NCBI GenBank assembly: GCA_000442015.1
Contig: KE561209.1
Location: 493,607-557,606, forward strand
DNA: 64,000 nt
Direction of reading: 5' to 3'
From: Rozella allomycis CSF55
Lineage: Eukaryota
Numbering within the stretch: the stretch's first letter is position 1; the number at the start of each line of letters is the position of its first letter. This document shows, piece after piece, positions 1 to 64,000 of this stretch. The notes under the pieces are model-generated. The model had not been told where the DNA came from. It worked only from the letters and a program-made list of their open reading frames with translations, and did no database searches. Made by a program: the position numbers and the translations under genes.

Positions 1-1502
1 CCAAGGGTAGTGTACTTGACATTAACCTTCTTTATCACTGGGAAAGATTTCAATGCTTCCATGACCTCTTTTCTTTCTTCGCTCTTTAAATCTTTCAATA
101 GAGTTTGCTTTGTTTCTTTTGGCAGAGAAACAAACTTTGGAATATCTAAGCCTCCTTTGGCGCCACTAATCGTCAATGACAAATCATGAGTAAGAAATGG
201 AAGTTGCCAAAAGCTAATCGTTGGATTAGGAAGAGCTTGAATTATCATTTGCGAAACCGATATCATTGACAATAAACTCTCATGATGTCCTTTAGCCATT
301 GCAATCTTTATCATAGTTGGAAGAAACTTTATGGATTGTTCCAGAACTTTTTGCTGCTCTTCATGAAATTTCTCTGGGACCTCAACCCTGAAAATATGCG
401 CGTAAATTAAAGTATGAACTTTAACAGCTATAGCATTCGTGAATTTACGAGATAATTCGTAATAATATCCGTTTTTATCAGCAAATCTTTGTAAATCACT
501 CATAAGCTTTTATATTTTAACATTATCTCTTACCTCCTTTAGTTCTTCATGATCAGGAGTAATCAACGTTTCAAATTCAGATGCGCCACTGATTGCTTCA
601 ATAATATCACCAGGAATCATAACATCCTCAATTAAATGATAAAATGTTTTCGCGGATTTCCTGTAAACCTTCATTTTGGTGTATTTTTTCGATTTTGACC
701 ACCATTGACCCTGGTTAACAAAACAAGTGGCTTTGTACAATTTTATAAGGCATAAAAACTGCCATCAAGATTCCATACAGAAATAAAACTTTAAATCCAT
801 TTTCCTGAGAAACAACCCATGCTGGAAGCGCGATGCCTAAAGAAAATGCTACATCAAGAGACTGACTATCGCTTACTTTGTTGTCCATCAGGATTTCCAT
901 ATTCTTCCCAGTTTTTACGAATATCTTCATCAGTCAATGCTTGGTAAGCCTTTGAAATTTGAATAAACTTTTCATTTGCTTCATCCTTCAAGTCATCAGA
1001 AACTTTGTCAGGATGCCTTGTCAATCAACATAACATTACGTACCATTGTTGCGACAATTTGTAAAACTTTTTCTTAATTTCAGCAGGGCTGGCAGTCTAT
1101 CTTTGAGGGACGAAAAACATTACCCTGTCAATTTCTAAAATTTTAAAGGGATCATAAAATTGATCAACTACTTCCGTTGTGTGGATCACATAATAAGAAT
1201 AGCCAGCTACTAAAATTGCAATCAAAAGTAACAAGTTCCTTTTGTTGTCGACAGGGGAGATGCTTACCAAACCCAAGTGTTCTCTTTGTTTTTACGACTT
1301 TCCAGATATCTAACTTTTCTTTGCATAGGTGGAAATTTTGAAGCCTTGCTTTTAGTGTCAACTACATTTTCTATGGTCTAAAAGTGATGGGCATACTTTT
1401 TTTAGTGCACAAGGCATAAAGGCGTTGCAAAATAAAAATCACTGATACTGTTAGAGTGAAAAACGCAAACGTTAAACCAGTTTCATCAAACGTGTACTTC
1501 AT
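1..1502 (-). CDS. SEC63: Translocon subunit Sec63 (J-domain); runs off the window start
   Basis: Starts [15 protein letters not shown], then TM segments, YDPFKILEI and an HPDK J-domain motif after splicing 4 mini-introns; [11 protein letters not shown] motif. Confidence 0.9.
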
Positions 1503-1559
1503 CGAACTGTAAATTTCAGAATGATTGTCAACTTTTGAGGGATATTTCCGTTTTCAGTT

Positions 1560-2638
1560 ATGAGCTGCTTGAATCCATTGGCTATTATTGGTGCTACAGC
1601 AGTCGGAAAATCCAGCATGGCAATAAACGTAGCGAAAATAATAGGGGCTGAAATCATATCGTGTGACAGTGTCCAAGTATCATTCATAGTTTTATAAAAG
1701 ATGGTGTATAGAGATTTAACTATTGGATCTAACAGGGTTGTAAATTACGAAAATGTGCCCCATCACCTAGTAGGGTTTCTAGATCTCGATCAACAATTTT
1801 CTGCTGGTGACTTTTATCGCAGTTGTACACACTTAATAAAAGTAAAAGTTGCCCTAAAACATCACAGGAAATACAATCCAGGAACAAGGTACCTTTGATT
1901 GTTGGCGGCGCCATGTTCTACTTGAAATGGCTTTTTGAAGGCCCTCCCCCAACTCCCTTACCTACCCCGATTAAAATAAGAAAAGAAACAGAAAAATTAA
2001 TAGAAGAAGAAGATAACTGGGATTCAACGTAATGAATTAATGTCGTCGTAAAAGATTTGCTAGGGTTGCAATGATAGATCCTATTTATGCACACACCATT
2101 GGATTCAACAACACTAAAAGGCTATACAGGCCTTTAGAAATATTTAAGATGACTGGAAAAGCAATTTCAGACTATTCTTTGCCAGCCACAAATTCAATTC
2201 GCGAATTGAAAGTACACTGTGTACAACTTCAATTATCTGGGAACACCCTCGTGGACATAATTAACAGGAGGTGTCAAAAGATGATAGAACTGGGTCTTTT
2301 GTCAGTAATAGTTCTTTGATGATTACAAAGTACAGGAAGTGGAAAGATTGATTTCAAAAGGGTACAACCCAAGTAATGCAGAATGGTTCAATTCTATTGG
2401 GTATAAACAGTGTTACAATTATTTCATTCTTGAGGAATCTAAACGAAATTTTGATAAATTGCTTGTTGAATTTCAGAATGCAACAAAGAAATATGCAAAG
2501 CAACAAGAGAGATATTTTAAAAAGAAAATAGATGCATGGTTAATTAAACAGGTGAAATATGATCCTGAAAATAAAAATGAAAACATCTCACAAGAAATCG
2601 TTAACATTTTTCAATCAAATCAAATGAGAAAAATATAA
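1560..2638 (+). CDS. tRNA dimethylallyltransferase (MiaA/IPT family)
   Basis: P-loop IIGATAVGKS, ISCDSVQ-VY, VPHHLVG, PLIVGG, RLYRPLEI, SIGYKQ, YAKQQ; 4 mini-introns. Confidence 0.9.
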
Positions 2639-2717
2639 AATAAAATATGATTAACAGACGTTTATTCTTCTATCTATTTTAAAATTTATCAAAATTTATA
2701 ATTATCGAACTTGATAA

Positions 2718-3965
2718 CTAATTGGAAGTGTCTAGAAACCCCATCACATCATCAACATCTTTTAGCCCTTCTAGAACTTTCAATAGCTGCAAAAGTTCTA
2801 CTTAAAATTTAAATTTAAAAGTACCTGTATCGTTAGGATCGCTAAACCATGAGGTTACAGGCAAAGCGTTTTTTGGATGAAACATGTACGAAGCAGGTGA
2901 ATTGTCAACAATAATTATGTTTTTCAACTCTCTGCCGAGTTTTCCCATGTCTTTCACGAAGATACCTTTGTGATTATGACATGCTTCTCGAAACAATCGA
3001 TGTCGAACAACTTTTTGCTTGTCCAATAAATCTATGACAGGGTCGGCATACTAACAAAGAAATTGTGGAAAATTTACTTTTGCTAAACTTGCAGTGAAGA
3101 CAACAATTTCGTACCACTCGCCAACTCTCTTTAAAAAGTGATCAACGTTGGGTCGTTTCAAAACGTACACGCTATGTATTGTGGAGTCTATCATAACTGG
3201 AATTACAAAATCTGGATTCGGAACAGGTTTAAATGATGAATGAACTAAAGTTTCGTCCAGGTCTAAAACCAAACACTTTTTTCCGGCATCTTGAGGAAGT
3301 ATGGGCTTCAAAAATCCCTATCTTTCTTTATCAGATTATTTACGCTGTTTCTCGTTATAGTCATATCATCGGTCTCGTTCGACGGCAAAGGTAAACTACG
3401 AATAATAGTCTTGTTTTTCTTAATCTCTATGTTTGACGCCAATTTAGCCTTCTTGTCATTTTCAAAGTTCAAGCAACAGGTGAAAAGATTCTTTATCGAA
3501 AAGCTATTTCGCTTAATTTTATCGTCCAATATAGTTGTATTTTCTTTACTGGGATTGATTTGCGTAATAGGATTGTCGTCATCTTTTAACATTGGCAAAT
3601 TTTCAGGAATTGTTGCTACTCTACTATTTGGTGGTTCTACAATAACTGGAATATCCTTGGCCAAAACCGTTCCTTCTAATCATTTTTCTTAAAACATATT
3701 ATTACTAGAACTTCCAACGGGCGAACTAGATTCTGAAGAGCGTCTACTACTTCGAGATGATTCTCTTTTTATTGCTATTTTTTCATGTGAATTAAAATTA
3801 CTGTGGCGTATGGAAACTCTTGATGGCGCTGGTGGAATGGCTACGCGGATTCCTATTCATGTATTTTAAAAATGATATACTTGCACTACTAGCTCGGCTT
3901 CTATCAGATATCGACCTCCGATCCGATATGTCGGGGCTTTGTGAGTCCGTCGAAACCGAGTTCAT
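2718..3965 (-). CDS. SCP/CTDSP (Psr1-like) HAD phosphatase
   Basis: [40 protein letters not shown] in the N-terminal region. Confidence 0.92.
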
Positions 3966-4027
3966 CAGTGGCGTAGTTACTCAAACACTCGCTCAAAATA
4001 TAGATTTTACACAGTTGATCAAATATA

Positions 4028-4644
4028 TTATTTATTTTTCGCACTCTTTGCATTTTTTACAATATGATTGTATATTCTAGCCAATGCTAATATAAGAAAA
4101 TGAAGTTGCATTTACTGACTTCTAAAGTTGTTATTTGCTCACGAAGATAGTACGCATCTGCATCTAACTGTTTGATACTCTTTTCAGCAATAGCTTGCTT
4201 CCCCAATAAGAGATCTTTTGCCTCATTAATTTCGTATTCAACCATGACGTTTGCCTATTTGAGAAAGAATACATAATAGTTACCCCGAGCCACAAACAAA
4301 CTTTATCAGTAACTGGTAAAGTAGCATTAGCATAAAGAGTATCGCTTAGCTCAAACCTAGTTTCTAAGGCCTGGTCTTTGTCCTCGTCTCTCTTTTCAAG
4401 AATGTAATCGATAGCACTAATAGATTTCTTAATTTCAGGAAGTTTGCCGCCTATTTTCATCTTTCTTTGAAGAATGTTAATTTCTGCGTGCTTGATTCTG
4501 TTTAACATTTCATCATAAGACTTCATTGCTTCCTCAGGTGTTTTTCCCTCTTGAAAATATTGCTCAACATTTTCCTGAATATTTAACATAAATATAACTT
4601 ACAAAGAAAGGCGCTTTTGGTATGGTCTCCTGGATGGTAGTCAT
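4028..4644 (-). CDS. PAC10: Prefoldin subunit 3 (VBP1/Pac10)
   Basis: IPKAPF, FELSDTLYANA, VCLWLG-ANVMVEY, TTLEVTLARIYN after splicing. Confidence 0.92.
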
Positions 4645-4672
4645 TTTTCTTTGCAAATTTCTAAAAACGCTC

Positions 4673-5418
4673 ATGGAATTTCAACCAGAGAGAAAAAAGG
4701 TAAATGAATATATATATTTGAAAATGGGGCACTATACTTTACAGACCTATTCTCTATGGGTCAAAAGCGACACCCATAGAAAATCCGGCGGTGGACGGTC
4801 ACACGCATAGGTGGACTATTTTTGTAAGAACAGTGGTTCCAAATGAGGAAGCCGGATCTTTTATCAGAAAAGTAGTTTTTCGACTACATGAGTCATTTAA
4901 TAATCCTGTTAGAAGTACGTCATGAATCCATGCATTACCAAGGCATAGAAAAGGAGCCATTTGAAATCCAAGAAACAGGTAACTTCATCAAAGAAAAAAT
5001 AGAGGATGGGGTGAATTCGACATAAATATCAAAATATATCCTCTTGACCCTACAGAGAAACCAGTTAGTCTTACTTTACCATTAAAACTATTTCCAGGCG
5101 ACGATACAATAACTTTACCAGACTCCACTATATTAAATGAAAGGTAATTCAAAGTCATGTAATTAAAAATGGTACGAAGAGCTAGTTTTTCATGAGCCTA
5201 CGACATTTATGTATCAGATTCTTACAGAAGATTCAACTGAAGATTACTCATCACATTTGCCGAATGAATGTAATTTCTTTTCCATTTAATAATAAGGGAA
5301 GAAAAGGGAAGAGGACGAAATCCAAAACATACGATTAGTGATGAGCGAAGTAGAAAAAGAAATTAAAATTCTTGAACGTAAAAAGGAAGAATTACAAAGT
5401 GAGCTACGTATGCTATAA
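4673..5418 (+). CDS. YAF9: YEATS-domain protein (Yaf9/GAS41)
   Basis: RPILYG, HTHRWTIFVR, FIRKVVFRLHESF, PFEIQETGWGEF, YEELVFHEP and a C-terminal coiled coil; 5 introns, two with non-AG ends. Missed by the ORF track. Confidence 0.92.
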
Positions 5419-5556
5419 TATTAGAACAATAAAATCTATATCATGGTTGCTATTTATAACGATTGGTTTAAAATTTATTTTCACTTTGTACCAATCATAC
5501 TTTTGCATGATACTTCTAGCTATATATAATACGAAAGTGTAATTTTTTATTTCAAG

Positions 5557-6094
5557 ATTCACCAAAATTACTTCTATCAAATCACTTCGTGAAAAAGCTA
5601 GACATTTTCTCCATTGTCGCTCTTATCATATATGCCTTTTAATATTGATTCTACTGGATTTGATATTGCTATTTTCTGAACACATAATGTTGATTCTGGA
5701 AAAGCAAATGTCGACAAACGTGACTAAGAATTCTCAATCACATCAAAAAAAGTATGAGAACATAGAGAAGTGTTTGTCAAGCGCTAGTATAATCATAGTC
5801 TCTATATTTTTGTTTGAAATAATCCTGGCGATATTCGCGAGAGGGATTAAGTACTTTAAAAGCGTTGCCAATATTTTGGAAACCATCATTATACTAGGCG
5901 CCTTTATCATCGAGGTAGTTTTGCCGAAAAACTTTAAGGAAATAGGTTCAATGTTGATCTGCACCCGTATTATAAAACTTTTCCGATTGATGATGGTTGT
6001 CGCTGATACCACAAAGGAAGTAAGCGAAAAACAGATTCAAGCGTTACAAATCAAAATAAAAGATCTTGAAAAACAAATTCAAGTAACTAAATAA
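5557..6094 (+). CDS. Voltage-gated proton channel Hv1-like protein (true start not resolved)
   Basis: LREKARHFLH...ILILLDL (S1 Asp), IFLFEIILAIFA (S2), S4-like TRIIKLFR, C-terminal coiled coil, no pore domain. Confidence 0.7.
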
Positions 6095-6101
6095 AATATA
6101 T

Positions 6102-7379
6102 TTATCGTATAAAGACAAAAATAAAACTAAATATCGTCCCGGTTAAACTAATGACAATAAACAAAATTTCAACAGCGATAAAGCTACCAAATTGAACTCT
6201 TACGTAAGCAACTAGCAACGGAAACAAACTGAGTGCCATGTTCAAAAATACTGACACTAGACCGTAAGCCTTTCCGACGGTATTTACATCTACAATTACT
6301 GACACTAGTGGCCATGAAACAGCTGCTAGTAAAGAATATGATAATCCAAATATTAAAAGGCATACAATAACATGAGCATTTGTAAAAGCAAACATAAAGT
6401 GAGAAATTGCAATAAATATGGAGGCAATGGGCAAAATATATTTGCTGTTGAAACTCGATTTGTCTAAAATATATCCCAAGAATGGATTCAATACTGCTGA
6501 CAACAAATCAGGAAGTGCCATATACTTGCCAGCTTCAGTGTTTGAAAAATTATATTTGAATTGATAAAAGTCAGATGAAATATGCACAAATGGATTTATA
6601 GCCCCGTAAGAAAACATAACAACTAAGATGAGTATATAAAACTTGATTGGAAAGCCAAGTAACAAGCGCTCTCGAATTCCATCATGTTTAGTGGTGTTAA
6701 ATTCTTCATTTTCCTCGTCTAAATCCCGATTTTCCAATTTCTCATAACTTTGCATTTGATATTTAAATCGCTTGTGTAATTTTACAAGTATTAAAGCACA
6801 TGCGAATCCAAAAACACACATTCCAAACCCAACCCAATTAGCGGCAAGTATTCCTTTCGCATTTGCAATTATAGGTGACAAATTGTCAGTAGAGACGGAG
6901 GCTAAACGTACTATCGTTAAATTTATTCCGAGTGCGAGCGATAAATATTTTTCTCTAAAAGTATTCAGATACAATACTGGTTTGCGATACTTCAAGCGTC
7001 TCACCGCCCAATCCAAATACAAATCTTCCTAGAAGCATGGTTGGAAAAGATTTTAAAGTCAAGCCAATTGAAAAGATAAAATGGCCGAACACAACTAGAA
7101 TGCCAAAAACAATTAATGTTGTTGTTGTTCCATATTTGTCAACTAAAATCCCGCCTATTAATGGCAAAATCGTATTTGGAAACGAATATACGCTATATAA
7201 CAAATTCAATTGGTATTGATGCTCATCATAAGTTGTATTCATGTATTTATGAATAGGCTTGTTTAATGAAGCAGGTATGTCATAGCACTATTTCACTTAC
7301 AAATAAACCTTACGTAGTAAGACCCAAAAACAATGAAACACGAGAAAAATAGAATTATCCATTGATCATATTTAGACAT
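6102..7379 (-). CDS. MFS transporter (MFSD1-like); apparent 1-nt frameshift near 6957
   Basis: FGSYYCYDIP, LLYSVYSFPNTILPLIGGILVD, GRFVFGLGGE; many TM segments. Confidence 0.85.
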
Positions 7380-7503
7380 TGATAATACGCCACAAACATA
7401 GATTTAGTAAAAGTATGAAGGAAATCATATCTATCGCGGCGAAATCAGCATCAAGACATGTCAAATCAATATTTTGATGCGAAAACATAAACAAAAGGAC
7501 ATT

Positions 7504-9923
7504 ATGACAACGTATGAGGATTCCGTTTATCAACGCCAATTATCTGGCAATGAAAGTGTGCCCAGTAAAGGGCCAATTTTTGGAAGCGGAGGATTTGAAA
7601 ATAAGAAGTCATCAGAGTAACATATTGAACGCTGAATCACAGAAAAGAAGAATTTAATATTGAGAATGCTAAAAGAGCAATTCATTATGATAAAAGAAAA
7701 ATTGTGTTCATATGCGTAATTAAGTGCTTCTTTCGTTTCTTAGGTGTGTTTCATGTTTTTTGTGTTCTCTCTTGGGATCATTATAGCATCCAAGATGAAC
7801 TGGATTAGCAATGTCTACTCTGGCAGCATCTCTTTATGTAATTACTATGGGGTGAATTGATTAAAGTTATTTCAGTTTGTTGGATAACGGTCCAATTGTG
7901 TAGACTTTCATTTACCAGCTATTCAATTTTGTATGCAACTTTGATCCCTTTCTCTGTCCTCCAGTTTGTGGCTCGAGAATCTCGGGGCTCCTTAACCTTA
8001 ATTTGGCTTTGTTGCCTTATACAAATAGTATTTCATGTTGTACGCTTTACCGACAATAGGCATAAGTTTCTTATTTTTCTTTATAATGGTAAAAATAGAG
8101 GGATACCAAAACAGTTGTACACATGGTCATTGAATTGGCTTACACTGATATAATGAAGTCGGATAATGCGTCAACAATACATCCTCTCTTTAAGCCTCTT
8201 AAAATTGATTCTGCATTGAACACGGGATGGATTAAAATATATTTCTTTTTTATTACTTCGCTAATGATATATCCATTATACAGATTTCAAAAGTACTTCA
8301 ATGATACGTTGATTAGTCGTGAAACACGATTCTACAAATTGCAAAATACAAACAACGAACTATTGAAACAGATTTACCGGTAATTCTTAGATTTGACAGG
8401 GAAAGAAAAAAGTCAAAGGTGGATGACTTGAATTCACCCTTGAACTACGTAATTGATAAGATCAAGTTGTTGAATACTATGTGTAAATGGAGATGTGATT
8501 TAATAAAGTAAACGACCCTAAAGATCAGGAAGAAATGGAACAAGTTCTATTCACCTTGGCTAGCAATGAATTTTACGTTCCGAATTTTAAAGAATTGCAA
8601 TCTGGTAGCGCTTGTTAAAATTCGATTTATCAGATGAAGAAGTGTTTTCGTATTTAAACAATTTTGTACCCGACGTTCTATCAAAGTCTTCAACATGGCA
8701 AACTGCGTCAAGCGCTTCACCTAGCACAGTATCTCAGCCTTTAGTATTATTTCGTAGTTTCTACAAAGCGATTCAATGATTTTTTCAAATACATTACTTC
8801 CTGTTGAATCAGAAGAGAGGGTTCTTGAATCTTCAATCCACTGTCCACAATTGGCATTGTCATTTATTAATGACAGTGTAGACCAATGGGAATTCGATGT
8901 TTTTGTTTTTAATGAGTTGAGTGAAGGTAAAAAAAGTAGATATTTGTTAAAAGGAAAACCTCTAAAAACTTTATCTTACGTTCTGTTTGAAAAATACAAA
9001 TTCTTTTCCACTTTTAAAGTCGACATATCGATGTTTTTTCGTTACATTGATATGATTGAGTCTAAATATGAAGTAACACCAAGGATCCTTAATTATGTAG
9101 AATAATCCCTATCACAATCACATACATGCGACTGATGTCCTTCAAACTGTACACTCATTAGTTACAAACCATAACTTAATTGAGCTTTTGACCATAGAGG
9201 TAACATCATCTAACTATCTGATATTTTCTTAGGATTGTTTCATCCTGCTACTGTCTGCTGTTGTTCACGATGTTCAACACCCAGGTGTTAACAATTCATT
9301 CATGATAAACTCAAGTTCTCCATTAGCATTAAAATACAATGACATGTCCGTTTTAGAGAATATGCATTGTTACGTTGCATTTTCTACAATGCTAGAAAAG
9401 GACTTGAATATTTTAAATGGATTTTCGCGAGATCAGTACAGACGAGTACGGTCAGGTATTATATCTACGGTGCTCGCAACCGATATGGCCAAGCATTACG
9501 AATACATTACTAAATTCAAAAATAAAATTTCTGGAAACGGTAAGCTCAAAATAGGAGATTTTAAGAGGATTCTCTATTAATGATGTTAAAGATAGACAAT
9601 TAATCATGGATATGACTATTAAATGTGCGGATATAAGCAATCCTTCAAAGCCGCATTATATCGCTTACAAATGGTCCAATTTGATTCTGGATGAGTTTTT
9701 TCAGCAAGGAGATAAAGAAAAGAAATTGGGCATACCAGTTTCCATGTTTATGGATAGGCAATCTACAAATATGGCAAAATGCCAATTAGGCTTTATAGAT
9801 TACATCGTTTTACCTTTATATGAGGCATGGGATCTGTACATGGTTGAGAATGGTGATCATCGATATTTAGACAACATTCACTCTAATAGAGACTATTGGG
9901 AAGAAGAAATAAAGCGGCATTAA
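7504..9923 (+). CDS. Class I cyclic nucleotide phosphodiesterase with N-terminal TM segments
   Basis: NPYHNHIHATDVLQ, HDVQHPG, YNDMSVLENMH, LATDM, IKCADISNP, EFFQQGD, QLGFIDYIV; GT-AG mini-introns join the hydrophobic N-terminal exons in frame. Confidence 0.9.
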
Positions 9924-9927
9924 ACAT

Positions 9928-10746
9928 TTATAATGGTTTATTAATTTTTTGCAATTCAATAAGAGGATTTCCTTGAAAGTCTTCATCTTTCAAACCCAAA
10001 ATTAGTTTCGAGCCGTACCTAAATAGTTTAGAGACTTAATTTTACAAGCCTATAATTCCCGTGTTATTTATCAAATCATTAATTAAAGCGCCTTCTTTTG
10101 ACATGTTAAATTTCTTTGATGACATATTGAAGATTAACATGACAAGGGCAATAATTTTTTCTGATTGGTGCCGTAAGGAATCAAGTCTATAATAGAGACT
10201 GAACAAAATAGAAAAATCTAGCCTTGAAATGGAATCTTTGCAAACATAGAAATTCGTTTCATAAAATGGTGCATTGGGTCCAGGGTCTTTCATGGGGATT
10301 AAGAATAATTTGTAAAGCAAATAAGCTGCTTTAACGATTAATAATTCATCTGATAAAGTAATTAAACGGCCAATATATGAGCTTAAAATTTGGTAAAACT
10401 TTTTTGTAACCAAAGGATTAGTATTTGGCGTTAATCTGTACAGGAGCCCAAATTGTTCAACGACGGAAGCATAAAATACTTTTTCTTCTTTCGTAGATCC
10501 TGCTGTAACGCAAAGAAAATCTCTTTCCAGTTGCATCCTTTGTTTTGAAGAATCATTTGCAAGGGAATTGTATAATTCAAGACCAATCCATCTCTCTTAA
10601 CATTAGAATAATTTAATACAATTGCAAATTGTTTATCTTCCAGAACTTCGCTCTTTATCATCAACTTTATTCTTTCAACTAGTTTTTCTCTTTCAAGATT
10701 TTCTAGTCCTTGATTTTTTTTCTTAACATTAATTAATATTTATAAT
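9928..10746 (-). CDS. 3' part of the uncharacterised gene that begins at 20179
   Basis: Spliced ORFs; 10674-10746 is near-identical to 18191-18263, the end of the upstream part. Confidence 0.65.
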
Positions 10747-10747
10747 N

Positions 10748-12960
10748 CTACTAACTCCGAATCAGGAGAAACTTTACCTGGAATTGAAGTTTGAAAATGA
10801 AGACGCTCGAGAAAACTTTCATTGTGTCAGGAACTTTCTATCTCAAGTTGCACAACGTGAAGAAGCACAAGCAAGAACAACTGAGTTGAGAAAGGCATGG
10901 AAAGCAGGNGCATCCAAGTGAGATCATTACCTTCTTAAAGAACAAATATGGAAGACGAGACCTACAACTACAAAACTCGCTGCGAATGAAGATAAACAAC
11001 CTCTATCAAGAAGAGAATGAACCATTAACGGATTCCCTGAGAAGATATGATGAAGTATACAATGAATTCAAGAATGTGGGAGGTAAGGCGATGGATTATG
11101 AACTTGTGAATATGCTGAATCAAACGCTACTAACTCCGAATCAGGAGAAACTTTACCTGGAATTGAAGTTTGAAAATGAAGACGCTCGAGAAAACTTTCA
11201 TTGTGTCAGGAACTTTCTATCTCAAGTTGCACAACGTGAAGAAGCACAAGCAAGAACAACTGAGTTGAGAAAGGCATGGAAAGCAGGTCAAACAACAATG
11301 CATCAACTAGAAACCAAGGAGGAAGACGATGTAGCAATGATTACGAAACAAGTGAAGTCAATGAACTTTAGGCGACAAAGCCAAAGGACGAAGAAACGAG
11401 ATGGTACACTGGAAGATGCTACGTATGCGATGAAACAGGACATCGTAAGTTTGATTGCCCACTTTGGAAGAAACTGACTGCCAAAGAAAATGGGAAGGCG
11501 AGGCGAGAAGCCAAACCAAAGGAACAAGCCAATATGGCCGATGAAGATTCATCAAGTGATGAAAGTGAGATTGCATTAATTATGCGAGACGATGAAGAAG
11601 AAAGAACCATGATGATTATTGAAAGTGAGAATGAATATGTTGAATGGATAGTGGATTCGGGTGCGACGTCACACATGTCATCACACCGTGAATTGTTCGA
11701 GAATAACGTTGAGAAGAAAAACGCAAGAAGCGTATCAACGGCGGGAACAGAAACTATGAAAATTGAAGGATCTGGAGAAATACCACTTCGAGTTAAGAAT
11801 AGCAAGGGAGAAATAAAAGAGGTTAGGTTATACAATGTTTTACATGTTCCTTCAATGAATTCAAATTTAATGTCTATACCAAAGTTGTTGAAAAACCCTG
11901 AAATCACCGTTATAATGGAACAGGAAATGTGTAGTGTGAGAAGACGTGAGTGTGAGATCATGAGAGGTAAGCTGGAGAGACAGCTATTCACGATAAAAAC
12001 AATGAAGCGTGAGACGCGAGCGCTAAATGTAAGCGAAAAGACGAATGAAATGGACATATGGCACCGACGATTGGGACATGTGTGCGAATCATATCTGAGA
12101 CAAATGAGTAAGATTGATGTGGTGGAAGGCATACCATTGTTCAAGGAAAATAAATCACTATCGTTTTGTCACACATGTGCGAAACATAAGGCTAGAAGGG
12201 CACCATTTAAGGGAGCCCTAGTAAGAGAAATGACAATTGGCGCCAAACTACATACAGACATAATGGGACCTATGGAGAAGGAGACAATATTAACAATGAT
12301 TGATGACCACTCGAGAAAATGTTTTATTCATTTGATACCCAAGAAGTCGGACGCTAAAGACAAAGTAACGTCATTGAAACAATCAACGAGATCGAAACTC
12401 AAACTGGAGAGAAAGTAAAAGAGATAAGAAGTGATACTGGTGGAGAATATCTTGACAAGGAATTTAAGAGGGAATTAAAAAAACGGGGCATCATTCACAC
12501 CACTACAGATGCTCACACCCCAGAAATGAACCCTGTCGCCGAGAGGATGAATAGAACAATAATTGAAAAAGTGAGATGTCTATTGGAGGATGGGAACCTA
12601 CCTAAAGAATTTTGGGGTGAGATGGCGAATACTGCATGTTACATTCAAAATAGAACACCCGCTAAAATTTTGGGCGGGAAAACCCCAGAGGAAATCTACA
12701 GCGGTACAAAACCGGACGTGAGTCATATGAGAGAGATTGGAAGCGCTTGTTATGTACACATCGACACGAGCAAGAGATCCAAGTTAGACGGGAAGGCGGA
12801 GATACATTACTTGGTAGGATACGGTCATGGTCACAGAATGTTCAGAGTACGTGTCGGGAAAACGAATAAAGTGAAAAGAACAAAACATGTTAGATTTATT
12901 GATGAGAACGAGGATGAAAATGAGGATGAGACGGAAGAAGTTGAATTCGAAAGGGTTATC
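10748..12960 (+). mobile_element. Truncated, frameshifted Ty1/copia retrotransposon (gag, protease, integrase; no RT or RNase H seen)
   Basis: Zinc knuckle CYVCDETGHRKFDC, WIVDSGATSHM, WHRRLGH, HTDIMGP, IRSDTGGEY, NPVAERMNRTI; protease-integrase order; frameshifts near 11370 and 12370. Confidence 0.93.
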
Positions 12961-13779
12961 TTGAAATCATCATTCTCCCGTACCAATAACAAAATTTCCC
13001 GCACCGTCACAAAATAAATTTCAACGCACCACCGCGGAAACAAGTAATTTGCCGCATTTCTCCGTTCCATCGTCTATTTCTCCGCACCATCGTCATATTT
13101 CTCTGCAAAACCTAGAAAACGCATAAGCAATCTTGGCCACGACTCTTACCTTTATATTTTTTGGAATATGTTTCGTTGTATGTGTGCCTTATTGTGAAGT
13201 TCTAGATATTCGATTTTTTCTCATATAATATCCCTAAATGCACCATAATTTCCATTTGTTGTGCCTCCCGTCGGATTATGCAAAGAGAGAAATGCTGAAT
13301 ATTTCGTTGGTGCAAGAGACCAACTAATATATGAGCTTAAGCTGCGCAGGATGAAGCGCGAAAATGATTTAAATCTTTAGAGTGCGGTGAAAACTCGGCA
13401 GAAAGAAAGTAAAGATATAACTTAATTATAACAACTTTTTGATTGTCGATGTGGTAACACTTGTTCTGTGGGGTACATGTTGGTCATTTGCAATTGCAAA
13501 AAGTTCCATTTTTACCGTAATGTAGAACAACATGACCGTCCGATAAAATGCACCTGAAGCGTTCGCAAGATTAAAGAAGACATTGTATTGTTCGTTCAAA
13601 ACGACCCCGTTGAGTCCAACCAAAAAATATGAAAACTATGGAAATTGAAAAACAACATGGAAGAATAGGACTTTATTTAAATCACAACAAATTAGTTCCT
13701 TGAAAAAAAGAGTAAAACGCAAGGTAGGCCACATCAATCTTGTTGTGTTTTTAAAAACGAAAACAATATCAAAAATCTT

Positions 13780-14340
13780 ACCGACGACATTATAATTTTA
13801 GCATCAGAAAATGAAGTAGGTGCACTTTATTTTGGAGTGGGTACAAGATGTCGATCCATGTTTGGTTGGTTTTACCAAAATGACCGCTCTACGTAGGAAA
13901 GCTGAAGCAACTACCGCATTAAATAAGGAACTAATGCTGCATTTTGATGAAACCTTTAGAGTCTCCGAAATAAGGTACAATGTATTTTAAGCTTAGTTAG
14001 ATATCCAGTCATAGTCCCCGAATTGTCAGACAAAAAATGACAGTTCCATCTTGCTGGTTTGGCCGTGTCATCTTGTCGACGGGCGGGCAACGGAATACAA
14101 GACATTAATGTCACAATTCGCGATTGTTTTCATGATGCATAAATATATAACATTCCAACCTTCATTTTTAATGTAAGATTGATCACGCGCTTGTTTTAAC
14201 AGGGTTTGTCAGCAATTACCGAAGATTCCGAAACCCCGCTGCTAGTTCTTTTCTACTCGTTTCATGTCCACAAGGCTATTAACGCCACATGTGACGAATA
14301 TCCAATGCTGTGTTCACATACCACTAGGGAACTTACTTTT
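13780..14340 (+). mobile_element. Degenerate Mutator (MULE) transposase remnant
   Basis: Hand translation LMLHFDETFRV...YPVIVPELSDKK*QFHLAGLAVSS and LFYSFHVHKAI resemble the MULE DDE and CxxH motifs; stops present. Confidence 0.55.
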
Positions 14341-16508
14341 AAAGAATGGAAACCAGAAGTGCGGAAAGTTAAGACCTCGCAAACAAGAAACATGAGCTAT
14401 GCCTACGGTGAAAAAGACGCAAATGCTCCAAGACATCGTAAGAAGATTGTGCGAAGCCAGATTAAATAAAGTCTTTTACAGATTATGTTTTTTCTTTTGT
14501 TTCTAACGTTTCAACCTTATGGTTAACATATCATGTAAGCGGCCTTTCCTGAGTAGCTTAACACACCCCAAATCATAAGCCTGTATTTTCGTAAACCTTA
14601 AAAACGTCCCCAAGTGCAGTTATTGGCATGAAGACTGCCGTTAAACGTTGTGCCAACAACGGACTCATTTCCGATGTTTTCGATCCCATATATATTATTT
14701 GAACGATTGATTTAAGTTTTATGAACCTAAAAAAATAATGGGCACAATTACAGGAACACCTATTATGGTTTTCAATGACCACGTGATGGCTTGAATAATG
14801 CCAACTTTATGGCGTAATAATTAATATACCCGCGATTTTAACATGTGAAAGGTAATAAGTTGTCAATGTTCGTCTAGCGTTGAATCAAAACTCGGTATTT
14901 CAATTAAAAACATTTATTGACCTTTAACCAATATGTAGAGATTGGAAAAGCAATATGTTTACAAGTTGCTTTAATACAACGTCACTTGGCCCAAAGTCAT
15001 CCCACATAGATACTAAATATGTTTTGACATATTGTTTTATTAAGGTATTCTTGACCGGTTTTTGCAACGCTCGATTTCAAGATACAGCCGCATTAATAAA
15101 GGCTATTACCAGCAGACATAGCGAATAGGCCTCTTCCACGATACTAAAAAAACAGACGAGACAACAAAGGTCGTCAGCTTGTACAAGCCTCGACCAGTAA
15201 GATTTAGGTTGGAAATGCTAAGAGATTANGCGTAGCTTTAATCAAGATATGATTATCTGATTGACCCTTGCAAAAGACTTAAAGATATTTTCCTCATAAT
15301 TCCCTTCAATTAAGACATGATCTTCTTCATCATTAATATTACATTTAACGAGCATATCTGTGAGCCCTGCAACGAAAGGGTTACAACAACAATGGGAAAC
15401 TAGAATAAAAGAAGAGGCGTATATTGTTAAAATAAAACACAACAGAGTTTAAATAAGTAAATGAAATGAGAGGGGAATCAAAGTTGGATGAAAGTAGGAA
15501 GCTCGTTAGATTATCTTTGAAAAGGTACTCTATCTGAAAAGGGTTGCATTAAAAAATTTCACGAAGGTCGATACAGGATACTACGGCCTAATTCCTAGAT
15601 CGAAATCCAGTCGTTGACCGAATGCCTTTATTTCAATAGCTGGTGTACGGCCCGATTGATGTTTGCTGGGTAGAAACAAGGCATGTTACAATGGAAGTAT
15701 TGTATGCAGAAAAAGAAGGTGGCTCTTCATGCCTTCACGCGGCAAATCCATGCTGCGCCACGCTTGTCTGAAAAATGCTCTCTATCGCCTCAACAATTAA
15801 ATCCTGTCATCCCCGTACGTTAATAGCTTCTACAAGCTGTATGTCAAAGTTCCGATGGATTTATTTCTTCCCAGCCCCGTCGAAGGCCGTTTGGTGTCTC
15901 CACTTCCCTCGCTCTACTGGGACATCAATGTATGCGAAATTCTTACATCCGGGCTACGTGGCCTAAATCAACGTTGTTGCTGGATTCGATCCCGTCGCTC
16001 ATGTCTTTCTAGCCGCCTGCAGCCCCCCTGAAGCTGTAAAGCAACACTATATGCGTGTATTTTCTGATTGTGAGGCGGACGTAGAAGGACCAGACGCGCT
16101 AAGGCAAAGTTCGACAAGAATTCCAACAAGTCGCTCTGGCTTAACTTCACTCATCCCGTGACTGTAAGAGTCATGTCTTCTCCGCCTGAATCCCTTTATG
16201 ACTCCTCGCAGTCCGCAAGACTGCTGATGGACCAATCCATGGGAATCTGTCTCACAAGAGCTTCTCACGAGCGCTTTCTTTCATGCGTGTCGCTCCATGC
16301 GCTCATAGAACCTTAATCCTCGTAAATCGGATAGTANCTTTTACCGTTCACTGCCGGACCTCAAATAGAAAAATTTAAAAAAATTGATCGTTGCAAAGTA
16401 TGAGATCGTTCAAAGTCACGATGAAAGTTGATCAGTTTTCAAAAAGATCTAAATAATAAAATCTAAATTTAAATAATATTAAATAATTTTTTATTCTTAC
16501 TTAAAAAT

Positions 16509-16746
16509 AATCATTGTAAGTTTCTATGGTCATCATCAAAAATATTTTTGAAATTTCCAAATTAGGATTTTCTTCATGAAACAGTATTTAAATAAAAAAT
16601 CAACTTATAATTAAACGTATTATTTTAATTAAATTTATCTAAATTGTTTTTTTAATCATTGTAATTTTCTATTCTCATCATCAAAAATATTTTTGAAATT
16701 TCAAAGTTAAGATTTTCTTCATTAAAAAGTATTTAATTAAAAAACC
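16509..16746. repeat. Two diverged AT-rich direct repeats about 145 bp apart
   Basis: aatcattgtaa...catcatcaaaaatatttttgaaattt...ttttcttcat at ~16509 and ~16654. Confidence 0.85.
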
Positions 16747-16794
16747 GTTTGTATTAAACAAATAATAATACTTATTATTTTAAAGTTTATTTTN

Positions 16795-17326
16795 CGACTT
16801 TGAATTTTCATACGGCGGAAATAAAGTAAAGCTGTCTATCAAAGGTATCGACACTGGTGAGTTTAAGGGCCTTCTTCGGGCGAATGCCAGATTGCAGTAT
16901 ATCTACAAGGGGCTCGAAAAGGGTCAAGTTGCGTTGTCACATACTGTTTATAGTATATCATCCAATTTTAAGCACTTTCCATTTGAGCAGATTATGGATA
17001 GCACCTACAGAGTGTGGTATTACAAATTTAGTGCTGATTGCGAAAACAGACAAGAGATATTCGGAAATTGGTTTATTGGAAATGATGTGATTTTGAAAAA
17101 TGTCAATTTCTGTCAGGGAATCGTGGGAAAGTACCCTTATAGAAAAGATGCGACATTGCCATTGGCTTTATGTTTTCGACATGGAGATCATGTTGAAGAG
17201 ATTGCTGTTTCATCAAATTGGGCTCACCCATTTTTGTTTATTGGTTTTGCGATAGTAGCTGGATTGTTCGTGTCAGGCGGTCTGGCCTATATAATCAATA
17301 GACTATGCAGTCGCAGAAAACATTAA
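16795..17326 (+). CDS. 5'-truncated intronless ORF; unknown protein with a C-terminal TM anchor
   Basis: Open from the N at 16794; ends PFLFIGFAIVAGLFVSGGLAYII followed by NRLCSRRKH. Confidence 0.55.
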
Positions 17327-17556
17327 TAAATTATCAAAATTAAACATATTTAAGTTTTTAACTTCATAGATTTGCATTTGTAAGCCTAAAAAGATTGTAT
17401 TGGTTTATGTATTCCTCCGTGTGTCCTCTCAAGATCTTTTACCGGTGTCGCTCCATGCGCTTATAGTATCTTAATCCTCATGAATTGGATATTAAATCGT
17501 AAGATAAAATGAGTAAAAACTGATGTCGATTGAGAATGGATTATCCTCCGTTCTAN

Positions 17557-18188
17557 TATGATGAGAAACCCTGGTACGACGGAGAGCGTAGGAACTCCTT
17601 TTTAATTAATCAAAAATAATAAGAATTATTTCTGATTAAGTTTTTCTTCAATGTTTTTAACTAAATTTCTTTTATTAGCATAATCATCACGAATTTATTC
17701 GATAGATTAAACTACTCTTAATAAATTACTGCATTTTCTTTGAGAAAAAGTTTTCTATTGTTAATTTGTTATGTTGTGCTTTTTAATTGTTTCTGACCTC
17801 CTCTTCTTTTTAGCTTCATAATCNCAGTCTAAAAAGGAAATATCGAAACTGATAGGGATTGTTCAGGATCGGGTTTCTATAAATAGTATCAGAATAAAGA
17901 TTTCAGGATTAAGATATCCTTGATAATGATTCCTTTGAGAATTATGACTCCTCTCTTTGATAATTAATCTAAGAAGGGTGGGATGAGAATCCCTCTATGA
18001 ATTGTGAGATGAGAATCCCTGGTACGACCTTCCAGTAGCTGGAGGCGTTTGAGATAATGAAACTTCCTATCTGTTACGATAGTTCCATTCCTGAAAATGT
18101 TGATTATCCCGGAGGTAAATGTTGCANTTCTAAGGAAGGTGGGATGAGAACCCCTCTATGAGATGAGATGAGAATCCCTGGTACGACA
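17557..18188. repeat. Three copies of a repeat terminus (gatgagaa(t/a)ccctggtacgac), possible LTR end
   Basis: Copies end at 17580, 18028 and 18187 with different flanks; the third reads TGTCGTACC on the minus strand. Confidence 0.65.
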
Positions 18189-18190
18189 AG

Positions 18191-20179
18191 TTCAACTAGT
18201 TTTTCTCTTTCAGGATTTTCTAGTCCTTGATTTTTTTTCTTAACATTAATTAAAATTTATAATGTTACAGTAAAGGAGGTTGACATTATTTTATCCAGCT
18301 CAATGAACATTGACAAATAATCGTCAATAGGAATTCCTTCTTTAGAAAACTCTGGCTCCGAATTTTCGATAGATTTTCAACATAGTTTCTCTTCGCACAG
18401 GCCCATAGAGATAATAAATAAGGAAGAGAAAATTTGTCAAGGTATTTTGAAAAAACAAAAAGGCATTCTTTAAAAGTCATTATATAATATTACTATCGGA
18501 TAATNAAACATTGACAAATATTCGTCAATAGGAATTCCTTCTTTAGAAAACTCTGGCTCCAGTATTTTAGATAGAGCTTCAATATAGTTTCTCTTCTCAA
18601 AGGCCCATAGAGATAATAAATAATGAAGAGAAAATTTATCAAGGTATTGTAAAAATACAAAAAGGCATTCTTTAAAAGTCATTATATAATATTACTATCA
18701 GATAATTCCAGTCCTCTTATAAATTTAGCTGTTGCATAAGCGTATCGCAAAATGATTTCAGAAACAATTTTCAAGGTTGCATGACCAACCCTGGTCCTTA
18801 AAATAGTTACCCAAAATTCAATTCCATCGTGGTCCTCAATGAGTTGGACAAATTCGTTTGATGGTAAATCGTGAAAACTTTTTTAAATATAAAATACACT
18901 TACAGTAAATGCTTGATTGTCAAAGCAATGCATTCAGCCTCTGGTGATTCTATAACGTTTATTAGCAAGCCTTTTAGTGAACACAATGACAAATTAAGAC
19001 TTATCTTATTCTTTTTACGAATTTACTATTCTGGTATTTGAATGCCATCGTTGTGCCAAAACAATAAATGGAACATTTTAGCGGCTTGCTTCCAAAGGCA
19101 AGGGGTATTTATTTTCGAGCAAACCATAAAATCAATCATTTCAACAAATGTCCTTTGAAAGAATTTAGAACAAAATTCGTCTGCATTTAAGTCCTTTTCA
19201 AGAGATGTATATTTCAGTTCCTTACTGTTTATTAAATAACAATGCACAAATGAATTCAGTAACAGGTCGAAAGCGTAGTTGTTTTTACCAGGGTGGTTTA
19301 GTAATTCGAAAAATATTAGCTTTAAAGCGTTAATGTCGTCCATCGAATGAGAAATTAAAGTGTCTATCATAATCAGTTATGAAAAAATGATATTCATTAC
19401 TTTAATCAAAATAGAGATTGATTCTTTGATGGAAACATCTTCTTTCAAGGTATCTAACACCTTTTCTAATATTCTTCAACGTCGTACCTTGTTAACATCA
19501 ACTTCAATCTTTTTCTGCTCAGAATAATAAATAATGAATTTCAATGGTCTGTAATTTTTTGGATGCAAGTATTCTGATCCCTTGTCCAATTTCTTGGTCA
19601 TAAAAGTTTCCAACAAATAAGAGAGGTCCTGAGAATTCAATTGCAATGAAATTTCATCTATGAATGGTTTATATGATTATCCAGTACCTTTTCCCGAAAT
19701 TATTTCTTGATTGTTAAATTGTGGAAGAGAAAGAAAGTTAGTGGTATTCATTTCAAGCCTTCCTTCTTTCCTCTCGTTATTAAAAGAATTGATGAATGTT
19801 TCATTACAACAATCACCAGTGTTAATTTTTTCCAGGGCCTTCTCACAAATGCTCTCTAATTGATCCATTAGCTATTAAATAAACAACAATTTAAATACCG
19901 ATAATACATGAACACTTTTTGATATCATCTTCATGGACCCGGCAAAGGTCTTATATTCATGTATAACTCTTTCTGATGGTAAAAACGCATTCAAAGTATT
20001 GGTAATGACTCTAACCGATCGCTCAACAACAAATTCTTGGGTCACATCTTTTATAAGATGCTTGAACATTAAATTGTACACTGAAATCAGCATTCCTTAT
20101 GCTTACCTTGGTCTCTAGTCTCAACCGGATGCAGCAAATTTATCAGCTTATTTCCTAGATCTAATTGACTTCCACGCAT
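18191..20179 (-). CDS. 5' part of a large uncharacterised helical protein gene
   Basis: ATG at 20179 and mini-introns linking ORFs in frame; continues in 9928-10746; one exon is present twice around the N at 18505. Confidence 0.65.
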
Positions 20180-20239
20180 ATTTAAATAATTTTCAATAAC
20201 GTTGTTGGTATAATCAAGATCCATTTACGATATTTCCAA

Positions 20240-22263
20240 ATGAGTAGGCATCGTTACGTTAAAAATATGTTGGATGGTAAAACTATTAAATATTTTAAAA
20301 AAGAATATTATGATGACGACGACGATTATGAAGAATTTAGTGACGAGTATGAATTTGAAAAAGTCAAGGAATCAAATCAAAATCATTATTCTCTCGCAGA
20401 TGATTTTGATTTGGATGAATACGAGGAAGATTTAAATTTTGAGATTGAAGAGCTTCAAATAGAAAATGCAATTCAAAAACCACAATCGAAACTGCAAGTG
20501 ATTTCCGAGAAAATTGAAAGAAAGGAAAAGAACAAAACAAGTGATTTCGCTTCTGTATTTTGTAATCAAACAAAAACGAATACTAACAAAAACGAATCTT
20601 ACATTGTTTATGAGGCAGATTTTAAAGAAACAAATTTAAAGAAGCCTGCAATATCAAAGTCCAGAGAATACATATCTTCTTTGCCCTCAAAAAAGGTTCT
20701 ACCTGAAAAATCTTCTCATAAAATTTCTAGAAAACAAATTAATCAATCATCAACAAAAAATAACAATACATTGAATCTCGTTGTAATTGGCCATGTTGAT
20801 CATGGAAAAAGCACGTTAATGGGCCATTTACTTTACCTTCTTGGGCAAGTTAATTCTAAGACTCTAGAAAAGTAGATTATTCAAGCCGTTTAAATAGGTA
20901 CAAGCGTGAATCTCAGAAACTTGGAAAGAATTCATTTGCATTTGCTTGGATTTTAGATGAAACTGAAGAAGAAAGAAATCGGTAATTAAATTTCATGCAG
21001 TTAAAATAATAGAGGTATCACTGTAGATTTCGCAAGAAATGTTCTTAAATTGCCAAATAAGACAATAAATTTGATGGATGCACCAGGCCACAAAGATTAC
21101 GTTCCGAGTATGATACAAGGTGCATCTCAAGTATTATTACTTTACTTTATTGTTCAAGGCTGACTGTGCATTGCTAGTTATCGATTCTTCTCCTGGCGAA
21201 TTCGAGACTGGTTTTGAGGGGAAGGGGCAGATTAAGGAACATTCTATTCTTGTACGAAGTTTAGGAATTCAAAGCATTATTGTCGCGGTAAACAAAATGG
21301 ATAATGTAAAGTGATTAATTGACATTAAAAGATCGGTTGGTCTGAAGACAGGTATTCTTTTGTGGTCTCCAAAATGATCCAGTTTTTAACTGCGTTAGGG
21401 TTTAAAAACGAATGCATTCATTTTGTGCCATGTAGTGGTCTTACAGGAAATAATTTGACAGCTCTAGAGAAAAACCATGTGAACGAATGGTACAAGGGTC
21501 AAACTTTAGCCGATACAATTGGTAAACGCGAGCTATATATTTCATTAGATTCAATAAATCCACCTGATAGGCCAATAAATAAACCTTTAAGAATGTTTGT
21601 CGCGGACATATTCAAGCAATCAGGAAATACTGCCGGCTTGTCTGGCCAAGTTGAATCCGGGTACTTTAGCGTTGGAGATGTAGTAACAATCATGCCTCTT
21701 AAAGAGAACGCAACTATTAAAAGTACAGATTATGATTCGCGCTTTATAGATATTAAAAAACTTGGAACAGACTCGTCAAATGCTCTGGCAGGTGATTACG
21801 TAGATATTCTTGTCAGCGGAATTGATTCGACAAAATTTTCGTAATTGATGTAATATATTACTGACTGTTAGTGTCGGAAACGTTATCTGCTTCAAGGACA
21901 ACTTGATAAAGGCCACAAAAAGATTTAATGCTCAAATCATCACCTTTGATTTGGATGAGCCTTTGTATGTTGGTCATTCAGTAAAGATGAACTCATAATG
22001 ATATGTAGATCGTATTTTATTTCAAAGGAATATCAGAGTCGGGCTATATATCCCAATTAATTAGTTTGACCGATAAAGATGGAAAAAACATCAAGAAAAA
22101 CCCTAAAATGATTCCAAAAAATTCTAATGCAGTTGTTCAAATTACACTGGAAAGGACAGTTCTAATTGATACTTTAATGGATCTGAAAGAAATGAGTCGT
22201 TTCACTTTAAGGTCACAAGGATTTTCCATAGCTGCCGGAATGGTCAATGAAATATTTCAATAA
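20240..22263 (+). CDS. HBS1: Hbs1 translational GTPase
   Basis: N-terminal [51 protein letters not shown]. Confidence 0.93.
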
Positions 22264-22334
22264 AGTCGCTATATTAATTGTCATTTTCAAGTTTACAGTT
22301 TACTTCTAGCGTTATAGCTTTACGAAATTTACTG

Positions 22335-23155
22335 ATGGTAATTTACCACATTGTTGTTATTTTTAGAGCAATCCACAATCGACCAAAAAATCATACTCTA
22401 AAGAAGAATGGGAGAAAAAACTATCCGAAGTTAATATTCACAAAGGGTAAACTTTAAATTCTAGTTAAACTAAGGGAGTTAAACAAATTAATCATGAACT
22501 ATTTGATTATCGAAGGATACAAAGAAGCGGCAGAAAAATTTTGCAGCGAAGCGAGTATGGACCCCACAGTCAATTTGGATTCTATTCAGGATAGAATGAA
22601 CGTTAGGCAGTGTATCCAAAAGGGAGAAGTAGATCATGCAATTGAATTGACAAATGATTTGGATCCACAAGTATGGTTTCCTAGTAAATTCCAGTAGATA
22701 CTTGATACAAATCCTAAACTGTTTTTCCGACTTCAACAGCAAAAGTTGATAGAAATGATTCGAGCAGGAAGATTAGATGATGCAATAGAATTTGCTCAAG
22801 AAGAACTAGCCCCAAGAGGAGAAGAACATGTAATTGTGATATTGGACCCTTAATAAAGCCTGAATTCCTGGAAGAACTAGAAAGAACAATGGCCTTGATG
22901 ATTTTCGATGGTGATGAAAATTCTCCAGTGAAAGATTTATTGGATACCAATCAAAGGCAAAAAACAGCGAGCGAATTAAATTCAGCCATTCTCACAACGC
23001 AATGCCAAGAAAAAGGTATATAATTTTTGGTGATATAAAAAGAACCCAAACTCCCTCTAATGTTAAAGATGCTAGTTTGGTCTCAGAAGTTGTTGGAAGA
23101 GAAAGAAAATTTCCCAAAGATTACAAACTTTGTCACAGCTGAATTTAATAATTAA
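22335..23155 (+). CDS. GID8: GID/CTLH complex subunit Gid8 (Twa1)
   Basis: EEWEKKL, LisH LNKLIMNYLIIEGYKEAAEKF, LQQQKLIEMIR, FLEELERTMAL, QRQKTASELNSAIL. Confidence 0.92.
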
Positions 23156-23165
23156 ATTTATTTCT

Positions 23166-23826
23166 TCATTTTTTACTCAATTTTTTCTTGGTTTTGATGT
23201 TAATATTTTCACACTTTGGGTTGATTGCTACATTATCTACATCTGAACTTGGATTTGAATTAATAGTTGCAATAGAAATATCAGCACAGTTTTCATAAAG
23301 TTCAGGAAATATCACACTATTTTGCTCCCCTCTCCATTCAAATCGCAACACGCATCTATCTTGGCACCCAAGATCTCTCCCATGAGGCAAATCAATGTGC
23401 CAGTGATATTTATAAGATTGTATAATCGGATCTTTATGTGAATAATCAACATCTGGATCATTTGGGGCCGCACAATTTTCTTTTTTTGCTATTAGTTTAT
23501 GAACTGTTAGGTCTTGGTTACATAGGAACATAAAGCAAGGCCCCTACATTAAACACCTGGCATTAATTTACTATATGTGGTGCACTTATGTCAAGGGCTA
23601 CATTTAGTGGTCCTTCATGAAGTATGGTCGTGCGTGGAGAGGGCTTCCCAAATCTACAGCGACCAAACCTATTTGATGGTATAGGATTTCTTAAGGAGTC
23701 AATGTCAATATACGTTTTATGTGCACCTCTTATTACAGGAAAGCTCATATGTCCATGGCAATTACCCACATTTGAAATTGTTACAACGACTAGAAAGGAA
23801 AACAGGAGGTCGAACATATTCTTCAT
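23166..23826 (-). CDS. Secreted lytic polysaccharide monooxygenase-like protein
   Basis: Signal peptide, then HGHMSFPVIR; second His in SAPHIGPC; CVLRFEW...ELYENCADI; one intron. Confidence 0.7.
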
Positions 23827-24029
23827 GCAGGGTTTGTGTATGTATCACGCAACAATAATAAAAACAAAATCCATATTAGGAAACAGTCTCAATAGACATC
23901 GTAACATTTACAAAAATGCGTATGAGTGAATTTCAATCGTTTCCGTAACTTTCGTGATGGAAAAGCAAAATATTACAAAAATGTTTTGATCTTACGTTTG
24001 TTTTTGTTTCCACTATTCTTTGGTAAACA

Positions 24030-26010
24030 AATGGAATGCGAGACCAAATTGACAGAGAATCTACAGATGATGAAATTTGAAGATCATTTTTGGGTATTAT
24101 TGTTATAATTTATAGATTAGGGTGAAAATCTTGAAGGATACCAGATATTACATAACAAAGGCGAAGCAAGTTTGAAATCCATGAAAGAACTTATTAATTT
24201 TTTGTCTCAAAGGTACTATATACAGTTTAATTATATTTGAATTTTGGCTGAAGAAGAATCGTGCAAGGCATTTACGAGAATCGCGACTAGCTTTAATCAC
24301 CTTGGTGCAGAGGAGGACGAGTAAGCGCGTTACAGTTGGAATACAAGAACTTTAAAAGTAGTTTTGGAAAAAGTTATTAATGCACATGAAACACTTGCAA
24401 GAACACATTACCAAATGGTTGCAAAAATGCGAGATGAAGTTGTGGGCCCGCTGGTGTCATATCGCAAGTCTCAGAAATCTATGATTAAAATGGTAATCGA
24501 TAATAATCTTGGAAATAAGTATGATGTAGAAATGGAAAAGCTTTCCAAAAATGTCCGGTATGAACTTGGTAACGTCGAAAGAGTAAAAGTATGATATATC
24601 TTTACATAGTGCCAAAGATGTTATCAAGACAAGTTTAGGCAGTATAAAGAAGCGGTTGAAAAAACTAAGGGGGGAGACTTGACCAAAAGAGAAAAAGTAA
24701 GTATTTCCTTCACGTTAGAAAGTTATTGGAAAAAGAAAACAAAGCTAAAATAGATTTGGAAAAAGCAGGTTCGTTTATAGAAAAGTTTTAATACAGAAAC
24801 AGAATACAAGACGGCGATTGACATTCATAATGTTGTTATTGATAAAAGAGACGGTCTAATGCACCAATTTCAAAAAGTAAGCAGCCAAAATAATAAAGAT
24901 AGACATTACAGGAAATGGAATTTGAGAGAATCAAATGTATAAAGACTACACTTACCAATTTTGCCGATTGTCAGGAAAGTTTGCTTGGAAGCTTTTCAGG
25001 AAAAGTAAAAAATGCCTTAAGATTTGAGAGATGTATATAAAAATGAAGGATACAATAGAAATGATTAATCCATTATCTGATATAAATAGTTTTATCACAA
25101 AATACAAAACATCGTCATCGAGACCACCTAGACTGAAAATGGATCTACTAGGACCATCAACAATCATCGACTCTCCTTTGGAACTTCAATCAAGAGAAAG
25201 AACAAAGAGCTTCTATGGTACATTAAAACTGCCTAGTAAAAATAACAAAATGAAGAGTTCACTGTGGTTCAACAAAAAACATGAGGATCCATTTCATACA
25301 TCGAATCAAAAAATTCAAGGAATTTTCCCAGAAAATGTAGTGCCAGAGAAAGACAGACCTCCCTCTGTGGTCACAATGTCTGCTGAAGAAACAATTGACA
25401 TCGCAGTTGATGAAAGGATTCATAATGGAATACCTATTATTGAAAAATCAAAGACACCATTGGCGCGCAGCGATTCCCCTTCACGCAACGATGATATTAA
25501 AGTCTCTGATGACAAAATGAAAAATGAATGTGCCGTTGAAACCACAAATCAGATTATCGAAAAGAAAGAAAATAGAATCATCGAAGATTTTTCCAACATT
25601 AATGTTTCTAGTTTAGTTGATAAAATTGAGAGAGACAAAACTGTGGCTTCTTACGATAAAACCAAGGTAAGAATGATAAAGTTTAAATAATTTTGAAAAC
25701 ATTTTCTAGAAAGTCAATAAAAATGGAGGGATGGTTGACAACTAGTGAAGAACCTTTCAGCGAGTCTTTCAGGAGGTGGTGCACCCTAGAAGGAGGGTAT
25801 ATTTGGTTCTTTGAAGAAAAGGAAACAGATAACACGAATCTAAAACCAAAGTCAATGGTTTCTATCAACCGGGCAACTTTGACAGAAGGAATCAGCCCGC
25901 TCTTTCTTAATGTTAAATTGGACACGTTACATACATTTAGTTTAATATCCACAAGGCGAAAGCTTGTTTTACGTGCTGATACTGAAGGATGCATGGATAC
26001 AAACTATTAA
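24030..26010 (+). CDS. F-BAR protein with a C-terminal PH-like domain
   Basis: FEDHFWGENLEGYQIL, FLSQRILAEEE, QEMEFERI; C-terminal MEGWL...FRRWCTLEGGYIWFF. Confidence 0.8.
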
Positions 26011-26041
26011 TTCTTCTATAAAATAAACAAAATAATCATAT

Positions 26042-27660
26042 TCACAGGTTTATTATTCTTGGTAATCTTTCATCCTCATGCTTATTCTTTTGAGATGGAT
26101 GGTTGTGCGCGTCGAAATCCCATACTAATAAATTCTGATCCAAGGAACTAGAAATAAGTCTTGAATTTGTAAACTTTAACTGCCAAATAGCGCTACGATG
26201 TTCATTTAAGATGTAAAGACAATTCGACTTTGAAATGTCCCATATCTTATATTTTACCTATAATGAAGTTACCCTTATAGTATGATCTAGCGAACCTGAC
26301 GCCATCTTTTTATCATCAAATTGCAAACATAATATTGCTCCCTTGTGCCCAGTGAGCGTCTTCTTGCACATTCCACTATTCTTATCCCAAACTTTGATGG
26401 AGGAATCCGCTGATCCTGTTATTATTTTGTGTGAATCGACTTGGACACAATACACATAATCAGTGTGACCTTGAAGTACTTTAATACAATTCATTTTTGA
26501 TATTGACCATATTCTAACGGTTTTATCACATGAACTAGATATTATGTTGTCGATGTCGATCTGCAAGGAGCAAACTGCCTTTTCANGCCTCCTAAAATTA
26601 ATTAAGAAATATGTTTAACCGTTTTAATCATCTAAAGTTTCTCCGTTAGCTTAAATATTTGTGGCCTTTCTGAAAACTATTGTGTCACCCACTTTTAGAT
26701 TCTCCCCACAGCCCTTTTTGGTTTTCGTGCACAAGAGTCACAAATACATGTATGGTCTTTTCCAAATGGGGAATTACTTGGATATTATGTTGTCAATGTC
26801 GATCTGCAAGGAGCAAACTGCCTTTTCATGCCCTTGTAGGATTCCAAGTAATTCCCCATTTGGAAAAGACCATACATGTATTAATCCCTCTTCATCTCCC
26901 GACAAAAGAATTTTATCATTAAATTCCAACGATATAACCTCACTATTATGTCCTATTAACGTAATAATACATTCCCCTGTATTCCGCAATAATCGAAGAC
27001 ATTACCAGTTGATTTTGACCATATTTTTATAGTCCTATCTACAGATCCAGTCACAACGTATTTATTGTTGAATTTTACTGCTGAAATAATTCCTAAATGA
27101 CCTTCTAACGTTGTTTCTGGTAGGCCCTTTTCAATGTTCCATAATCTTGCAGGAAAATTTCCTTGTATCGAGACTGCTCTTTCTGAGTCAAAGGTCATCC
27201 ATAACGCTGCATCGTTCCTATTAAACTGATTTGGCCTCATATTGCGGACAGAGTAATGTCCTGATCTCCAATTACGCTCAATCAAATAACATTTTGCAAA
27301 CACATCTCGCCAATGAATCTTATTCTTATCTCCTCTACTTGGCTTATAGTTATGAAACTTGCAAATCAATCGCCAAATTCGATCGTCATGAAACAAGGTG
27401 TACCAATTTCTACATACCGACATGGCATTGACCAAGGAATCTCCATCTAAAAATCCAAAAATTTTAGAAGATATTTCTGGTGGCAAAGAAGAAATAAAAT
27501 CTACTTTCACGTGACCATCACTTAAGTAGGATGAAATCCAAGACTTTTCTTCTTGAGTACAAGTGCTAAGGATTTTCATTAACACTTCTTTTCTTTCCTC
27601 TTCAGATGAGTTTTCAAAAAGCATTTGTACATCATAAAAGCTTAATTGAGGGTAGAACAT
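26042..27660 (-). CDS. F-box/WD40 protein (Cdc4/Met30/FBXW-like); broken by an N and foreign sequence at 26586-26780
   Basis: DFISSLPPEISSKIFGFLD F-box; multiple GH...WD repeats. Confidence 0.88.
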
Positions 27661-27800
27661 CGGAAATTTTTAGGAACAAAAACAAACTGTGATACACAAA
27701 ACCTTTACTGGAAAGTGGAAACATAAACAAAACTTAAATCCTATTCTCTGTATTGTCAGTTTAATTGGTGGCGGGTACGTCTAATCTCTAAATTTCGCAA

Positions 27801-28367
27801 ATGCAAATTAGCAAGTTGGTTATATTGTTTTTCTTTGTTTTCTCGTGCAAAGCAGATTTAGGAAAAGATGTCTTAAACTTTTTGGCCAAATTGGGGAATA
27901 GCCTTGGTTTCGAAGTTGCCCGTACAATTGCTTTGGCTAATATTGATCACTCTAATGACCAAGAAGACTTGAAACAAATTGAACGTGATTTTGTCAATGC
28001 GTATTATGATTATTTGGTGGCCATGAATTCTCTAATTGGTAAAGACCAGCAGATGTCGGACTTTCAAAATGCAGTTGCCAGTTCAAAGTCTTATTCAGAA
28101 TTGTTAAATATTTTTAGAACTCATTTGAGTTTTGTTGAAAACGCCAAAATGATTCCGGCCTGAAGCCCAAAGCAGCTTGACATGTTAAACACTGCCGAAA
28201 TTTCAATGAAAAAGGTGACAAAAGTAGATATTTTAAATCCTCAAACGTGGGATGCAGGTACATACGCACTTGTGATTTCTGGATGTGTTGCATTCTTGTT
28301 AATGTGTAGTTCTCTCATTTGGTGTGGAAAGAGAATGGCTCGTAGACGTAATTACACTCCAATTTAG
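27801..28367 (+). CDS. Signal-peptide protein with a downstream TM segment after an in-frame TGA
   Basis: Two ORFs in the same frame separated by a single TGA at 28161-28163. Confidence 0.55.
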
Positions 28368-28493
28368 TTAAATTAGCAGCCAATAAAATGGTTAACGTGT
28401 AAATGAATTAAATATTATAAATTAAAATTAATAAATTGAATTTATTTAAAACCGTTCAGTTTTTCCAGACACCAGCCACAGTTATTTCTTTGG

Positions 28494-30557
28494 ATGAAAA
28501 GAAAATCAGAAAAACGCCAGTTTACCAAATCTGAGCTCAAATTTATTTCAGAATATGGAAAACTTCATCCTGGAGAAGAGAACACGTTGGAAGATGATTT
28601 GGAAACCAAAGTGATTGAGAAGTCAAAGAAAATCAATATTGACGAGAACGAAAGGTTCCAAACAGTAGAACAGGAAATTAAGATTGAAGATTATGAGGAG
28701 AAGGAGGACTCATATGAAAAGTTGTTAAAATTATCAAATGAAAAACTGGAGTGGGATGAAATTTTGGGTTCAAGTGATGTAAACCATGAAAGCAAAGAAT
28801 TAGAAGGTGGTATTAATGAAGTTTCTGTTGAAGAAGAGAGTGATGAAGGTGAGGAATCTGAAGGAGAGGTTGATGATTCTACTGACTTTTTCAGCAGACA
28901 TTTAAATCCAGAAAGCTTTGATGTAAAGGTTGAGAAACCTGTGACAAAGCCTTTGTCTGCCTTGACGAATTCAACGGTGTCATATACTGGTACTGTGGAC
29001 AAAATCCACCCATCGATGATCAAAGCGGGCTCGGTTAGAGAAAACTTTGAAAAATCATTTGAACGTTCGGATATCCATAAAGAGTTGGATGACTTTGTTT
29101 ATGGATATAAAGATGTCTTGCTTCCCTATACGTCGCACGAACAACATCCAGACCTTGAAAGTATGTACGCCTTACATGTTTTAAACCACTGCCTAAAGTA
29201 ACAATAGAATTTATTTTTGACGTTAGAACTAGAAATAGAATTTTGAAGAATAACGAGAGGCTAAAGAAGAACCCAGACCTTGAATTGCGCGACCAGGGTT
29301 ACACTAGACCAAAATGTTTAATTGTTCTACCTTTTAAATGCAATGCCTTTCAATTTATAAACAAACTAATTTCCTTAAGTGGGATTAAACAAGTTTCAAA
29401 CTTGAAGAGATTTAAAGATGAATTCGGACCATCGGACGATGATGCAGATGTTTCTAGAAAGCCAGAAGATTACAAGTATATGTTAAAAGGGAATCCTGAT
29501 GATTCTTTCAAAATTGGAATTAAACTTACTAGAAAAACTATTAAGCTTTATTCTGAATTTTATGGGTCTGATTTGATTGTTGCCAGCCCACTTGGTCTTC
29601 GATTGATTTTGGCATCCAAAGAGTAATTTACTTTATAAAATTTAAAAGTAAAAAGAAAAAAGACAATGACTTTCTCTCTTCAATCGAAATACTGGTTTTA
29701 GACCGTGCACACGTTTTTGGCATGCAGAATTGGGATCATATTGATCTTATAATGGAAAATATTAACAAATTACCGACCAAAAGCCACGATGCAGATATTT
29801 CCAGAATCAGATCATTTTATCTTGATGGCTTGGGTTCCAAGGTTAGACAAACATTAGTCTTTACGGAACATTTGACTCCTGAAATTAATCATCTATTCTC
29901 AAAAAGCTGTTCAAGTAATATTAACTTCATTTAAATAAGTTAGATTACAGCGGATACGCTAAAGTGAAGGTTGAATACCCTGGTACAATGACTAATATCT
30001 TGCGCTCTTGCAATCATCTTTTTTATAAAGTTCCTGTAGAATCTATTGCATCATCTGCTGATGATAGATTTAATTATTTCATTTTTAAGATTCTGCCTGT
30101 CGTTAAAGATGCACTGCAAAATGGTCACGTGTGTTTATTCGTTCCTTCTTATTTTGATTTTGTTAGAATTAGAAACCATTTAACGTCTGAATTATATTCT
30201 TTTAATTCTTTGAGCGAATATACAAGCGACAAGGATATCTCGAGAACGAGGACCTCTTTCTTCAAAGGGGAAGTCCCTTTGCTTTTGGTTACTGAACGCT
30301 TTGTGTTTTTCAAAAGGTAAGAAATAGTTATTTGTTTAAACAGATATCGAATTAGAGGAATTGAACAAATTTTCTTTTATCAATTACCTGATAACGGAAC
30401 GTTTTATAGCGAAATTATAAACTTTTTAGAAGAAAAGAGCCAAATATGTGCCTTGTTTAGCAAATACGATGTACTCAAACTTAATCAAGTCGTCGGCAAC
30501 AAAAAGGCTAGTAAAATGATACGATCTGAAAAAGATGTATTCTTATTTTCGACTTAA
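28494..30557 (+). CDS. UTP25: SSU processome protein Utp25
   Basis: YALHVLNHCLK, RDQGYTRPK, FYGSDLIVASPLGL, MQNWDH, FVPSYFDFVRIRN. Confidence 0.93.
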
Positions 30558-30632
30558 TAAATTCTTTTATGCATTTTATATTTTTCTCTGTGAATTTTCA
30601 AATTTTAAAGGCTAGGTTAAGAGAAAGAAGGG

Positions 30633-32844
30633 ATGTCGTCAGATGAGTTAAAAATTCTATTCGGTACATAAATTTGATTACTATTTTATAGCAACTGATA
30701 ATCATATAGGATACTTGGAAAAAGATCCCATCAGAAAAAACGACTCGTTTGAAACTTTTGAGGAAATCCTTCAACTTGCTCATCACCACAAGGTAATGAC
30801 TGAAAATTATTGAAAGAAAGGTTGACCTTTTACTTCTCGGAGGCGATCTCTTTCATGACAATAAGCCATCAAGAAATACTCTATTCCGAGTTTTAGAATT
30901 ATTTAGAAAGTACTGTTGGTATTCTATTATGTCATTACATTATAGGGGTGAAAAAGAATGTAGTTTTCAACTTTTATCAGATCAGCAAATGAATTTCGCG
31001 GCGAAATGCGCAAATCATTTGGATCCTAACCTTAATATATCCATGCCTGCATTTATTATTCATGGCAATCACGATGATCCAACTGGTGATTCAAATTTAT
31101 CTGCACTTCATTTGCTATCAGCTGCTGGATCTTTGAATCTGTTTGGGGGCAACGATCAAATCGATGATATTCAGTCAAATCCAATACTAATACAAAAAGG
31201 ATCAACAAAGCTAGCTCTTTATGGCATTGGAAATATACGAGATGAAAGACTGCATAGAACATTTCAACAAGGAAAAGTGAAATTTGCTAGACCCGTTGAA
31301 TCAACAGATGAATGGTTCAATTTACTAGTTTTCCATCAAAACAGGTGAAAGAAAATATTATATTACAACAGAGTGCAACATGGACCTACAAATTACATTC
31401 CAGAGACTTTCCTTCCAGATTTCTTAGATTTGGTGTTGTGGGGTCACGAACATGATTCCAATCCTTTGCCAGAAAAGAATGAATTGAAAGAATTTTTTGT
31501 TATTCAGCCAGGATCCTCGACTATAACTTCGCTTAGTGAAGGAGAGGCACTTCCAAAGTAAAAGAATCAAGTTTTAAGAATTAAAGACATGTGGGATTAC
31601 TATCGATCAAACAGAGAAGTTTTAGTTGGCATCCTATTCCACTCAAGACTGTAAGGCCTTTTATCATGGACACAGTTTCTCTAAGTTCCGTTGATGGTTT
31701 ACGACCCTCAGATCTGAAAGGAATCGAAACTTTCCTAAAGATTAAAGTAATTTATTTTTTCACAAACATGAATAGATTGATGAAATGATTCAAGAAAGCT
31801 ACACAGTAAGAAGGGAGCGTTTATCAGACCCCAAAAATCCCTTGTTGATTCCTCAGAACGGCAATGTATTACCATTGATTCGTTTGAAAGTTGATTATTC
31901 TGGTGATTATACAACTTTTAATCCTCTTCGTTTCGGTCAAAATTTTGTTGACAAGGCAGCTAATCCACGAGACTTGCTTGTATTTTTTAGAAAGAGACAA
32001 AAGGGCCAATCAAAAAAGATTGTTCAAGACATTCAAGTAGAAATTCCAGAACAAAATGAAGAACTAAAAATTGAAGATTTAATATCAGATTTCCTAGCCG
32101 TAGAGTCATTAGAAATGCTACCCCAGAATGAACTAGGTGATGCGGTTAGAACATTCGTTGACAAGGAAGAAAAAGATTCAATTCACAAGTAATTCCTTTC
32201 TTTGTTTATAATAAAGTTATGTTGAGAAAATTGTAAAGGATATGATTACAAAGTTCAACTTGAAAGACACCATAACCTTGGATTTCATAAAAGAAACTGT
32301 ACATCAATTAAACTATTGTCATCAAGGTTTCTAGAGAAAAGGCTATAAAGGAATCAATTAGAGTCACAAGCAATGATTCTCTTGTAAGTCCATCAATTAA
32401 TACAAAGGAACCACAGAAACAACCAGCATTTTCTGACGAGAGTTCCAATGATGCCGATATTCCCGTTTCAAATGCAAACGTAAAAAGAAAAGGCATCTCA
32501 TATTCAGGTTGAATCAGATGACGTTATATTAGTCAGTGAAAGTGAGTCTGTGAAAGAGTCGATTTCAAAGATAAATGCAAAGAAAACAACAGCAAAGTCA
32601 AAGCCTAAACCTTCACAGCCAAAATCTACAGCGTATTAATTCTTTTCTTTTGTTTTTTAGGCCTAAGAGAGTATCTTCGAAACCCACAGTCAAAACATCA
32701 AAGAAATTGAAGCAAAATACTTTATCTTTTGTTCCTATGACTTCAAGATCACAGTCAGTAAAACAATTACTATTAAATCAAAAGGATTCAGAGAGCGATG
32801 ATGATAATATTACTTATGCTAAATTCACATCTAGAAATAAATAA
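30633..32844 (+). CDS. MRE11: Mre11 nuclease
   Basis: ATDNHIG, GGDLFHDNKPS, IHGNHDDP, WFNLLVFHQNR, WGHEH, QPGSS, PLIRLKVDY. Confidence 0.96.
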
Positions 32845-32906
32845 TACTTTCATATCCAATTCACATTTTGCTTCACAAACCCGTTCTAAAAATAGTCATT
32901 GTCCGA

Positions 32907-34596
32907 TGAGAAGCCATTCAGATACTGACCCTAAAATTATTGAAGAAATTAAACTTTTCATTAAAAATCAGACAAACAATGAAATGAATTGCCAAATATG
33001 TGATCATCAGAACACTCCAAGGTACTCCACATCCAAAAATGCATTTCCGCACTTATTTGATATACTAGCGCTATCTAATTCTCCTCCTCCTATGTCTTCA
33101 TCTGAAAGGATAATCACTACAATTGCAGATCTGCTACATCGATCATTAAGCAACGCCCGTGACGATATCCCAACCCAAGAGGTTATAAGAAGATCCAACA
33201 GCGCAATTATGTTAATGTCTAATGAGGCATCAGCGTCAACTGTGGTAAGCAGATCAAACAGTAACCAAATTCAATCAAATGAGACCACTGAACAAAACCA
33301 AGCACAAAATTCATTTGCGCCATTTAATATGCATTTTCCCAATTATGTCATTGAATCATGGCAAAATAATTCATATTCAAAAAATCATTCAATTTGTGAA
33401 TGTGAAAATAACATGCACATGATGGATGCACTATATTCTTCGACATTTATTAATTACGTTAAAGATGAAACAAATCTATTTTCAGTTCAAAGGTATATTA
33501 CGCCGATTATACCAGAGTATGACATTTGGAAGTTGGCAAGTGGTCTAGCATGGATGACCTCTGAGTTTACCATAGACTCAATGGGACAATTACTTGCATT
33601 GGTCTTAAAAGATATCAACCCTGACATTGCAGGAATAATCGTGAGACTGGTATTGTGGATGCCGAAAATGACAGTCAACGATATCCTTGAAAGAAGGCGC
33701 CTTACAAACGAAAACATTGGCAAAAATCTCCCAAACTTTTTAAAGTAAACACATCAGCAACGCTATTATAGAGAGAGAAGTGTACCAGAAGTTTTCGAAC
33801 TTTTGGCAATTTTATTGATGAATGAAGGCGCCAATGATTCAGCAGTATTTTTGCATTACTTCACAACCAGTCTAGTTCCGAGTCAAAACCAGCTTTTTTC
33901 AAAATCCTTTTCTAAAGCTTCCAGTCTTTCAACAAATACCTCAAAGGAATACAAACTGCAATATTCAGGAAGCAGAAGCAAATTCAAGTTTGGGAGTTTG
34001 TCCAAAAAGAGTTCTTTATCAGAAAAGTCTTTGTGCTCTATAATGCAAGGTAGCCATGTATTTATGTCATTGTTATAGAAAAGGATAGGATTAAAGATAT
34101 AGAGAAGACTGCTGACAGTGAGGAAGCGTTACAAAACTTGGATATGTCATTCGACATAGAGAGCACCACTGAACTAATTGCTTACTTGGACAATATGCTT
34201 GATTGGGGTGAAGATTTTTTCTCCATTTTTACCCATCGCTTTATAGAGCTTATTCGTGATTCACAACTACGAAACATACCAAACATGTTAAGCAACGAAA
34301 TTAATAGTCTGACAAATTTGGCAAAACAGATGATTGAAAAGGCGCAATTAGATGAATCTGAATTCAAAAGTTTAAAGTCTAATCAATCAATAAAAATAGG
34401 TGATGAAGATTTGGGACCTTTACCACAACAAATGATTTCATTTCGTGTTTTAGACAAATTGAGGAATGACAATGCCGGGGAAGAGAGCCAAAGTACAGTT
34501 TTGTCTAGTTGCTCCTCGCTGAAAATAACTCTTACTTTAGATGAAGAACAGCTCTTAAATGATTATGAGAAAATGTATTTAGAGAAAAGGAACTAA
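32907..34596 (+). CDS. Uncharacterised protein
   Basis: Three ORFs joined in frame by two GT-AG mini-introns; start uncertain. Confidence 0.6.
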
Positions 34597-34731
34597 TAAA
34601 CTCTTTCACTTAAGACGTTCTGTTACTAAAAGATGTTTTTCTAGAAGATAATTTGTGCAACTATGAACATATCCGGGATGCATTCAAATCGAGATCCATG
34701 GTGCTATGAATTGAAATTTTCTTTTAATATC

Positions 34732-34817
34732 ATAATCACCTAGACCCTGAGGGCCTGAAGGGTTTTAGATGCAAAAAAGTAGAGCACATCGAATTTCTTG
34801 TATCTCGGGAGGATACG
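34732..34817 (+). ncRNA. Candidate small Sm-class RNA (unassigned)
   Basis: Hairpins AGACCCT/AGGGTTT and GATG/CATC, Sm-like AATTTCTTG, terminal hairpin GTATC/GATAC, in a ~270 bp non-coding gap. Confidence 0.35.
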
Positions 34818-34868
34818 TAAATGAATTAACATCGCCAACCGATTCAGTTTAAAGAAATAATTTATTAT

Positions 34869-35608
34869 TTAGCTTGAAAATTTCCAGACCTCATGGCTTT
34901 CTCCAATTGTTGTACCTCTTCCAATGACTTGGCGTTTGTTATAGCATTCTATAAAGGACAAGAAAACCAACTTACCTTAAAGCTTTCTTCCTCCAATTTG
35001 CGTTTCTTTGTGTATTTATCTAATCCGTCGCCAGGAATAAATGTTGCACTTTTGACTTCCTTACCACCAAAAACCTTTGCAGCCTCTTCTCTCTCCTTTG
35101 TATTGATTTTTCTAAAATCCAAAAGCTTAATATTTGGCATGTTATGTGCAATAAATAATCTGTAGTTTGGTCTTTTTGTAACCGGATTTCCTATTAAACT
35201 GAGACAGCGAAGGGTTTTAACTGAGAAAAGTGGCTCCAAGTCATTTAATTCTTGAATAAAGTTATTATTCATAATCAAGTTTTGTATATTGACCAAAGTT
35301 TTACCAAGGTTTGGTTCAATAGACATAACCCGATTGTTATTCAAATATATAGACTTAAGACGGTGCATAAGAGGAAAATTTTCGAGGCGTTTAATATCGT
35401 TATCTGAAAAGTCTATCGTATCGTGTTGATCCTAGAGTTAACCTTGACAAACATCTGTACTCTGGTGACAGCTAAATTTTCGATACTTGGTATTTTATTT
35501 CCTATTGTTGACAAAAGATAATATTTTACCTCGCAAGTCAAGTTCCATGTCATTAACAGCATTTAGAAAGGAAGCAGAGTACTCTATAACATCAACTGTT
35601 AAACGCAT
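34869..35608 (-). CDS. LEA1: U2 snRNP A' (Lea1/SNRPA1)
   Basis: MRLTVDVI, ELDLRGNKIPSIENL, DTIDFSDNDI, LSLIGNPV, YRLFIA, LLDFRKI. Confidence 0.93.
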
Positions 35609-35643
35609 CGAACTTTGAAATTTCCAATATTGGACAAGAAAAT

Positions 35644-36285
35644 TTATTTATCACATTGAGTTTCTGAATCTTTAACATTTAGTGATTTCCCATCTTGGCT
35701 AGTTCGTTTGTTCTTCATGTCTTTCAATCTTTGAATGAATTTCAAAATCTCAATTGAGCCTTTTGTATTTGGATGAAAACACCAAATTAAGAAAATTGCT
35801 TTTATGAGGGAATAAAATGGCAATGATTTAACTACTGATCCAAAAATTTGCTCTATCATGTTAATGCCGCCATGTACCAGCCAGTATGCCAGAAGTACTC
35901 TATATTTCATTGGGATAGCGTGATCATTTAATAACAACAGGTAAGTCTGCCGCGCTGCGTACCCATATCCCAACATTTGCGAAGAAGAGTAAGCGATGTT
36001 TTGAATTAATGAACTTATGACTATTGTCATAGATGCTGCGATTAAGGCCACCCAAATTTTTGTAGATATACCCGTGTTCTTTTCTAACAAACTGAGAATG
36101 TTTCCGATTCGATACTTTACTTCCAAATGAGAAATTAAAGGTTCGATGGATTTTTTCAGTGCGTTAAATGTGGGCAAAAGGCGTTCTGGGCATGCGTTTT
36201 CGATTTTGGAAAAGACGTTCTTAATCATTTCCGTTTCATTTGTTTCATTTTGATGGTTTTGGCCATCTTGAATTTCATGGTCCAT
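35644..36285 (-). CDS. REEP/Yop1/HVA22-family ER membrane protein
   Basis: LAYWLVHG, LPFYSLIKAIFLIWCFHPNTKGS. Confidence 0.82.
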   Translation of the reverse strand: MDHEIQDGQNHQNETNETEMIKNVFSKIENACPERLLPTFNALKKSIEPLISHLEVKYRIGNILSLLEKNTGISTKIWVALIAASMTIVISSLIQNIAYSSSQMLGYGYAARQTYLLLLNDHAIPMKYRVLLAYWLVHGGINMIEQIFGSVVKSLPFYSLIKAIFLIWCFHPNTKGSIEILKFIQRLKDMKNKRTSQDGKSLNVKDSETQCDK

Positions 36286-36348
36286 TTTGCGGGGATTTTA
36301 TTTCATAGTTACAAGATATTCATGAAATTTCTCTTTCAAAAATTATAA

Positions 36349-38440
36349 ATGACTACAGTCCTTTGTGAATTAATTTCGTTGAATGAATTTACCATAAAGG
36401 ACGATAGGTCGCTTTTCAAAATCTTTACTGGAGTTCAAGGACATAAATACAGTAGTCATATATGTTTGTCTTTATATCATTAGATGGCAAAGAAAAGGAG
36501 TGGATCTTTCCTTTAAAAGAATATCATAGTGTTCTAGAACAGGTTAAAAAAGAAAAACCAAACTTACTGTACAGAGAAATACCAAAGTTGCTTTTGGACA
36601 CTTTTCTATCACTCAAACCACTTCCACATGTTGATATAAATAAAACAAATATCCCAAAGACTTTGTTGCAAAAGCTTATGCCATTTCAGATAGAGGGAGT
36701 TCGATACTCAATTCAGAAGCAGGGCAAAATTGCAATATGTGACCAAATGGGGCTTGGTAAATCGGTTCAGGGTAAAAAGATCTTTATTTTGTTAAACTAG
36801 CGCTTGCTGTTGCGCTTCATTATAAACGTGAGTGGCCATTATTAATCATATCTCCATCTTCTCTGCTTAGCACATGGGAACAAGTATAATTTGTCGTAAT
36901 TAAGCATAGATGATTAAAGATTGGGTTTCAATGCCGGTTGAAGTTGGGGTAATTTATGAAAGCAAAAATGCGTCCTTTGATTCTGAACAAATTTATGTTA
37001 TAAGTTATGATTTGGCAGTTAAATTATCTGATAAAGTTGCTAAAAAGAAATTCGAAGTGATTATCGTAGTAATCTATGAATCATGATCCATAATTTCAAG
37101 GATGAGTGTCATTATCTAAAAAATGCCAATACAAAGAGGACAAAGACTCTATTACCAATAATACAGAAAGCAGAGAGGAGAATTTTACTGTCTGGAACTC
37201 CCGCGTTATCTAGACCGATGGAATTATTTACTCAACTTCAAATAATCCAGCCAGCGTTATTTAAGAATTTTTTTGATTATGGGGCGCGATATTGTGCAGC
37301 CTTTAAAGTAATTAGCATAGTATTTAAAGAGAGTCACATTTTGGATGGAATTTTAAAGGTGCTTCTAATGTTAGAGAGCTACAAGTTATTTTAGAAAACT
37401 TGTTCATGATCAGACGATTGAAAGACCAGGTTTTGTCGCAGCTTCCACCTAAAAGACGCCAACAAGTAAATTGATTAAATATTTTTGATATGATTTTTCT
37501 GCATCTGGAAAGAAAAGATTTGAATAAAATATCAAAGAGGAAAGATTACCCAAAATCACAAACGCTAGAGAGTTTACTAAATTCCAAAAATGGCCTAGAG
37601 TCTGAAATTAATGATAATTCATTATTGACATCATGGAAAGAAACAGCAGCAGCAAAGTTGCCATCAATGATTAATTATGTGGAAGGTTTAGTTGAATCTG
37701 GACACAAATTACTCCTTTTTGCTCATCATCGTGACATAATGGATGAATTTGAGAAACGGATTATAGAAAAGGTAAAAACAGTGCTTTTGCTTTAATAGAA
37801 AATAAATTACATTAGGATTGATGGATCAACCGCGACAAATTCTAGGTTTGCTAAATGTGATGAATTTCAAAAGAAGGAAGACATTAAAGTTGCTCTTCTC
37901 AGCATAACTGCTGCTAGCGTCGGTTTAACTTTGACAAGTGCCACAACTGTAGTGTTTGCTGAATTGTATTGGAACCCCGGTGTAAATTTGCAACATCATA
38001 ATGAAATAGGTTTTGGTTCAAGCTGAAGACAGAGCTCGTAGAATAGGCCAAAAAGATTCCGTTAATGTTCACTTTTTACTCGCAAAAGGCACCCTGGATG
38101 ACATATTTTGGTAATTTCATGAAAATATCTTTAAAGGCCTCTGATTCTTAAAAAATTAGACATCCTGGAAAGCGTTGGTCTATCCAAAAATGAGTTTGCA
38201 TTAACCACTCAAGTAGAAATAGATGAAAAAGGTCAGCAGCATTCCAATAAACGAAAAGCGAGTTTCGACAAGTCGATTAAAGACTACTTTGTCAAGAAAC
38301 CTCTCGAAACAATCGAATTATCTAGCGACTCTCCAAAGTGCAATGAAATAGAATTAATAACAGATGACAGCGACTTTGAAATTGACCAAGAGACTTTAAG
38401 AATACTTGACGAAATGGATAAGAAAGTTGTAAATCAATAA
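36349..38440 (+). CDS. SMARCAL1: SMARCAL1/HARP annealing helicase (SNF2 family)
   Basis: [68 protein letters not shown]. Confidence 0.92.
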
Positions 38441-38474
38441 AATTTGTATTTAACTACTACAGACTATCGTCAAT

Positions 38475-38785
38475 CTATTTCTTCGGAAGTTCAAACTTTT
38501 GTATTGTTTCCCAGACCATCAGGATATTCTCATACACTGCGTTGGAAGCTATTCTCAACATTCTAACAGTGTTGGATTTAAATTTTCTATCGGTGTATAT
38601 AGTTGTTTAAAATTACATATGGAGTACATTGTTGTTAGTTGACATTCCTCGTTGAATCTCATTGGTCTTCAACTCTTTATCTACATTTACCACTTTACAA
38701 ACTATATCGGCATGTTCACTTTTTTCAAAAGGTATCTCGATATTTCTATCTTGGCAAAATTAAAGAAAAGTTACAATTCAAACAT
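38475..38785 (-). CDS. PCC1: KEOPS subunit Pcc1/LAGE3
   Basis: Spliced MFELNIEIPFEKSEHADIVCKVVNVDKEL...FKSNTVRMLRIASNAVYENILMVWETIQKF; missed by the ORF track. Confidence 0.8.
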
Positions 38786-38841
38786 AGACCACAAACGACA
38801 AAAGTTTTGGCGATTCAGCCACTCAAAAGTCAAAATTTAAG

Positions 38842-40113
38842 TTACAATTTATTATTACAGATATATACACCAATATCCAATCTTTTGCTAAATGTTGGTA
38901 GTTTTCTTTCGAGGTTATCGTATTGACAAGAGATCTCTTCGCTTGTCTCATCAATCACAATGCGTTCAACCTTACACTTTAGTTTTCTCTCCAACGTTTC
39001 CACCAAATCTTTTATTCGAATGCTACTTACAAATATATTTAAGACCATCTTGTCCAATCCATTTAATACACGCGCCCTTACTCTAATGGATTGAATACCA
39101 TTTGATAAACTCTTCCTTAGGCTGTTCTCTTTATAGCTGCTACAATGATTCGGCACCAAAATGTGATCGGCACTTGGACGTCTTCCTGCATTTAAATAGG
39201 TTTGGGATCCTGTTGAAGGAAGGTCAAAAGAATCTATTTCGTTCGCGATTCTTATATCTTCCTCACGAAGATCAAAGAAGGTACCAAATTCAAAACTTAA
39301 ATTATTTTTTTCGGCCAAAACAGCAAGATTTTGAAGAATCATTTGCAAGGACTTAAGGTGCTGGTCTTCTAACCCACTAAAGCATGCGTTAATAGAACTA
39401 TTTGATACATTGCATTTTTCCAAAAAGGATTTAATCTCAAATCTGTCTCTGTATATATAATAAGACTTCAATGCATTATCGATTCTGCAACGATAAAACG
39501 AGCTTGAATTTAGAGTCAATGACGTTTCAACTGTTACTTTTTCGATATTTTGAGATTTGTTGGGCTCAATGAATGTCAAATCAAAGTTCGGAGGCAAGCA
39601 TTGGATTTCAACAACATAATGATCTACCCACTTAATATAACGGTCCCGAAGACGAAGAATTTGGTAACCTCTTTCCGATTGATCGGTTATTTTCACGATT
39701 TCACCTTCATTTAAATTGGATACTGTCCCTTTAACGTTATAGAGAACCATTCCGTACACAGGAAAGGGTTTTTCAGAATACTTTTCAACTCCACATTTGT
39801 ATGACTTGGGATAGTTGTAACCAATCTCTTGTTCAATTTCAAAATAATTCTGTAAGGGCTCGATGAAATCCTTCGAAATAGTTCCGCAAATTTTCGATAT
39901 AGGGTTTACAAATACAAGATTCTCTTCTTCTTTCAAAAATACATCGATAATCTGGCCTTTATGAGCGTCAGATACATCCTTTTTAACCACACAACGGTGG
40001 ACTTTTTGCATCTCTCCTGTGGTTTGAGAAGGACCCCCTGGAAACCTATCTTGTCTAAAAATAGGCCCCGCGCCTAAAAAAATAAACAAAACATGAATAG
40101 GGAAGTAAAACAA
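38842..40113 (-). CDS. Divergent Bem1/Scd2-like scaffold (SH3-SH3-PX-PB1-like); real start may be the ATG near 40011
   Basis: Long intronless ORF; SH3-like KVHR...NPISKICGTISKDFIE and PVYGMVLY...VVEI, PX-like YYIYRDRFE, PB1-like SIRVRARV...DLVETLERKL. Confidence 0.5.
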   Translation of the reverse strand: MFYFPIHVLFIFLGAGPIFRQDRFPGGPSQTTGEMQKVHRCVVKKDVSDAHKGQIIDVFLKEEENLVFVNPISKICGTISKDFIEPLQNYFEIEQEIGYNYPKSYKCGVEKYSEKPFPVYGMVLYNVKGTVSNLNEGEIVKITDQSERGYQILRLRDRYIKWVDHYVVEIQCLPPNFDLTFIEPNKSQNIEKVTVETSLTLNSSSFYRCRIDNALKSYYIYRDRFEIKSFLEKCNVSNSSINACFSGLEDQHLKSLQMILQNLAVLAEKNNLSFEFGTFFDLREEDIRIANEIDSFDLPSTGSQTYLNAGRRPSADHILVPNHCSSYKENSLRKSLSNGIQSIRVRARVLNGLDKMVLNIFVSSIRIKDLVETLERKLKCKVERIVIDETSEEISCQYDNLERKLPTFSKRLDIGVYICNNKL

Positions 40114-40146
40114 AAATCAAGAACTTTGAAGAAGATTTTTTAGATT

Positions 40147-41135
<989 letters not shown>

Positions 41136-41204
41136 AGTTTGGGAAATTTCAATTATCGAATGGATGGCGCAAGGAACTATAGTAAATCAAATTAGATTTA
41201 TTTT

Positions 41205-42218
41205 CTACTTACAAAACGGATATTTATATTTCCTCGACGATACAGTGTCGCAAAATAACTTTCTCATTAATTCTCTTTCTTTGACGTAATGTGCCGTTAT
41301 TAAGGATCTAATTTCGGAAGATAAGATTCGTCTTGACGTTTCTAAACGATTAAAAGGAAGATAATAATTAAAATAAGGGCTATGAACCTTGGTGATACCA
41401 AATTTGTACATGCAATAAGAAATGGTCAAATCATTGGCCCCCTTATAAGGGCACTTCCACGAATAGAAACTTGGAACCATTTTTATAAGAGCTGGTCCAG
41501 AAATTATAATTCCAGCACCCCCGCTATAAAACGCTATATCTTTTTGATATTCTTTGTCCCAAACATGACCTGAAAATGTATAAATATATCAATGGTTACC
41601 GAATGATATAAGCAATCTATGATCGTATCTATTCAGATGTAGGATTAGATTCTCTACGTTTACAAATGTGTCATCATCCACCAACATGATCCATTTGAAT
41701 TTCTCTAAGAATCCTTTTTTACTTTGAAATAACCATTGAAGCCCTTTAATTTGACGGTGTTGAGCGTCTTCGAATGATGACTTGCCTTTTAACTCCTCTA
41801 AACTGATCATTCCCAGATCCTCAATTTGTTCATCTGCAAATATATAGACTTGCGATACTAGGCTAAGCCAAGTTTCCCTTAATGCTCTCGTCCTGTCTTC
41901 AAACTTCTTCGATCCCATCACCACGAATAAGATGTCATTTTCAAATAATGGCTCTTTCGGCTGTCCAAACTCGGAAATCATGCTTTCCAGACTCAATTGA
42001 GTAATATATGATAGGCATGAACTTCTGGCAACTTTGTACAATACTTCATTCACTTCATTAACAGATTTCGGGGCTCTATTCTCTTGTAATTCAGTGGGTA
42101 TCATTGATATTTGAATCACTGTAGGATTTTCAAAGTAGAAATAGTAACCAAAAATTACAACTGCAAATATACACGACGATAAAATTAAATTCCTTGACAA
42201 TGATTTTGCCTTCAACAT
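41205..42218 (-). CDS. Fringe-like GT31 glycosyltransferase
   Basis: Type II TM anchor, RETWL, KWIMLVDDDTFVNVENL, GGAG, ANDLTISYC, TAHYV. Confidence 0.85.
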
Positions 42219-42323
42219 TTACAAAAATTCATTTCCTAGTTAGAATTCCTTCCTTTATTCCCTCAAACAAATGAACATCATAAATCATGTTTTGAAATCT
42301 ATTTCTCCATAGCCACAGCGTAC

Positions 42324-44340
42324 ATGTCAACAAATCCATTATTTTATTATTCCATACCGTTTATTGAACCACAGTCAGATTTCAATGAATGGACACAGCA
42401 TAAAATACAGGAAGGCGGAAGGTCTTTCTTTGGAAAGGTGTATTTCCAGGAAACTAGGCAGAGGCATGTGTTACCATTGACATGCATTTGGAACAAATCT
42501 CTTGAAAATCACGGATTTGTGCTTATTCCAGCTGACCGATTAAAGAAATTAGAGGAATGGGAACCGATTGCGCAATCATTAAAAAGAGTGAAGCATAGCG
42601 TAAATGGATTATGGATTGGTAGTTCTTGGTTGGATGCTCATCGCTACAAATTATTTATAGGTACGATTAAAATATACATAAATCAGGCGCAGAATCACAC
42701 AAAGGCAATGACTTATCATTTGAAGGTAAAACCATGCTGGAGAGAATGAAAAAAATGTTGGCAAAACAAAGATTATCAAACGTAACAAATGAAATTCCAT
42801 GGATTATGATGCGCTCCTCCCAATTGGTTGTCAGCAAGTAAGGCCCTATATTTTCTCAATATTGATCAATTCAACGAGCGTTTACTTCAGGTTTGACACT
42901 CAAGACATTAATGCTGAATGGTATACCTTTTAACAATCAGTCACTTGAAAATATAGCAATAGTAAAATATGGTCTGTAACATTAGAGGCTNTAATGGGAT
43001 ACCTTTCAACAATCAATCACTTGAAAATATAGCAATAGTAAAATATGGTCTGTAACATTAGAGGCTATAACTGATGCAAAACATTTGGAAGTACTTTCCT
43101 TTAGTAGAGCTGAAATCGGTGATCAGGGACTTAAAGGTAAATCTACAATTATCTTCTAAACAAGTTATCGCTTCATCAATAAAGAATTCCAACACATTGA
43201 AGTGGGTTGATTTATCTCAGTGCCAATTGACTGACTCTTCTGTGATTTATATTCATGACATACTTACAGTAATGATACGTGATCTAAATTACAGCATCAA
43301 AGTGCCATACTCCATTCCGACATGTGGAAAACCTCATTGAGGGCTGTCTATAGGGTGAACCAAAAAGAGACCAATTTAAAGCCATTGCGTAATGAAAAAG
43401 GTATTAAAAGACTGAATCTTTCTTGTAATCACTTTACTGATGAACTTTTGTCAATGCTTTTGAGTATTTTGGAGGATTCATTGGTTGTTGAAGGTATCAG
43501 GTGCAGTTTCACCCTAATAAAGCTCTTGAAGTTCAATTTAATGAATTCTCTGCAGATAAAATTCAAGAGATTCAAACTTTTCTTCTAAACAATAAGCATG
43601 ACTTGATTATGTTCGACATACGAAACAACACCGGCTACACTTTGGAAGACTACAATACTTTAAAGAAACATATTAATCCTTCCTTACCAGCAATTTTGGT
43701 AACTCTATTACCCTAATTTTATAGAGGTGGAAAGAGCTTGACCCAGAAGATCCTTTGGCTATAACTTACTGGAATGACAAGCCCATATTAAACGGAATTA
43801 AATCTGCATCAAACCCTAAACTTAAGAAGATCCCCAAAGTGAAACCTGTAGTAAAAGCAAAAGATATCGCAGGGAAGAACAAAATTATTCAATTAGCGAG
43901 GTCGCAAACTCCAAAAAAAGATACGTCACATAAAAGCAAATCAAATAGAACAAATACCTTTGAAAACAAATTAGTGGTCCGCAGTAGATTTACCAAAATA
44001 AGGGAAGATTCTCAAAGCGACGATAATTTGCCTCCTCTTCAAGATCGAATTTCAGAAATTAATGATATAAAAGTTAATTCTGCAAGCGGTTTCACAAAAG
44101 ATACGAATTTGCAAAATGTGGAGATTTTCAACGAGTTATTTGATGATTGTGTTCTGAAAAATTGTTTCAAAAAGCTTACAATTGATCGTCCAATTATAAA
44201 TGATCCTGACATTATAGATACTTTAAATCGAGGAGATGAGGGCAGTTATAAAAAGAGTTCATCATCCACTGATTACAACTTTATCACAGCTGCGATAGAG
44301 AAGTATACACTAAATAAATGCTTTACTTAGTTTACTTTAG
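42324..44340 (+). CDS. CEP78: Centrosomal LRR protein, CEP78-like
   Basis: ADRLKKLEEWEPIAQSLK, LKTLMLNGI, IGDQGLK, MWKTSLR, GIKRLNLSCN, FDIRNN follow the CEP78 motif order; ~75 bp duplicated at the N at 42992. Confidence 0.72.
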
Positions 44341-44406
44341 TTAAAAATTTGTACTCTGAGCGGAGATTAATGTAAGTCAAAGCCACAAACATAACAATTA
44401 ATTGGC

Positions 44407-45785
<1,379 letters not shown>

Positions 45786-45817
45786 ATGATGGAATTTAAT
45801 TGGGTTTAAAACTTTTA

Positions 45818-47696
45818 TTAATAGCGTCTTTGACCATAAGATCCATTATAATTGTAGTGTTCTCCAGGGCCACCAGAGCCACCATAGTCATAATCGTTTC
45901 TATTATCGTTTGTATGTTGATGCATCCTATGATCATTCCTTTGATTTCCGCTTCTTTGGCTTCTATCATAAGGTTGGCGATTATACTGCTGTTGACCGTA
46001 CTGCTGCTGTTGAGAGTTACGGTTATATCCAGAGCCTGGATTGCGTTGCTGCATCCCTTGTCTGCCCCTACCTTTGTCCATTCTGCCTTTTCGTCCTCGA
46101 TGTTCAAAACCTTTCATATCAATATCTGTTTGGTGCTCTTGACCCATACCGGGTATAACATCTGATTGGTAATATTCTTTGTGTTAATTGAAATTTACGA
46201 GGCTTACCTTGAGGCATTTTTTGCTGAGGTGGTGGTGGCTGTTGTTGAATGAGTTGATCATCTTCGATTGAAAGACCCATGGCGGCGGCAGTCTCTTTAC
46301 CTAAAATATATCGATCTTGCATCGTATCTTGTGGTCTATGTCTCGCCCAAAATCGAGCGCAATGATCGTTACTTCCAGACACGAGTAAATGACCCACAGG
46401 GTGCCTATTATTCAAACAGCTAAATATATACCAATCTAATGTCCATATAGCTTGGTCATGTGCTTCCTCTAATACCCCAACAGGCTTATCAAGACTAATT
46501 AAGATGACAATGTATAAATTACCCAACCAACCATGTCAAAATAGAACCGTCAGAGCCACTGGTACAAAATAGAGATTCATGAACTGGGTGCCATCTCAAG
46601 GCTTATTAAATATATCACTTATCATTTACCATTAACTTCTTTCTTATGCCCTTTAAAGGATTGCATCTCTTTCATCATTCTTATGTCATACAGTTTGACT
46701 GCCTGATCACGTCCGACAGTCAACAGCCAGTTTCCGTTCTTATTCCACTTCAAATCAAATATTGTATTTTTATGACCATGTCTATATCAAAAACCGAACT
46801 TTGCTTTTACAGCGTAGTCAAATTACATCCAGACTTTGGATCCCAAAGCTTTAATAAATTATCTTTACTTCCTGATGCCAGGAGTGATTTAGTTGGATGC
46901 CAATCTAAACATTTCACATCCCATCCGTGACCAGTTAGTGTTCTTTCTTCCAAAGCATCGTTAAAGGACCAAATTTTAATTGTTCCATCATCTGAACAAG
47001 AAGCAAATTTGGAATCTGAAGGGGAAAAGGTTAAAGCGCGAACAGGATCTTTATGTGCGTTTATTTGCTTGATGTTATTTAAATTTGGCTGCCAGTATTT
47101 AATGATACCAGTATGATCGGCTGATATTAGTATGTTGCCGCTATGTGACCATTCCATACATCTGACAGCAGAATCATGAGCCTAAGTTATTACTCTTCAA
47201 TATAAAGTACTTGTAAAATTGTCTCAAAGTTGAATGTGAATCCATTCCATAATGTAAATTCACCAGAAGCACAACCTGTTATCAGTCTCCTGCCTTCTGG
47301 GTTCCACTTTGTAATATATTTAAATCCGTGTTACTCTCACAACGTTGACGGGACATCTAACTTTATTGACAGAAGTATGGATGTATCTTGTGCATACTGC
47401 GTTTATAGGCTCATCCTCATATACTGATGGTGGAAGCATCTATATCTTGATGGTATTAGCGATTTTACATTCATTAGGTAGGTAGAGTCATTTAGAACCG
47501 GTGGATAATCTACAGCGGATTTGCAAACTAGACGATTCTCGTAAAAAACTATTTATTATTTTACTTCAATCCAATTAGCTAAATCGGACATATAATCTAT
47601 GGTTCGCCTTTGAATGGCTTCTCTTATTCTTTTCCCGTCAAAAACCAATTTTGGGACGATGTACCTAGCGTTCCCCTCTCCAGTTGTTTTTATCAT
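45818..47696 (-). CDS. PFS2: Polyadenylation factor Pfs2/WDR33
   Basis: [57 protein letters not shown]; low-complexity G/R/Q/N tail. Confidence 0.93.
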
Positions 47697-47895
47697 GGAA
47701 AATTGTTTCCAGAAATTTCAGATCCATAAAAAGAAAATCCACGATTCGAATAAACAAAAAACATTTATTAAATTTTACAGTTAATTATTATTGTTAACAT
47801 TGCAACTATAATGTCATTTCAATTTCACGATGGAGTGGCTTGACAAATTCACACTTTTAAAATCATATGACTCGCTCTTCCCCTGGTCAAAACTT

Positions 47896-49661
47896 ATGTC
47901 AAGTAATTTTTGTAGGTTTTATTCAAAAGGAATATACATTGATCTTGTTAAAGGCAGTGATGATACTGGAAAAGGGACTGAAGCCTCACCCTATCTTTCT
48001 CTTTTGAAGGCATTGGAATTGAACACTTCCGCTTCCGATGATTCTTTTGCTGTTAAAAAGGATGAAAGTGGGGAATATGAACCTGCTTCAAAGTCTGCAC
48101 TGAAAAAAGCAAAAAGTGCTTTAGAAGCAAAAGAAAAGAAGGCCAAGAAATTGGCAGAAAAGGCCGAGGAGCAAAAAGTAAGCGAATAAGGTCTATAACA
48201 TAAAGGCTGCTGATGCGCAAAAAATGGAAGAAGAAATGGCTAGATTGGAACTAGCAAAGTCAATTAAGATTGAAGAAGATGCATCTTTGCCACAAGCGAA
48301 ATTAATTAAGCTTAGAGACACTGTTGCTAACCGTAGTCATAGAGTGAGAGTGAAAGGATGGGTTCATCGTTTAAGAACTCAAGGAAAGTCTTTAATGTTT
48401 GTTGTTTTGAGAGATGGGACTGGATTTTTGCAATGTGTGTTGAATGATAAATTATGTCAAACATATGATGCGATTACTTTGACTAGAGAATCAACAATAG
48501 AAGTGTTTGGAACTCTAAAGCTTGTTCCAGAAGGCAAAACTGCACCTGATGGACATGAATTGATAGTTGATTATTGGAAAGTGATTCATAAAGCCCCTGG
48601 TGGTTTGGATGCATTTGAAAACAAATTTAATACCGAGTCAGATCCTAGTGTGCTATTGGATCAACGCCATTTGGTTCTTCGTGAGGACAAAACGACGAAA
48701 ATTCTTAAACTTCGCTCAGCCATTCTCTTTGCGTTTCGTCAACATTTTTTTGAAAATGGATATTTTGAAGTTACCCCACCATGCCTTGTTCAAACACAAG
48801 TTGAAGGAGGATCAACACTCTTTCATTTGCAATACTACGGTCAACCAGCCTATTTAACTCAATCATCTCAACTTTATTTGGAAGCTGCATGCCCTGCCCT
48901 TGGAGATGTTTTTTGTATTCAAGAATCATTTAGAGCTGAAAAGTCAAGCACTCGCCGCCATCTTTCTGAATACACCCACTTGGAAGCTGAATGCCCATTC
49001 ATTTCTTTTGATCAACTTTTAGATCGCTTAGAATTCTTAATCACTGACGTTGTTGACAGAATAACAACTGGACCTTTCAAGGAAATGTTTTATGAAATGA
49101 ACCCTGGATTTGTGGCTCCAAAGAAACCTTTCCGTAGAATGCGCTACGTTGAAGCCATCCAATGGTTAAATGAACATGGAGTTCTCAAGAAAGACGATGA
49201 TGGAAATGAAGTTGGTCCTTTTGAATTTGGAGATGTAATTTATTTATTTCTTGTTTAATTAGGACATTCCTGAAGCCCCTGAAAGATTGATGACTGACAC
49301 TATCAACGAGCCAATCATGTTGTGTGAATTCCCCGCTGAAATTAAATCATTCTACATGCCACGTTGTTCCCACGATAACCGTGTTACTGAATCTGTTGAT
49401 ATCCTCATGCCTGGAGTTGGTGAAATTGTTGGTGGCTCTATGCGTATCTGGGATCTTCAAGAACTCATGGCTGGCTACAAGCGTGAAGAAATTGATCCAT
49501 CTCCTTACTACTGGTTCACCGATCAGCGCAAATACGGCTCTTACCCACATGGTGGATATGGTCTCGGTGTTGAACGTTTTCTTGCTTGGCTCTTGAACTT
49601 GGATCACGTTAGAGAAACTTGTCTCTTCCCTCGTCATTATGGTCGTCCATGCCAACCTTAA
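47896..49661 (+). CDS. DED81: Cytosolic asparaginyl-tRNA synthetase
   Basis: [65 protein letters not shown]. Confidence 0.95.
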
Positions 49662-49744
49662 ATAAATCTCATCTTTACCTTAAAGCTTTCTTGATTTATT
49701 TCATTTCTCAGTACTTTTTTCTTGATATTTCCTTTTTCAGACTC

Positions 49745-50298
49745 ATGATCTTTTCAACCCTAAGGAAATATTCTACACCCTTTATAACATTTCTGCTGGT
49801 TACATATCTGCTGTATTTTTGGAAGAAAAGAAAGTCCCTTCCGAAAGATAATACTCGAAAACTCAAACCAAGAAAGAAAATTACCATAGTTGCAAATAAT
49901 GTACTTGATTTAATATCATTTAATTGTAGGTATTATTAGATTCTAATCTTAATTCTATTCATGACAACTTGCGCCATATCGAGACTTTATTAGACAACAA
50001 TTTTGACGTGTATATTATATGCTTAATCGATAACATATCAAAAGAAATAATTGTGAGAAATGAACTATGTGCACTTTCTATAGAGCCACACAAGTTACTC
50101 TTTTGTTCTACACGCGAAGGAATAGTTGACATCGCCCGCCACATTAACCCGTTATGCCACATAGACACATTTATTGAAAATAGTAGATACATTTGTAGAT
50201 TTATTCCCGAAAATATACTCATTTCAGATCAAGACAATAAAGAATCTGGTTTCATCACATATCCATCAATTGAACATATCCACTTGGTAAAAAAGTAA
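49745..50298 (+). CDS. Pex22-like peroxin (N-terminal TM)
   Basis: TM followed by a basic stretch; FDVYIIC, HKLLFCSTREG, RHINPLCHID resemble the plant PEX22 motif KVLFCST...RQLEP.WHID. Confidence 0.65.
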
Positions 50299-50338
50299 CT
50301 AATAAATAATGATCAATATCCTAAATCATTTATTTTGG

Positions 50339-50940
50339 TTATATGGCCGCTCTGAATGCTGCTGTTCCAGCCCCTCCCAGTGTTTTGCTGTTTAATTTAG
50401 ACATTGCTGATTACCTGGATGTGGGATCTTCTTTTTTCAACAAAGCAATCAAATAAAATATTCCTGTAATGGACAAAAACACAGCGGAAACTACAAATTC
50501 TGAAAGTTGTACGACCCAATACAATACTGCACAAGCAATGTAGAAAATGGTTCTATATAAGGGTTTGGACGCAGTCTGCAAAAAGTTTCGTCTATTAAAC
50601 AATAATCAATTAGATTACAGTGGACCACCTTCACGAAAACATTTCATAAACAATGGAATTTCTAAACTAAGAACAATGACTCCTAGAACACTATTAATCA
50701 GCCAACAAATACATTACACAGAGACCACAGCAAATACTATAGCACCTGCTTTACTGAAATTGAATAAATTGGCTATCCCAGTGGCAAATATAACTATCAT
50801 GCATAAATCCAATGTATTTTACTGATTCCGGTTATGATAGCAGCCCTAATTAATTAAATAAATAATTCTTATTACCACTGACCGTAAACTGCAAACTTTC
50901 CTGACCTAACTTCCTCCTTGAACGAATCCCAAACACTCAT
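50339..50940 (-). CDS. TVP18: Golgi membrane protein Tvp18-like
   Basis: FKEEVRSGKFAVYGQW, LEIPLFMKC, C-terminal SKTLGG; 5 mini-introns. Confidence 0.75.
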
Positions 50941-51205
50941 TTTGTGGCGCAGATTCCTGTACCAATCTTATCATTGTTCCACTACAATTAAACATGGCAA
51001 ACATTAAATATCCCATCGTCTAATTGTACATTTATTCAACAAAACTATTCAATGACAATAAAGCTACACAACTAAGCGTTAGCATTTCCCGCCGTTTCGT
51101 TTCACTGAGTTGGTATATTCATAATCTAAAAATTAGAATTTGATTATATGAATAATATATGAATTTTGTTGTGTGAATTTTATTTTAGATCGGCAATTTT
51201 ACGAA

Positions 51206-52159
51206 ATGAATGAGGACCCATTTTATCTAGTTTTCGAGTAATTTCGAATCGCCAAAATCATAGGGATATATCTCTTTCACTAAACCGAATAGAAAAATTA
51301 CTACAACAGGATCGATCTCTTTGGAAGTTGGATGAAATTAAGAACCAGTTGAAGACAGTAGAATTAGATATTAATGAGCTATCAGATACAATTAATATCC
51401 TTTTTGTCTGGAAAATATCTTTGATTTGAGGTTTTTCTTAACTTATCAACGGGTAGTAGAATCGAACCCCTCAAAGTTTAACATCTTGAAAACAGAAATA
51501 GAGAAAAGAAAAAAGTTGGTCCAACAAACTCTAGAGAAAATTGCAGTAAGCTCCAATATTAGTATTCATTTGAAACATAGGCAGCTGATTATGATCATAC
51601 CACCTAGCAATGCCCCATCATTGATGAGTCCGAGTGTCAGGCAGTCGCCTACTACTTTTACAAAAGATTATAGATCGGTATAATTTACACTATATCTTCT
51701 TTAGGCATTATTAAACACTAATGTACCCAAGGATCCTCTACTTAACTCTCCAACAATAAATTCGGCAGACTTCATTCAAACTCAACAACAGCAACAGCAG
51801 GTAATATGAATTACATAGACATAACAGGAAATATTAGCAAGACAAGATGACCAACTTGATGTAGTTCTCGGAGCTATTTCAACAATAAAGGATCAAGGCT
51901 ACACGATTCATACTGAATTGTCTGATCAGCAAGGGTATGCAAACACGAAATAATCAACAGGCTATTAAACAAATTAGATATTCAAGTAGACTCAACTCAA
52001 GGTAGATTGAACACGGCTATGAATCGATTGGGAAAAATATACAATGACACAACTGGTAAGTATATGTGGAACCTTTAATGAGAAAAACATTCCACTTTTT
52101 GTATTATAATTTTAATATTTATCCTGATAGCTTTGCTCTTAGCTATTATATATATTTAG
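51206..52159 (+). CDS. STX6: Syntaxin-6/Tlg1 Qc-SNARE
   Basis: MNEDPFYLV, ELSDTIRVVESNPSKFNI, QDDQLDVV...ELSDQ SNARE motif, C-terminal TM. Confidence 0.88.
51395..51450 (+). other. U12-type AT-AC intron (copy at 57095-57150)
   Basis: 5' ATATCCTTT, branch-like TTTCTTAAC, 3' AC; removal gives in-frame TIRVVESNP. Confidence 0.9.
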
Positions 52160-52160
52160 T

Positions 52161-53324
52161 TTATTTATTGTTTAATAAATTCAATCGATAATGAGACAAA
52201 CGGAGGAAGTCTTGATCTCTTATTGGGTCTGCTATCTCTGACACTTTTTCATATATATCTTTTGCAGTTTTAAGCATACCAGCATGCTAAAATAGACTTT
52301 GTAACCACATTACCTCTTCAATCATAGCCAAGTTGCACAGCACTAGCGGTTTCATTCGATCATTAGCTGCTGAGTACGCCCTTTGGCCTAAAATGCGGGC
52401 CTCTCTGAACTTTCCTAGATATGAATATGTGGCAGCCGCATTATTGTATAGTATGGGGAGTCGTGGATGATGAGGGTCTTCTTGAAGTAAAAATTCTACA
52501 GCCTTTCTATAAACACCCTAATTTTAACAAAAATCAAATTGTACCAAAGCTAAAGCATAATCGCCTTTATCTAACCAAAGTTCGCCTGCACATTCCATGA
52601 TGGCAGCCAATTGGAGCTTTTTACTGTCTGGGATCTTTAGAATGGAATATTTTTCATCCCTTCGCTTGATCTTTCTCTTGAATCTTTCCAATGTCTTTTT
52701 AGGCCACGGAAAGCTTTCTTCGTCTGGTAGTTCTAGGAGTGTCAACATTGCGTTGTTGAAACTTTCTTCGGCCTTTCCAATTTGGCGAGACGATTTATAT
52801 ACTTGACCCATCCGTTGATGAATAGCGGCTTTTTCACGCACCAGATTTTCATAATTATCATTTCTTTGATCTATCATTTTTAGGACATTTTGATAACACG
52901 ATAAAGCCTTTTCTTCATCTTTCAGTAAATATTGATAGACTTGGGCTAAATTGAGATCTATTTTTTCAGTTAGCATCTAGAAACAACATGGCTCACTTTT
53001 TACATGATTGTCGCCTTTAATTCTACTACAGAGATCTCTGGCGTGTAATAGATATTTTTCTATTTCAGAGGCATCCTTTTCATCACTATATAATGCTTTA
53101 AGCAAAGGTATCCGGACGCTAGGGGGATATTCCCAAACCAATTGGTATTGTCTATAATACATGAATGCACCCAGAGCAGATGATAAAAGCAATATATGAA
53201 AAAGTTTTCTGTAAGCGGGCTTAGAATAATTCAAAAGATTTACAGTCGTATTGTATTTACGATGGTGGTTTAATTTGTAGTATAATGGCGACAATTTCAT
53301 TACCCGGAATTGAGGGCCTGGCAT
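52161..53324 (-). CDS. TM + TPR protein, probably mitochondrial (Mgr3/TTC19-like)
   Basis: Basic N-terminus, single TM, TPR-like helices, 3 mini-introns. Confidence 0.6.
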
Positions 53325-53390
53325 TATTGAAATTTCCAAAAGGTAAATAATTCCCTTTTTAGATCCCAAAAAAGGATTAAACAAGTCAAT

Positions 53391-55375
53391 TTATTCTTTC
53401 GTGTTTCCTTGTTGCATGTTTTGAATATATTCCATAAATTCCTGCTCTGCCTGCTGAATAGCTTCAAGAATAGAATTTCCTTTCAGAAAATCATTGGGAT
53501 TCGCTGATTGCGGCTTTTTCTGAGCAGCCTTAAGCCTTTTGTCTCGAGCTGCTGTCTCTAAAGTTTTTTCTCTTTTCGTTTCACGTTCAAGCATCTAATA
53601 TTGAAGATGTTTATTCAATTACCTGTGAAAATATATTCTTCTCATCTCTTTGGATTTTTGAAAGTCCGGATGATATTTCTAATAAAGAAGTGGTACCATC
53701 TCGTGAACCAACAGCAATCATGCTCCCTCGATCTTGAATCCTTATACATTGAATGGGCGAATCACAAACCTATAAAGTCGGTATTTTCAAAGTACTTGAA
53801 TGGAAAGGGTAGGTTCAGTTTGTTTGAAAAGATAATCCCACACGTCTACTGTACCATCGTCTTTTGATGTGAAGAATACAGCAGGCCTTGTAGGAGACCA
53901 GCATCCATCTGTTAAATTATATGAGTGATAATTGGTAGACATTATTGGAGATCGAATATCTTCAGTCCAGATCTAAACTTTTTGGGGCATATTTCGCTTA
54001 CCTTAGCAGACCAATCGCCAACAGTTAAAAAGTTTCTAACAAAAAAGGGATTTCTCTTCAATTCAAAAGTCCCTTAAAAATTACCTGTAGCGCTGTAATA
54101 GGACTGTGATGACCCGGGAATGTATGCATAATCCTTTCATTCGGGTTTTTGGCCTTTCTATTGCACATGTACACAGAGCCATTCTCTGCACCAACCATAA
54201 ATTTAGTTGGCTTTTATCAATATTTTAAATTGCTTACCATTGTAGTTTCAAAATCTAGAATAGTTCCACCGACGGCAATCCCGTTCTTTTCAGGATCAAC
54301 AATCATTGCTTCAGTTGGTTCGGATAGCTTTCGAATATCCCACCAAAGAACTTGTCCATCTGTAGAAGAAGAAAAAAATTCCGCCCCTTTATTGATAAAT
54401 TTATCAGCCTTCTACCCGTTTTTGATTGGATCCACGTCACACAATATACTGGATCGCGATGACTTTTTTCTATCAGTGAAGAATCCACGGGGTATGAGCC
54501 TTTCCTTGTATCCCAAAAGGCTATTTATGAAATAAGCATAAGGTTACCTACAACTCCAGAATGTAGACCTCCAACAAGAATGTGCGGATCTTTAGGATTA
54601 TATTTGAGCGACACTACTGCAGATTCAGATAATAAAGTTTGATCAGGTGAATTTGGATTCTCGATATCCCATATATATGACTCTGTAGGCATGTCATTTG
54701 GTTGTCCTTGAAAGTCCACACATGAATAAGCGGTGGCTAGTTTGTTGCCATCTTCAGGATACCAAGACAAACACGTAGTAGACCTCTTAACTTTACTTGG
54801 ATCCCTATTTAAACCATTTTTAGTTGATACCGAAATACATTAAGTATTTTCGCTTGAGGCTTCTCCAGCGTCCAATCTTCTTCTTTCTCGACAAAATATT
54901 CTTCATAAATATCAATAGCATTGTTTTGTTTTATACACTCTTCAACAATCTATTGCTTAAATAGTAACAAATATTACCTAGTTTTGATTGAAGAATAGAA
55001 TTACATCACCTAAACTAACCACTGATCTCAAAAATTCTTCATCTTTTTCCACCTTTTTACGATATCTAATGGTATGCTCTGCATCGCTGGAATCCACATC
55101 TTTTGGCCATCCACCTTCTCGGTGCAATATACCGCGATTCGCTACTGCGTAAGACTCTGTATTGACCTTTGACATTAAAGGCATATTATTACATCATGTT
55201 CTGACATTTCCTGTGCACATTGAACTTCATGGTGGAGCGGATTTTTTATAGAATAGTTTGATAAATATGAATGATCAGGTGGGTAATCGTATAGTAAATT
55301 TGGTTCTGTCAAAGAAAAGTTAATTTGTCTCCCGAATTGACGCCTCTGTTTTTGATAAACGTACACAACTTCCAT
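53391..55375 (-). CDS. DNAI2: Axonemal dynein intermediate chain 2
   Basis: [63 protein letters not shown]. Confidence 0.93.
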
Positions 55376-55492
55376 GATTGCGTGAAATTCTAATAAACAA
55401 ACCCCGGTGTATTAAAATTACAAAATTGTTTACAGCATTGTAAATATTAGAGATTAATCATATTTAAATATAATTTATTAATGGGTTATGCA

Positions 55493-56953
55493 TTATATTT
55501 GGCCCTTAATGTCTACAATTGAAAACTCGCTAAATTTGCTCATCAGTGAAGGTAATGAACTTTTCGTATCCAATAGCTTGTAATTTTCTACTAAAATAAG
55601 ATCTAACTCTTGCAAAAACTTTAGACATTCTGAAGTGGACTCGAATGCCAATACTTTACATATGTAGCTCACGTCTATATTCGGTCGATATCTGGATGTA
55701 AAAATAACTATATAATTACGCTTTGCAGATACTAACCATTGCCTTGAACCTTTCTCTAGGCATAAAGTGATCCATTAGGTAAACACCCATATTTGGCGCC
55801 TCGTTGTACAATTGTGATAGAGAGTAATAATCGCTAATAGATATAGCTGATTTTACTTTGAGAGCGTGACTAACAGCTAAATTTTCTTTTTGAACTGGTT
55901 TTAGTTCTGCCACCAATGCGTTTATCTCTAACTTTCAAAATTGGCGCCAAATTTACCTCGCCTATTTTTTGTGTGCAGAAGATAAAGCAATCGATACGCG
56001 AGGAATTCCATGTCGTTTCCTTTGATTGAATGGATATTGTAAAGCTGTTTTAGCTGCGTTTGGCATTGGTTGTATTCACCAAGGTCTCCTTTCTCCAAAG
56101 CTATTCTCGCATGAATTTCGTAAACTTGGACAGTAAATTCGTTTTTGATTCGCTGCACCGTTAAATCTTGCCGTAGAGATTTAAACTGATCACAAATGTA
56201 CCCATAGTCACATTCTTCCCGCCATTTCTTTTTCAGAAACGCCAACGATTTCTTTAGAACGGCTAAAGGCCTGACTGTAGACGGATCGGGTGCCTTTCTA
56301 TTGTGTATTTGAGATTTACTGACGTTAACCGAAGGTATTTCTTTTCCAAATCTTGACTTGTGCCGACGATCGTGTAAATATCCCAATCAATGACTTCGTT
56401 CATCTTTTTTAATTTGACTAGAGTATTCTACTTGTTCTTTAACAGGAGCTATTCTCGAATTCCGTATTCTCATTTCATCCAATCTTTCTTGTTCGTCTTT
56501 CTGAAATCGTTTTGCCCTTTCCGCCTTTCTTTGTTCCTCTTCGTTTTGTTTTACACTAAAAGTTAAATTAAATGAATTATCTGAAAAACTCTATTAAAAG
56601 GATTTTAGATTTACTTTTTCCTTTTCTTTAGCATGTCTTGCATGGAATTAGTTTTGTTTTCCACATTTTCTATTTGATTCTTTGCTTTATTTTTATTCTT
56701 CTTTTTCTTTTTGCTTTCGTTTCGCTCTGGATATTGTCCAACATTTGGTATAGGAAAAATAGTCCAGTCCTTTAAATGTAATTCGCCGGATTTCGTTGCG
56801 TCTCCAATAATTTTCTTTAATACTTTTTCCATTTCGTCTTTTTGTTGATTAACTTTGCAGGATTCGAAGCATCTTTCCACAAATAGTCTAAAATAAAATT
56901 TGAAAGACCTCCTACTTTAAAGTGGGCGGAAATTTGGACCCAGCATTTGACTC
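55493..56953 (-). CDS. THP3: Thp3/LENG8, 5'-truncated duplicate copy
   Basis: Same sequence as 61193-62653, cut at the N. Confidence 0.8.
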
Positions 56954-57860
56954 NAAATCATAGGGATATATCTCTTTCACTAAACCGAATAGAAAAATTA
57001 CTACAACAGGATCGATCTCTTTGGAAGTTGGATGAAATTAAGAACCAGTTGAAGACAGTAGAATTAGATATTAATGAGCTATCAGATACAATTAATATCC
57101 TTTTTGTCTGGAAAATATCTTTGATTTGAGGTTTTTCTTAACTTATCAACGGGTAGTAGAATCGAACCCCTCAAAGTTTAACATCTTGAAAACAGAAATA
57201 GAGAAAAGAAAAAAGTTGGTCCAACAAACTCTAGAGAAAATTGCAGTAAGCTCCAATATTAGTATTCATTTGAAACATAGGCAGCTGATTATGATCATAC
57301 CACCTAGCAATGCCCCATCATTGATGAGTCCGAGTGTCAGGCAGTCGCCTACTACTTTTACAAAAGATTATAGATCGGTATAATTTACACTATATCTTCT
57401 TTAGGCATTATTAAACACTAATGTACCCAAGGATCCTCTACTTAACTCTCCAACAATAAATTCGGCAGACTTCATTCAAACTCAACAACAGCAACAGCAG
57501 GTAATATGAATTACATAGACATAACAGGAAATATTAGCAAGACAAGATGACCAACTTGATGTAGTTCTCGGAGCTATTTCAACAATAAAGGATCAAGGCT
57601 ACACGATTCATACTGAATTGTCTGATCAGCAAGGGTATGCAAACACGAAATAATCAACAGGCTATTAAACAAATTAGATATTCAAGTAGACTCAACTCAA
57701 GGTAGATTGAACACGGCTATGAATCGATTGGGAAAAATATACAATGACACAACTGGTAAGTATATGTGGAACCTTTAATGAGAAAAACATTCCACTTTTT
57801 GTATTATAATTTTAATATTTATCCTGATAGCTTTGCTCTTAGCTATTATATATATTTAGT

Positions 57861-59024
57861 TTATTTATTGTTTAATAAATTCAATCGATAATGAGACAAA
57901 CGGAGGAAGTCTTGATCTCTTATTGGGTCTGCTATCTCTGACACTTTTTCATATATATCTTTTGCAGTTTTAAGCATACCAGCATGCTAAAATAGACTTT
58001 GTAACCACATTACCTCTTCAATCATAGCCAAGTTGCACAGCACTAGCGGTTTCATTCGATCATTAGCTGCTGAGTACGCCCTTTGGCCTAAAATGCGGGC
58101 CTCTCTGAACTTTCCTAGATATGAATATGTGGCAGCCGCATTATTGTATAGTATGGGGAGTCGTGGATGATGAGGGTCTTCTTGAAGTAAAAATTCTACA
58201 GCCTTTCTATAAACACCCTAATTTTAACAAAAATCAAATTGTACCAAAGCTAAAGCATAATCGCCTTTATCTAACCAAAGTTCGCCTGCACATTCCATGA
58301 TGGCAGCCAATTGGAGCTTTTTACTGTCTGGGATCTTTAGAATGGAATATTTTTCATCCCTTCGCTTGATCTTTCTCTTGAATCTTTCCAATGTCTTTTT
58401 AGGCCACGGAAAGCTTTCTTCGTCTGGTAGTTCTAGGAGTGTCAACATTGCGTTGTTGAAACTTTCTTCGGCCTTTCCAATTTGGCGAGACGATTTATAT
58501 ACTTGACCCATCCGTTGATGAATAGCGGCTTTTTCACGCACCAGATTTTCATAATTATCATTTCTTTGATCTATCATTTTTAGGACATTTTGATAACACG
58601 ATAAAGCCTTTTCTTCATCTTTCAGTAAATATTGATAGACTTGGGCTAAATTGAGATCTATTTTTTCAGTTAGCATCTAGAAACAACATGGCTCACTTTT
58701 TACATGATTGTCGCCTTTAATTCTACTACAGAGATCTCTGGCGTGTAATAGATATTTTTCTATTTCAGAGGCATCCTTTTCATCACTATATAATGCTTTA
58801 AGCAAAGGTATCCGGACGCTAGGGGGATATTCCCAAACCAATTGGTATTGTCTATAATACATGAATGCACCCAGAGCAGATGATAAAAGCAATATATGAA
58901 AAAGTTTTCTGTAAGCGGGCTTAGAATAATTCAAAAGATTTACAGTCGTATTGTATTTACGATGGTGGTTTAATTTGTAGTATAATGGCGACAATTTCAT
59001 TACCCGGAATTGAGGGCCTGGCAT
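57861..59024 (-). CDS. TM + TPR protein, duplicate copy
   Basis: Same as 52161-53324. Confidence 0.55.
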
Positions 59025-59090
59025 TATTGAAATTTCCAAAAGGTAAATAATTCCCTTTTTAGATCCCAAAAAAGGATTAAACAAGTCAAT

Positions 59091-61075
59091 TTATTCTTTC
59101 GTGTTTCCTTGTTGCATGTTTTGAATATATTCCATAAATTCCTGCTCTGCCTGCTGAATAGCTTCAAGAATAGAATTTCCTTTCAGAAAATCATTGGGAT
59201 TCGCTGATTGCGGCTTTTTCTGAGCAGCCTTAAGCCTTTTGTCTCGAGCTGCTGTCTCTAAAGTTTTTTCTCTTTTCGTTTCACGTTCAAGCATCTAATA
59301 TTGAAGATGTTTATTCAATTACCTGTGAAAATATATTCTTCTCATCTCTTTGGATTTTTGAAAGTCCGGATGATATTTCTAATAAAGAAGTGGTACCATC
59401 TCGTGAACCAACAGCAATCATGCTCCCTCGATCTTGAATCCTTATACATTGAATGGGCGAATCACAAACCTATAAAGTCGGTATTTTCAAAGTACTTGAA
59501 TGGAAAGGGTAGGTTCAGTTTGTTTGAAAAGATAATCCCACACGTCTACTGTACCATCGTCTTTTGATGTGAAGAATACAGCAGGCCTTGTAGGAGACCA
59601 GCATCCATCTGTTAAATTATATGAGTGATAATTGGTAGACATTATTGGAGATCGAATATCTTCAGTCCAGATCTAAACTTTTTGGGGCATATTTCGCTTA
59701 CCTTAGCAGACCAATCGCCAACAGTTAAAAAGTTTCTAACAAAAAAGGGATTTCTCTTCAATTCAAAAGTCCCTTAAAAATTACCTGTAGCGCTGTAATA
59801 GGACTGTGATGACCCGGGAATGTATGCATAATCCTTTCATTCGGGTTTTTGGCCTTTCTATTGCACATGTACACAGAGCCATTCTCTGCACCAACCATAA
59901 ATTTAGTTGGCTTTTATCAATATTTTAAATTGCTTACCATTGTAGTTTCAAAATCTAGAATAGTTCCACCGACGGCAATCCCGTTCTTTTCAGGATCAAC
60001 AATCATTGCTTCAGTTGGTTCGGATAGCTTTCGAATATCCCACCAAAGAACTTGTCCATCTGTAGAAGAAGAAAAAAATTCCGCCCCTTTATTGATAAAT
60101 TTATCAGCCTTCTACCCGTTTTTGATTGGATCCACGTCACACAATATACTGGATCGCGATGACTTTTTTCTATCAGTGAAGAATCCACGGGGTATGAGCC
60201 TTTCCTTGTATCCCAAAAGGCTATTTATGAAATAAGCATAAGGTTACCTACAACTCCAGAATGTAGACCTCCAACAAGAATGTGCGGATCTTTAGGATTA
60301 TATTTGAGCGACACTACTGCAGATTCAGATAATAAAGTTTGATCAGGTGAATTTGGATTCTCGATATCCCATATATATGACTCTGTAGGCATGTCATTTG
60401 GTTGTCCTTGAAAGTCCACACATGAATAAGCGGTGGCTAGTTTGTTGCCATCTTCAGGATACCAAGACAAACACGTAGTAGACCTCTTAACTTTACTTGG
60501 ATCCCTATTTAAACCATTTTTAGTTGATACCGAAATACATTAAGTATTTTCGCTTGAGGCTTCTCCAGCGTCCAATCTTCTTCTTTCTCGACAAAATATT
60601 CTTCATAAATATCAATAGCATTGTTTTGTTTTATACACTCTTCAACAATCTATTGCTTAAATAGTAACAAATATTACCTAGTTTTGATTGAAGAATAGAA
60701 TTACATCACCTAAACTAACCACTGATCTCAAAAATTCTTCATCTTTTTCCACCTTTTTACGATATCTAATGGTATGCTCTGCATCGCTGGAATCCACATC
60801 TTTTGGCCATCCACCTTCTCGGTGCAATATACCGCGATTCGCTACTGCGTAAGACTCTGTATTGACCTTTGACATTAAAGGCATATTATTACATCATGTT
60901 CTGACATTTCCTGTGCACATTGAACTTCATGGTGGAGCGGATTTTTTATAGAATAGTTTGATAAATATGAATGATCAGGTGGGTAATCGTATAGTAAATT
61001 TGGTTCTGTCAAAGAAAAGTTAATTTGTCTCCCGAATTGACGCCTCTGTTTTTGATAAACGTACACAACTTCCAT
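59091..61075 (-). CDS. DNAI2: Axonemal dynein intermediate chain 2, duplicate copy
   Basis: Same as 53391-55375. Confidence 0.85.
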
Positions 61076-61192
61076 GATTGCGTGAAATTCTAATAAACAA
61101 ACCCCGGTGTATTAAAATTACAAAATTGTTTACAGCATTGTAAATATTAGAGATTAATCATATTTAAATATAATTTATTAATGGGTTATGCA

Positions 61193-62876
61193 TTATATTT
61201 GGCCCTTAATGTCTACAATTGAAAACTCGCTAAATTTGCTCATCAGTGAAGGTAATGAACTTTTCGTATCCAATAGCTTGTAATTTTCTACTAAAATAAG
61301 ATCTAACTCTTGCAAAAACTTTAGACATTCTGAAGTGGACTCGAATGCCAATACTTTACATATGTAGCTCACGTCTATATTCGGTCGATATCTGGATGTA
61401 AAAATAACTATATAATTACGCTTTGCAGATACTAACCATTGCCTTGAACCTTTCTCTAGGCATAAAGTGATCCATTAGGTAAACACCCATATTTGGCGCC
61501 TCGTTGTACAATTGTGATAGAGAGTAATAATCGCTAATAGATATAGCTGATTTTACTTTGAGAGCGTGACTAACAGCTAAATTTTCTTTTTGAACTGGTT
61601 TTAGTTCTGCCACCAATGCGTTTATCTCTAACTTTCAAAATTGGCGCCAAATTTACCTCGCCTATTTTTTGTGTGCAGAAGATAAAGCAATCGATACGCG
61701 AGGAATTCCATGTCGTTTCCTTTGATTGAATGGATATTGTAAAGCTGTTTTAGCTGCGTTTGGCATTGGTTGTATTCACCAAGGTCTCCTTTCTCCAAAG
61801 CTATTCTCGCATGAATTTCGTAAACTTGGACAGTAAATTCGTTTTTGATTCGCTGCACCGTTAAATCTTGCCGTAGAGATTTAAACTGATCACAAATGTA
61901 CCCATAGTCACATTCTTCCCGCCATTTCTTTTTCAGAAACGCCAACGATTTCTTTAGAACGGCTAAAGGCCTGACTGTAGACGGATCGGGTGCCTTTCTA
62001 TTGTGTATTTGAGATTTACTGACGTTAACCGAAGGTATTTCTTTTCCAAATCTTGACTTGTGCCGACGATCGTGTAAATATCCCAATCAATGACTTCGTT
62101 CATCTTTTTTAATTTGACTAGAGTATTCTACTTGTTCTTTAACAGGAGCTATTCTCGAATTCCGTATTCTCATTTCATCCAATCTTTCTTGTTCGTCTTT
62201 CTGAAATCGTTTTGCCCTTTCCGCCTTTCTTTGTTCCTCTTCGTTTTGTTTTACACTAAAAGTTAAATTAAATGAATTATCTGAAAAACTCTATTAAAAG
62301 GATTTTAGATTTACTTTTTCCTTTTCTTTAGCATGTCTTGCATGGAATTAGTTTTGTTTTCCACATTTTCTATTTGATTCTTTGCTTTATTTTTATTCTT
62401 CTTTTTCTTTTTGCTTTCGTTTCGCTCTGGATATTGTCCAACATTTGGTATAGGAAAAATAGTCCAGTCCTTTAAATGTAATTCGCCGGATTTCGTTGCG
62501 TCTCCAATAATTTTCTTTAATACTTTTTCCATTTCGTCTTTTTGTTGATTAACTTTGCAGGATTCGAAGCATCTTTCCACAAATAGTCTAAAATAAAATT
62601 TGAAAGACCTCCTACTTTAAAGTGGGCGGAAATTTGGACCCAGCATTTGACTCTTTCGAAGCGCTTTTTCCACTATTTTTTTAAATATACACCGCATTAC
62701 GGTTTTGTAGCTTCTGAGTATGATTTACCAGCGGGTGCAGATTTTGATGAAATCAGGCCATTATTATGCCCTGGAGTTGGTATCGGCGCAGGAATATTGT
62801 AATTTGATGTTATTGTATTAGGCCTGACAGCTTTTGGAAGCGGTGGTGGTGCATAACTATACTGAAACGGTTTCAT
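61193..62876 (-). CDS. THP3: SAC3/GANP-domain protein Thp3/LENG8, complete copy
   Basis: [74 protein letters not shown]. Confidence 0.92.
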
Positions 62877-63159
62877 CACTTTCAGTCGGAAATTTCAAGC
62901 TATTTTACATAAATCTTTAAAAAAAGATGTCGCTTTTTTATTATATTTGAAACAATCTTATTTTATTTATAAATAGAACTTCATATTAATTTATACATTA
63001 ATATATGACCTATGATTGCACTGACTAAAGGTAACAAAGAAAATGCCGGCAAAATCTGACATAAAGATTAAAAACATTCATTAAAAGTCATATTTATTTA
63101 ATTATAGTGAAATCGCATCTTGCTTTAAACCGCAACCAATTTTTTGTGAAATTCTAAAA

Positions 63160-64000
63160 ATGCTTAGGGGTCAGGATGCGTTCTCTTTACTGAATTCCCT
63201 CAAAAAGCTCGAATATTTTTCACAGGACACTGATATATATAAAAATAATGTTCCGAATCTCCTTGAAGACGCCATCGTGAACAAAAAACCAGAGAGTCCT
63301 AGACTTGACAAAGATAGACATCTCTTTAATTTAGAACTAAAATATGAGTCTCTTTTAAATAGGAACGCGGAGCTAGAAAAATTGATTCAAATAATGAATG
63401 AATCTCAACAGCAAAAACAACAGGAATATGTTAAATTGCAAAGTGAATGCAAAATACTGAAATCAGAAAAGGAGAAATTAATTTCAAAGGAGGGACAAAC
63501 TGAAAATACCTTAAACCAACTAAAAGTAAGCAACATTCGATATTTCAAGCTAGGACGATTTAAAAAAAGCAAAACTTGAAATAGAACGCCATAAAGAAGA
63601 AAATTCAGATCTAAAGAAACTACTAATGTACTTTTAATTATTAATTATTTGTAGAAATGAAGAACTAGCACATGAAAAACTCAGAATACACTTGGAGGAG
63701 TTAGATTTATACAAAAAGAGATGTGAAGAACTCTTTAGAGAAAATTATGAATTAAAAATAAAGTTTGACAAACTTAATCGTTCCAGGTCTTCCAATGAAT
63801 ACGGAAAACACTTAAAGCTTCAACCTGAACCGACAACATTGGACCAGAGAGTAAAAAGCCAAACTGTTTCTACAAATGAAAATAAAGAAAATAATAATAT
63901 GGAAACAGAAAGTGATTCAAGCAAAAAGCAAGTAAAGGCAAAAACCTATGACTTGTCGGACATTCCATTGACTGAAATTAAGGAACAGCTAAAGGAGACA
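63160..64000 (+). CDS. Coiled-coil protein, 3'-partial
   Basis: E/K/L-rich ORFs joined in frame by two GT-AG mini-introns. Confidence 0.6.

Follow-up and report, generated by a model that had tools for sequence, protein, structure and literature searches.

Few rules of splicing are as strongly conserved as the AG that ends the intron at the 3′ splice site. In yeast, mutants of this site (UAG to UUG or UGG) are known, as are the second-step fidelity factors Prp8, Prp22, Prp18 and Slu7, of which Slu7 and Prp18 are dispensable when the branch point lies at a very short distance from the 3′ splice site. In U12-type introns, distance from the branch point decides where the 3′ splice site lies, and several terminal dinucleotides are tolerated; their consensus comprises the donor [AG]TATCCTT and the branch site TCCTTAAC, 10-15 nt before the 3′ end. 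Mini-introns are found in microsporidia, Paramecium, Stentor and chlorarachniophyte nucleomorphs, where those of 3n length carry in-frame stops; to our knowledge all of these have been described as AG-ended, in which the candidates treated here differ. In the figures given by fungal surveys, GT-AG accounts for about 98% of introns and all minor combinations lie far below 1% (PMC7072748), while Parada et al. 2014 (PMC4176328) include GT-TG introns among their examples. Among known cases, the alternative TG acceptor of humans comes nearest: in the account of Szafranski et al. 2007 (PMC2374985), U2-type TG 3′ splice sites occur in 36 human genes, always as alternative sites and never as the sole one, and AG-to-TG mutants do not splice at TG in humans. 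Our literature search found no description of non-AG acceptors or of the spliceosome of Rozella.

Here we analysed a stretch of 64,000 nucleotides from Rozella allomycis CSF55 (the window), in which ten intervals had been proposed as introns ending in TG or GG. A 99% match to a named NCBI protein assigns the window to Rozella allomycis or to a strain nearly identical with it. A gene-finder run on the window yielded 149 canonical introns (GTA...AG) of 24-34 nt, or 130 once the second copy of a tandem duplication was set aside; the reversed sequence, put through the same gene finder as a control, yielded none. Lengths in the set of 130 were 25 nt (2 introns), 26 (34), 27 (28), 28 (30), 29 (23), 30 (7), 31 (4), 33 (1) and 34 (1), so that 115 of the 130 fall within 26-29 nt, in agreement with the original prediction of mostly short GT-AG introns. 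The GTA start common to all 130 was a selection criterion; A at +4 is present in 72%. Neither a branch-point signal nor a polypyrimidine signal was found in these 130 introns. The narrow lengths and the lack of internal signals fit a strong distance constraint, and to this extent the proposal that distance sets the 3′ splice site is supported. A few canonical introns of 36-38 nt are also present in the window. Overall, AG forms the 3′ end of about 95% of the window's introns, and the GT...TG kind seems, from sequence, to make up about 3-6%. The closest non-self proteins are 65-70% identical and seemingly intron-poor.

All ten proposed intervals proved correct in coordinates, strand and length. 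Each begins with GTA and none ends in AG: nine end in TG and one (4700-4727) in GG. Their lengths of 26-29 nt lie within the canonical range, at its mode, and the base at -3 is A as often as T. A purine occupies exon position +1 after all seven credible sites, and an in-frame stop is present inside every one of the five TG candidates of 3n length that need splicing. The T at -2 is real DNA at the sites checked: contigs of the independent samples X1 and X3 match the window, with no listed difference, at 24213-24239, 25667-25695, 37466-37492 and 42838-42864. At 24213, 37466 and 42838 one contig per sample accounts for the entire depth of its bin; contig depths are about 300-600 in both samples. 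Positions 1677, 4700, 5144, 19374 and 51546 lie outside the compared stretch, and 40349-40374 has no covering contig among the pieces shown. Intron-sized joints were absent from the four contig sets, presumed to be DNA, that were compared with the window. Single Ns occur at 12 positions of the window, and near 42990 there is probably one local misassembly.

Table 1. Candidate introns with non-AG 3′ ends (positions are those of the window).
Gene	Interval	Strand	Length (nt)	Ends	Reading
tRNA isopentenyltransferase	1677..1703	+	27	GTATCA...ATG; AG at 24 nt (1677-1700)	GT...TG best reading, homology-fixed
YEATS (YAF9/GAS41-like)	5144..5171	+	28	GTAATT...ATG	GT...TG best reading, homology-fixed
SMARCAL1-like helicase (HARP + SNF2)	37466..37492	+	27	GTAAAT...ATG	GT...TG best reading, homology-fixed
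Methylglutaconyl-CoA hydratase (AUH-like, ECH_1)	40349..40374	-	26	GTAAAT...TTG	GT...TG best reading, homology-fixed
FCH/F-BAR + PH domain	24213..24239	+	27	GTACTA...TTG	plausible, frame-based
Leucine-rich-repeat (earlier label CEP78, putative)	42838..42864	+	27	GTAAGG...TTG	plausible, frame-based
Unknown family	19374..19400	-	27	GTAATG...CTG	plausible, frame-based
YEATS (YAF9/GAS41-like), candidate first intron	4700..4727	+	28	GT...GG, or GG...TG slid one base	ambiguous
Same F-BAR gene as 24213	25667..25695	+	29	GTAAGA...TTG	weak candidate

At four sites both cuts can be placed to the exact residue from protein homology, and exact removal of the interval restores the conserved protein; the best reading of each is a GT...TG intron. 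In the tRNA isopentenyltransferase gene, the upstream exon (1539-1676) ends at a Q corresponding to residue 38 of 2qgn_A, 42 of 3d3q_A and 37 of 3eph_A, and the V of the downstream VYRD corresponds to residues 39, 43 and 38 of the same chains. Use of the AG at 24 nt would place an extra M between Q and V, and the invariant DSxQ/VY motif is kept only by skipping this AG for the TG at 27 nt; the Pfam IPPT match begins at the V right after the TG cut. Similarly, at 5144 the upstream exon aligns with residues 73-117 of PDB YEATS4 chain 5y8v_B, its last codon R falls at 118, and the downstream exon resumes at Y119. A 25-nt cut adds W, a 31-nt cut drops the conserved Y, and the closest in-frame GT/GC-AG alternative loses at least 20 residues. 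When the YEATS exon was used to look for longer proteins, the only ones retrieved were two distant, paralogue-like proteins, and no Rozella model was among them.

The other two sites can be compared with public gene models. For the SMARCAL1-like helicase, the motif count, made on all 149 homologues, gave 103 with LP.K, among which R stands at +2 in 102, V/I at +5 in 95 and L/V/I at +7 in 97. The TG model fits all three positions; the 24-nt cut, the 30-nt cut and the annotated model P0243, in which a 72-nt GT-AG intron removes 15 conserved residues, do not. In P0249 this region reads KIRQQVFLHVPEKDLKSFSKK, and a PDB search with the downstream exon gave chance matches only. For the AUH-like gene, all 18 homologues chosen for comparison align with the TG model without gaps, and the GP found in 14 of them is preserved in it; homologue sets were partly hand-chosen (18 of 120 listed; the first 45 of 82 long matches). 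Here an AG at 18 nt runs directly into TGA; in public model P0123 the intron is GTATTA...AG and 47 nt long, and 7 residues are missing from a conserved helix. Pfam matches to P0123 and P0243 are correspondingly short. At least these two public Rozella models are short of conserved segments, apparently because no acceptor other than AG was admitted. All four homology-fixed non-AG ends are TG, against a background TG frequency of 6.1%; no candidate ends in CG, and the sole GG case, 4700, is ambiguous. Of the seven introns on which the original prediction chiefly relied, homology thus anchors 5144, 37466 and 40349; 24213, 42838 and 19374 are frame-based and 4700 is ambiguous. Among its three weaker candidates, 1677 is upheld as a homology-fixed TG intron, 25667 has a canonical rival and 51546 falls away.

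Reading frame by itself is less discriminating than had been claimed. The statement that these introns lack a usable AG, and that only a TG or GG cut restores the frame, was too strong: once introns of 45-80 nt or more and deletions of 6-20 residues are allowed, every site has in-frame GT/GC-AG alternatives, and shifting the cut by 3 nt in either direction, to an end in AA, AT, TA, TT or TC, restores the frame as well. When the gene finder was given one extra acceptor at a time, TG was used 8 times vs 12 for AA, 12 for AT, 14 for TA and 12 for TT, and terminal-dinucleotide statistics from open reading frames alone gave TG 10 of 104. Frame-only statistics fail to single out TG because cuts 3 nt to either side keep the frame. 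It is homology that singles out TG, and a TG acceptor is the best reading of at least four introns.

In eight canonical introns a TG ending at 25-27 nt is bypassed for an AG 2-5 nt beyond, while none of the ten candidates (the nine TG and the GG one) has an AG ending 25-34 nt from the donor. Since AG wins within range and every candidate lacks an AG at 25-34 nt, AG is dominant, with TG seemingly a fallback. At all ten sites the distance from the end of the interval to the next AG downstream is 8-20 nt, and the neighbouring AGs at offsets of 8, 8, 10, 14, 20, 16 and 14 nt are out of frame; TG would therefore be the sole productive site. The proposal that the spliceosome needs only a final G does not agree with these data, given that about 95% of ends are AG, that AG wins in range and that all four homology-fixed ends are TG.

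We consider it probable that the TG-ended elements are spliceosomal mini-introns of Rozella allomycis, ordinary except that TG takes the place of AG at the 3′ end, with splicing at TG being what we infer from the conserved proteins. Of the other explanations, an unlikely one is that TG serves, as it does in vertebrates, merely as a minor or regulated alternative: the next AG, out of frame, would be used in most transcripts, which would be degraded, and the TG isoform would be a small productive fraction. Human TG acceptors, as presented in PMC2374985, are never the sole site and have an AG within 28 nt, and the next AG is indeed 8-20 nt downstream at all ten candidates. However, chance would put an AG within 28 nt in about 78% of cases, as estimated from AG frequency, use of the next AG would produce introns of 35-47 nt, above all 130 canonical lengths, and housekeeping genes would be expressed wastefully.

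We also doubt, and rather strongly, that the true introns are longer GT-AG or GC-AG introns as in the public annotation, the proteins simply being without the residues concerned. The in-frame alternatives at every site allow it, P0123 and P0243 are modelled in this way, and the existence of 36-38 nt introns means that 47 nt is not impossible. Yet the 130 canonical introns span 25-34 nt, which leaves out both 47 and 72 nt, and the cost to the proteins would be high: the AUH-like protein would lose a helix present in 18 of 18 homologues, the SMARCAL1-like protein a strand with key positions kept in 95-102 of 103, and at 5144 the YEATS fold would be shortened by 20 residues or more. Inside each long intron there would, moreover, be a perfect donor of the GTAAAT type, followed after exactly 26-28 nt by a TG that restores the frame. 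Assembly or base errors, defective alleles or pseudogenes are very improbable: the single Ns, the probable misassembly and the position of 4700 at a four-G run speak for such errors, but the sites covered have one and the same sequence in X1 and X3, in single contigs with depths of about 300-600, the frames downstream of the candidates are open for 19-115 codons and still conserved, and the same A-to-T state at -2 would be needed in at least four genes. That the segments are retained in mRNA and handled by stop-codon read-through or ribosomal bypass can be practically dismissed, for although four of the seven main candidates are 27 nt long and so in frame, the 26- and 28-nt segments shift the frame, all elements combine a GTA start with canonical intron length, genes here end in TAA and TGA, and the Pfam FCH match ends at the insert when the F-BAR gene is read with TGA as X (the SMARCAL1-like gene, read likewise, gave no discrimination).

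If TG-ended mini-introns are spliced, the same U2-type spliceosome would presumably remove them. Its second catalytic step may reach a 3′ splice site only about 25-31 nt from the donor, a few nucleotides past the branch point, a narrow reach suggested because the introns carry almost no internal signal. An AG inside this reach would be used when present; where there is none, TG would be accepted, with U at -2 and the terminal G kept, and the next AG, 8-20 nt further and out of frame, would be beyond usable distance. We give roughly even chances to the fuller proposal of a U2-type spliceosome with a molecular ruler, set about 26-29 nt from the donor and a few nucleotides past the branch point, in which the requirement for A at -2 is relaxed and several percent of introns are therefore constitutively GT-TG.

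Such introns would share with the vertebrate alternative TG sites, as those are described, a GT-start U2-like intron, the TG end, a purine at +1 and an AG within 28 nt. Unlike the sites in that description, which are always alternative, TG in Rozella would, for about 3-6% of introns, be the one acceptor that gives a productive transcript; these introns are also only 26-28 nt long, have no polypyrimidine tract and carry A as often as T at -3. The yeast mutants resemble them in U at -2, in the retained terminal G and in a 3′ splice site chosen by branch-point proximity, whereas those mutants are engineered, poorly spliced and rescued by mutant factors, and the Rozella introns would be functional ones that occur in nature. 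Similar, too, are the mini-introns of microsporidia, Paramecium, Stentor and nucleomorphs in being very short, tight in length and poor in internal signal. U12-type introns share the distance-dependent 3′ splice site and non-AG ends, but on inspection the donors here (GTAAAT, GTAATT, GTAATG, GTACTA, GTAAGG) are not [AG]TATCCTT and no branch site like TCCTTAAC was seen, which led us to reject a U12 assignment; 1677 (GTATCATTC) alone approaches that type, at 7 of 9 positions. Excised elements of the ciliate type, bounded by TA, were also rejected: only 5144 slides to TA...TA, and the organism is a fungus.

If the molecular-ruler proposal is true, Rozella would be the first organism with non-AG acceptors of major-type introns as a regular, productive part of gene structure. 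It would offer a simple model of how the second step finds its substrate, by distance or by sequence, and of proofreading by Prp22, Prp18 and Slu7; the contact of the -2 base with the branch adenosine, a possible sequence route in second-step choice, would be open to study. It would also bear on the origin of the extreme intron reduction seen in microsporidia. Should a molecular ruler operate, current gene models would be systematically wrong at TG sites, and gene sets of Rozella, a key early-diverging fungus, together with phylogenomic matrices built from them, probably contain many such errors.

The remaining sites were judged individually. At 24213 the upstream exon matches Pfam FCH positions 1-26 and the match stops exactly at the exon end (E 0.01, under the curated cut-off). 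An in-frame TGA spans the 3′ boundary, and the closest canonical alternatives, of 54-66 nt, lose 9-13 residues. The downstream exon, being too short, gave no match, and PDB searches with the F-BAR exons returned nothing relevant. The candidate at 42838 links, in phase 2, an open frame of 55 codons to one of 37 across an in-frame TAA (42839-42841), and its closest alternative, 45 nt with a GC donor, loses 6 residues; the sole Pfam match of this gene is a weak LRR_6. From 42916 on, the window sequence is unlike all four contig sets. At 19374, in a gene with no Pfam match, the interval would link open frames of 25 and 115 codons across an in-frame TAA; a rival reading has the upstream gene stop at this TAA, with the ATG that follows three bases past the interval as the start of another gene. 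The interval 51546..51572 (+) was dropped as an intron, the frame being open right through it (51396-51680).

The YEATS frame opens only past the TGA at 4719-4721, without an in-frame ATG, and no AG occurs before 4743-4744. From the 4700 donor, in phase 0, cuts at 22, 25, 28 and 31 nt are possible, ending in GA, AA, GG and GC and none in TG. The putative first exon comprises 9 codons, and the site lies at a run of four G. At 25667 a canonical rival of 29 nt (GTTTAA...TTCTAG, 25681-25709) gives a protein of equal length, and the PH domain begins downstream of both rival introns.

The window has a G+C content of 35% with stop codons that look standard. The exon at 48206-49234 encodes 343 residues with 99% identity to 'asparaginyl-tRNA synthetase [Rozella allomycis CSF55]' (next matches, at most 67%), and two window genes match Rozella-type protein models, P0123 and P0243, at 100%. 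The window is therefore from Rozella allomycis itself or a strain almost identical to it; the species is a zoosporic fungal endoparasite and a relative of microsporidia. Introns were called on both strands with a purpose-written program that chains codon usage and introns; it returned 192, of which 149 were GTA...AG introns of 24-34 nt, and run on the reversed sequence it gave zero chains and zero introns. Counting a 5.7-kb tandem duplication only once left 130 canonical introns, with lengths of 25 nt (2), 26 (34), 27 (28), 28 (30), 29 (23), 30 (7), 31 (4), 33 (1) and 34 (1). The original description of most introns as GT-AG introns of 26-31 nt is thus borne out, and the length constraint is striking. 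A published fungal set that includes R. allomycis has 29 bp as its lowest median intron length for any species (PMC8042348). The canonical introns end in TAG (67), AAG (40), CAG (14) or GAG (9), and their position profiles carry essentially no signal beyond GTA(A) at the 5′ terminus and (T/A)AG at the 3′ terminus; neither a branch-point motif or consensus nor a polypyrimidine tract was found in the profiles of these 130.

The ten intervals proposed in the original prediction as introns lacking a terminal AG are present in the DNA as described, each beginning with GTA and spanning 26-29 nt, with nine TG ends and one GG end (4700-4727). Contigs from four sequencing runs were compared over 24000-42989, including run X1, which may be the source sample itself, and run X3, from a separate sample and study. 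At 24213-24239, 25667-25695, 37466-37492 and 42838-42864 the base at -2 held up, with X1 and X3 contigs showing no listed difference; therefore the T at -2 is not an assembly error at these four sites. In X1 each is covered by one contig at the total depth of its bin, and the T is not heterozygous, at least in that run.

Reading frame is a less exacting guide than had been assumed. Cutting after TG or GG was said to be the only way to restore the frame, which is too strong: every candidate site offers in-frame GT/GC-AG alternatives, given introns of 45-80 nt or more and the loss of 6-20 residues, and donors 5144, 19400, 24213, 37466, 40374 and 42838 are also bridged when the cut is shortened or lengthened by 3 nt, giving ends in AA, AT, TA, TT or TC. 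These bridges appeared when the gene finder was rerun with one extra acceptor dinucleotide allowed each time, and this frame-only test gave no enrichment of TG, which was used 8 times as compared with 12-14 for A/T-rich pairs. Since several cuts restore the frame, the exact 3′ end must come from homology.

Candidate mini-introns with a non-AG 3′ end in the window
Gene	Interval	Strand	Length (nt)	3′ end	Assessment
tRNA isopentenyltransferase	1677-1703		27	TG	homology-fixed; AG at 24 nt
YEATS gene	4700-4727			GT-GG or GG-TG, on a run of four G	ambiguous
YEATS gene	5144-5171		28	TG	homology-fixed (PDB YEATS4 chain 5y8v_B)
	19374-19400			TG	weak
FCH/F-BAR + PH gene	24213-24239			TG	plausible
	25667-25695			TG	ambiguous; canonical 29-nt rival with poor donor
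SMARCAL1-like helicase	37466-37492		27	TG	homology-fixed
AUH-like hydratase	40349-40374	minus	26	TG	homology-fixed
leucine-rich-repeat gene	42838-42864			TG	plausible; connects two open frames

In the SMARCAL1-like helicase, the public model P0243 uses the same donor with a 72-nt GT-AG intron (37466-37537, plus strand), deleting 15 residues of a segment that in the TG model aligns without gaps to 45 homologues, for example P0292 (KRRQQVFLDLADKD) and P0331 (KRRQQIFLSLDEKG); the closest relative, P0249, reads KIRQQVFLHVPEKDLKSFSKK. An alignment-free motif count over all 149 non-self matches found 103 with LP.K and enough following sequence, and after this motif R occupies +2 in 102, V or I occupies +5 in 95, and L, V or I occupies +7 in 97. 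The 27-nt TG cut satisfies all three positions, while the P0243 model, a 24-nt cut and a 30-nt cut each fail.

The AUH-like hydratase presents a similar picture. Its TG model aligns without gaps to all of 18 homologues hand-picked from 120 listed and retains a GP present in 14 of them. At 40331-40403 (minus strand) the public model P0123 instead has a 47-nt GTATTA...AG intron; seven helix residues that all 18 have are missing from it, and its Pfam ECH_1 match falls eight residues short of the profile span. Beyond P0123 and P0243, gene sets restricted to AG acceptors probably contain further errors at sites of this kind.

For the 5144 intron, the upstream exon corresponds to residues 73-117 of 5y8v_B, with its last codon at 118, and the downstream exon opens at Y119. 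The downstream exon alone is a weak match (E 0.4), but its five matches all point to this one protein, directly next to where the upstream exon aligns. Cutting at 25 nt would add one residue, a 31-nt cut would drop the conserved Y, and the canonical alternatives cost 20 residues or more. At 4700-4727 in the same gene the case is ambiguous: a non-AG acceptor of some kind is needed, because the frame is open only past a TGA, contains no ATG and meets its first AG at 4743, and exon 1 is putative.

The intron at 1677, rated weak in the original prediction with its early AG, proved to be fixed by homology. Its upstream exon ends at a Q equivalent to residue 38 of 2qgn_A, 42 of 3d3q_A and 37 of 3eph_A, all solved homologues, and the V of the downstream VYRD is residue 39, 43 and 38, respectively. 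With Q and V at adjoining residues in three structures, use of the AG at 24 nt would break the DSxQ|VY motif with an additional M, and the TG at 27 nt leaves no gap; no 24-nt intron occurs among the 130 canonical ones. A 26-nt GTAACT...GTG stretch at 38820-38845 (minus strand), in the terminal part of the gene that follows the AUH-like gene, has the same layout, with an AG too early at 24 nt and a TG in range, and is a candidate only.

All four non-AG ends fixed by homology are therefore TG, a pair that makes up 6.1% of dinucleotides. In all ten candidates no AG ends at a distance of 25-34 nt from the donor, and the first AG beyond this range ends at 35-47 nt and out of frame. In eight canonical introns a TG ending at 25-27 nt is bypassed for an AG 2-5 nt downstream, and the canonical set also includes introns in which an internal AG that ends at 22-27 nt is skipped. 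In-frame stops, as expected in real introns of a mini-intron genome, occur in all five TG candidates of 3n length that require splicing. From sequence we infer splicing at TG, and TG is likely to be the productive acceptor at 1677, 5144, 37466 and 40349. The 3′ site would be confined to a narrow distance window, inside which AG would be strongly preferred and TG accepted where no AG is available. Of the proposal that the acceptor is set by distance and needs only a final G, the first part is retained and the second is rejected. Overall, the TG/GG mini-introns are real as DNA; four are strongly backed by protein homology, three more are plausible, and the other three are ambiguous or unneeded.

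Of the sites not fixed by homology, the upstream exon at 24213 matches Pfam FCH positions 1-26, below the curated cut-off, and the match stops exactly at the exon end; an in-frame TGA lies across the boundary, alternatives span 54-66 nt, and the downstream exon is too short for scoring. No Pfam family was found for the gene at 19374-19400, where, in place of an intron, one gene could stop and the next begin. At 51546-51572, once listed as a weak candidate, the frame is open through the interval, which on present evidence is not an intron; it has a twin at 57246 from the tandem duplication. The leucine-rich-repeat gene of the 42838 candidate bears the name CEP78 in the original prediction, which is tentative. 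Downstream of this candidate, from 42916 on, the window sequence departs from the contigs of every one of the four runs (42916, 42922, 42931, 42940), and 42866-43052 encodes the peptide NGIPFNNQSLENIAIVKYGL twice around a single N (42990), a probable local misassembly or collapsed repeat.

Yeast UAG-to-UUG acceptor mutants are defective in the second step, a defect that prp8 or prp22 alleles rescue, and Slu7 and Prp18 are dispensable when the distance from branch point to 3′ site is very short. U12-type introns also choose their 3′ end by distance, but the candidate donors here are not U12-like. Human U2-type TG acceptors, documented in 36 genes, validated and conserved to frog, are described as alternatives in every case, with the competing AG no more than 28 nt away, and in no case as the only site (PMC2374985), and further GT-TG examples appear in PMC4176328. 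Fungal surveys place GT-AG at ~98% with minor classes very low, and mention neither GT-TG nor Rozella (PMC7072748). Our literature search on Rozella introns, splice sites and spliceosome, which the original genome paper lay outside, found no account of non-AG acceptors.

Several other features of the window were observed. Clustered substitutions at 39397-40231 and 37888-38102, common to minority contigs of X1, X3 and the further run X5 (for example, X1 depth 187/741), suggest two diverged haplotypes, locally 2-5% apart. At 26536-26778, X1 and X5 contigs skip 243 bases (ends TA..CT) and X3 runs through part, so that haplotypes or strains differ in whether this segment is present; in addition, sequence between 26329 and 27485 is replaced in X3 and X5. 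The tandem duplication, of ~5.7 kb (51214-56900 and 56914-62600), has identical ORF translations offset by 5700 nt and includes a WD-repeat gene that we take to resemble an axonemal dynein intermediate chain. At 11372-13014 (plus strand), two long ORFs (348 and 219 codons) with a CCHC zinc-knuckle-like stretch look like retrotransposon gag-pol, and the neighbouring region of 10.7-18.5 kb holds nine of the window's 12 single Ns.

Follow-up and report, generated by a model that had tools for sequence, protein, structure and literature searches.

Predicted GG and TG intron ends in a YAF9-type gene of Rozella allomycis, and a candidate class of micro-introns without a terminal AG

Few signals in eukaryotic genes are as fixed as the AG that closes an intron, and TG, GG or CG ends (together BG, where B is any base but A) are known either as rare alternatives or from mistakes made by mutant spliceosomes. 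Tunicates reportedly have non-GT/AG splicing. Yeast without Prp18 resembles Rozella in using B-G ends with GT donors and the major spliceosome, and in the sections of the study cited here UGG, AUG, UUG and ACG are among the most-used ends of the prp18-null strain, with slippage to a G one base off (PMC10711555). Human U2-type introns can have a TG acceptor, as in Rozella; in the account drawn on here these come from 36 genes, are never the sole site and always stand in tandem with an AG (PMC2374985). The ultra-short introns of myxobolids and Dicyema, at 22-27 nt, share GTa donors and intact U2 and U2AF with the introns described below, as well as weak A's that lie farther from the AG the longer the intron (PMC13644364, main text, which makes no mention of non-canonical acceptors or of Rozella). 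GT-GG, GT-TG and GT-CG introns occur in a fungus too, Ganoderma lingzhi, where together they make up ~0.09% of sites and are no commoner than GT-AC or GT-AA (PMC11590231, in the portion used). BG introns in Malassezia were looked for in PMC5389616 and not found in the portion used here, and a literature search, mostly of non-subscription main texts, found no publication on non-AG acceptors in Rozella.

We analysed 64,000 nucleotides of the R. allomycis CSF55 assembly (contig KE561209.1, positions 493,607 to 557,606; hereafter the window). An asparaginyl-tRNA synthetase exon in it shares 98% identity with an R. allomycis protein at NCBI, ahead of 66% for the second-best match. A sequence-only reading of this DNA had proposed that a YAF9 gene needs two non-canonical acceptors, GG and TG. 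The gene is modelled as follows:

4673..4699, + strand: exon 1 of the YAF9/GAS41-type gene, start ATG 4673 (sequence, homolog profile)
4700..4727, + strand: intron 1, 28 nt, GT..TGG, predicted GG acceptor, A at position 23 (4722) (gene model, posterior 1.0)
4728..4914, + strand: exon 2, N-terminal half of the YEATS domain (PF03366 match; PDB YEATS4/Yaf9, E ~1e-12)
4915..4942, + strand: intron 2, 28 nt, GT-AG (homolog profile, gene model)
4943..4978, + strand: exon 3 (homolog profile)
4979..5004, + strand: intron 3, 26 nt, GT-AG, with an unused AG at position 23-24 (frame scan, homolog profile)
5005..5143, + strand: exon 4 (PF03366, homolog profile)
5144..5171, + strand: intron 4, 28 nt, GT..ATG, predicted TG acceptor, A at position 23 (5166) (gene model, posterior 0.99)
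5172..5269, + strand: exon 5 (homolog profile, alignment)
5270..5296, + strand: intron 5, 27 nt, GT-AG (homolog profile, gene model)
5297..5418, + strand: exon 6, ending in TAA (open reading frame, homolog profile)

The product has a YEATS domain with a GAS41-type N-terminal strand and a C-terminal EEL strand, which places it in the YAF9/GAS41 family, and the best PDB matches of exon 2 are YEATS4 and Yaf9, above AF9/ENL. All five introns are 26-28 nt long; introns 2, 3 and 5 have AG ends, and the model with GG and TG at introns 1 and 4 gives a single open frame of 202 residues. None of the window's 12 single N falls in the gene. We place the start at ATG 4673 because the upstream ATGs at 4622 and 4634 would overlap a facing gene on the - strand (ATG 4644), which we take to be prefoldin-like. 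The two start codons are separated by 28 nt (4645-4672), so both promoters and 5' UTRs must overlap. Two homolog searches returned no public Rozella YAF9 protein of at least 119 residues (three candidates in one, best identity 60% in the other), exact look-up of three exon translations found 0/3, and an exact 27-base exon-2 pattern had 0 matches in metagenome contigs.

Read directly from the sequence, the proposed end of intron 1 is GG (4726-4727) and that of intron 4 is TG (5170-5171). When intron lengths of 15-80 nt were scanned, AGs were found at lengths 45, 68 and 80 from the donor at 4700 and at 36, 38, 42, 53 and 74 from the donor at 5144, none of them in frame; a tandem TG-AG site of the human type was rejected for both introns, since neither has an in-frame AG within 80 nt. 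The sequence-only reading had noted that the next AG at intron 1 is out of frame, which is true of every AG in that range, and that the exon-2 frame has a TGA and no ATG, both of which we see (TGA at 4719-4721; no Met in the frame, 4722-4925). U12-type introns have an extended RTATCCTT donor and a strong branch site; introns 1 and 4, each 28 nt with donors GTAAAT and GTAATT, have no U12 motif.

A profile was built from 37 homologs of 185-280 residues, out of 150 YEATS hits, and 294 splice models of the gene were scored on it blind to the dinucleotides. The top-scoring model is the one with GG and TG, at 224.3 bits. For intron 4, the runner-up in-frame end reaches 218.6 bits, the best single canonical model 192.2 (73 scored) and the best double canonical model 188.5 (14 scored), which leaves the TG end 32 bits above any AG model; that intron 4 ends in TG is very likely. 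For intron 1, the runner-up in-frame end stands at 221.9 bits, 2.4 below the GG model, and the best canonical model at 216.7 (172 scored) uses a 16-nt GC-AG intron, the leading canonical models all needing GC donors. The margin for the GG end, 2-8 bits, is weak. An alignment to Yaf9/GAS41 orthologues, which the sequence-only reading had put forward as a check, sets R-x-K-G-x-x-x-x-x-P-I-x-Y-G and E-x-Y-[DE]-E in register with both junctions, and the colinearity with GAS41 that it had claimed for a cut after GG agrees with the best model, if by a small margin. It had overlooked an out-of-frame TG at 4725-4726, one base before the GG, and a run of four G at 4726-4729; a TG end at position 27 of the intron would yield a 36-residue product. 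The small margin, the G run and the skipped TG make intron 1 the weaker case, in which a GG end is probable. Reading the intron as a shifted GG..TG, with the same mRNA, was rejected because GG donors have 0.3 expected counts of ~1190. Intron 4 would use TG and pass over a GG one base later, intron 1 would do the reverse, and we found no rule covering the choice of end in both. On the best reading, YAF9 makes its protein only if introns 1 and 4 end in GG and TG.

We fitted a two-strand gene model by EM to 657 kb (60 stretches of the 11.86-Mb genome plus window positions 1-57000, including 63,586 N bases), starting with all 15 non-AG ends weighted equally. At posterior 0.5 the first model called 1045 AG, 31 TG, 8 CG, 8 GG and 23 other ends; a refined model, which left out introns with an N within 60 bases, called 1014 AG, 29 TG, 8 CG, 6 GG and 18 other (n=1075) and, at posterior 0.9, 904 AG, 23 BG and 1 other (n=928). 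TG is the commonest non-AG end. The window alone has 176 predicted introns (168 AG, 6 TG, 1 GG, 1 TT), among them these calls of the gene model:

24213..24239, + strand: predicted GT-TG intron, 27 nt, in a gene other than YAF9 (posterior 0.99)
25667..25695, + strand: predicted GT-TG intron, 29 nt (posterior 0.91)
37466..37492, + strand: predicted GT-TG intron, 27 nt (posterior 0.95)
40349..40374, - strand: predicted GT-TG intron, 26 nt (posterior 0.87)
19374..19400, - strand: predicted GT-TG intron, 27 nt (posterior 0.92)

Elsewhere in the window, three AT-rich predicted introns at 16427-16785 share sequence and are 139, 128 and 57 nt long, unusual beside introns of 26-31 nt. Positions 10890-13017 hold the remains of a retroelement with a repeated segment and broken frames, presumably Copia-like from gag knuckle, protease and integrase motifs. 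A 5.7-kb tandem duplicate at 51301-62700 is 99.4% identical, and arose either by recent copying or from two alleles that the assembly placed one after the other. One RNA run, compared with window positions 36001-56000, yielded short foreign pieces and no splice junctions, and so speaks neither for nor against splicing.

Reading frame served as a control on the BG ends. With non-AG ends fixed at background frequencies, 31 of 929 confident donors had no in-frame AG at 20-40 nt, and an in-frame BG at 26-29 nt followed 19 of these 31, against 9 of 62 off-frame controls (p 7.7e-6); a flat prior gave 20/27 against 9/54. There was no such excess of non-G ends in frame over off frame (A 15/31 vs 21/62, C 5 vs 6, T 8 vs 33), and 12 of the 31 AG-less donors also lack an in-frame G end, so that they are left without an explanation. 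When the model could use any donor, its 994 introns at posterior 0.8 comprise 949 GT-AG, 24 GT-TG, 7 GT-CG and 4 GT-GG, the remainder being 2 GT-AA, 1 GC-AG, 1 CT-AG and 6 other. Single-base splice variants in this set number 35 at position -2, 2 at -1 and 1 each at donor +1 and +2. Not every call of the gene model is right: one GG call proves to be AG at 26, one CG call is one base off, one TG call looks to us like coding sequence, and some predicted ends, including many non-G calls, we take from their translations to lie in retroelement fragments or to be misparses. Given the GG call that proved to be AG and the TG call that seems coding, the true BG share is probably nearer 2.5-3.5%. It is highly likely, though a shade less so than the TG end of intron 4, that a genome-wide BG class of introns exists. 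In the same 657-kb sample GC donors are rare (3 of ~1065 at posterior 0.5, any donor allowed), and A fills donor position +3 in 95-98%, so that the donor is stricter than the acceptor; five AA-AG calls (posterior at least 0.5, any donor allowed; genome stretches L027, L048, L049, L045 and L017) are probably noise.

Homology could be brought to bear on three more genes, taken from the 43 BG calls for having bacterial homologs, with 80 loci each. We take them, from their motifs, to be HMG-CoA-lyase-like (HMGCL-like), NADP-IDH-like (IDH-like) and D2HGDH-like. With the two YAF9 junctions and five more, two of these GG, homology prefers the G end at 7/7 tested junctions. The HMGCL-like gene has a GG end at 28 nt (137.0 bits vs 130.5 for an AG at 25 nt; 65 models), and 77 of 80 bacterial homologs run from PQ straight to M/L, against the extra Trp that the AG end would add; its TG end at 27 nt scores 209.2 vs 198.5 (25 models). 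The IDH-like junction had been called CG at 29 by the gene model, and homology places it at GG at 30 nt (202.0 vs 196.9, best AG 180.3; 58 models). The D2HGDH-like gene has TG ends at 28 nt (294.1 vs 288.6; 94 models) and 26 nt (294.1 vs 289.0; 47 models), so that YAF9, the HMGCL-like and the D2HGDH-like gene carry two BG introns apiece. CG ends are gene-model predictions, the five extra homology junctions being TG or GG. The HMGCL-like and IDH-like GG ends have the YGG layout of YAF9 intron 1, with the YG one base upstream skipped. The idea that GG widens the rule beyond TG leaned, within YAF9 alone, on the weaker junction; these two unrelated genes add GG ends fixed by homology, and CG ends are predicted as well.

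The intron lengths learned by the model narrowed to 26-31 nt, and 26 nt is a sharp floor: of 1045 AG calls, one has 25 nt and five have 20-22 nt. Position 23 is A in 86, 73, 65, 73 and 68% of AG introns of 26, 27, 28, 29 and 30 nt (n=229, 242, 229, 125 and 44), in 41% of those of 31 nt (n=22) and in 76% of BG introns (n=41). Its frequency across lengths 26-30 suggests that this A is anchored to the donor and not to the acceptor; a weak T at position 21 accompanies it. U2 snRNA keeps GUAGUA. A23 is the putative branch point. Splicing is predicted at the first AG from position 26 onwards in 891 of 898 introns, and in 152 introns an AG at 20-25 is passed over; both rules, on length and on the first AG, are partly built into the model that found these introns. 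Any AG at 26-31 nt is present in only 2 of 42 BG introns. We reject a strict 'first G' rule, since positions 26 to L-3 show no depletion of G (31/308 vs 12.9%, p 0.17) and 36 of 938 introns pass over a G. Since G is not avoided upstream of the AGs used, AG would be preferred and BG a fallback. The shortest introns are no richer in BG ends than others, which leaves a link to minimal branch distance unsupported.

In the explanation that we consider likely, introns 1 and 4 of YAF9, whose splicing we infer, would be ordinary U2-type micro-introns in which the sole usable 3' splice site is BG. The spliceosome would measure from the donor, with a presumed branch A near 23, a minimum of 26 nt and a reach of ~31 nt; the first AG in the 26-31 window would be taken and, if there is none, another G would dock. 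Such a donor ruler with a BG fallback is something we lean towards, with rather less assurance than the explanation itself. In the yeast P complex, as described in the part of the report used here, the first and last G of the intron pair with each other, and A(-2) has its partner in the branch A (10.1101/212811). A BG end would keep the former pairing and lose only the latter. A YG is followed by an exon G in 15 of 42 BG calls, and the second G appears to be used in YAF9 intron 1 and in the HMGCL-like and IDH-like genes; this choice between adjacent Gs in both directions predicts mixed junctions, an imprecision whose wrong products would presumably be destroyed by NMD. A bolder proposal, that AG-independent ligation is routine, with the branch point placed by a count of ~23 bases from the donor, a G 3-8 later, imprecise choice of G and permission from a remodelled Prp18 loop in hundreds of introns of conserved genes, is speculative and in our view unlikely; 'several hundred' BG-dependent introns is an extrapolation from 2.5-4%.

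Several other accounts of these ends have to be weighed. The BG class could be real and one G of the four-G run at YAF9 intron 1 still a mistake of assembly; a run of three would leave either a 27-nt GT-TG intron, with the protein unchanged, or a stretch that is read through in frame. Such a slip would fit the run itself, the TG at position 27, the small homology margin and the predominance of TG among non-AG ends, but the YGG layout is fixed by homology in the HMGCL-like and IDH-like genes, where there is no G4 run, and YAF9 is free of N, so we rate it as improbable. Less probable still is that all non-AG ends are sequencing errors or one heterozygous allele, the true or other allele having AG. 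Every non-AG end is one base from AG, and variants or errors do occur in the sequence, as public records of the same proteins differ at ~1% of residues (2/331 and 5/569) and the tandem duplicate by 0.6%. Errors or drift would be expected to hit all four splice positions, however, and heterozygosity too would not give variation confined to position -2 (35 against 2, 1 and 1). At -2, T dominates, though A-to-G, the commoner change, would be expected more often, and three genes would each have to be hit twice. The chance that the introns are broken or poorly spliced, in genes that are decaying or giving shortened proteins via canonical sites, seems slighter again. The 16-nt GC-AG alternative in YAF9 (216.7 bits), the 25-nt AG end of the HMGCL-like gene with its one added Trp (130.5 vs 137.0) and a 22-nt AG end in the D2HGDH-like gene offer such sites. 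These alternatives fall under the 26-nt floor and insert into gap-free motifs, the best canonical model of intron 4 loses the conserved EEL strand (32 bits), and the coding parts have no stops. The 994-intron comparison thus upholds the view of the sequence-only reading that error or pseudogene explanations are the less likely ones.

The splicing machinery offers a further candidate. U6 snRNA keeps ACAGAGA, as U2 keeps its own motif, and a U1 candidate with ACUUACCUG scores 69 bits against a cut-off of 69.5, YAF9 introns 1 and 4 having GTAA donors. U2AF2-like and U2AF1-like genes, as we name them partly from motifs, look intact; Slu7, Fyv6 and Prp18 are all present, and a genome search found no loss of Slu7, Fyv6, U2AF1 or U2AF2. 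Beside the separate U2AF1-like gene (L324) there is a presumed ZRSR2-like gene (L058 1-450 and L057 9300-10000, - strand), both named from motifs, which hints at parts of a minor spliceosome. The Prp8 alpha-finger region is 66/70 identical to human and keeps the Gln, and the beta-finger is identical; this Gln reads position -3, according to the portion of PMC12707134 cited here. A low-fidelity class due to Prp18 loss or to the Prp8 fingers, as in prp18-null or Prp8 Q1594A spliceosomes, was rejected, as Prp18 is present and the fingers are conserved. It is possible, though doubtful, that a diverged Prp18 loop and not geometry alone causes the tolerance of BG ends, which would add to the explanation above. 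Compared with yeast, the loop has one added residue, TSVGIH becoming MGPINLN, and the His is gone; both public Prp18 records carry this divergence. In the sections cited, yeast loop mutants relax -2/-1 fidelity (PMC10711555) and human Prp18 H289 is in contact with the 3' site once that has docked (10.64898/2026.08.05.741260), yeast H203 being equated with this residue from spacing. Against this, the comparison covers two sequences, the loop of chain 9if7_SD is also longer and diverged with the His kept, and prp18 loss also activates non-G ends, of which the Rozella sample has no excess. A Prp18 query found no relative in metagenome contigs. The two public records differ from each other at two adjacent residues (ND vs SF), where five bases between short inverted arms (L066, ~1631-1643) look like a micro-inversion in one sequence.

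If the BG micro-intron explanation is right, R. allomycis would be a wild organism with a few percent of introns that depend on BG alone in a genome with ordinary U2AF, Prp8 fingers and snRNAs, and could serve as an experiment of nature on what keeps A(-2) in place and how the spliceosome measures distance. With ~3 introns per gene, gene models restricted to AG would be wrong in about one in ten genes of this much-used early-branching genome, and such errors bear on claims of gene loss in Rozella. The BG ends of prp18-null yeast, as reported in the part of PMC10711555 cited, are cryptic sites used beside a normal YAG in a mutant, whereas those of Rozella would be the only productive sites in a wild genome that encodes Prp18. 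Unlike the human TG sites, 40 of the 42 BG introns have no AG at 26-31 nt, and GG and CG ends occur too. The introns of myxobolids and Dicyema, in the main text of PMC13644364, are described with AG ends, in contrast to the BG ends of Rozella. And where Ganoderma lingzhi has a trace of such sites, Rozella appears to have 2.5-4% BG introns, specific for the final G.

Follow-up and report, generated by a model that had tools for sequence, protein, structure and literature searches.

A back-to-back pair of mini-introns around a zero-length exon in Rozella allomycis DNAI2: a candidate substrate for recursive splicing

The second interruption of the DNAI2 gene of Rozella allomycis CSF55 consists of two well-formed mini-introns in tandem, separated by an exon of zero length, and judged from its sequence it is plausibly a candidate substrate for recursive splicing. 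R. allomycis, a flagellated endoparasite, branches near the base of the fungi, with the microsporidia as its sister group. The interruption is 55 nt long and lies in a 64-kb stretch of the genome, which was analyzed as a whole and is hereafter called the window. Our assessment is evenly balanced on whether the 55 nt are removed in two steps with use of the inner splice sites. The two-step proposal is weighed below against removal of the 55 nt as a single intron, against an obligatory length limit of the spliceosome, and against an artefact of assembly or gene modelling.

DNAI2 and the anatomy of its 55-nt interruption

The DNAI2 model (Table 1) is 58-66% identical to nine homologues (P0001-P0009), which are mostly from zoosporic fungi, and with five of them the alignment extends over 551-560 residues. 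The similarity to known DNAI2 proteins is thus full-length and colinear. The human DNAI2 chain 8j07_m2 is matched by one 85-aa exon with an E-value of 2.7e-27. As the exons contain no in-frame TAA or TAG, the standard code fits, and a ciliate code for DNAI2 was rejected. Nine of the interruptions are 26-29 nt long, and the second alone measures 55 nt. Elsewhere in the window, the plus strand at 10890-13017 has long open reading frames that encode a zinc knuckle, a Pol beta-barrel and a GAG-pre-integrase domain, i.e., a Ty1/copia-like retroelement. Nowhere in the window is the GC content higher (0.39).

Two public R. allomycis CSF55 proteins match the DNAI2 model, one of 516 aa that is identical wherever aligned and one of 475 aa with 99% identity. 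This match speaks against a dicyemid or other animal origin, which had been considered in view of the PDB matches and of published intron sizes. The public models (P0010 and P0011) are without 44 and 85 of the 560 residues, and the missing parts are conserved sequence around tiny introns. One model misses VFRDPSKVK and a 35-aa WD40 stretch, and the other misses more. Apparently, the 26-29-nt introns were mishandled by gene prediction, and the annotation of R. allomycis would benefit from an intron model tuned to this length.

Table 1. Coordinates of DNAI2, its interruptions and related features in the window (position 1 is the first nucleotide of the window; slashes mark splice junctions).
Feature	Position	Strand	Remarks
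DNAI2 (axonemal outer-arm dynein intermediate chain 2, IC2, WD40)	53392..55375	minus	560 aa, standard code, ten interruptions
DNAI2 interruption 1	55192-55167	minus	26 nt
DNAI2 exon 2	55005..55166	minus	54 aa
DNAI2 interruption 2	55004-54950	minus	55 nt (27 + 28)
Unit 1, 27-nt mini-intron	54978..55004	minus	GTAATT...AACTAG, phase 0
Junction TAG/GTAA, zero-length exon, ratchet-point-like	54977..54978	minus	3' and 5' splice sites juxtaposed
Unit 2, 28-nt mini-intron	54950..54977	minus	GTAATA...CAATAG
DNAI2 exon 3	54831..54949	minus	protein ends ...NVFR
DNAI2 interruption 3	54830-54805	minus	26 nt
DNAI2 interruption 4	54547-54521	minus	27 nt
DNAI2 interruption 5	54415-54387	minus	29 nt
DNAI2 interruption 6	54237-54211	minus	27 nt
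DNAI2 interruption 7	54084-54056	minus	29 nt
DNAI2 interruption 8	54001-53973	minus	29 nt
DNAI2 interruption 9	53795-53770	minus	26 nt
DNAI2 interruption 10	53622-53595	minus	28 nt
Identical second copy of the 55-nt element	60650..60704	minus	inside duplicate 56955-62653
27-nt intron with inner TAG/GTAA	26272-26246	minus	F-box/WD40 gene
27-nt intron with inner TAG/GTAA	40753-40727	minus	enoyl-CoA hydratase-like gene

Read on the minus strand, the 55-nt element and its flanks are ggtgat/GTAATTCTATTCTTCAATCAAAACTAG/GTAATATTTGTTACTATTTAAGCAATAG/attgtt. As the preliminary description of this DNA had stated, the interruption consists of two complete mini-introns of 27 and 28 nt that enclose a zero-length exon, and both have a GTAAT donor and a TAG acceptor. 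The description had also called both units modal in length with a typical donor and acceptor, and this agrees with the intron census of the window, in which 27 and 28 nt are the commonest length classes (16/75 and 22/75 introns, respectively). Its statement that neither half is a copy of the other holds as well, since their identity of 0.41 equals the mean of random intron pairs (0.41, sd 0.09).

In-frame stops are present in both halves, and the only one in unit 1 is its own terminal TAG. Among candidate introns that start with GTA and are 18-39 or 50-59 nt long, only removal of the whole 55 nt lets the reading frame pass the stop at 54980. The protein then reads ...SLGD/IVEEC... across the junction. 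This junction is gap-free against seven of the eight homologues that span both sides (P0001-P0003 and P0006-P0009), and the colinearity with DNAI2 that had been claimed for the removal of both units is thereby confirmed. In P0004 there is a 6-residue gap just upstream of the junction, and P0005 begins after it. The two public gene models, whose proteins are nearly identical to this one and which are predictions and not RNA, also read SLGDIVEEC.

Several other explanations of the element were considered and rejected. A lost or hidden micro-exon does not fit, as seven of the eight homologues show no missing residue at the junction. Apart from this one, the smallest internal exons measure 54 nt (in the manual model) and 74 nt, and the zero length is therefore not the tail of a micro-exon series. 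No other copy of either half was found within the window at up to 3 mismatches, the second duplicate copy aside, which argues against a mobile or repeated intron unit. The predicted RNA fold of the 55 nt has an energy of -4.1 kcal/mol (z -0.63), and 54 of 200 shuffled sequences fold equally well. As no stem joins the outer sites, a hairpin that shortens the 55 nt is not supported.

The identical second copy of the element belongs to an exact head-to-tail duplicate of 5.7 kb, in which 51255-56953 equals 56955-62653 with zero mismatches and the joint is a single N at 56954. The duplicate contains DNAI2, a SAC3/PCI-like gene and a third gene. The repeat of the 55-nt interruption noted in the preliminary description is thus real, but it does not count as an independent second case because it lies within this duplicate. 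Of the 12 Ns in the window, the three that were examined all flank duplications. Around the N at 26586 (26540-26850), about 50 nt of an F-box/WD40 exon are repeated after an inverted stretch, and around the N at 42991 (42838-43107) a unit of about 90 nt is repeated in tandem. Since the Ns at 26586 and 42991 also adjoin duplicated or inverted segments, the single Ns look like unmerged joins, and the 5.7-kb duplicate may therefore be an assembly product, probably an unmerged contig overlap. The public source carries two locus tags for the identical DNAI2 protein, which fits a duplicate that is also present in a public assembly.

The case could also be an artefact, i.e., an assembly error could have made the 55 nt or the duplicate, or the gene model could be wrong and part of the 55 nt coding. 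In favour of this are the artefact-like joins at the single Ns at 56954, 26586 and 42991, with their exact or near-exact duplicates. However, some 2 kb separate the 55-nt element from the nearest N, and its two copies are identical. A coding role is contradicted by the in-frame stops in both halves, by the absence of extra junction residues in seven of eight homologues, and by the public gene models (predictions) that arrive at the same SLGDIVEEC. An artefact of either kind is therefore very improbable.

Intron lengths, splice-site quality and chance

The intron census covers the 64-kb window only and was made with a generalised hidden Markov gene model, which was run both with a flat length prior and with a length prior. 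With the flat prior, 87 of 140 predicted introns are 26-29 nt long. A further 36 of the 140 are at least 35 nt, but this number is unreliable, as long introns are over-predicted. Three of the long calls were checked (27005, 54237 and 56614); two of them are false, and the one at 56614 remains a candidate. The 53-nt intron called at 27005 is really 29 nt long, and the 84-nt and 18-nt introns called in DNAI2 conflict with homology. With the length prior, all genes are explained by 72 introns of 25-33 nt. After manual additions in DNAI2, the window has 75 introns besides the two halves, all of 25-33 nt with a mode of 28 nt, and 98% of these predicted introns start with GTA, with TAG as the preferred end. 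Taken as one piece, the 55 nt fall outside this range, as none of the 75 others exceeds 33 nt in the model with the length prior.

The R. allomycis introns in the window are ultra-short, as in Paramecium or Dicyema. According to the introduction of a survey of such introns, lengths below about 30 nt are exceptional and occur in ciliates, microsporidia and dicyemids; Rozella is not named in that introduction (PMC13644364).

In the neighbouring SAC3/PCI-like gene, the stretch 56614-56556 on the minus strand can be read in two ways: as a 26-nt intron whose acceptor is weak and after which 33 nt of AT-rich sequence are coding, or as a candidate one-piece intron of 59 nt. The acceptor of the 59-nt candidate scores 4.1, versus 1.0 for the 26-nt alternative, and the candidate has no central AG/GT. 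If real, it argues against a strict length limit.

Splice sites were scored with matrices trained without the sites of the 55-nt element. Unit 1 has a donor score of 4.4 and an acceptor score of 5.8, and its sum of 10.2 exceeds that of 56 of 74 real introns. Unit 2 has a stronger donor (6.4) and a weaker acceptor (2.8), and its sum of 9.1 exceeds that of 35 of 74; the quartiles of the real-intron sums are 7.1, 9.3 (median) and 10.2. Among 2057 non-annotated GT..AG pairs of 25-31 nt, only 6 reach the score of unit 1 and 18 that of unit 2. Each half thus has what marks an ordinary mini-intron in this window, i.e., GTA...AG ends, a length of 25-33 nt and scores within the real distribution.

When the AG/GT sites on both strands of the non-duplicated window are ranked by the lower of their acceptor and donor scores, the inner junction (acceptor 5.8, donor 6.4) ranks first of 301. 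The element is the sole tandem pair in the non-duplicated window in which both units score at least 9.0, and a tandem pair of such quality appeared in 2 of 300 Markov-simulated windows, which makes the structure statistically unusual. The gene model with the flat prior parsed the 55 nt as two introns unprompted.

A fairer null, however, starts from a genuine intron of 55 nt that has an inner site by chance. Internal AG/GT is found in 4 of the 75 ordinary introns of the window, corresponding to 4 of 1489 internal sites, and at this rate roughly 0.5-2% of 55-nt introns should have a central AG/GT by chance. If there were a few hundred introns of 50-60 nt in a genome, chance would thus account for a few such cases. 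Given this chance rate, and given that the case was picked for its look and is subject to selection bias, a single locus cannot decide the matter.

Two ordinary 27-nt introns of the window, one of them outside the 75, also have an inner TAG/GTAA (Table 1). Both have the form GTAA-N8-TAG/GTAA-N5-AAG, i.e., 15 + 12 nt with the inner site at +15. An inner site at this place cannot define a second intron. These introns may be due to chance, or they may be a trace of how such introns arise.

The word TTAA is present in 31 of the 75 intron cores, versus 11.4 expected, at a median of 11 nt from the 3' end. Unit 2 carries TTTAAG 12-10 nt from its 3' end, which is the usual place of TTAA/TTTA words, and unit 1 is without such a word. 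One-step excision via a branch site in unit 2 is feasible on account of this word.

Removal in two steps or in one, and the age of the intron position

The two-step proposal assumes that, where introns are almost all 26-29 nt long, a donor most likely pairs with an acceptor some 27 nt away across the intron (intron definition), and that each unit would then most likely be recognised and excised separately. With such pairing, and with a normal donor and acceptor at modal spacing in both halves, separate removal would be the natural expectation. The 5' unit would probably be removed first, as it emerges from the polymerase. Its removal would leave GGTGAT/GTAATA, i.e., an intact donor for unit 2 that abuts the upstream exon. 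The reverse order would likewise leave intact sites, and either order would give the same mRNA as excision of the 55 nt in one step. A half-spliced RNA would carry an in-frame stop. A metatranscriptome run gave only pieces of 36-42 nt with low likeness that are attributable to chance, contained no joints, and says nothing on expression or splicing.

The position of the interruption is ancient. It lies after DNAI2 residue 115 in phase 0, and introns occupy the same place in the loci L001, L002, L003 and L021-L025. The best of 40 metagenome loci, L001, is 61-65% identical over two matched stretches, and at 506-560 it carries, at the corresponding place in DNAI2, an intron that likewise measures exactly 55 nt, without a central AG/GT; its other introns are about 45 nt long. 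L001 also shares the DNAI2 intron positions after residues 154, 275 and 325 and is without those after residues 61 and 240. No close relatives of the locus were found in the genome-contig and viral-contig collections. In two distant DNAI2 loci that are 30-50% identical (L026 and L031), the gaps between matched segments are 22 and 28 nt, which indicates another organism with tiny introns.

The plain 55-nt intron in L001 fits an ancestral intron of ordinary fungal size, and it also favours the reading in which the R. allomycis element is a single ordinary intron left over from the ancestral length. The 55 nt would then be removed in one step from 55004 to 54950 with a branch site in the 3' half, and the inner TAG/GTAA would be fortuitous and little used. 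The TTTAA word found only in unit 2 is consistent with this, as is the candidate 59-nt intron without a central AG/GT in the neighbouring gene. With a central AG/GT expected in 0.5-2% of 55-nt introns, about a hundred such introns would yield a few cases. In Encephalitozoon cuniculi, a related microsporidian, a 76-nt intron is reported to be better spliced than the miniature introns (PMC6349667), which also speaks for splicing in one piece. On the other hand, the inner sites are more than just present: they form the top-ranking dual site among 301 and divide the element into halves of exactly the two commonest intron lengths, and 0/75 other predicted introns of the window exceed 33 nt. Under intron-definition pairing, moreover, a good acceptor 27 nt past a good donor would be hard to ignore. 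One-step removal is thus a serious possibility, to which we give somewhat less than an even chance.

The preliminary description had proposed a length-limited spliceosome that works in two steps. In its strong form, a stricter version of two-step removal, the spliceosome could not span more than about 33 nt. Removal in two steps would then be obligatory, and double-length introns would be systematically tandem. We know of no spliceosome with such an upper length limit. The narrow length distribution, with 87 of 140 flat-prior introns at 26-29 nt and all 72 length-prior introns at 25-33 nt, is what this limit would produce, and the one longer interruption that homology confirms forms a perfect pair. 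However, the 59-nt candidate at 56614-56556 has the better acceptor (4.1 versus 1.0) and no central AG/GT, the internal AG/GT in 4 of 75 ordinary introns implies a central site by chance in 0.5-2%, and the E. cuniculi intron shows that a long intron can be spliced well in a related microsporidian (PMC6349667). An obligatory limit is therefore unlikely.

As to origin, the sequences suggest that probably either an ancestral intron of about 55 nt gained an inner AG/GT, or a second intron was inserted at the adjacent AG/G. A broader hypothesis builds on the first of these routes: the splicing machinery would measure about 27 nt, and those ancestral introns of ordinary fungal size (about 55 nt) that escaped shortening by deletion would have become chains of complete mini-introns by gaining inner AG/GT sites. 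Double-length introns would then be systematically tandem and recursively spliced. We consider this hypothesis rather doubtful.

Relation to known recursive splicing and to ultra-short introns

Ratchet points are known from Drosophila Ubx, from about 200 sites in flies and from long genes of vertebrates. Recursion via a zero-nucleotide exon is described as established in Drosophila (10.1101/006163), and the fly and vertebrate cases are reported from kilobase host introns and tied to the processing of long introns (10.1101/006163; PMC6110456). Like a ratchet point, the DNAI2 element has juxtaposed sites, with AG/GTAA inside what would be annotated as one intron; the donor would abut the upstream exon after step one, and the final mRNA would be the same. 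Unlike the fly and vertebrate ratchet points, the element totals 55 nt and not kilobases, its halves are normal full introns, and either order of removal would be workable.

Another described case is in a fungus with short introns. In BOT1 of Cryptococcus neoformans, a 375-nt intron is reported to consist of 210 + 165 nt around a zero-nucleotide 'pivot point' (10.1101/224170). The view of the preliminary description that recursive AG/GT sites are known mainly from very long animal introns is therefore too narrow, as this 375-nt intron is also recursive (10.1101/224170). The two cases differ in that BOT1 is reported as proven by spliceosome-bound junctions, branches and 3' ends, whereas the DNAI2 pair is known from sequence alone. 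They also differ in length, as the BOT1 halves are given as about three times the usual intron of that organism, whereas the DNAI2 halves are exactly modal.

Stwintrons of filamentous fungi are described as complex intervening sequences that are removed by consecutive standard splicing reactions (PMC5639578, PMC8469720). As described there, an inner intron interrupts the donor, the branch element or the acceptor of an outer intron, and the order of removal is obligatory. The DNAI2 element is not of this type, as its two complete units are adjacent and neither the outer donor GTAATT nor the outer acceptor AATAG is interrupted.

Ultra-short introns are reported from Paramecium and Nyctotherus (about 25 nt), Dicyema (median 27 nt) and myxobolids (22-27 nt), and Encephalitozoon has miniature introns (PMC5014332, PMC6543705, PMC13644364, PMC6349667). 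As far as these reports describe them, such genomes resemble the window in their narrow length mode below 30 nt, their reduced signals and their GTA...AG introns. Full-text searches, which covered the main text of openly accessible papers, found none that connects ultra-short introns to tandem or recursive units. According to a 2026 survey, the recognition of ultra-short introns needs further study (PMC13644364).

The DNAI2 element bears on the question of how intron length is set where introns are ultra-short, and a tandem pair at an ancient intron position offers a simple natural test. If only one-step removal occurs, the spliceosome is not limited by length, and the narrow range of lengths would have to be due to biased mutation or to selection for size. 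If, however, the inner sites serve in splicing and double-length introns are enriched for them, the pairing of splice sites works over a fixed short distance. In that case, recursive splicing would be a general way to handle introns that are 'too long', beyond those of kilobase size. Should the machinery indeed measure about 27 nt and ancestral introns have been converted into chains, this would represent a second evolutionary route to intron miniaturisation, and the upper length limit of a minimal spliceosome could be read from it.
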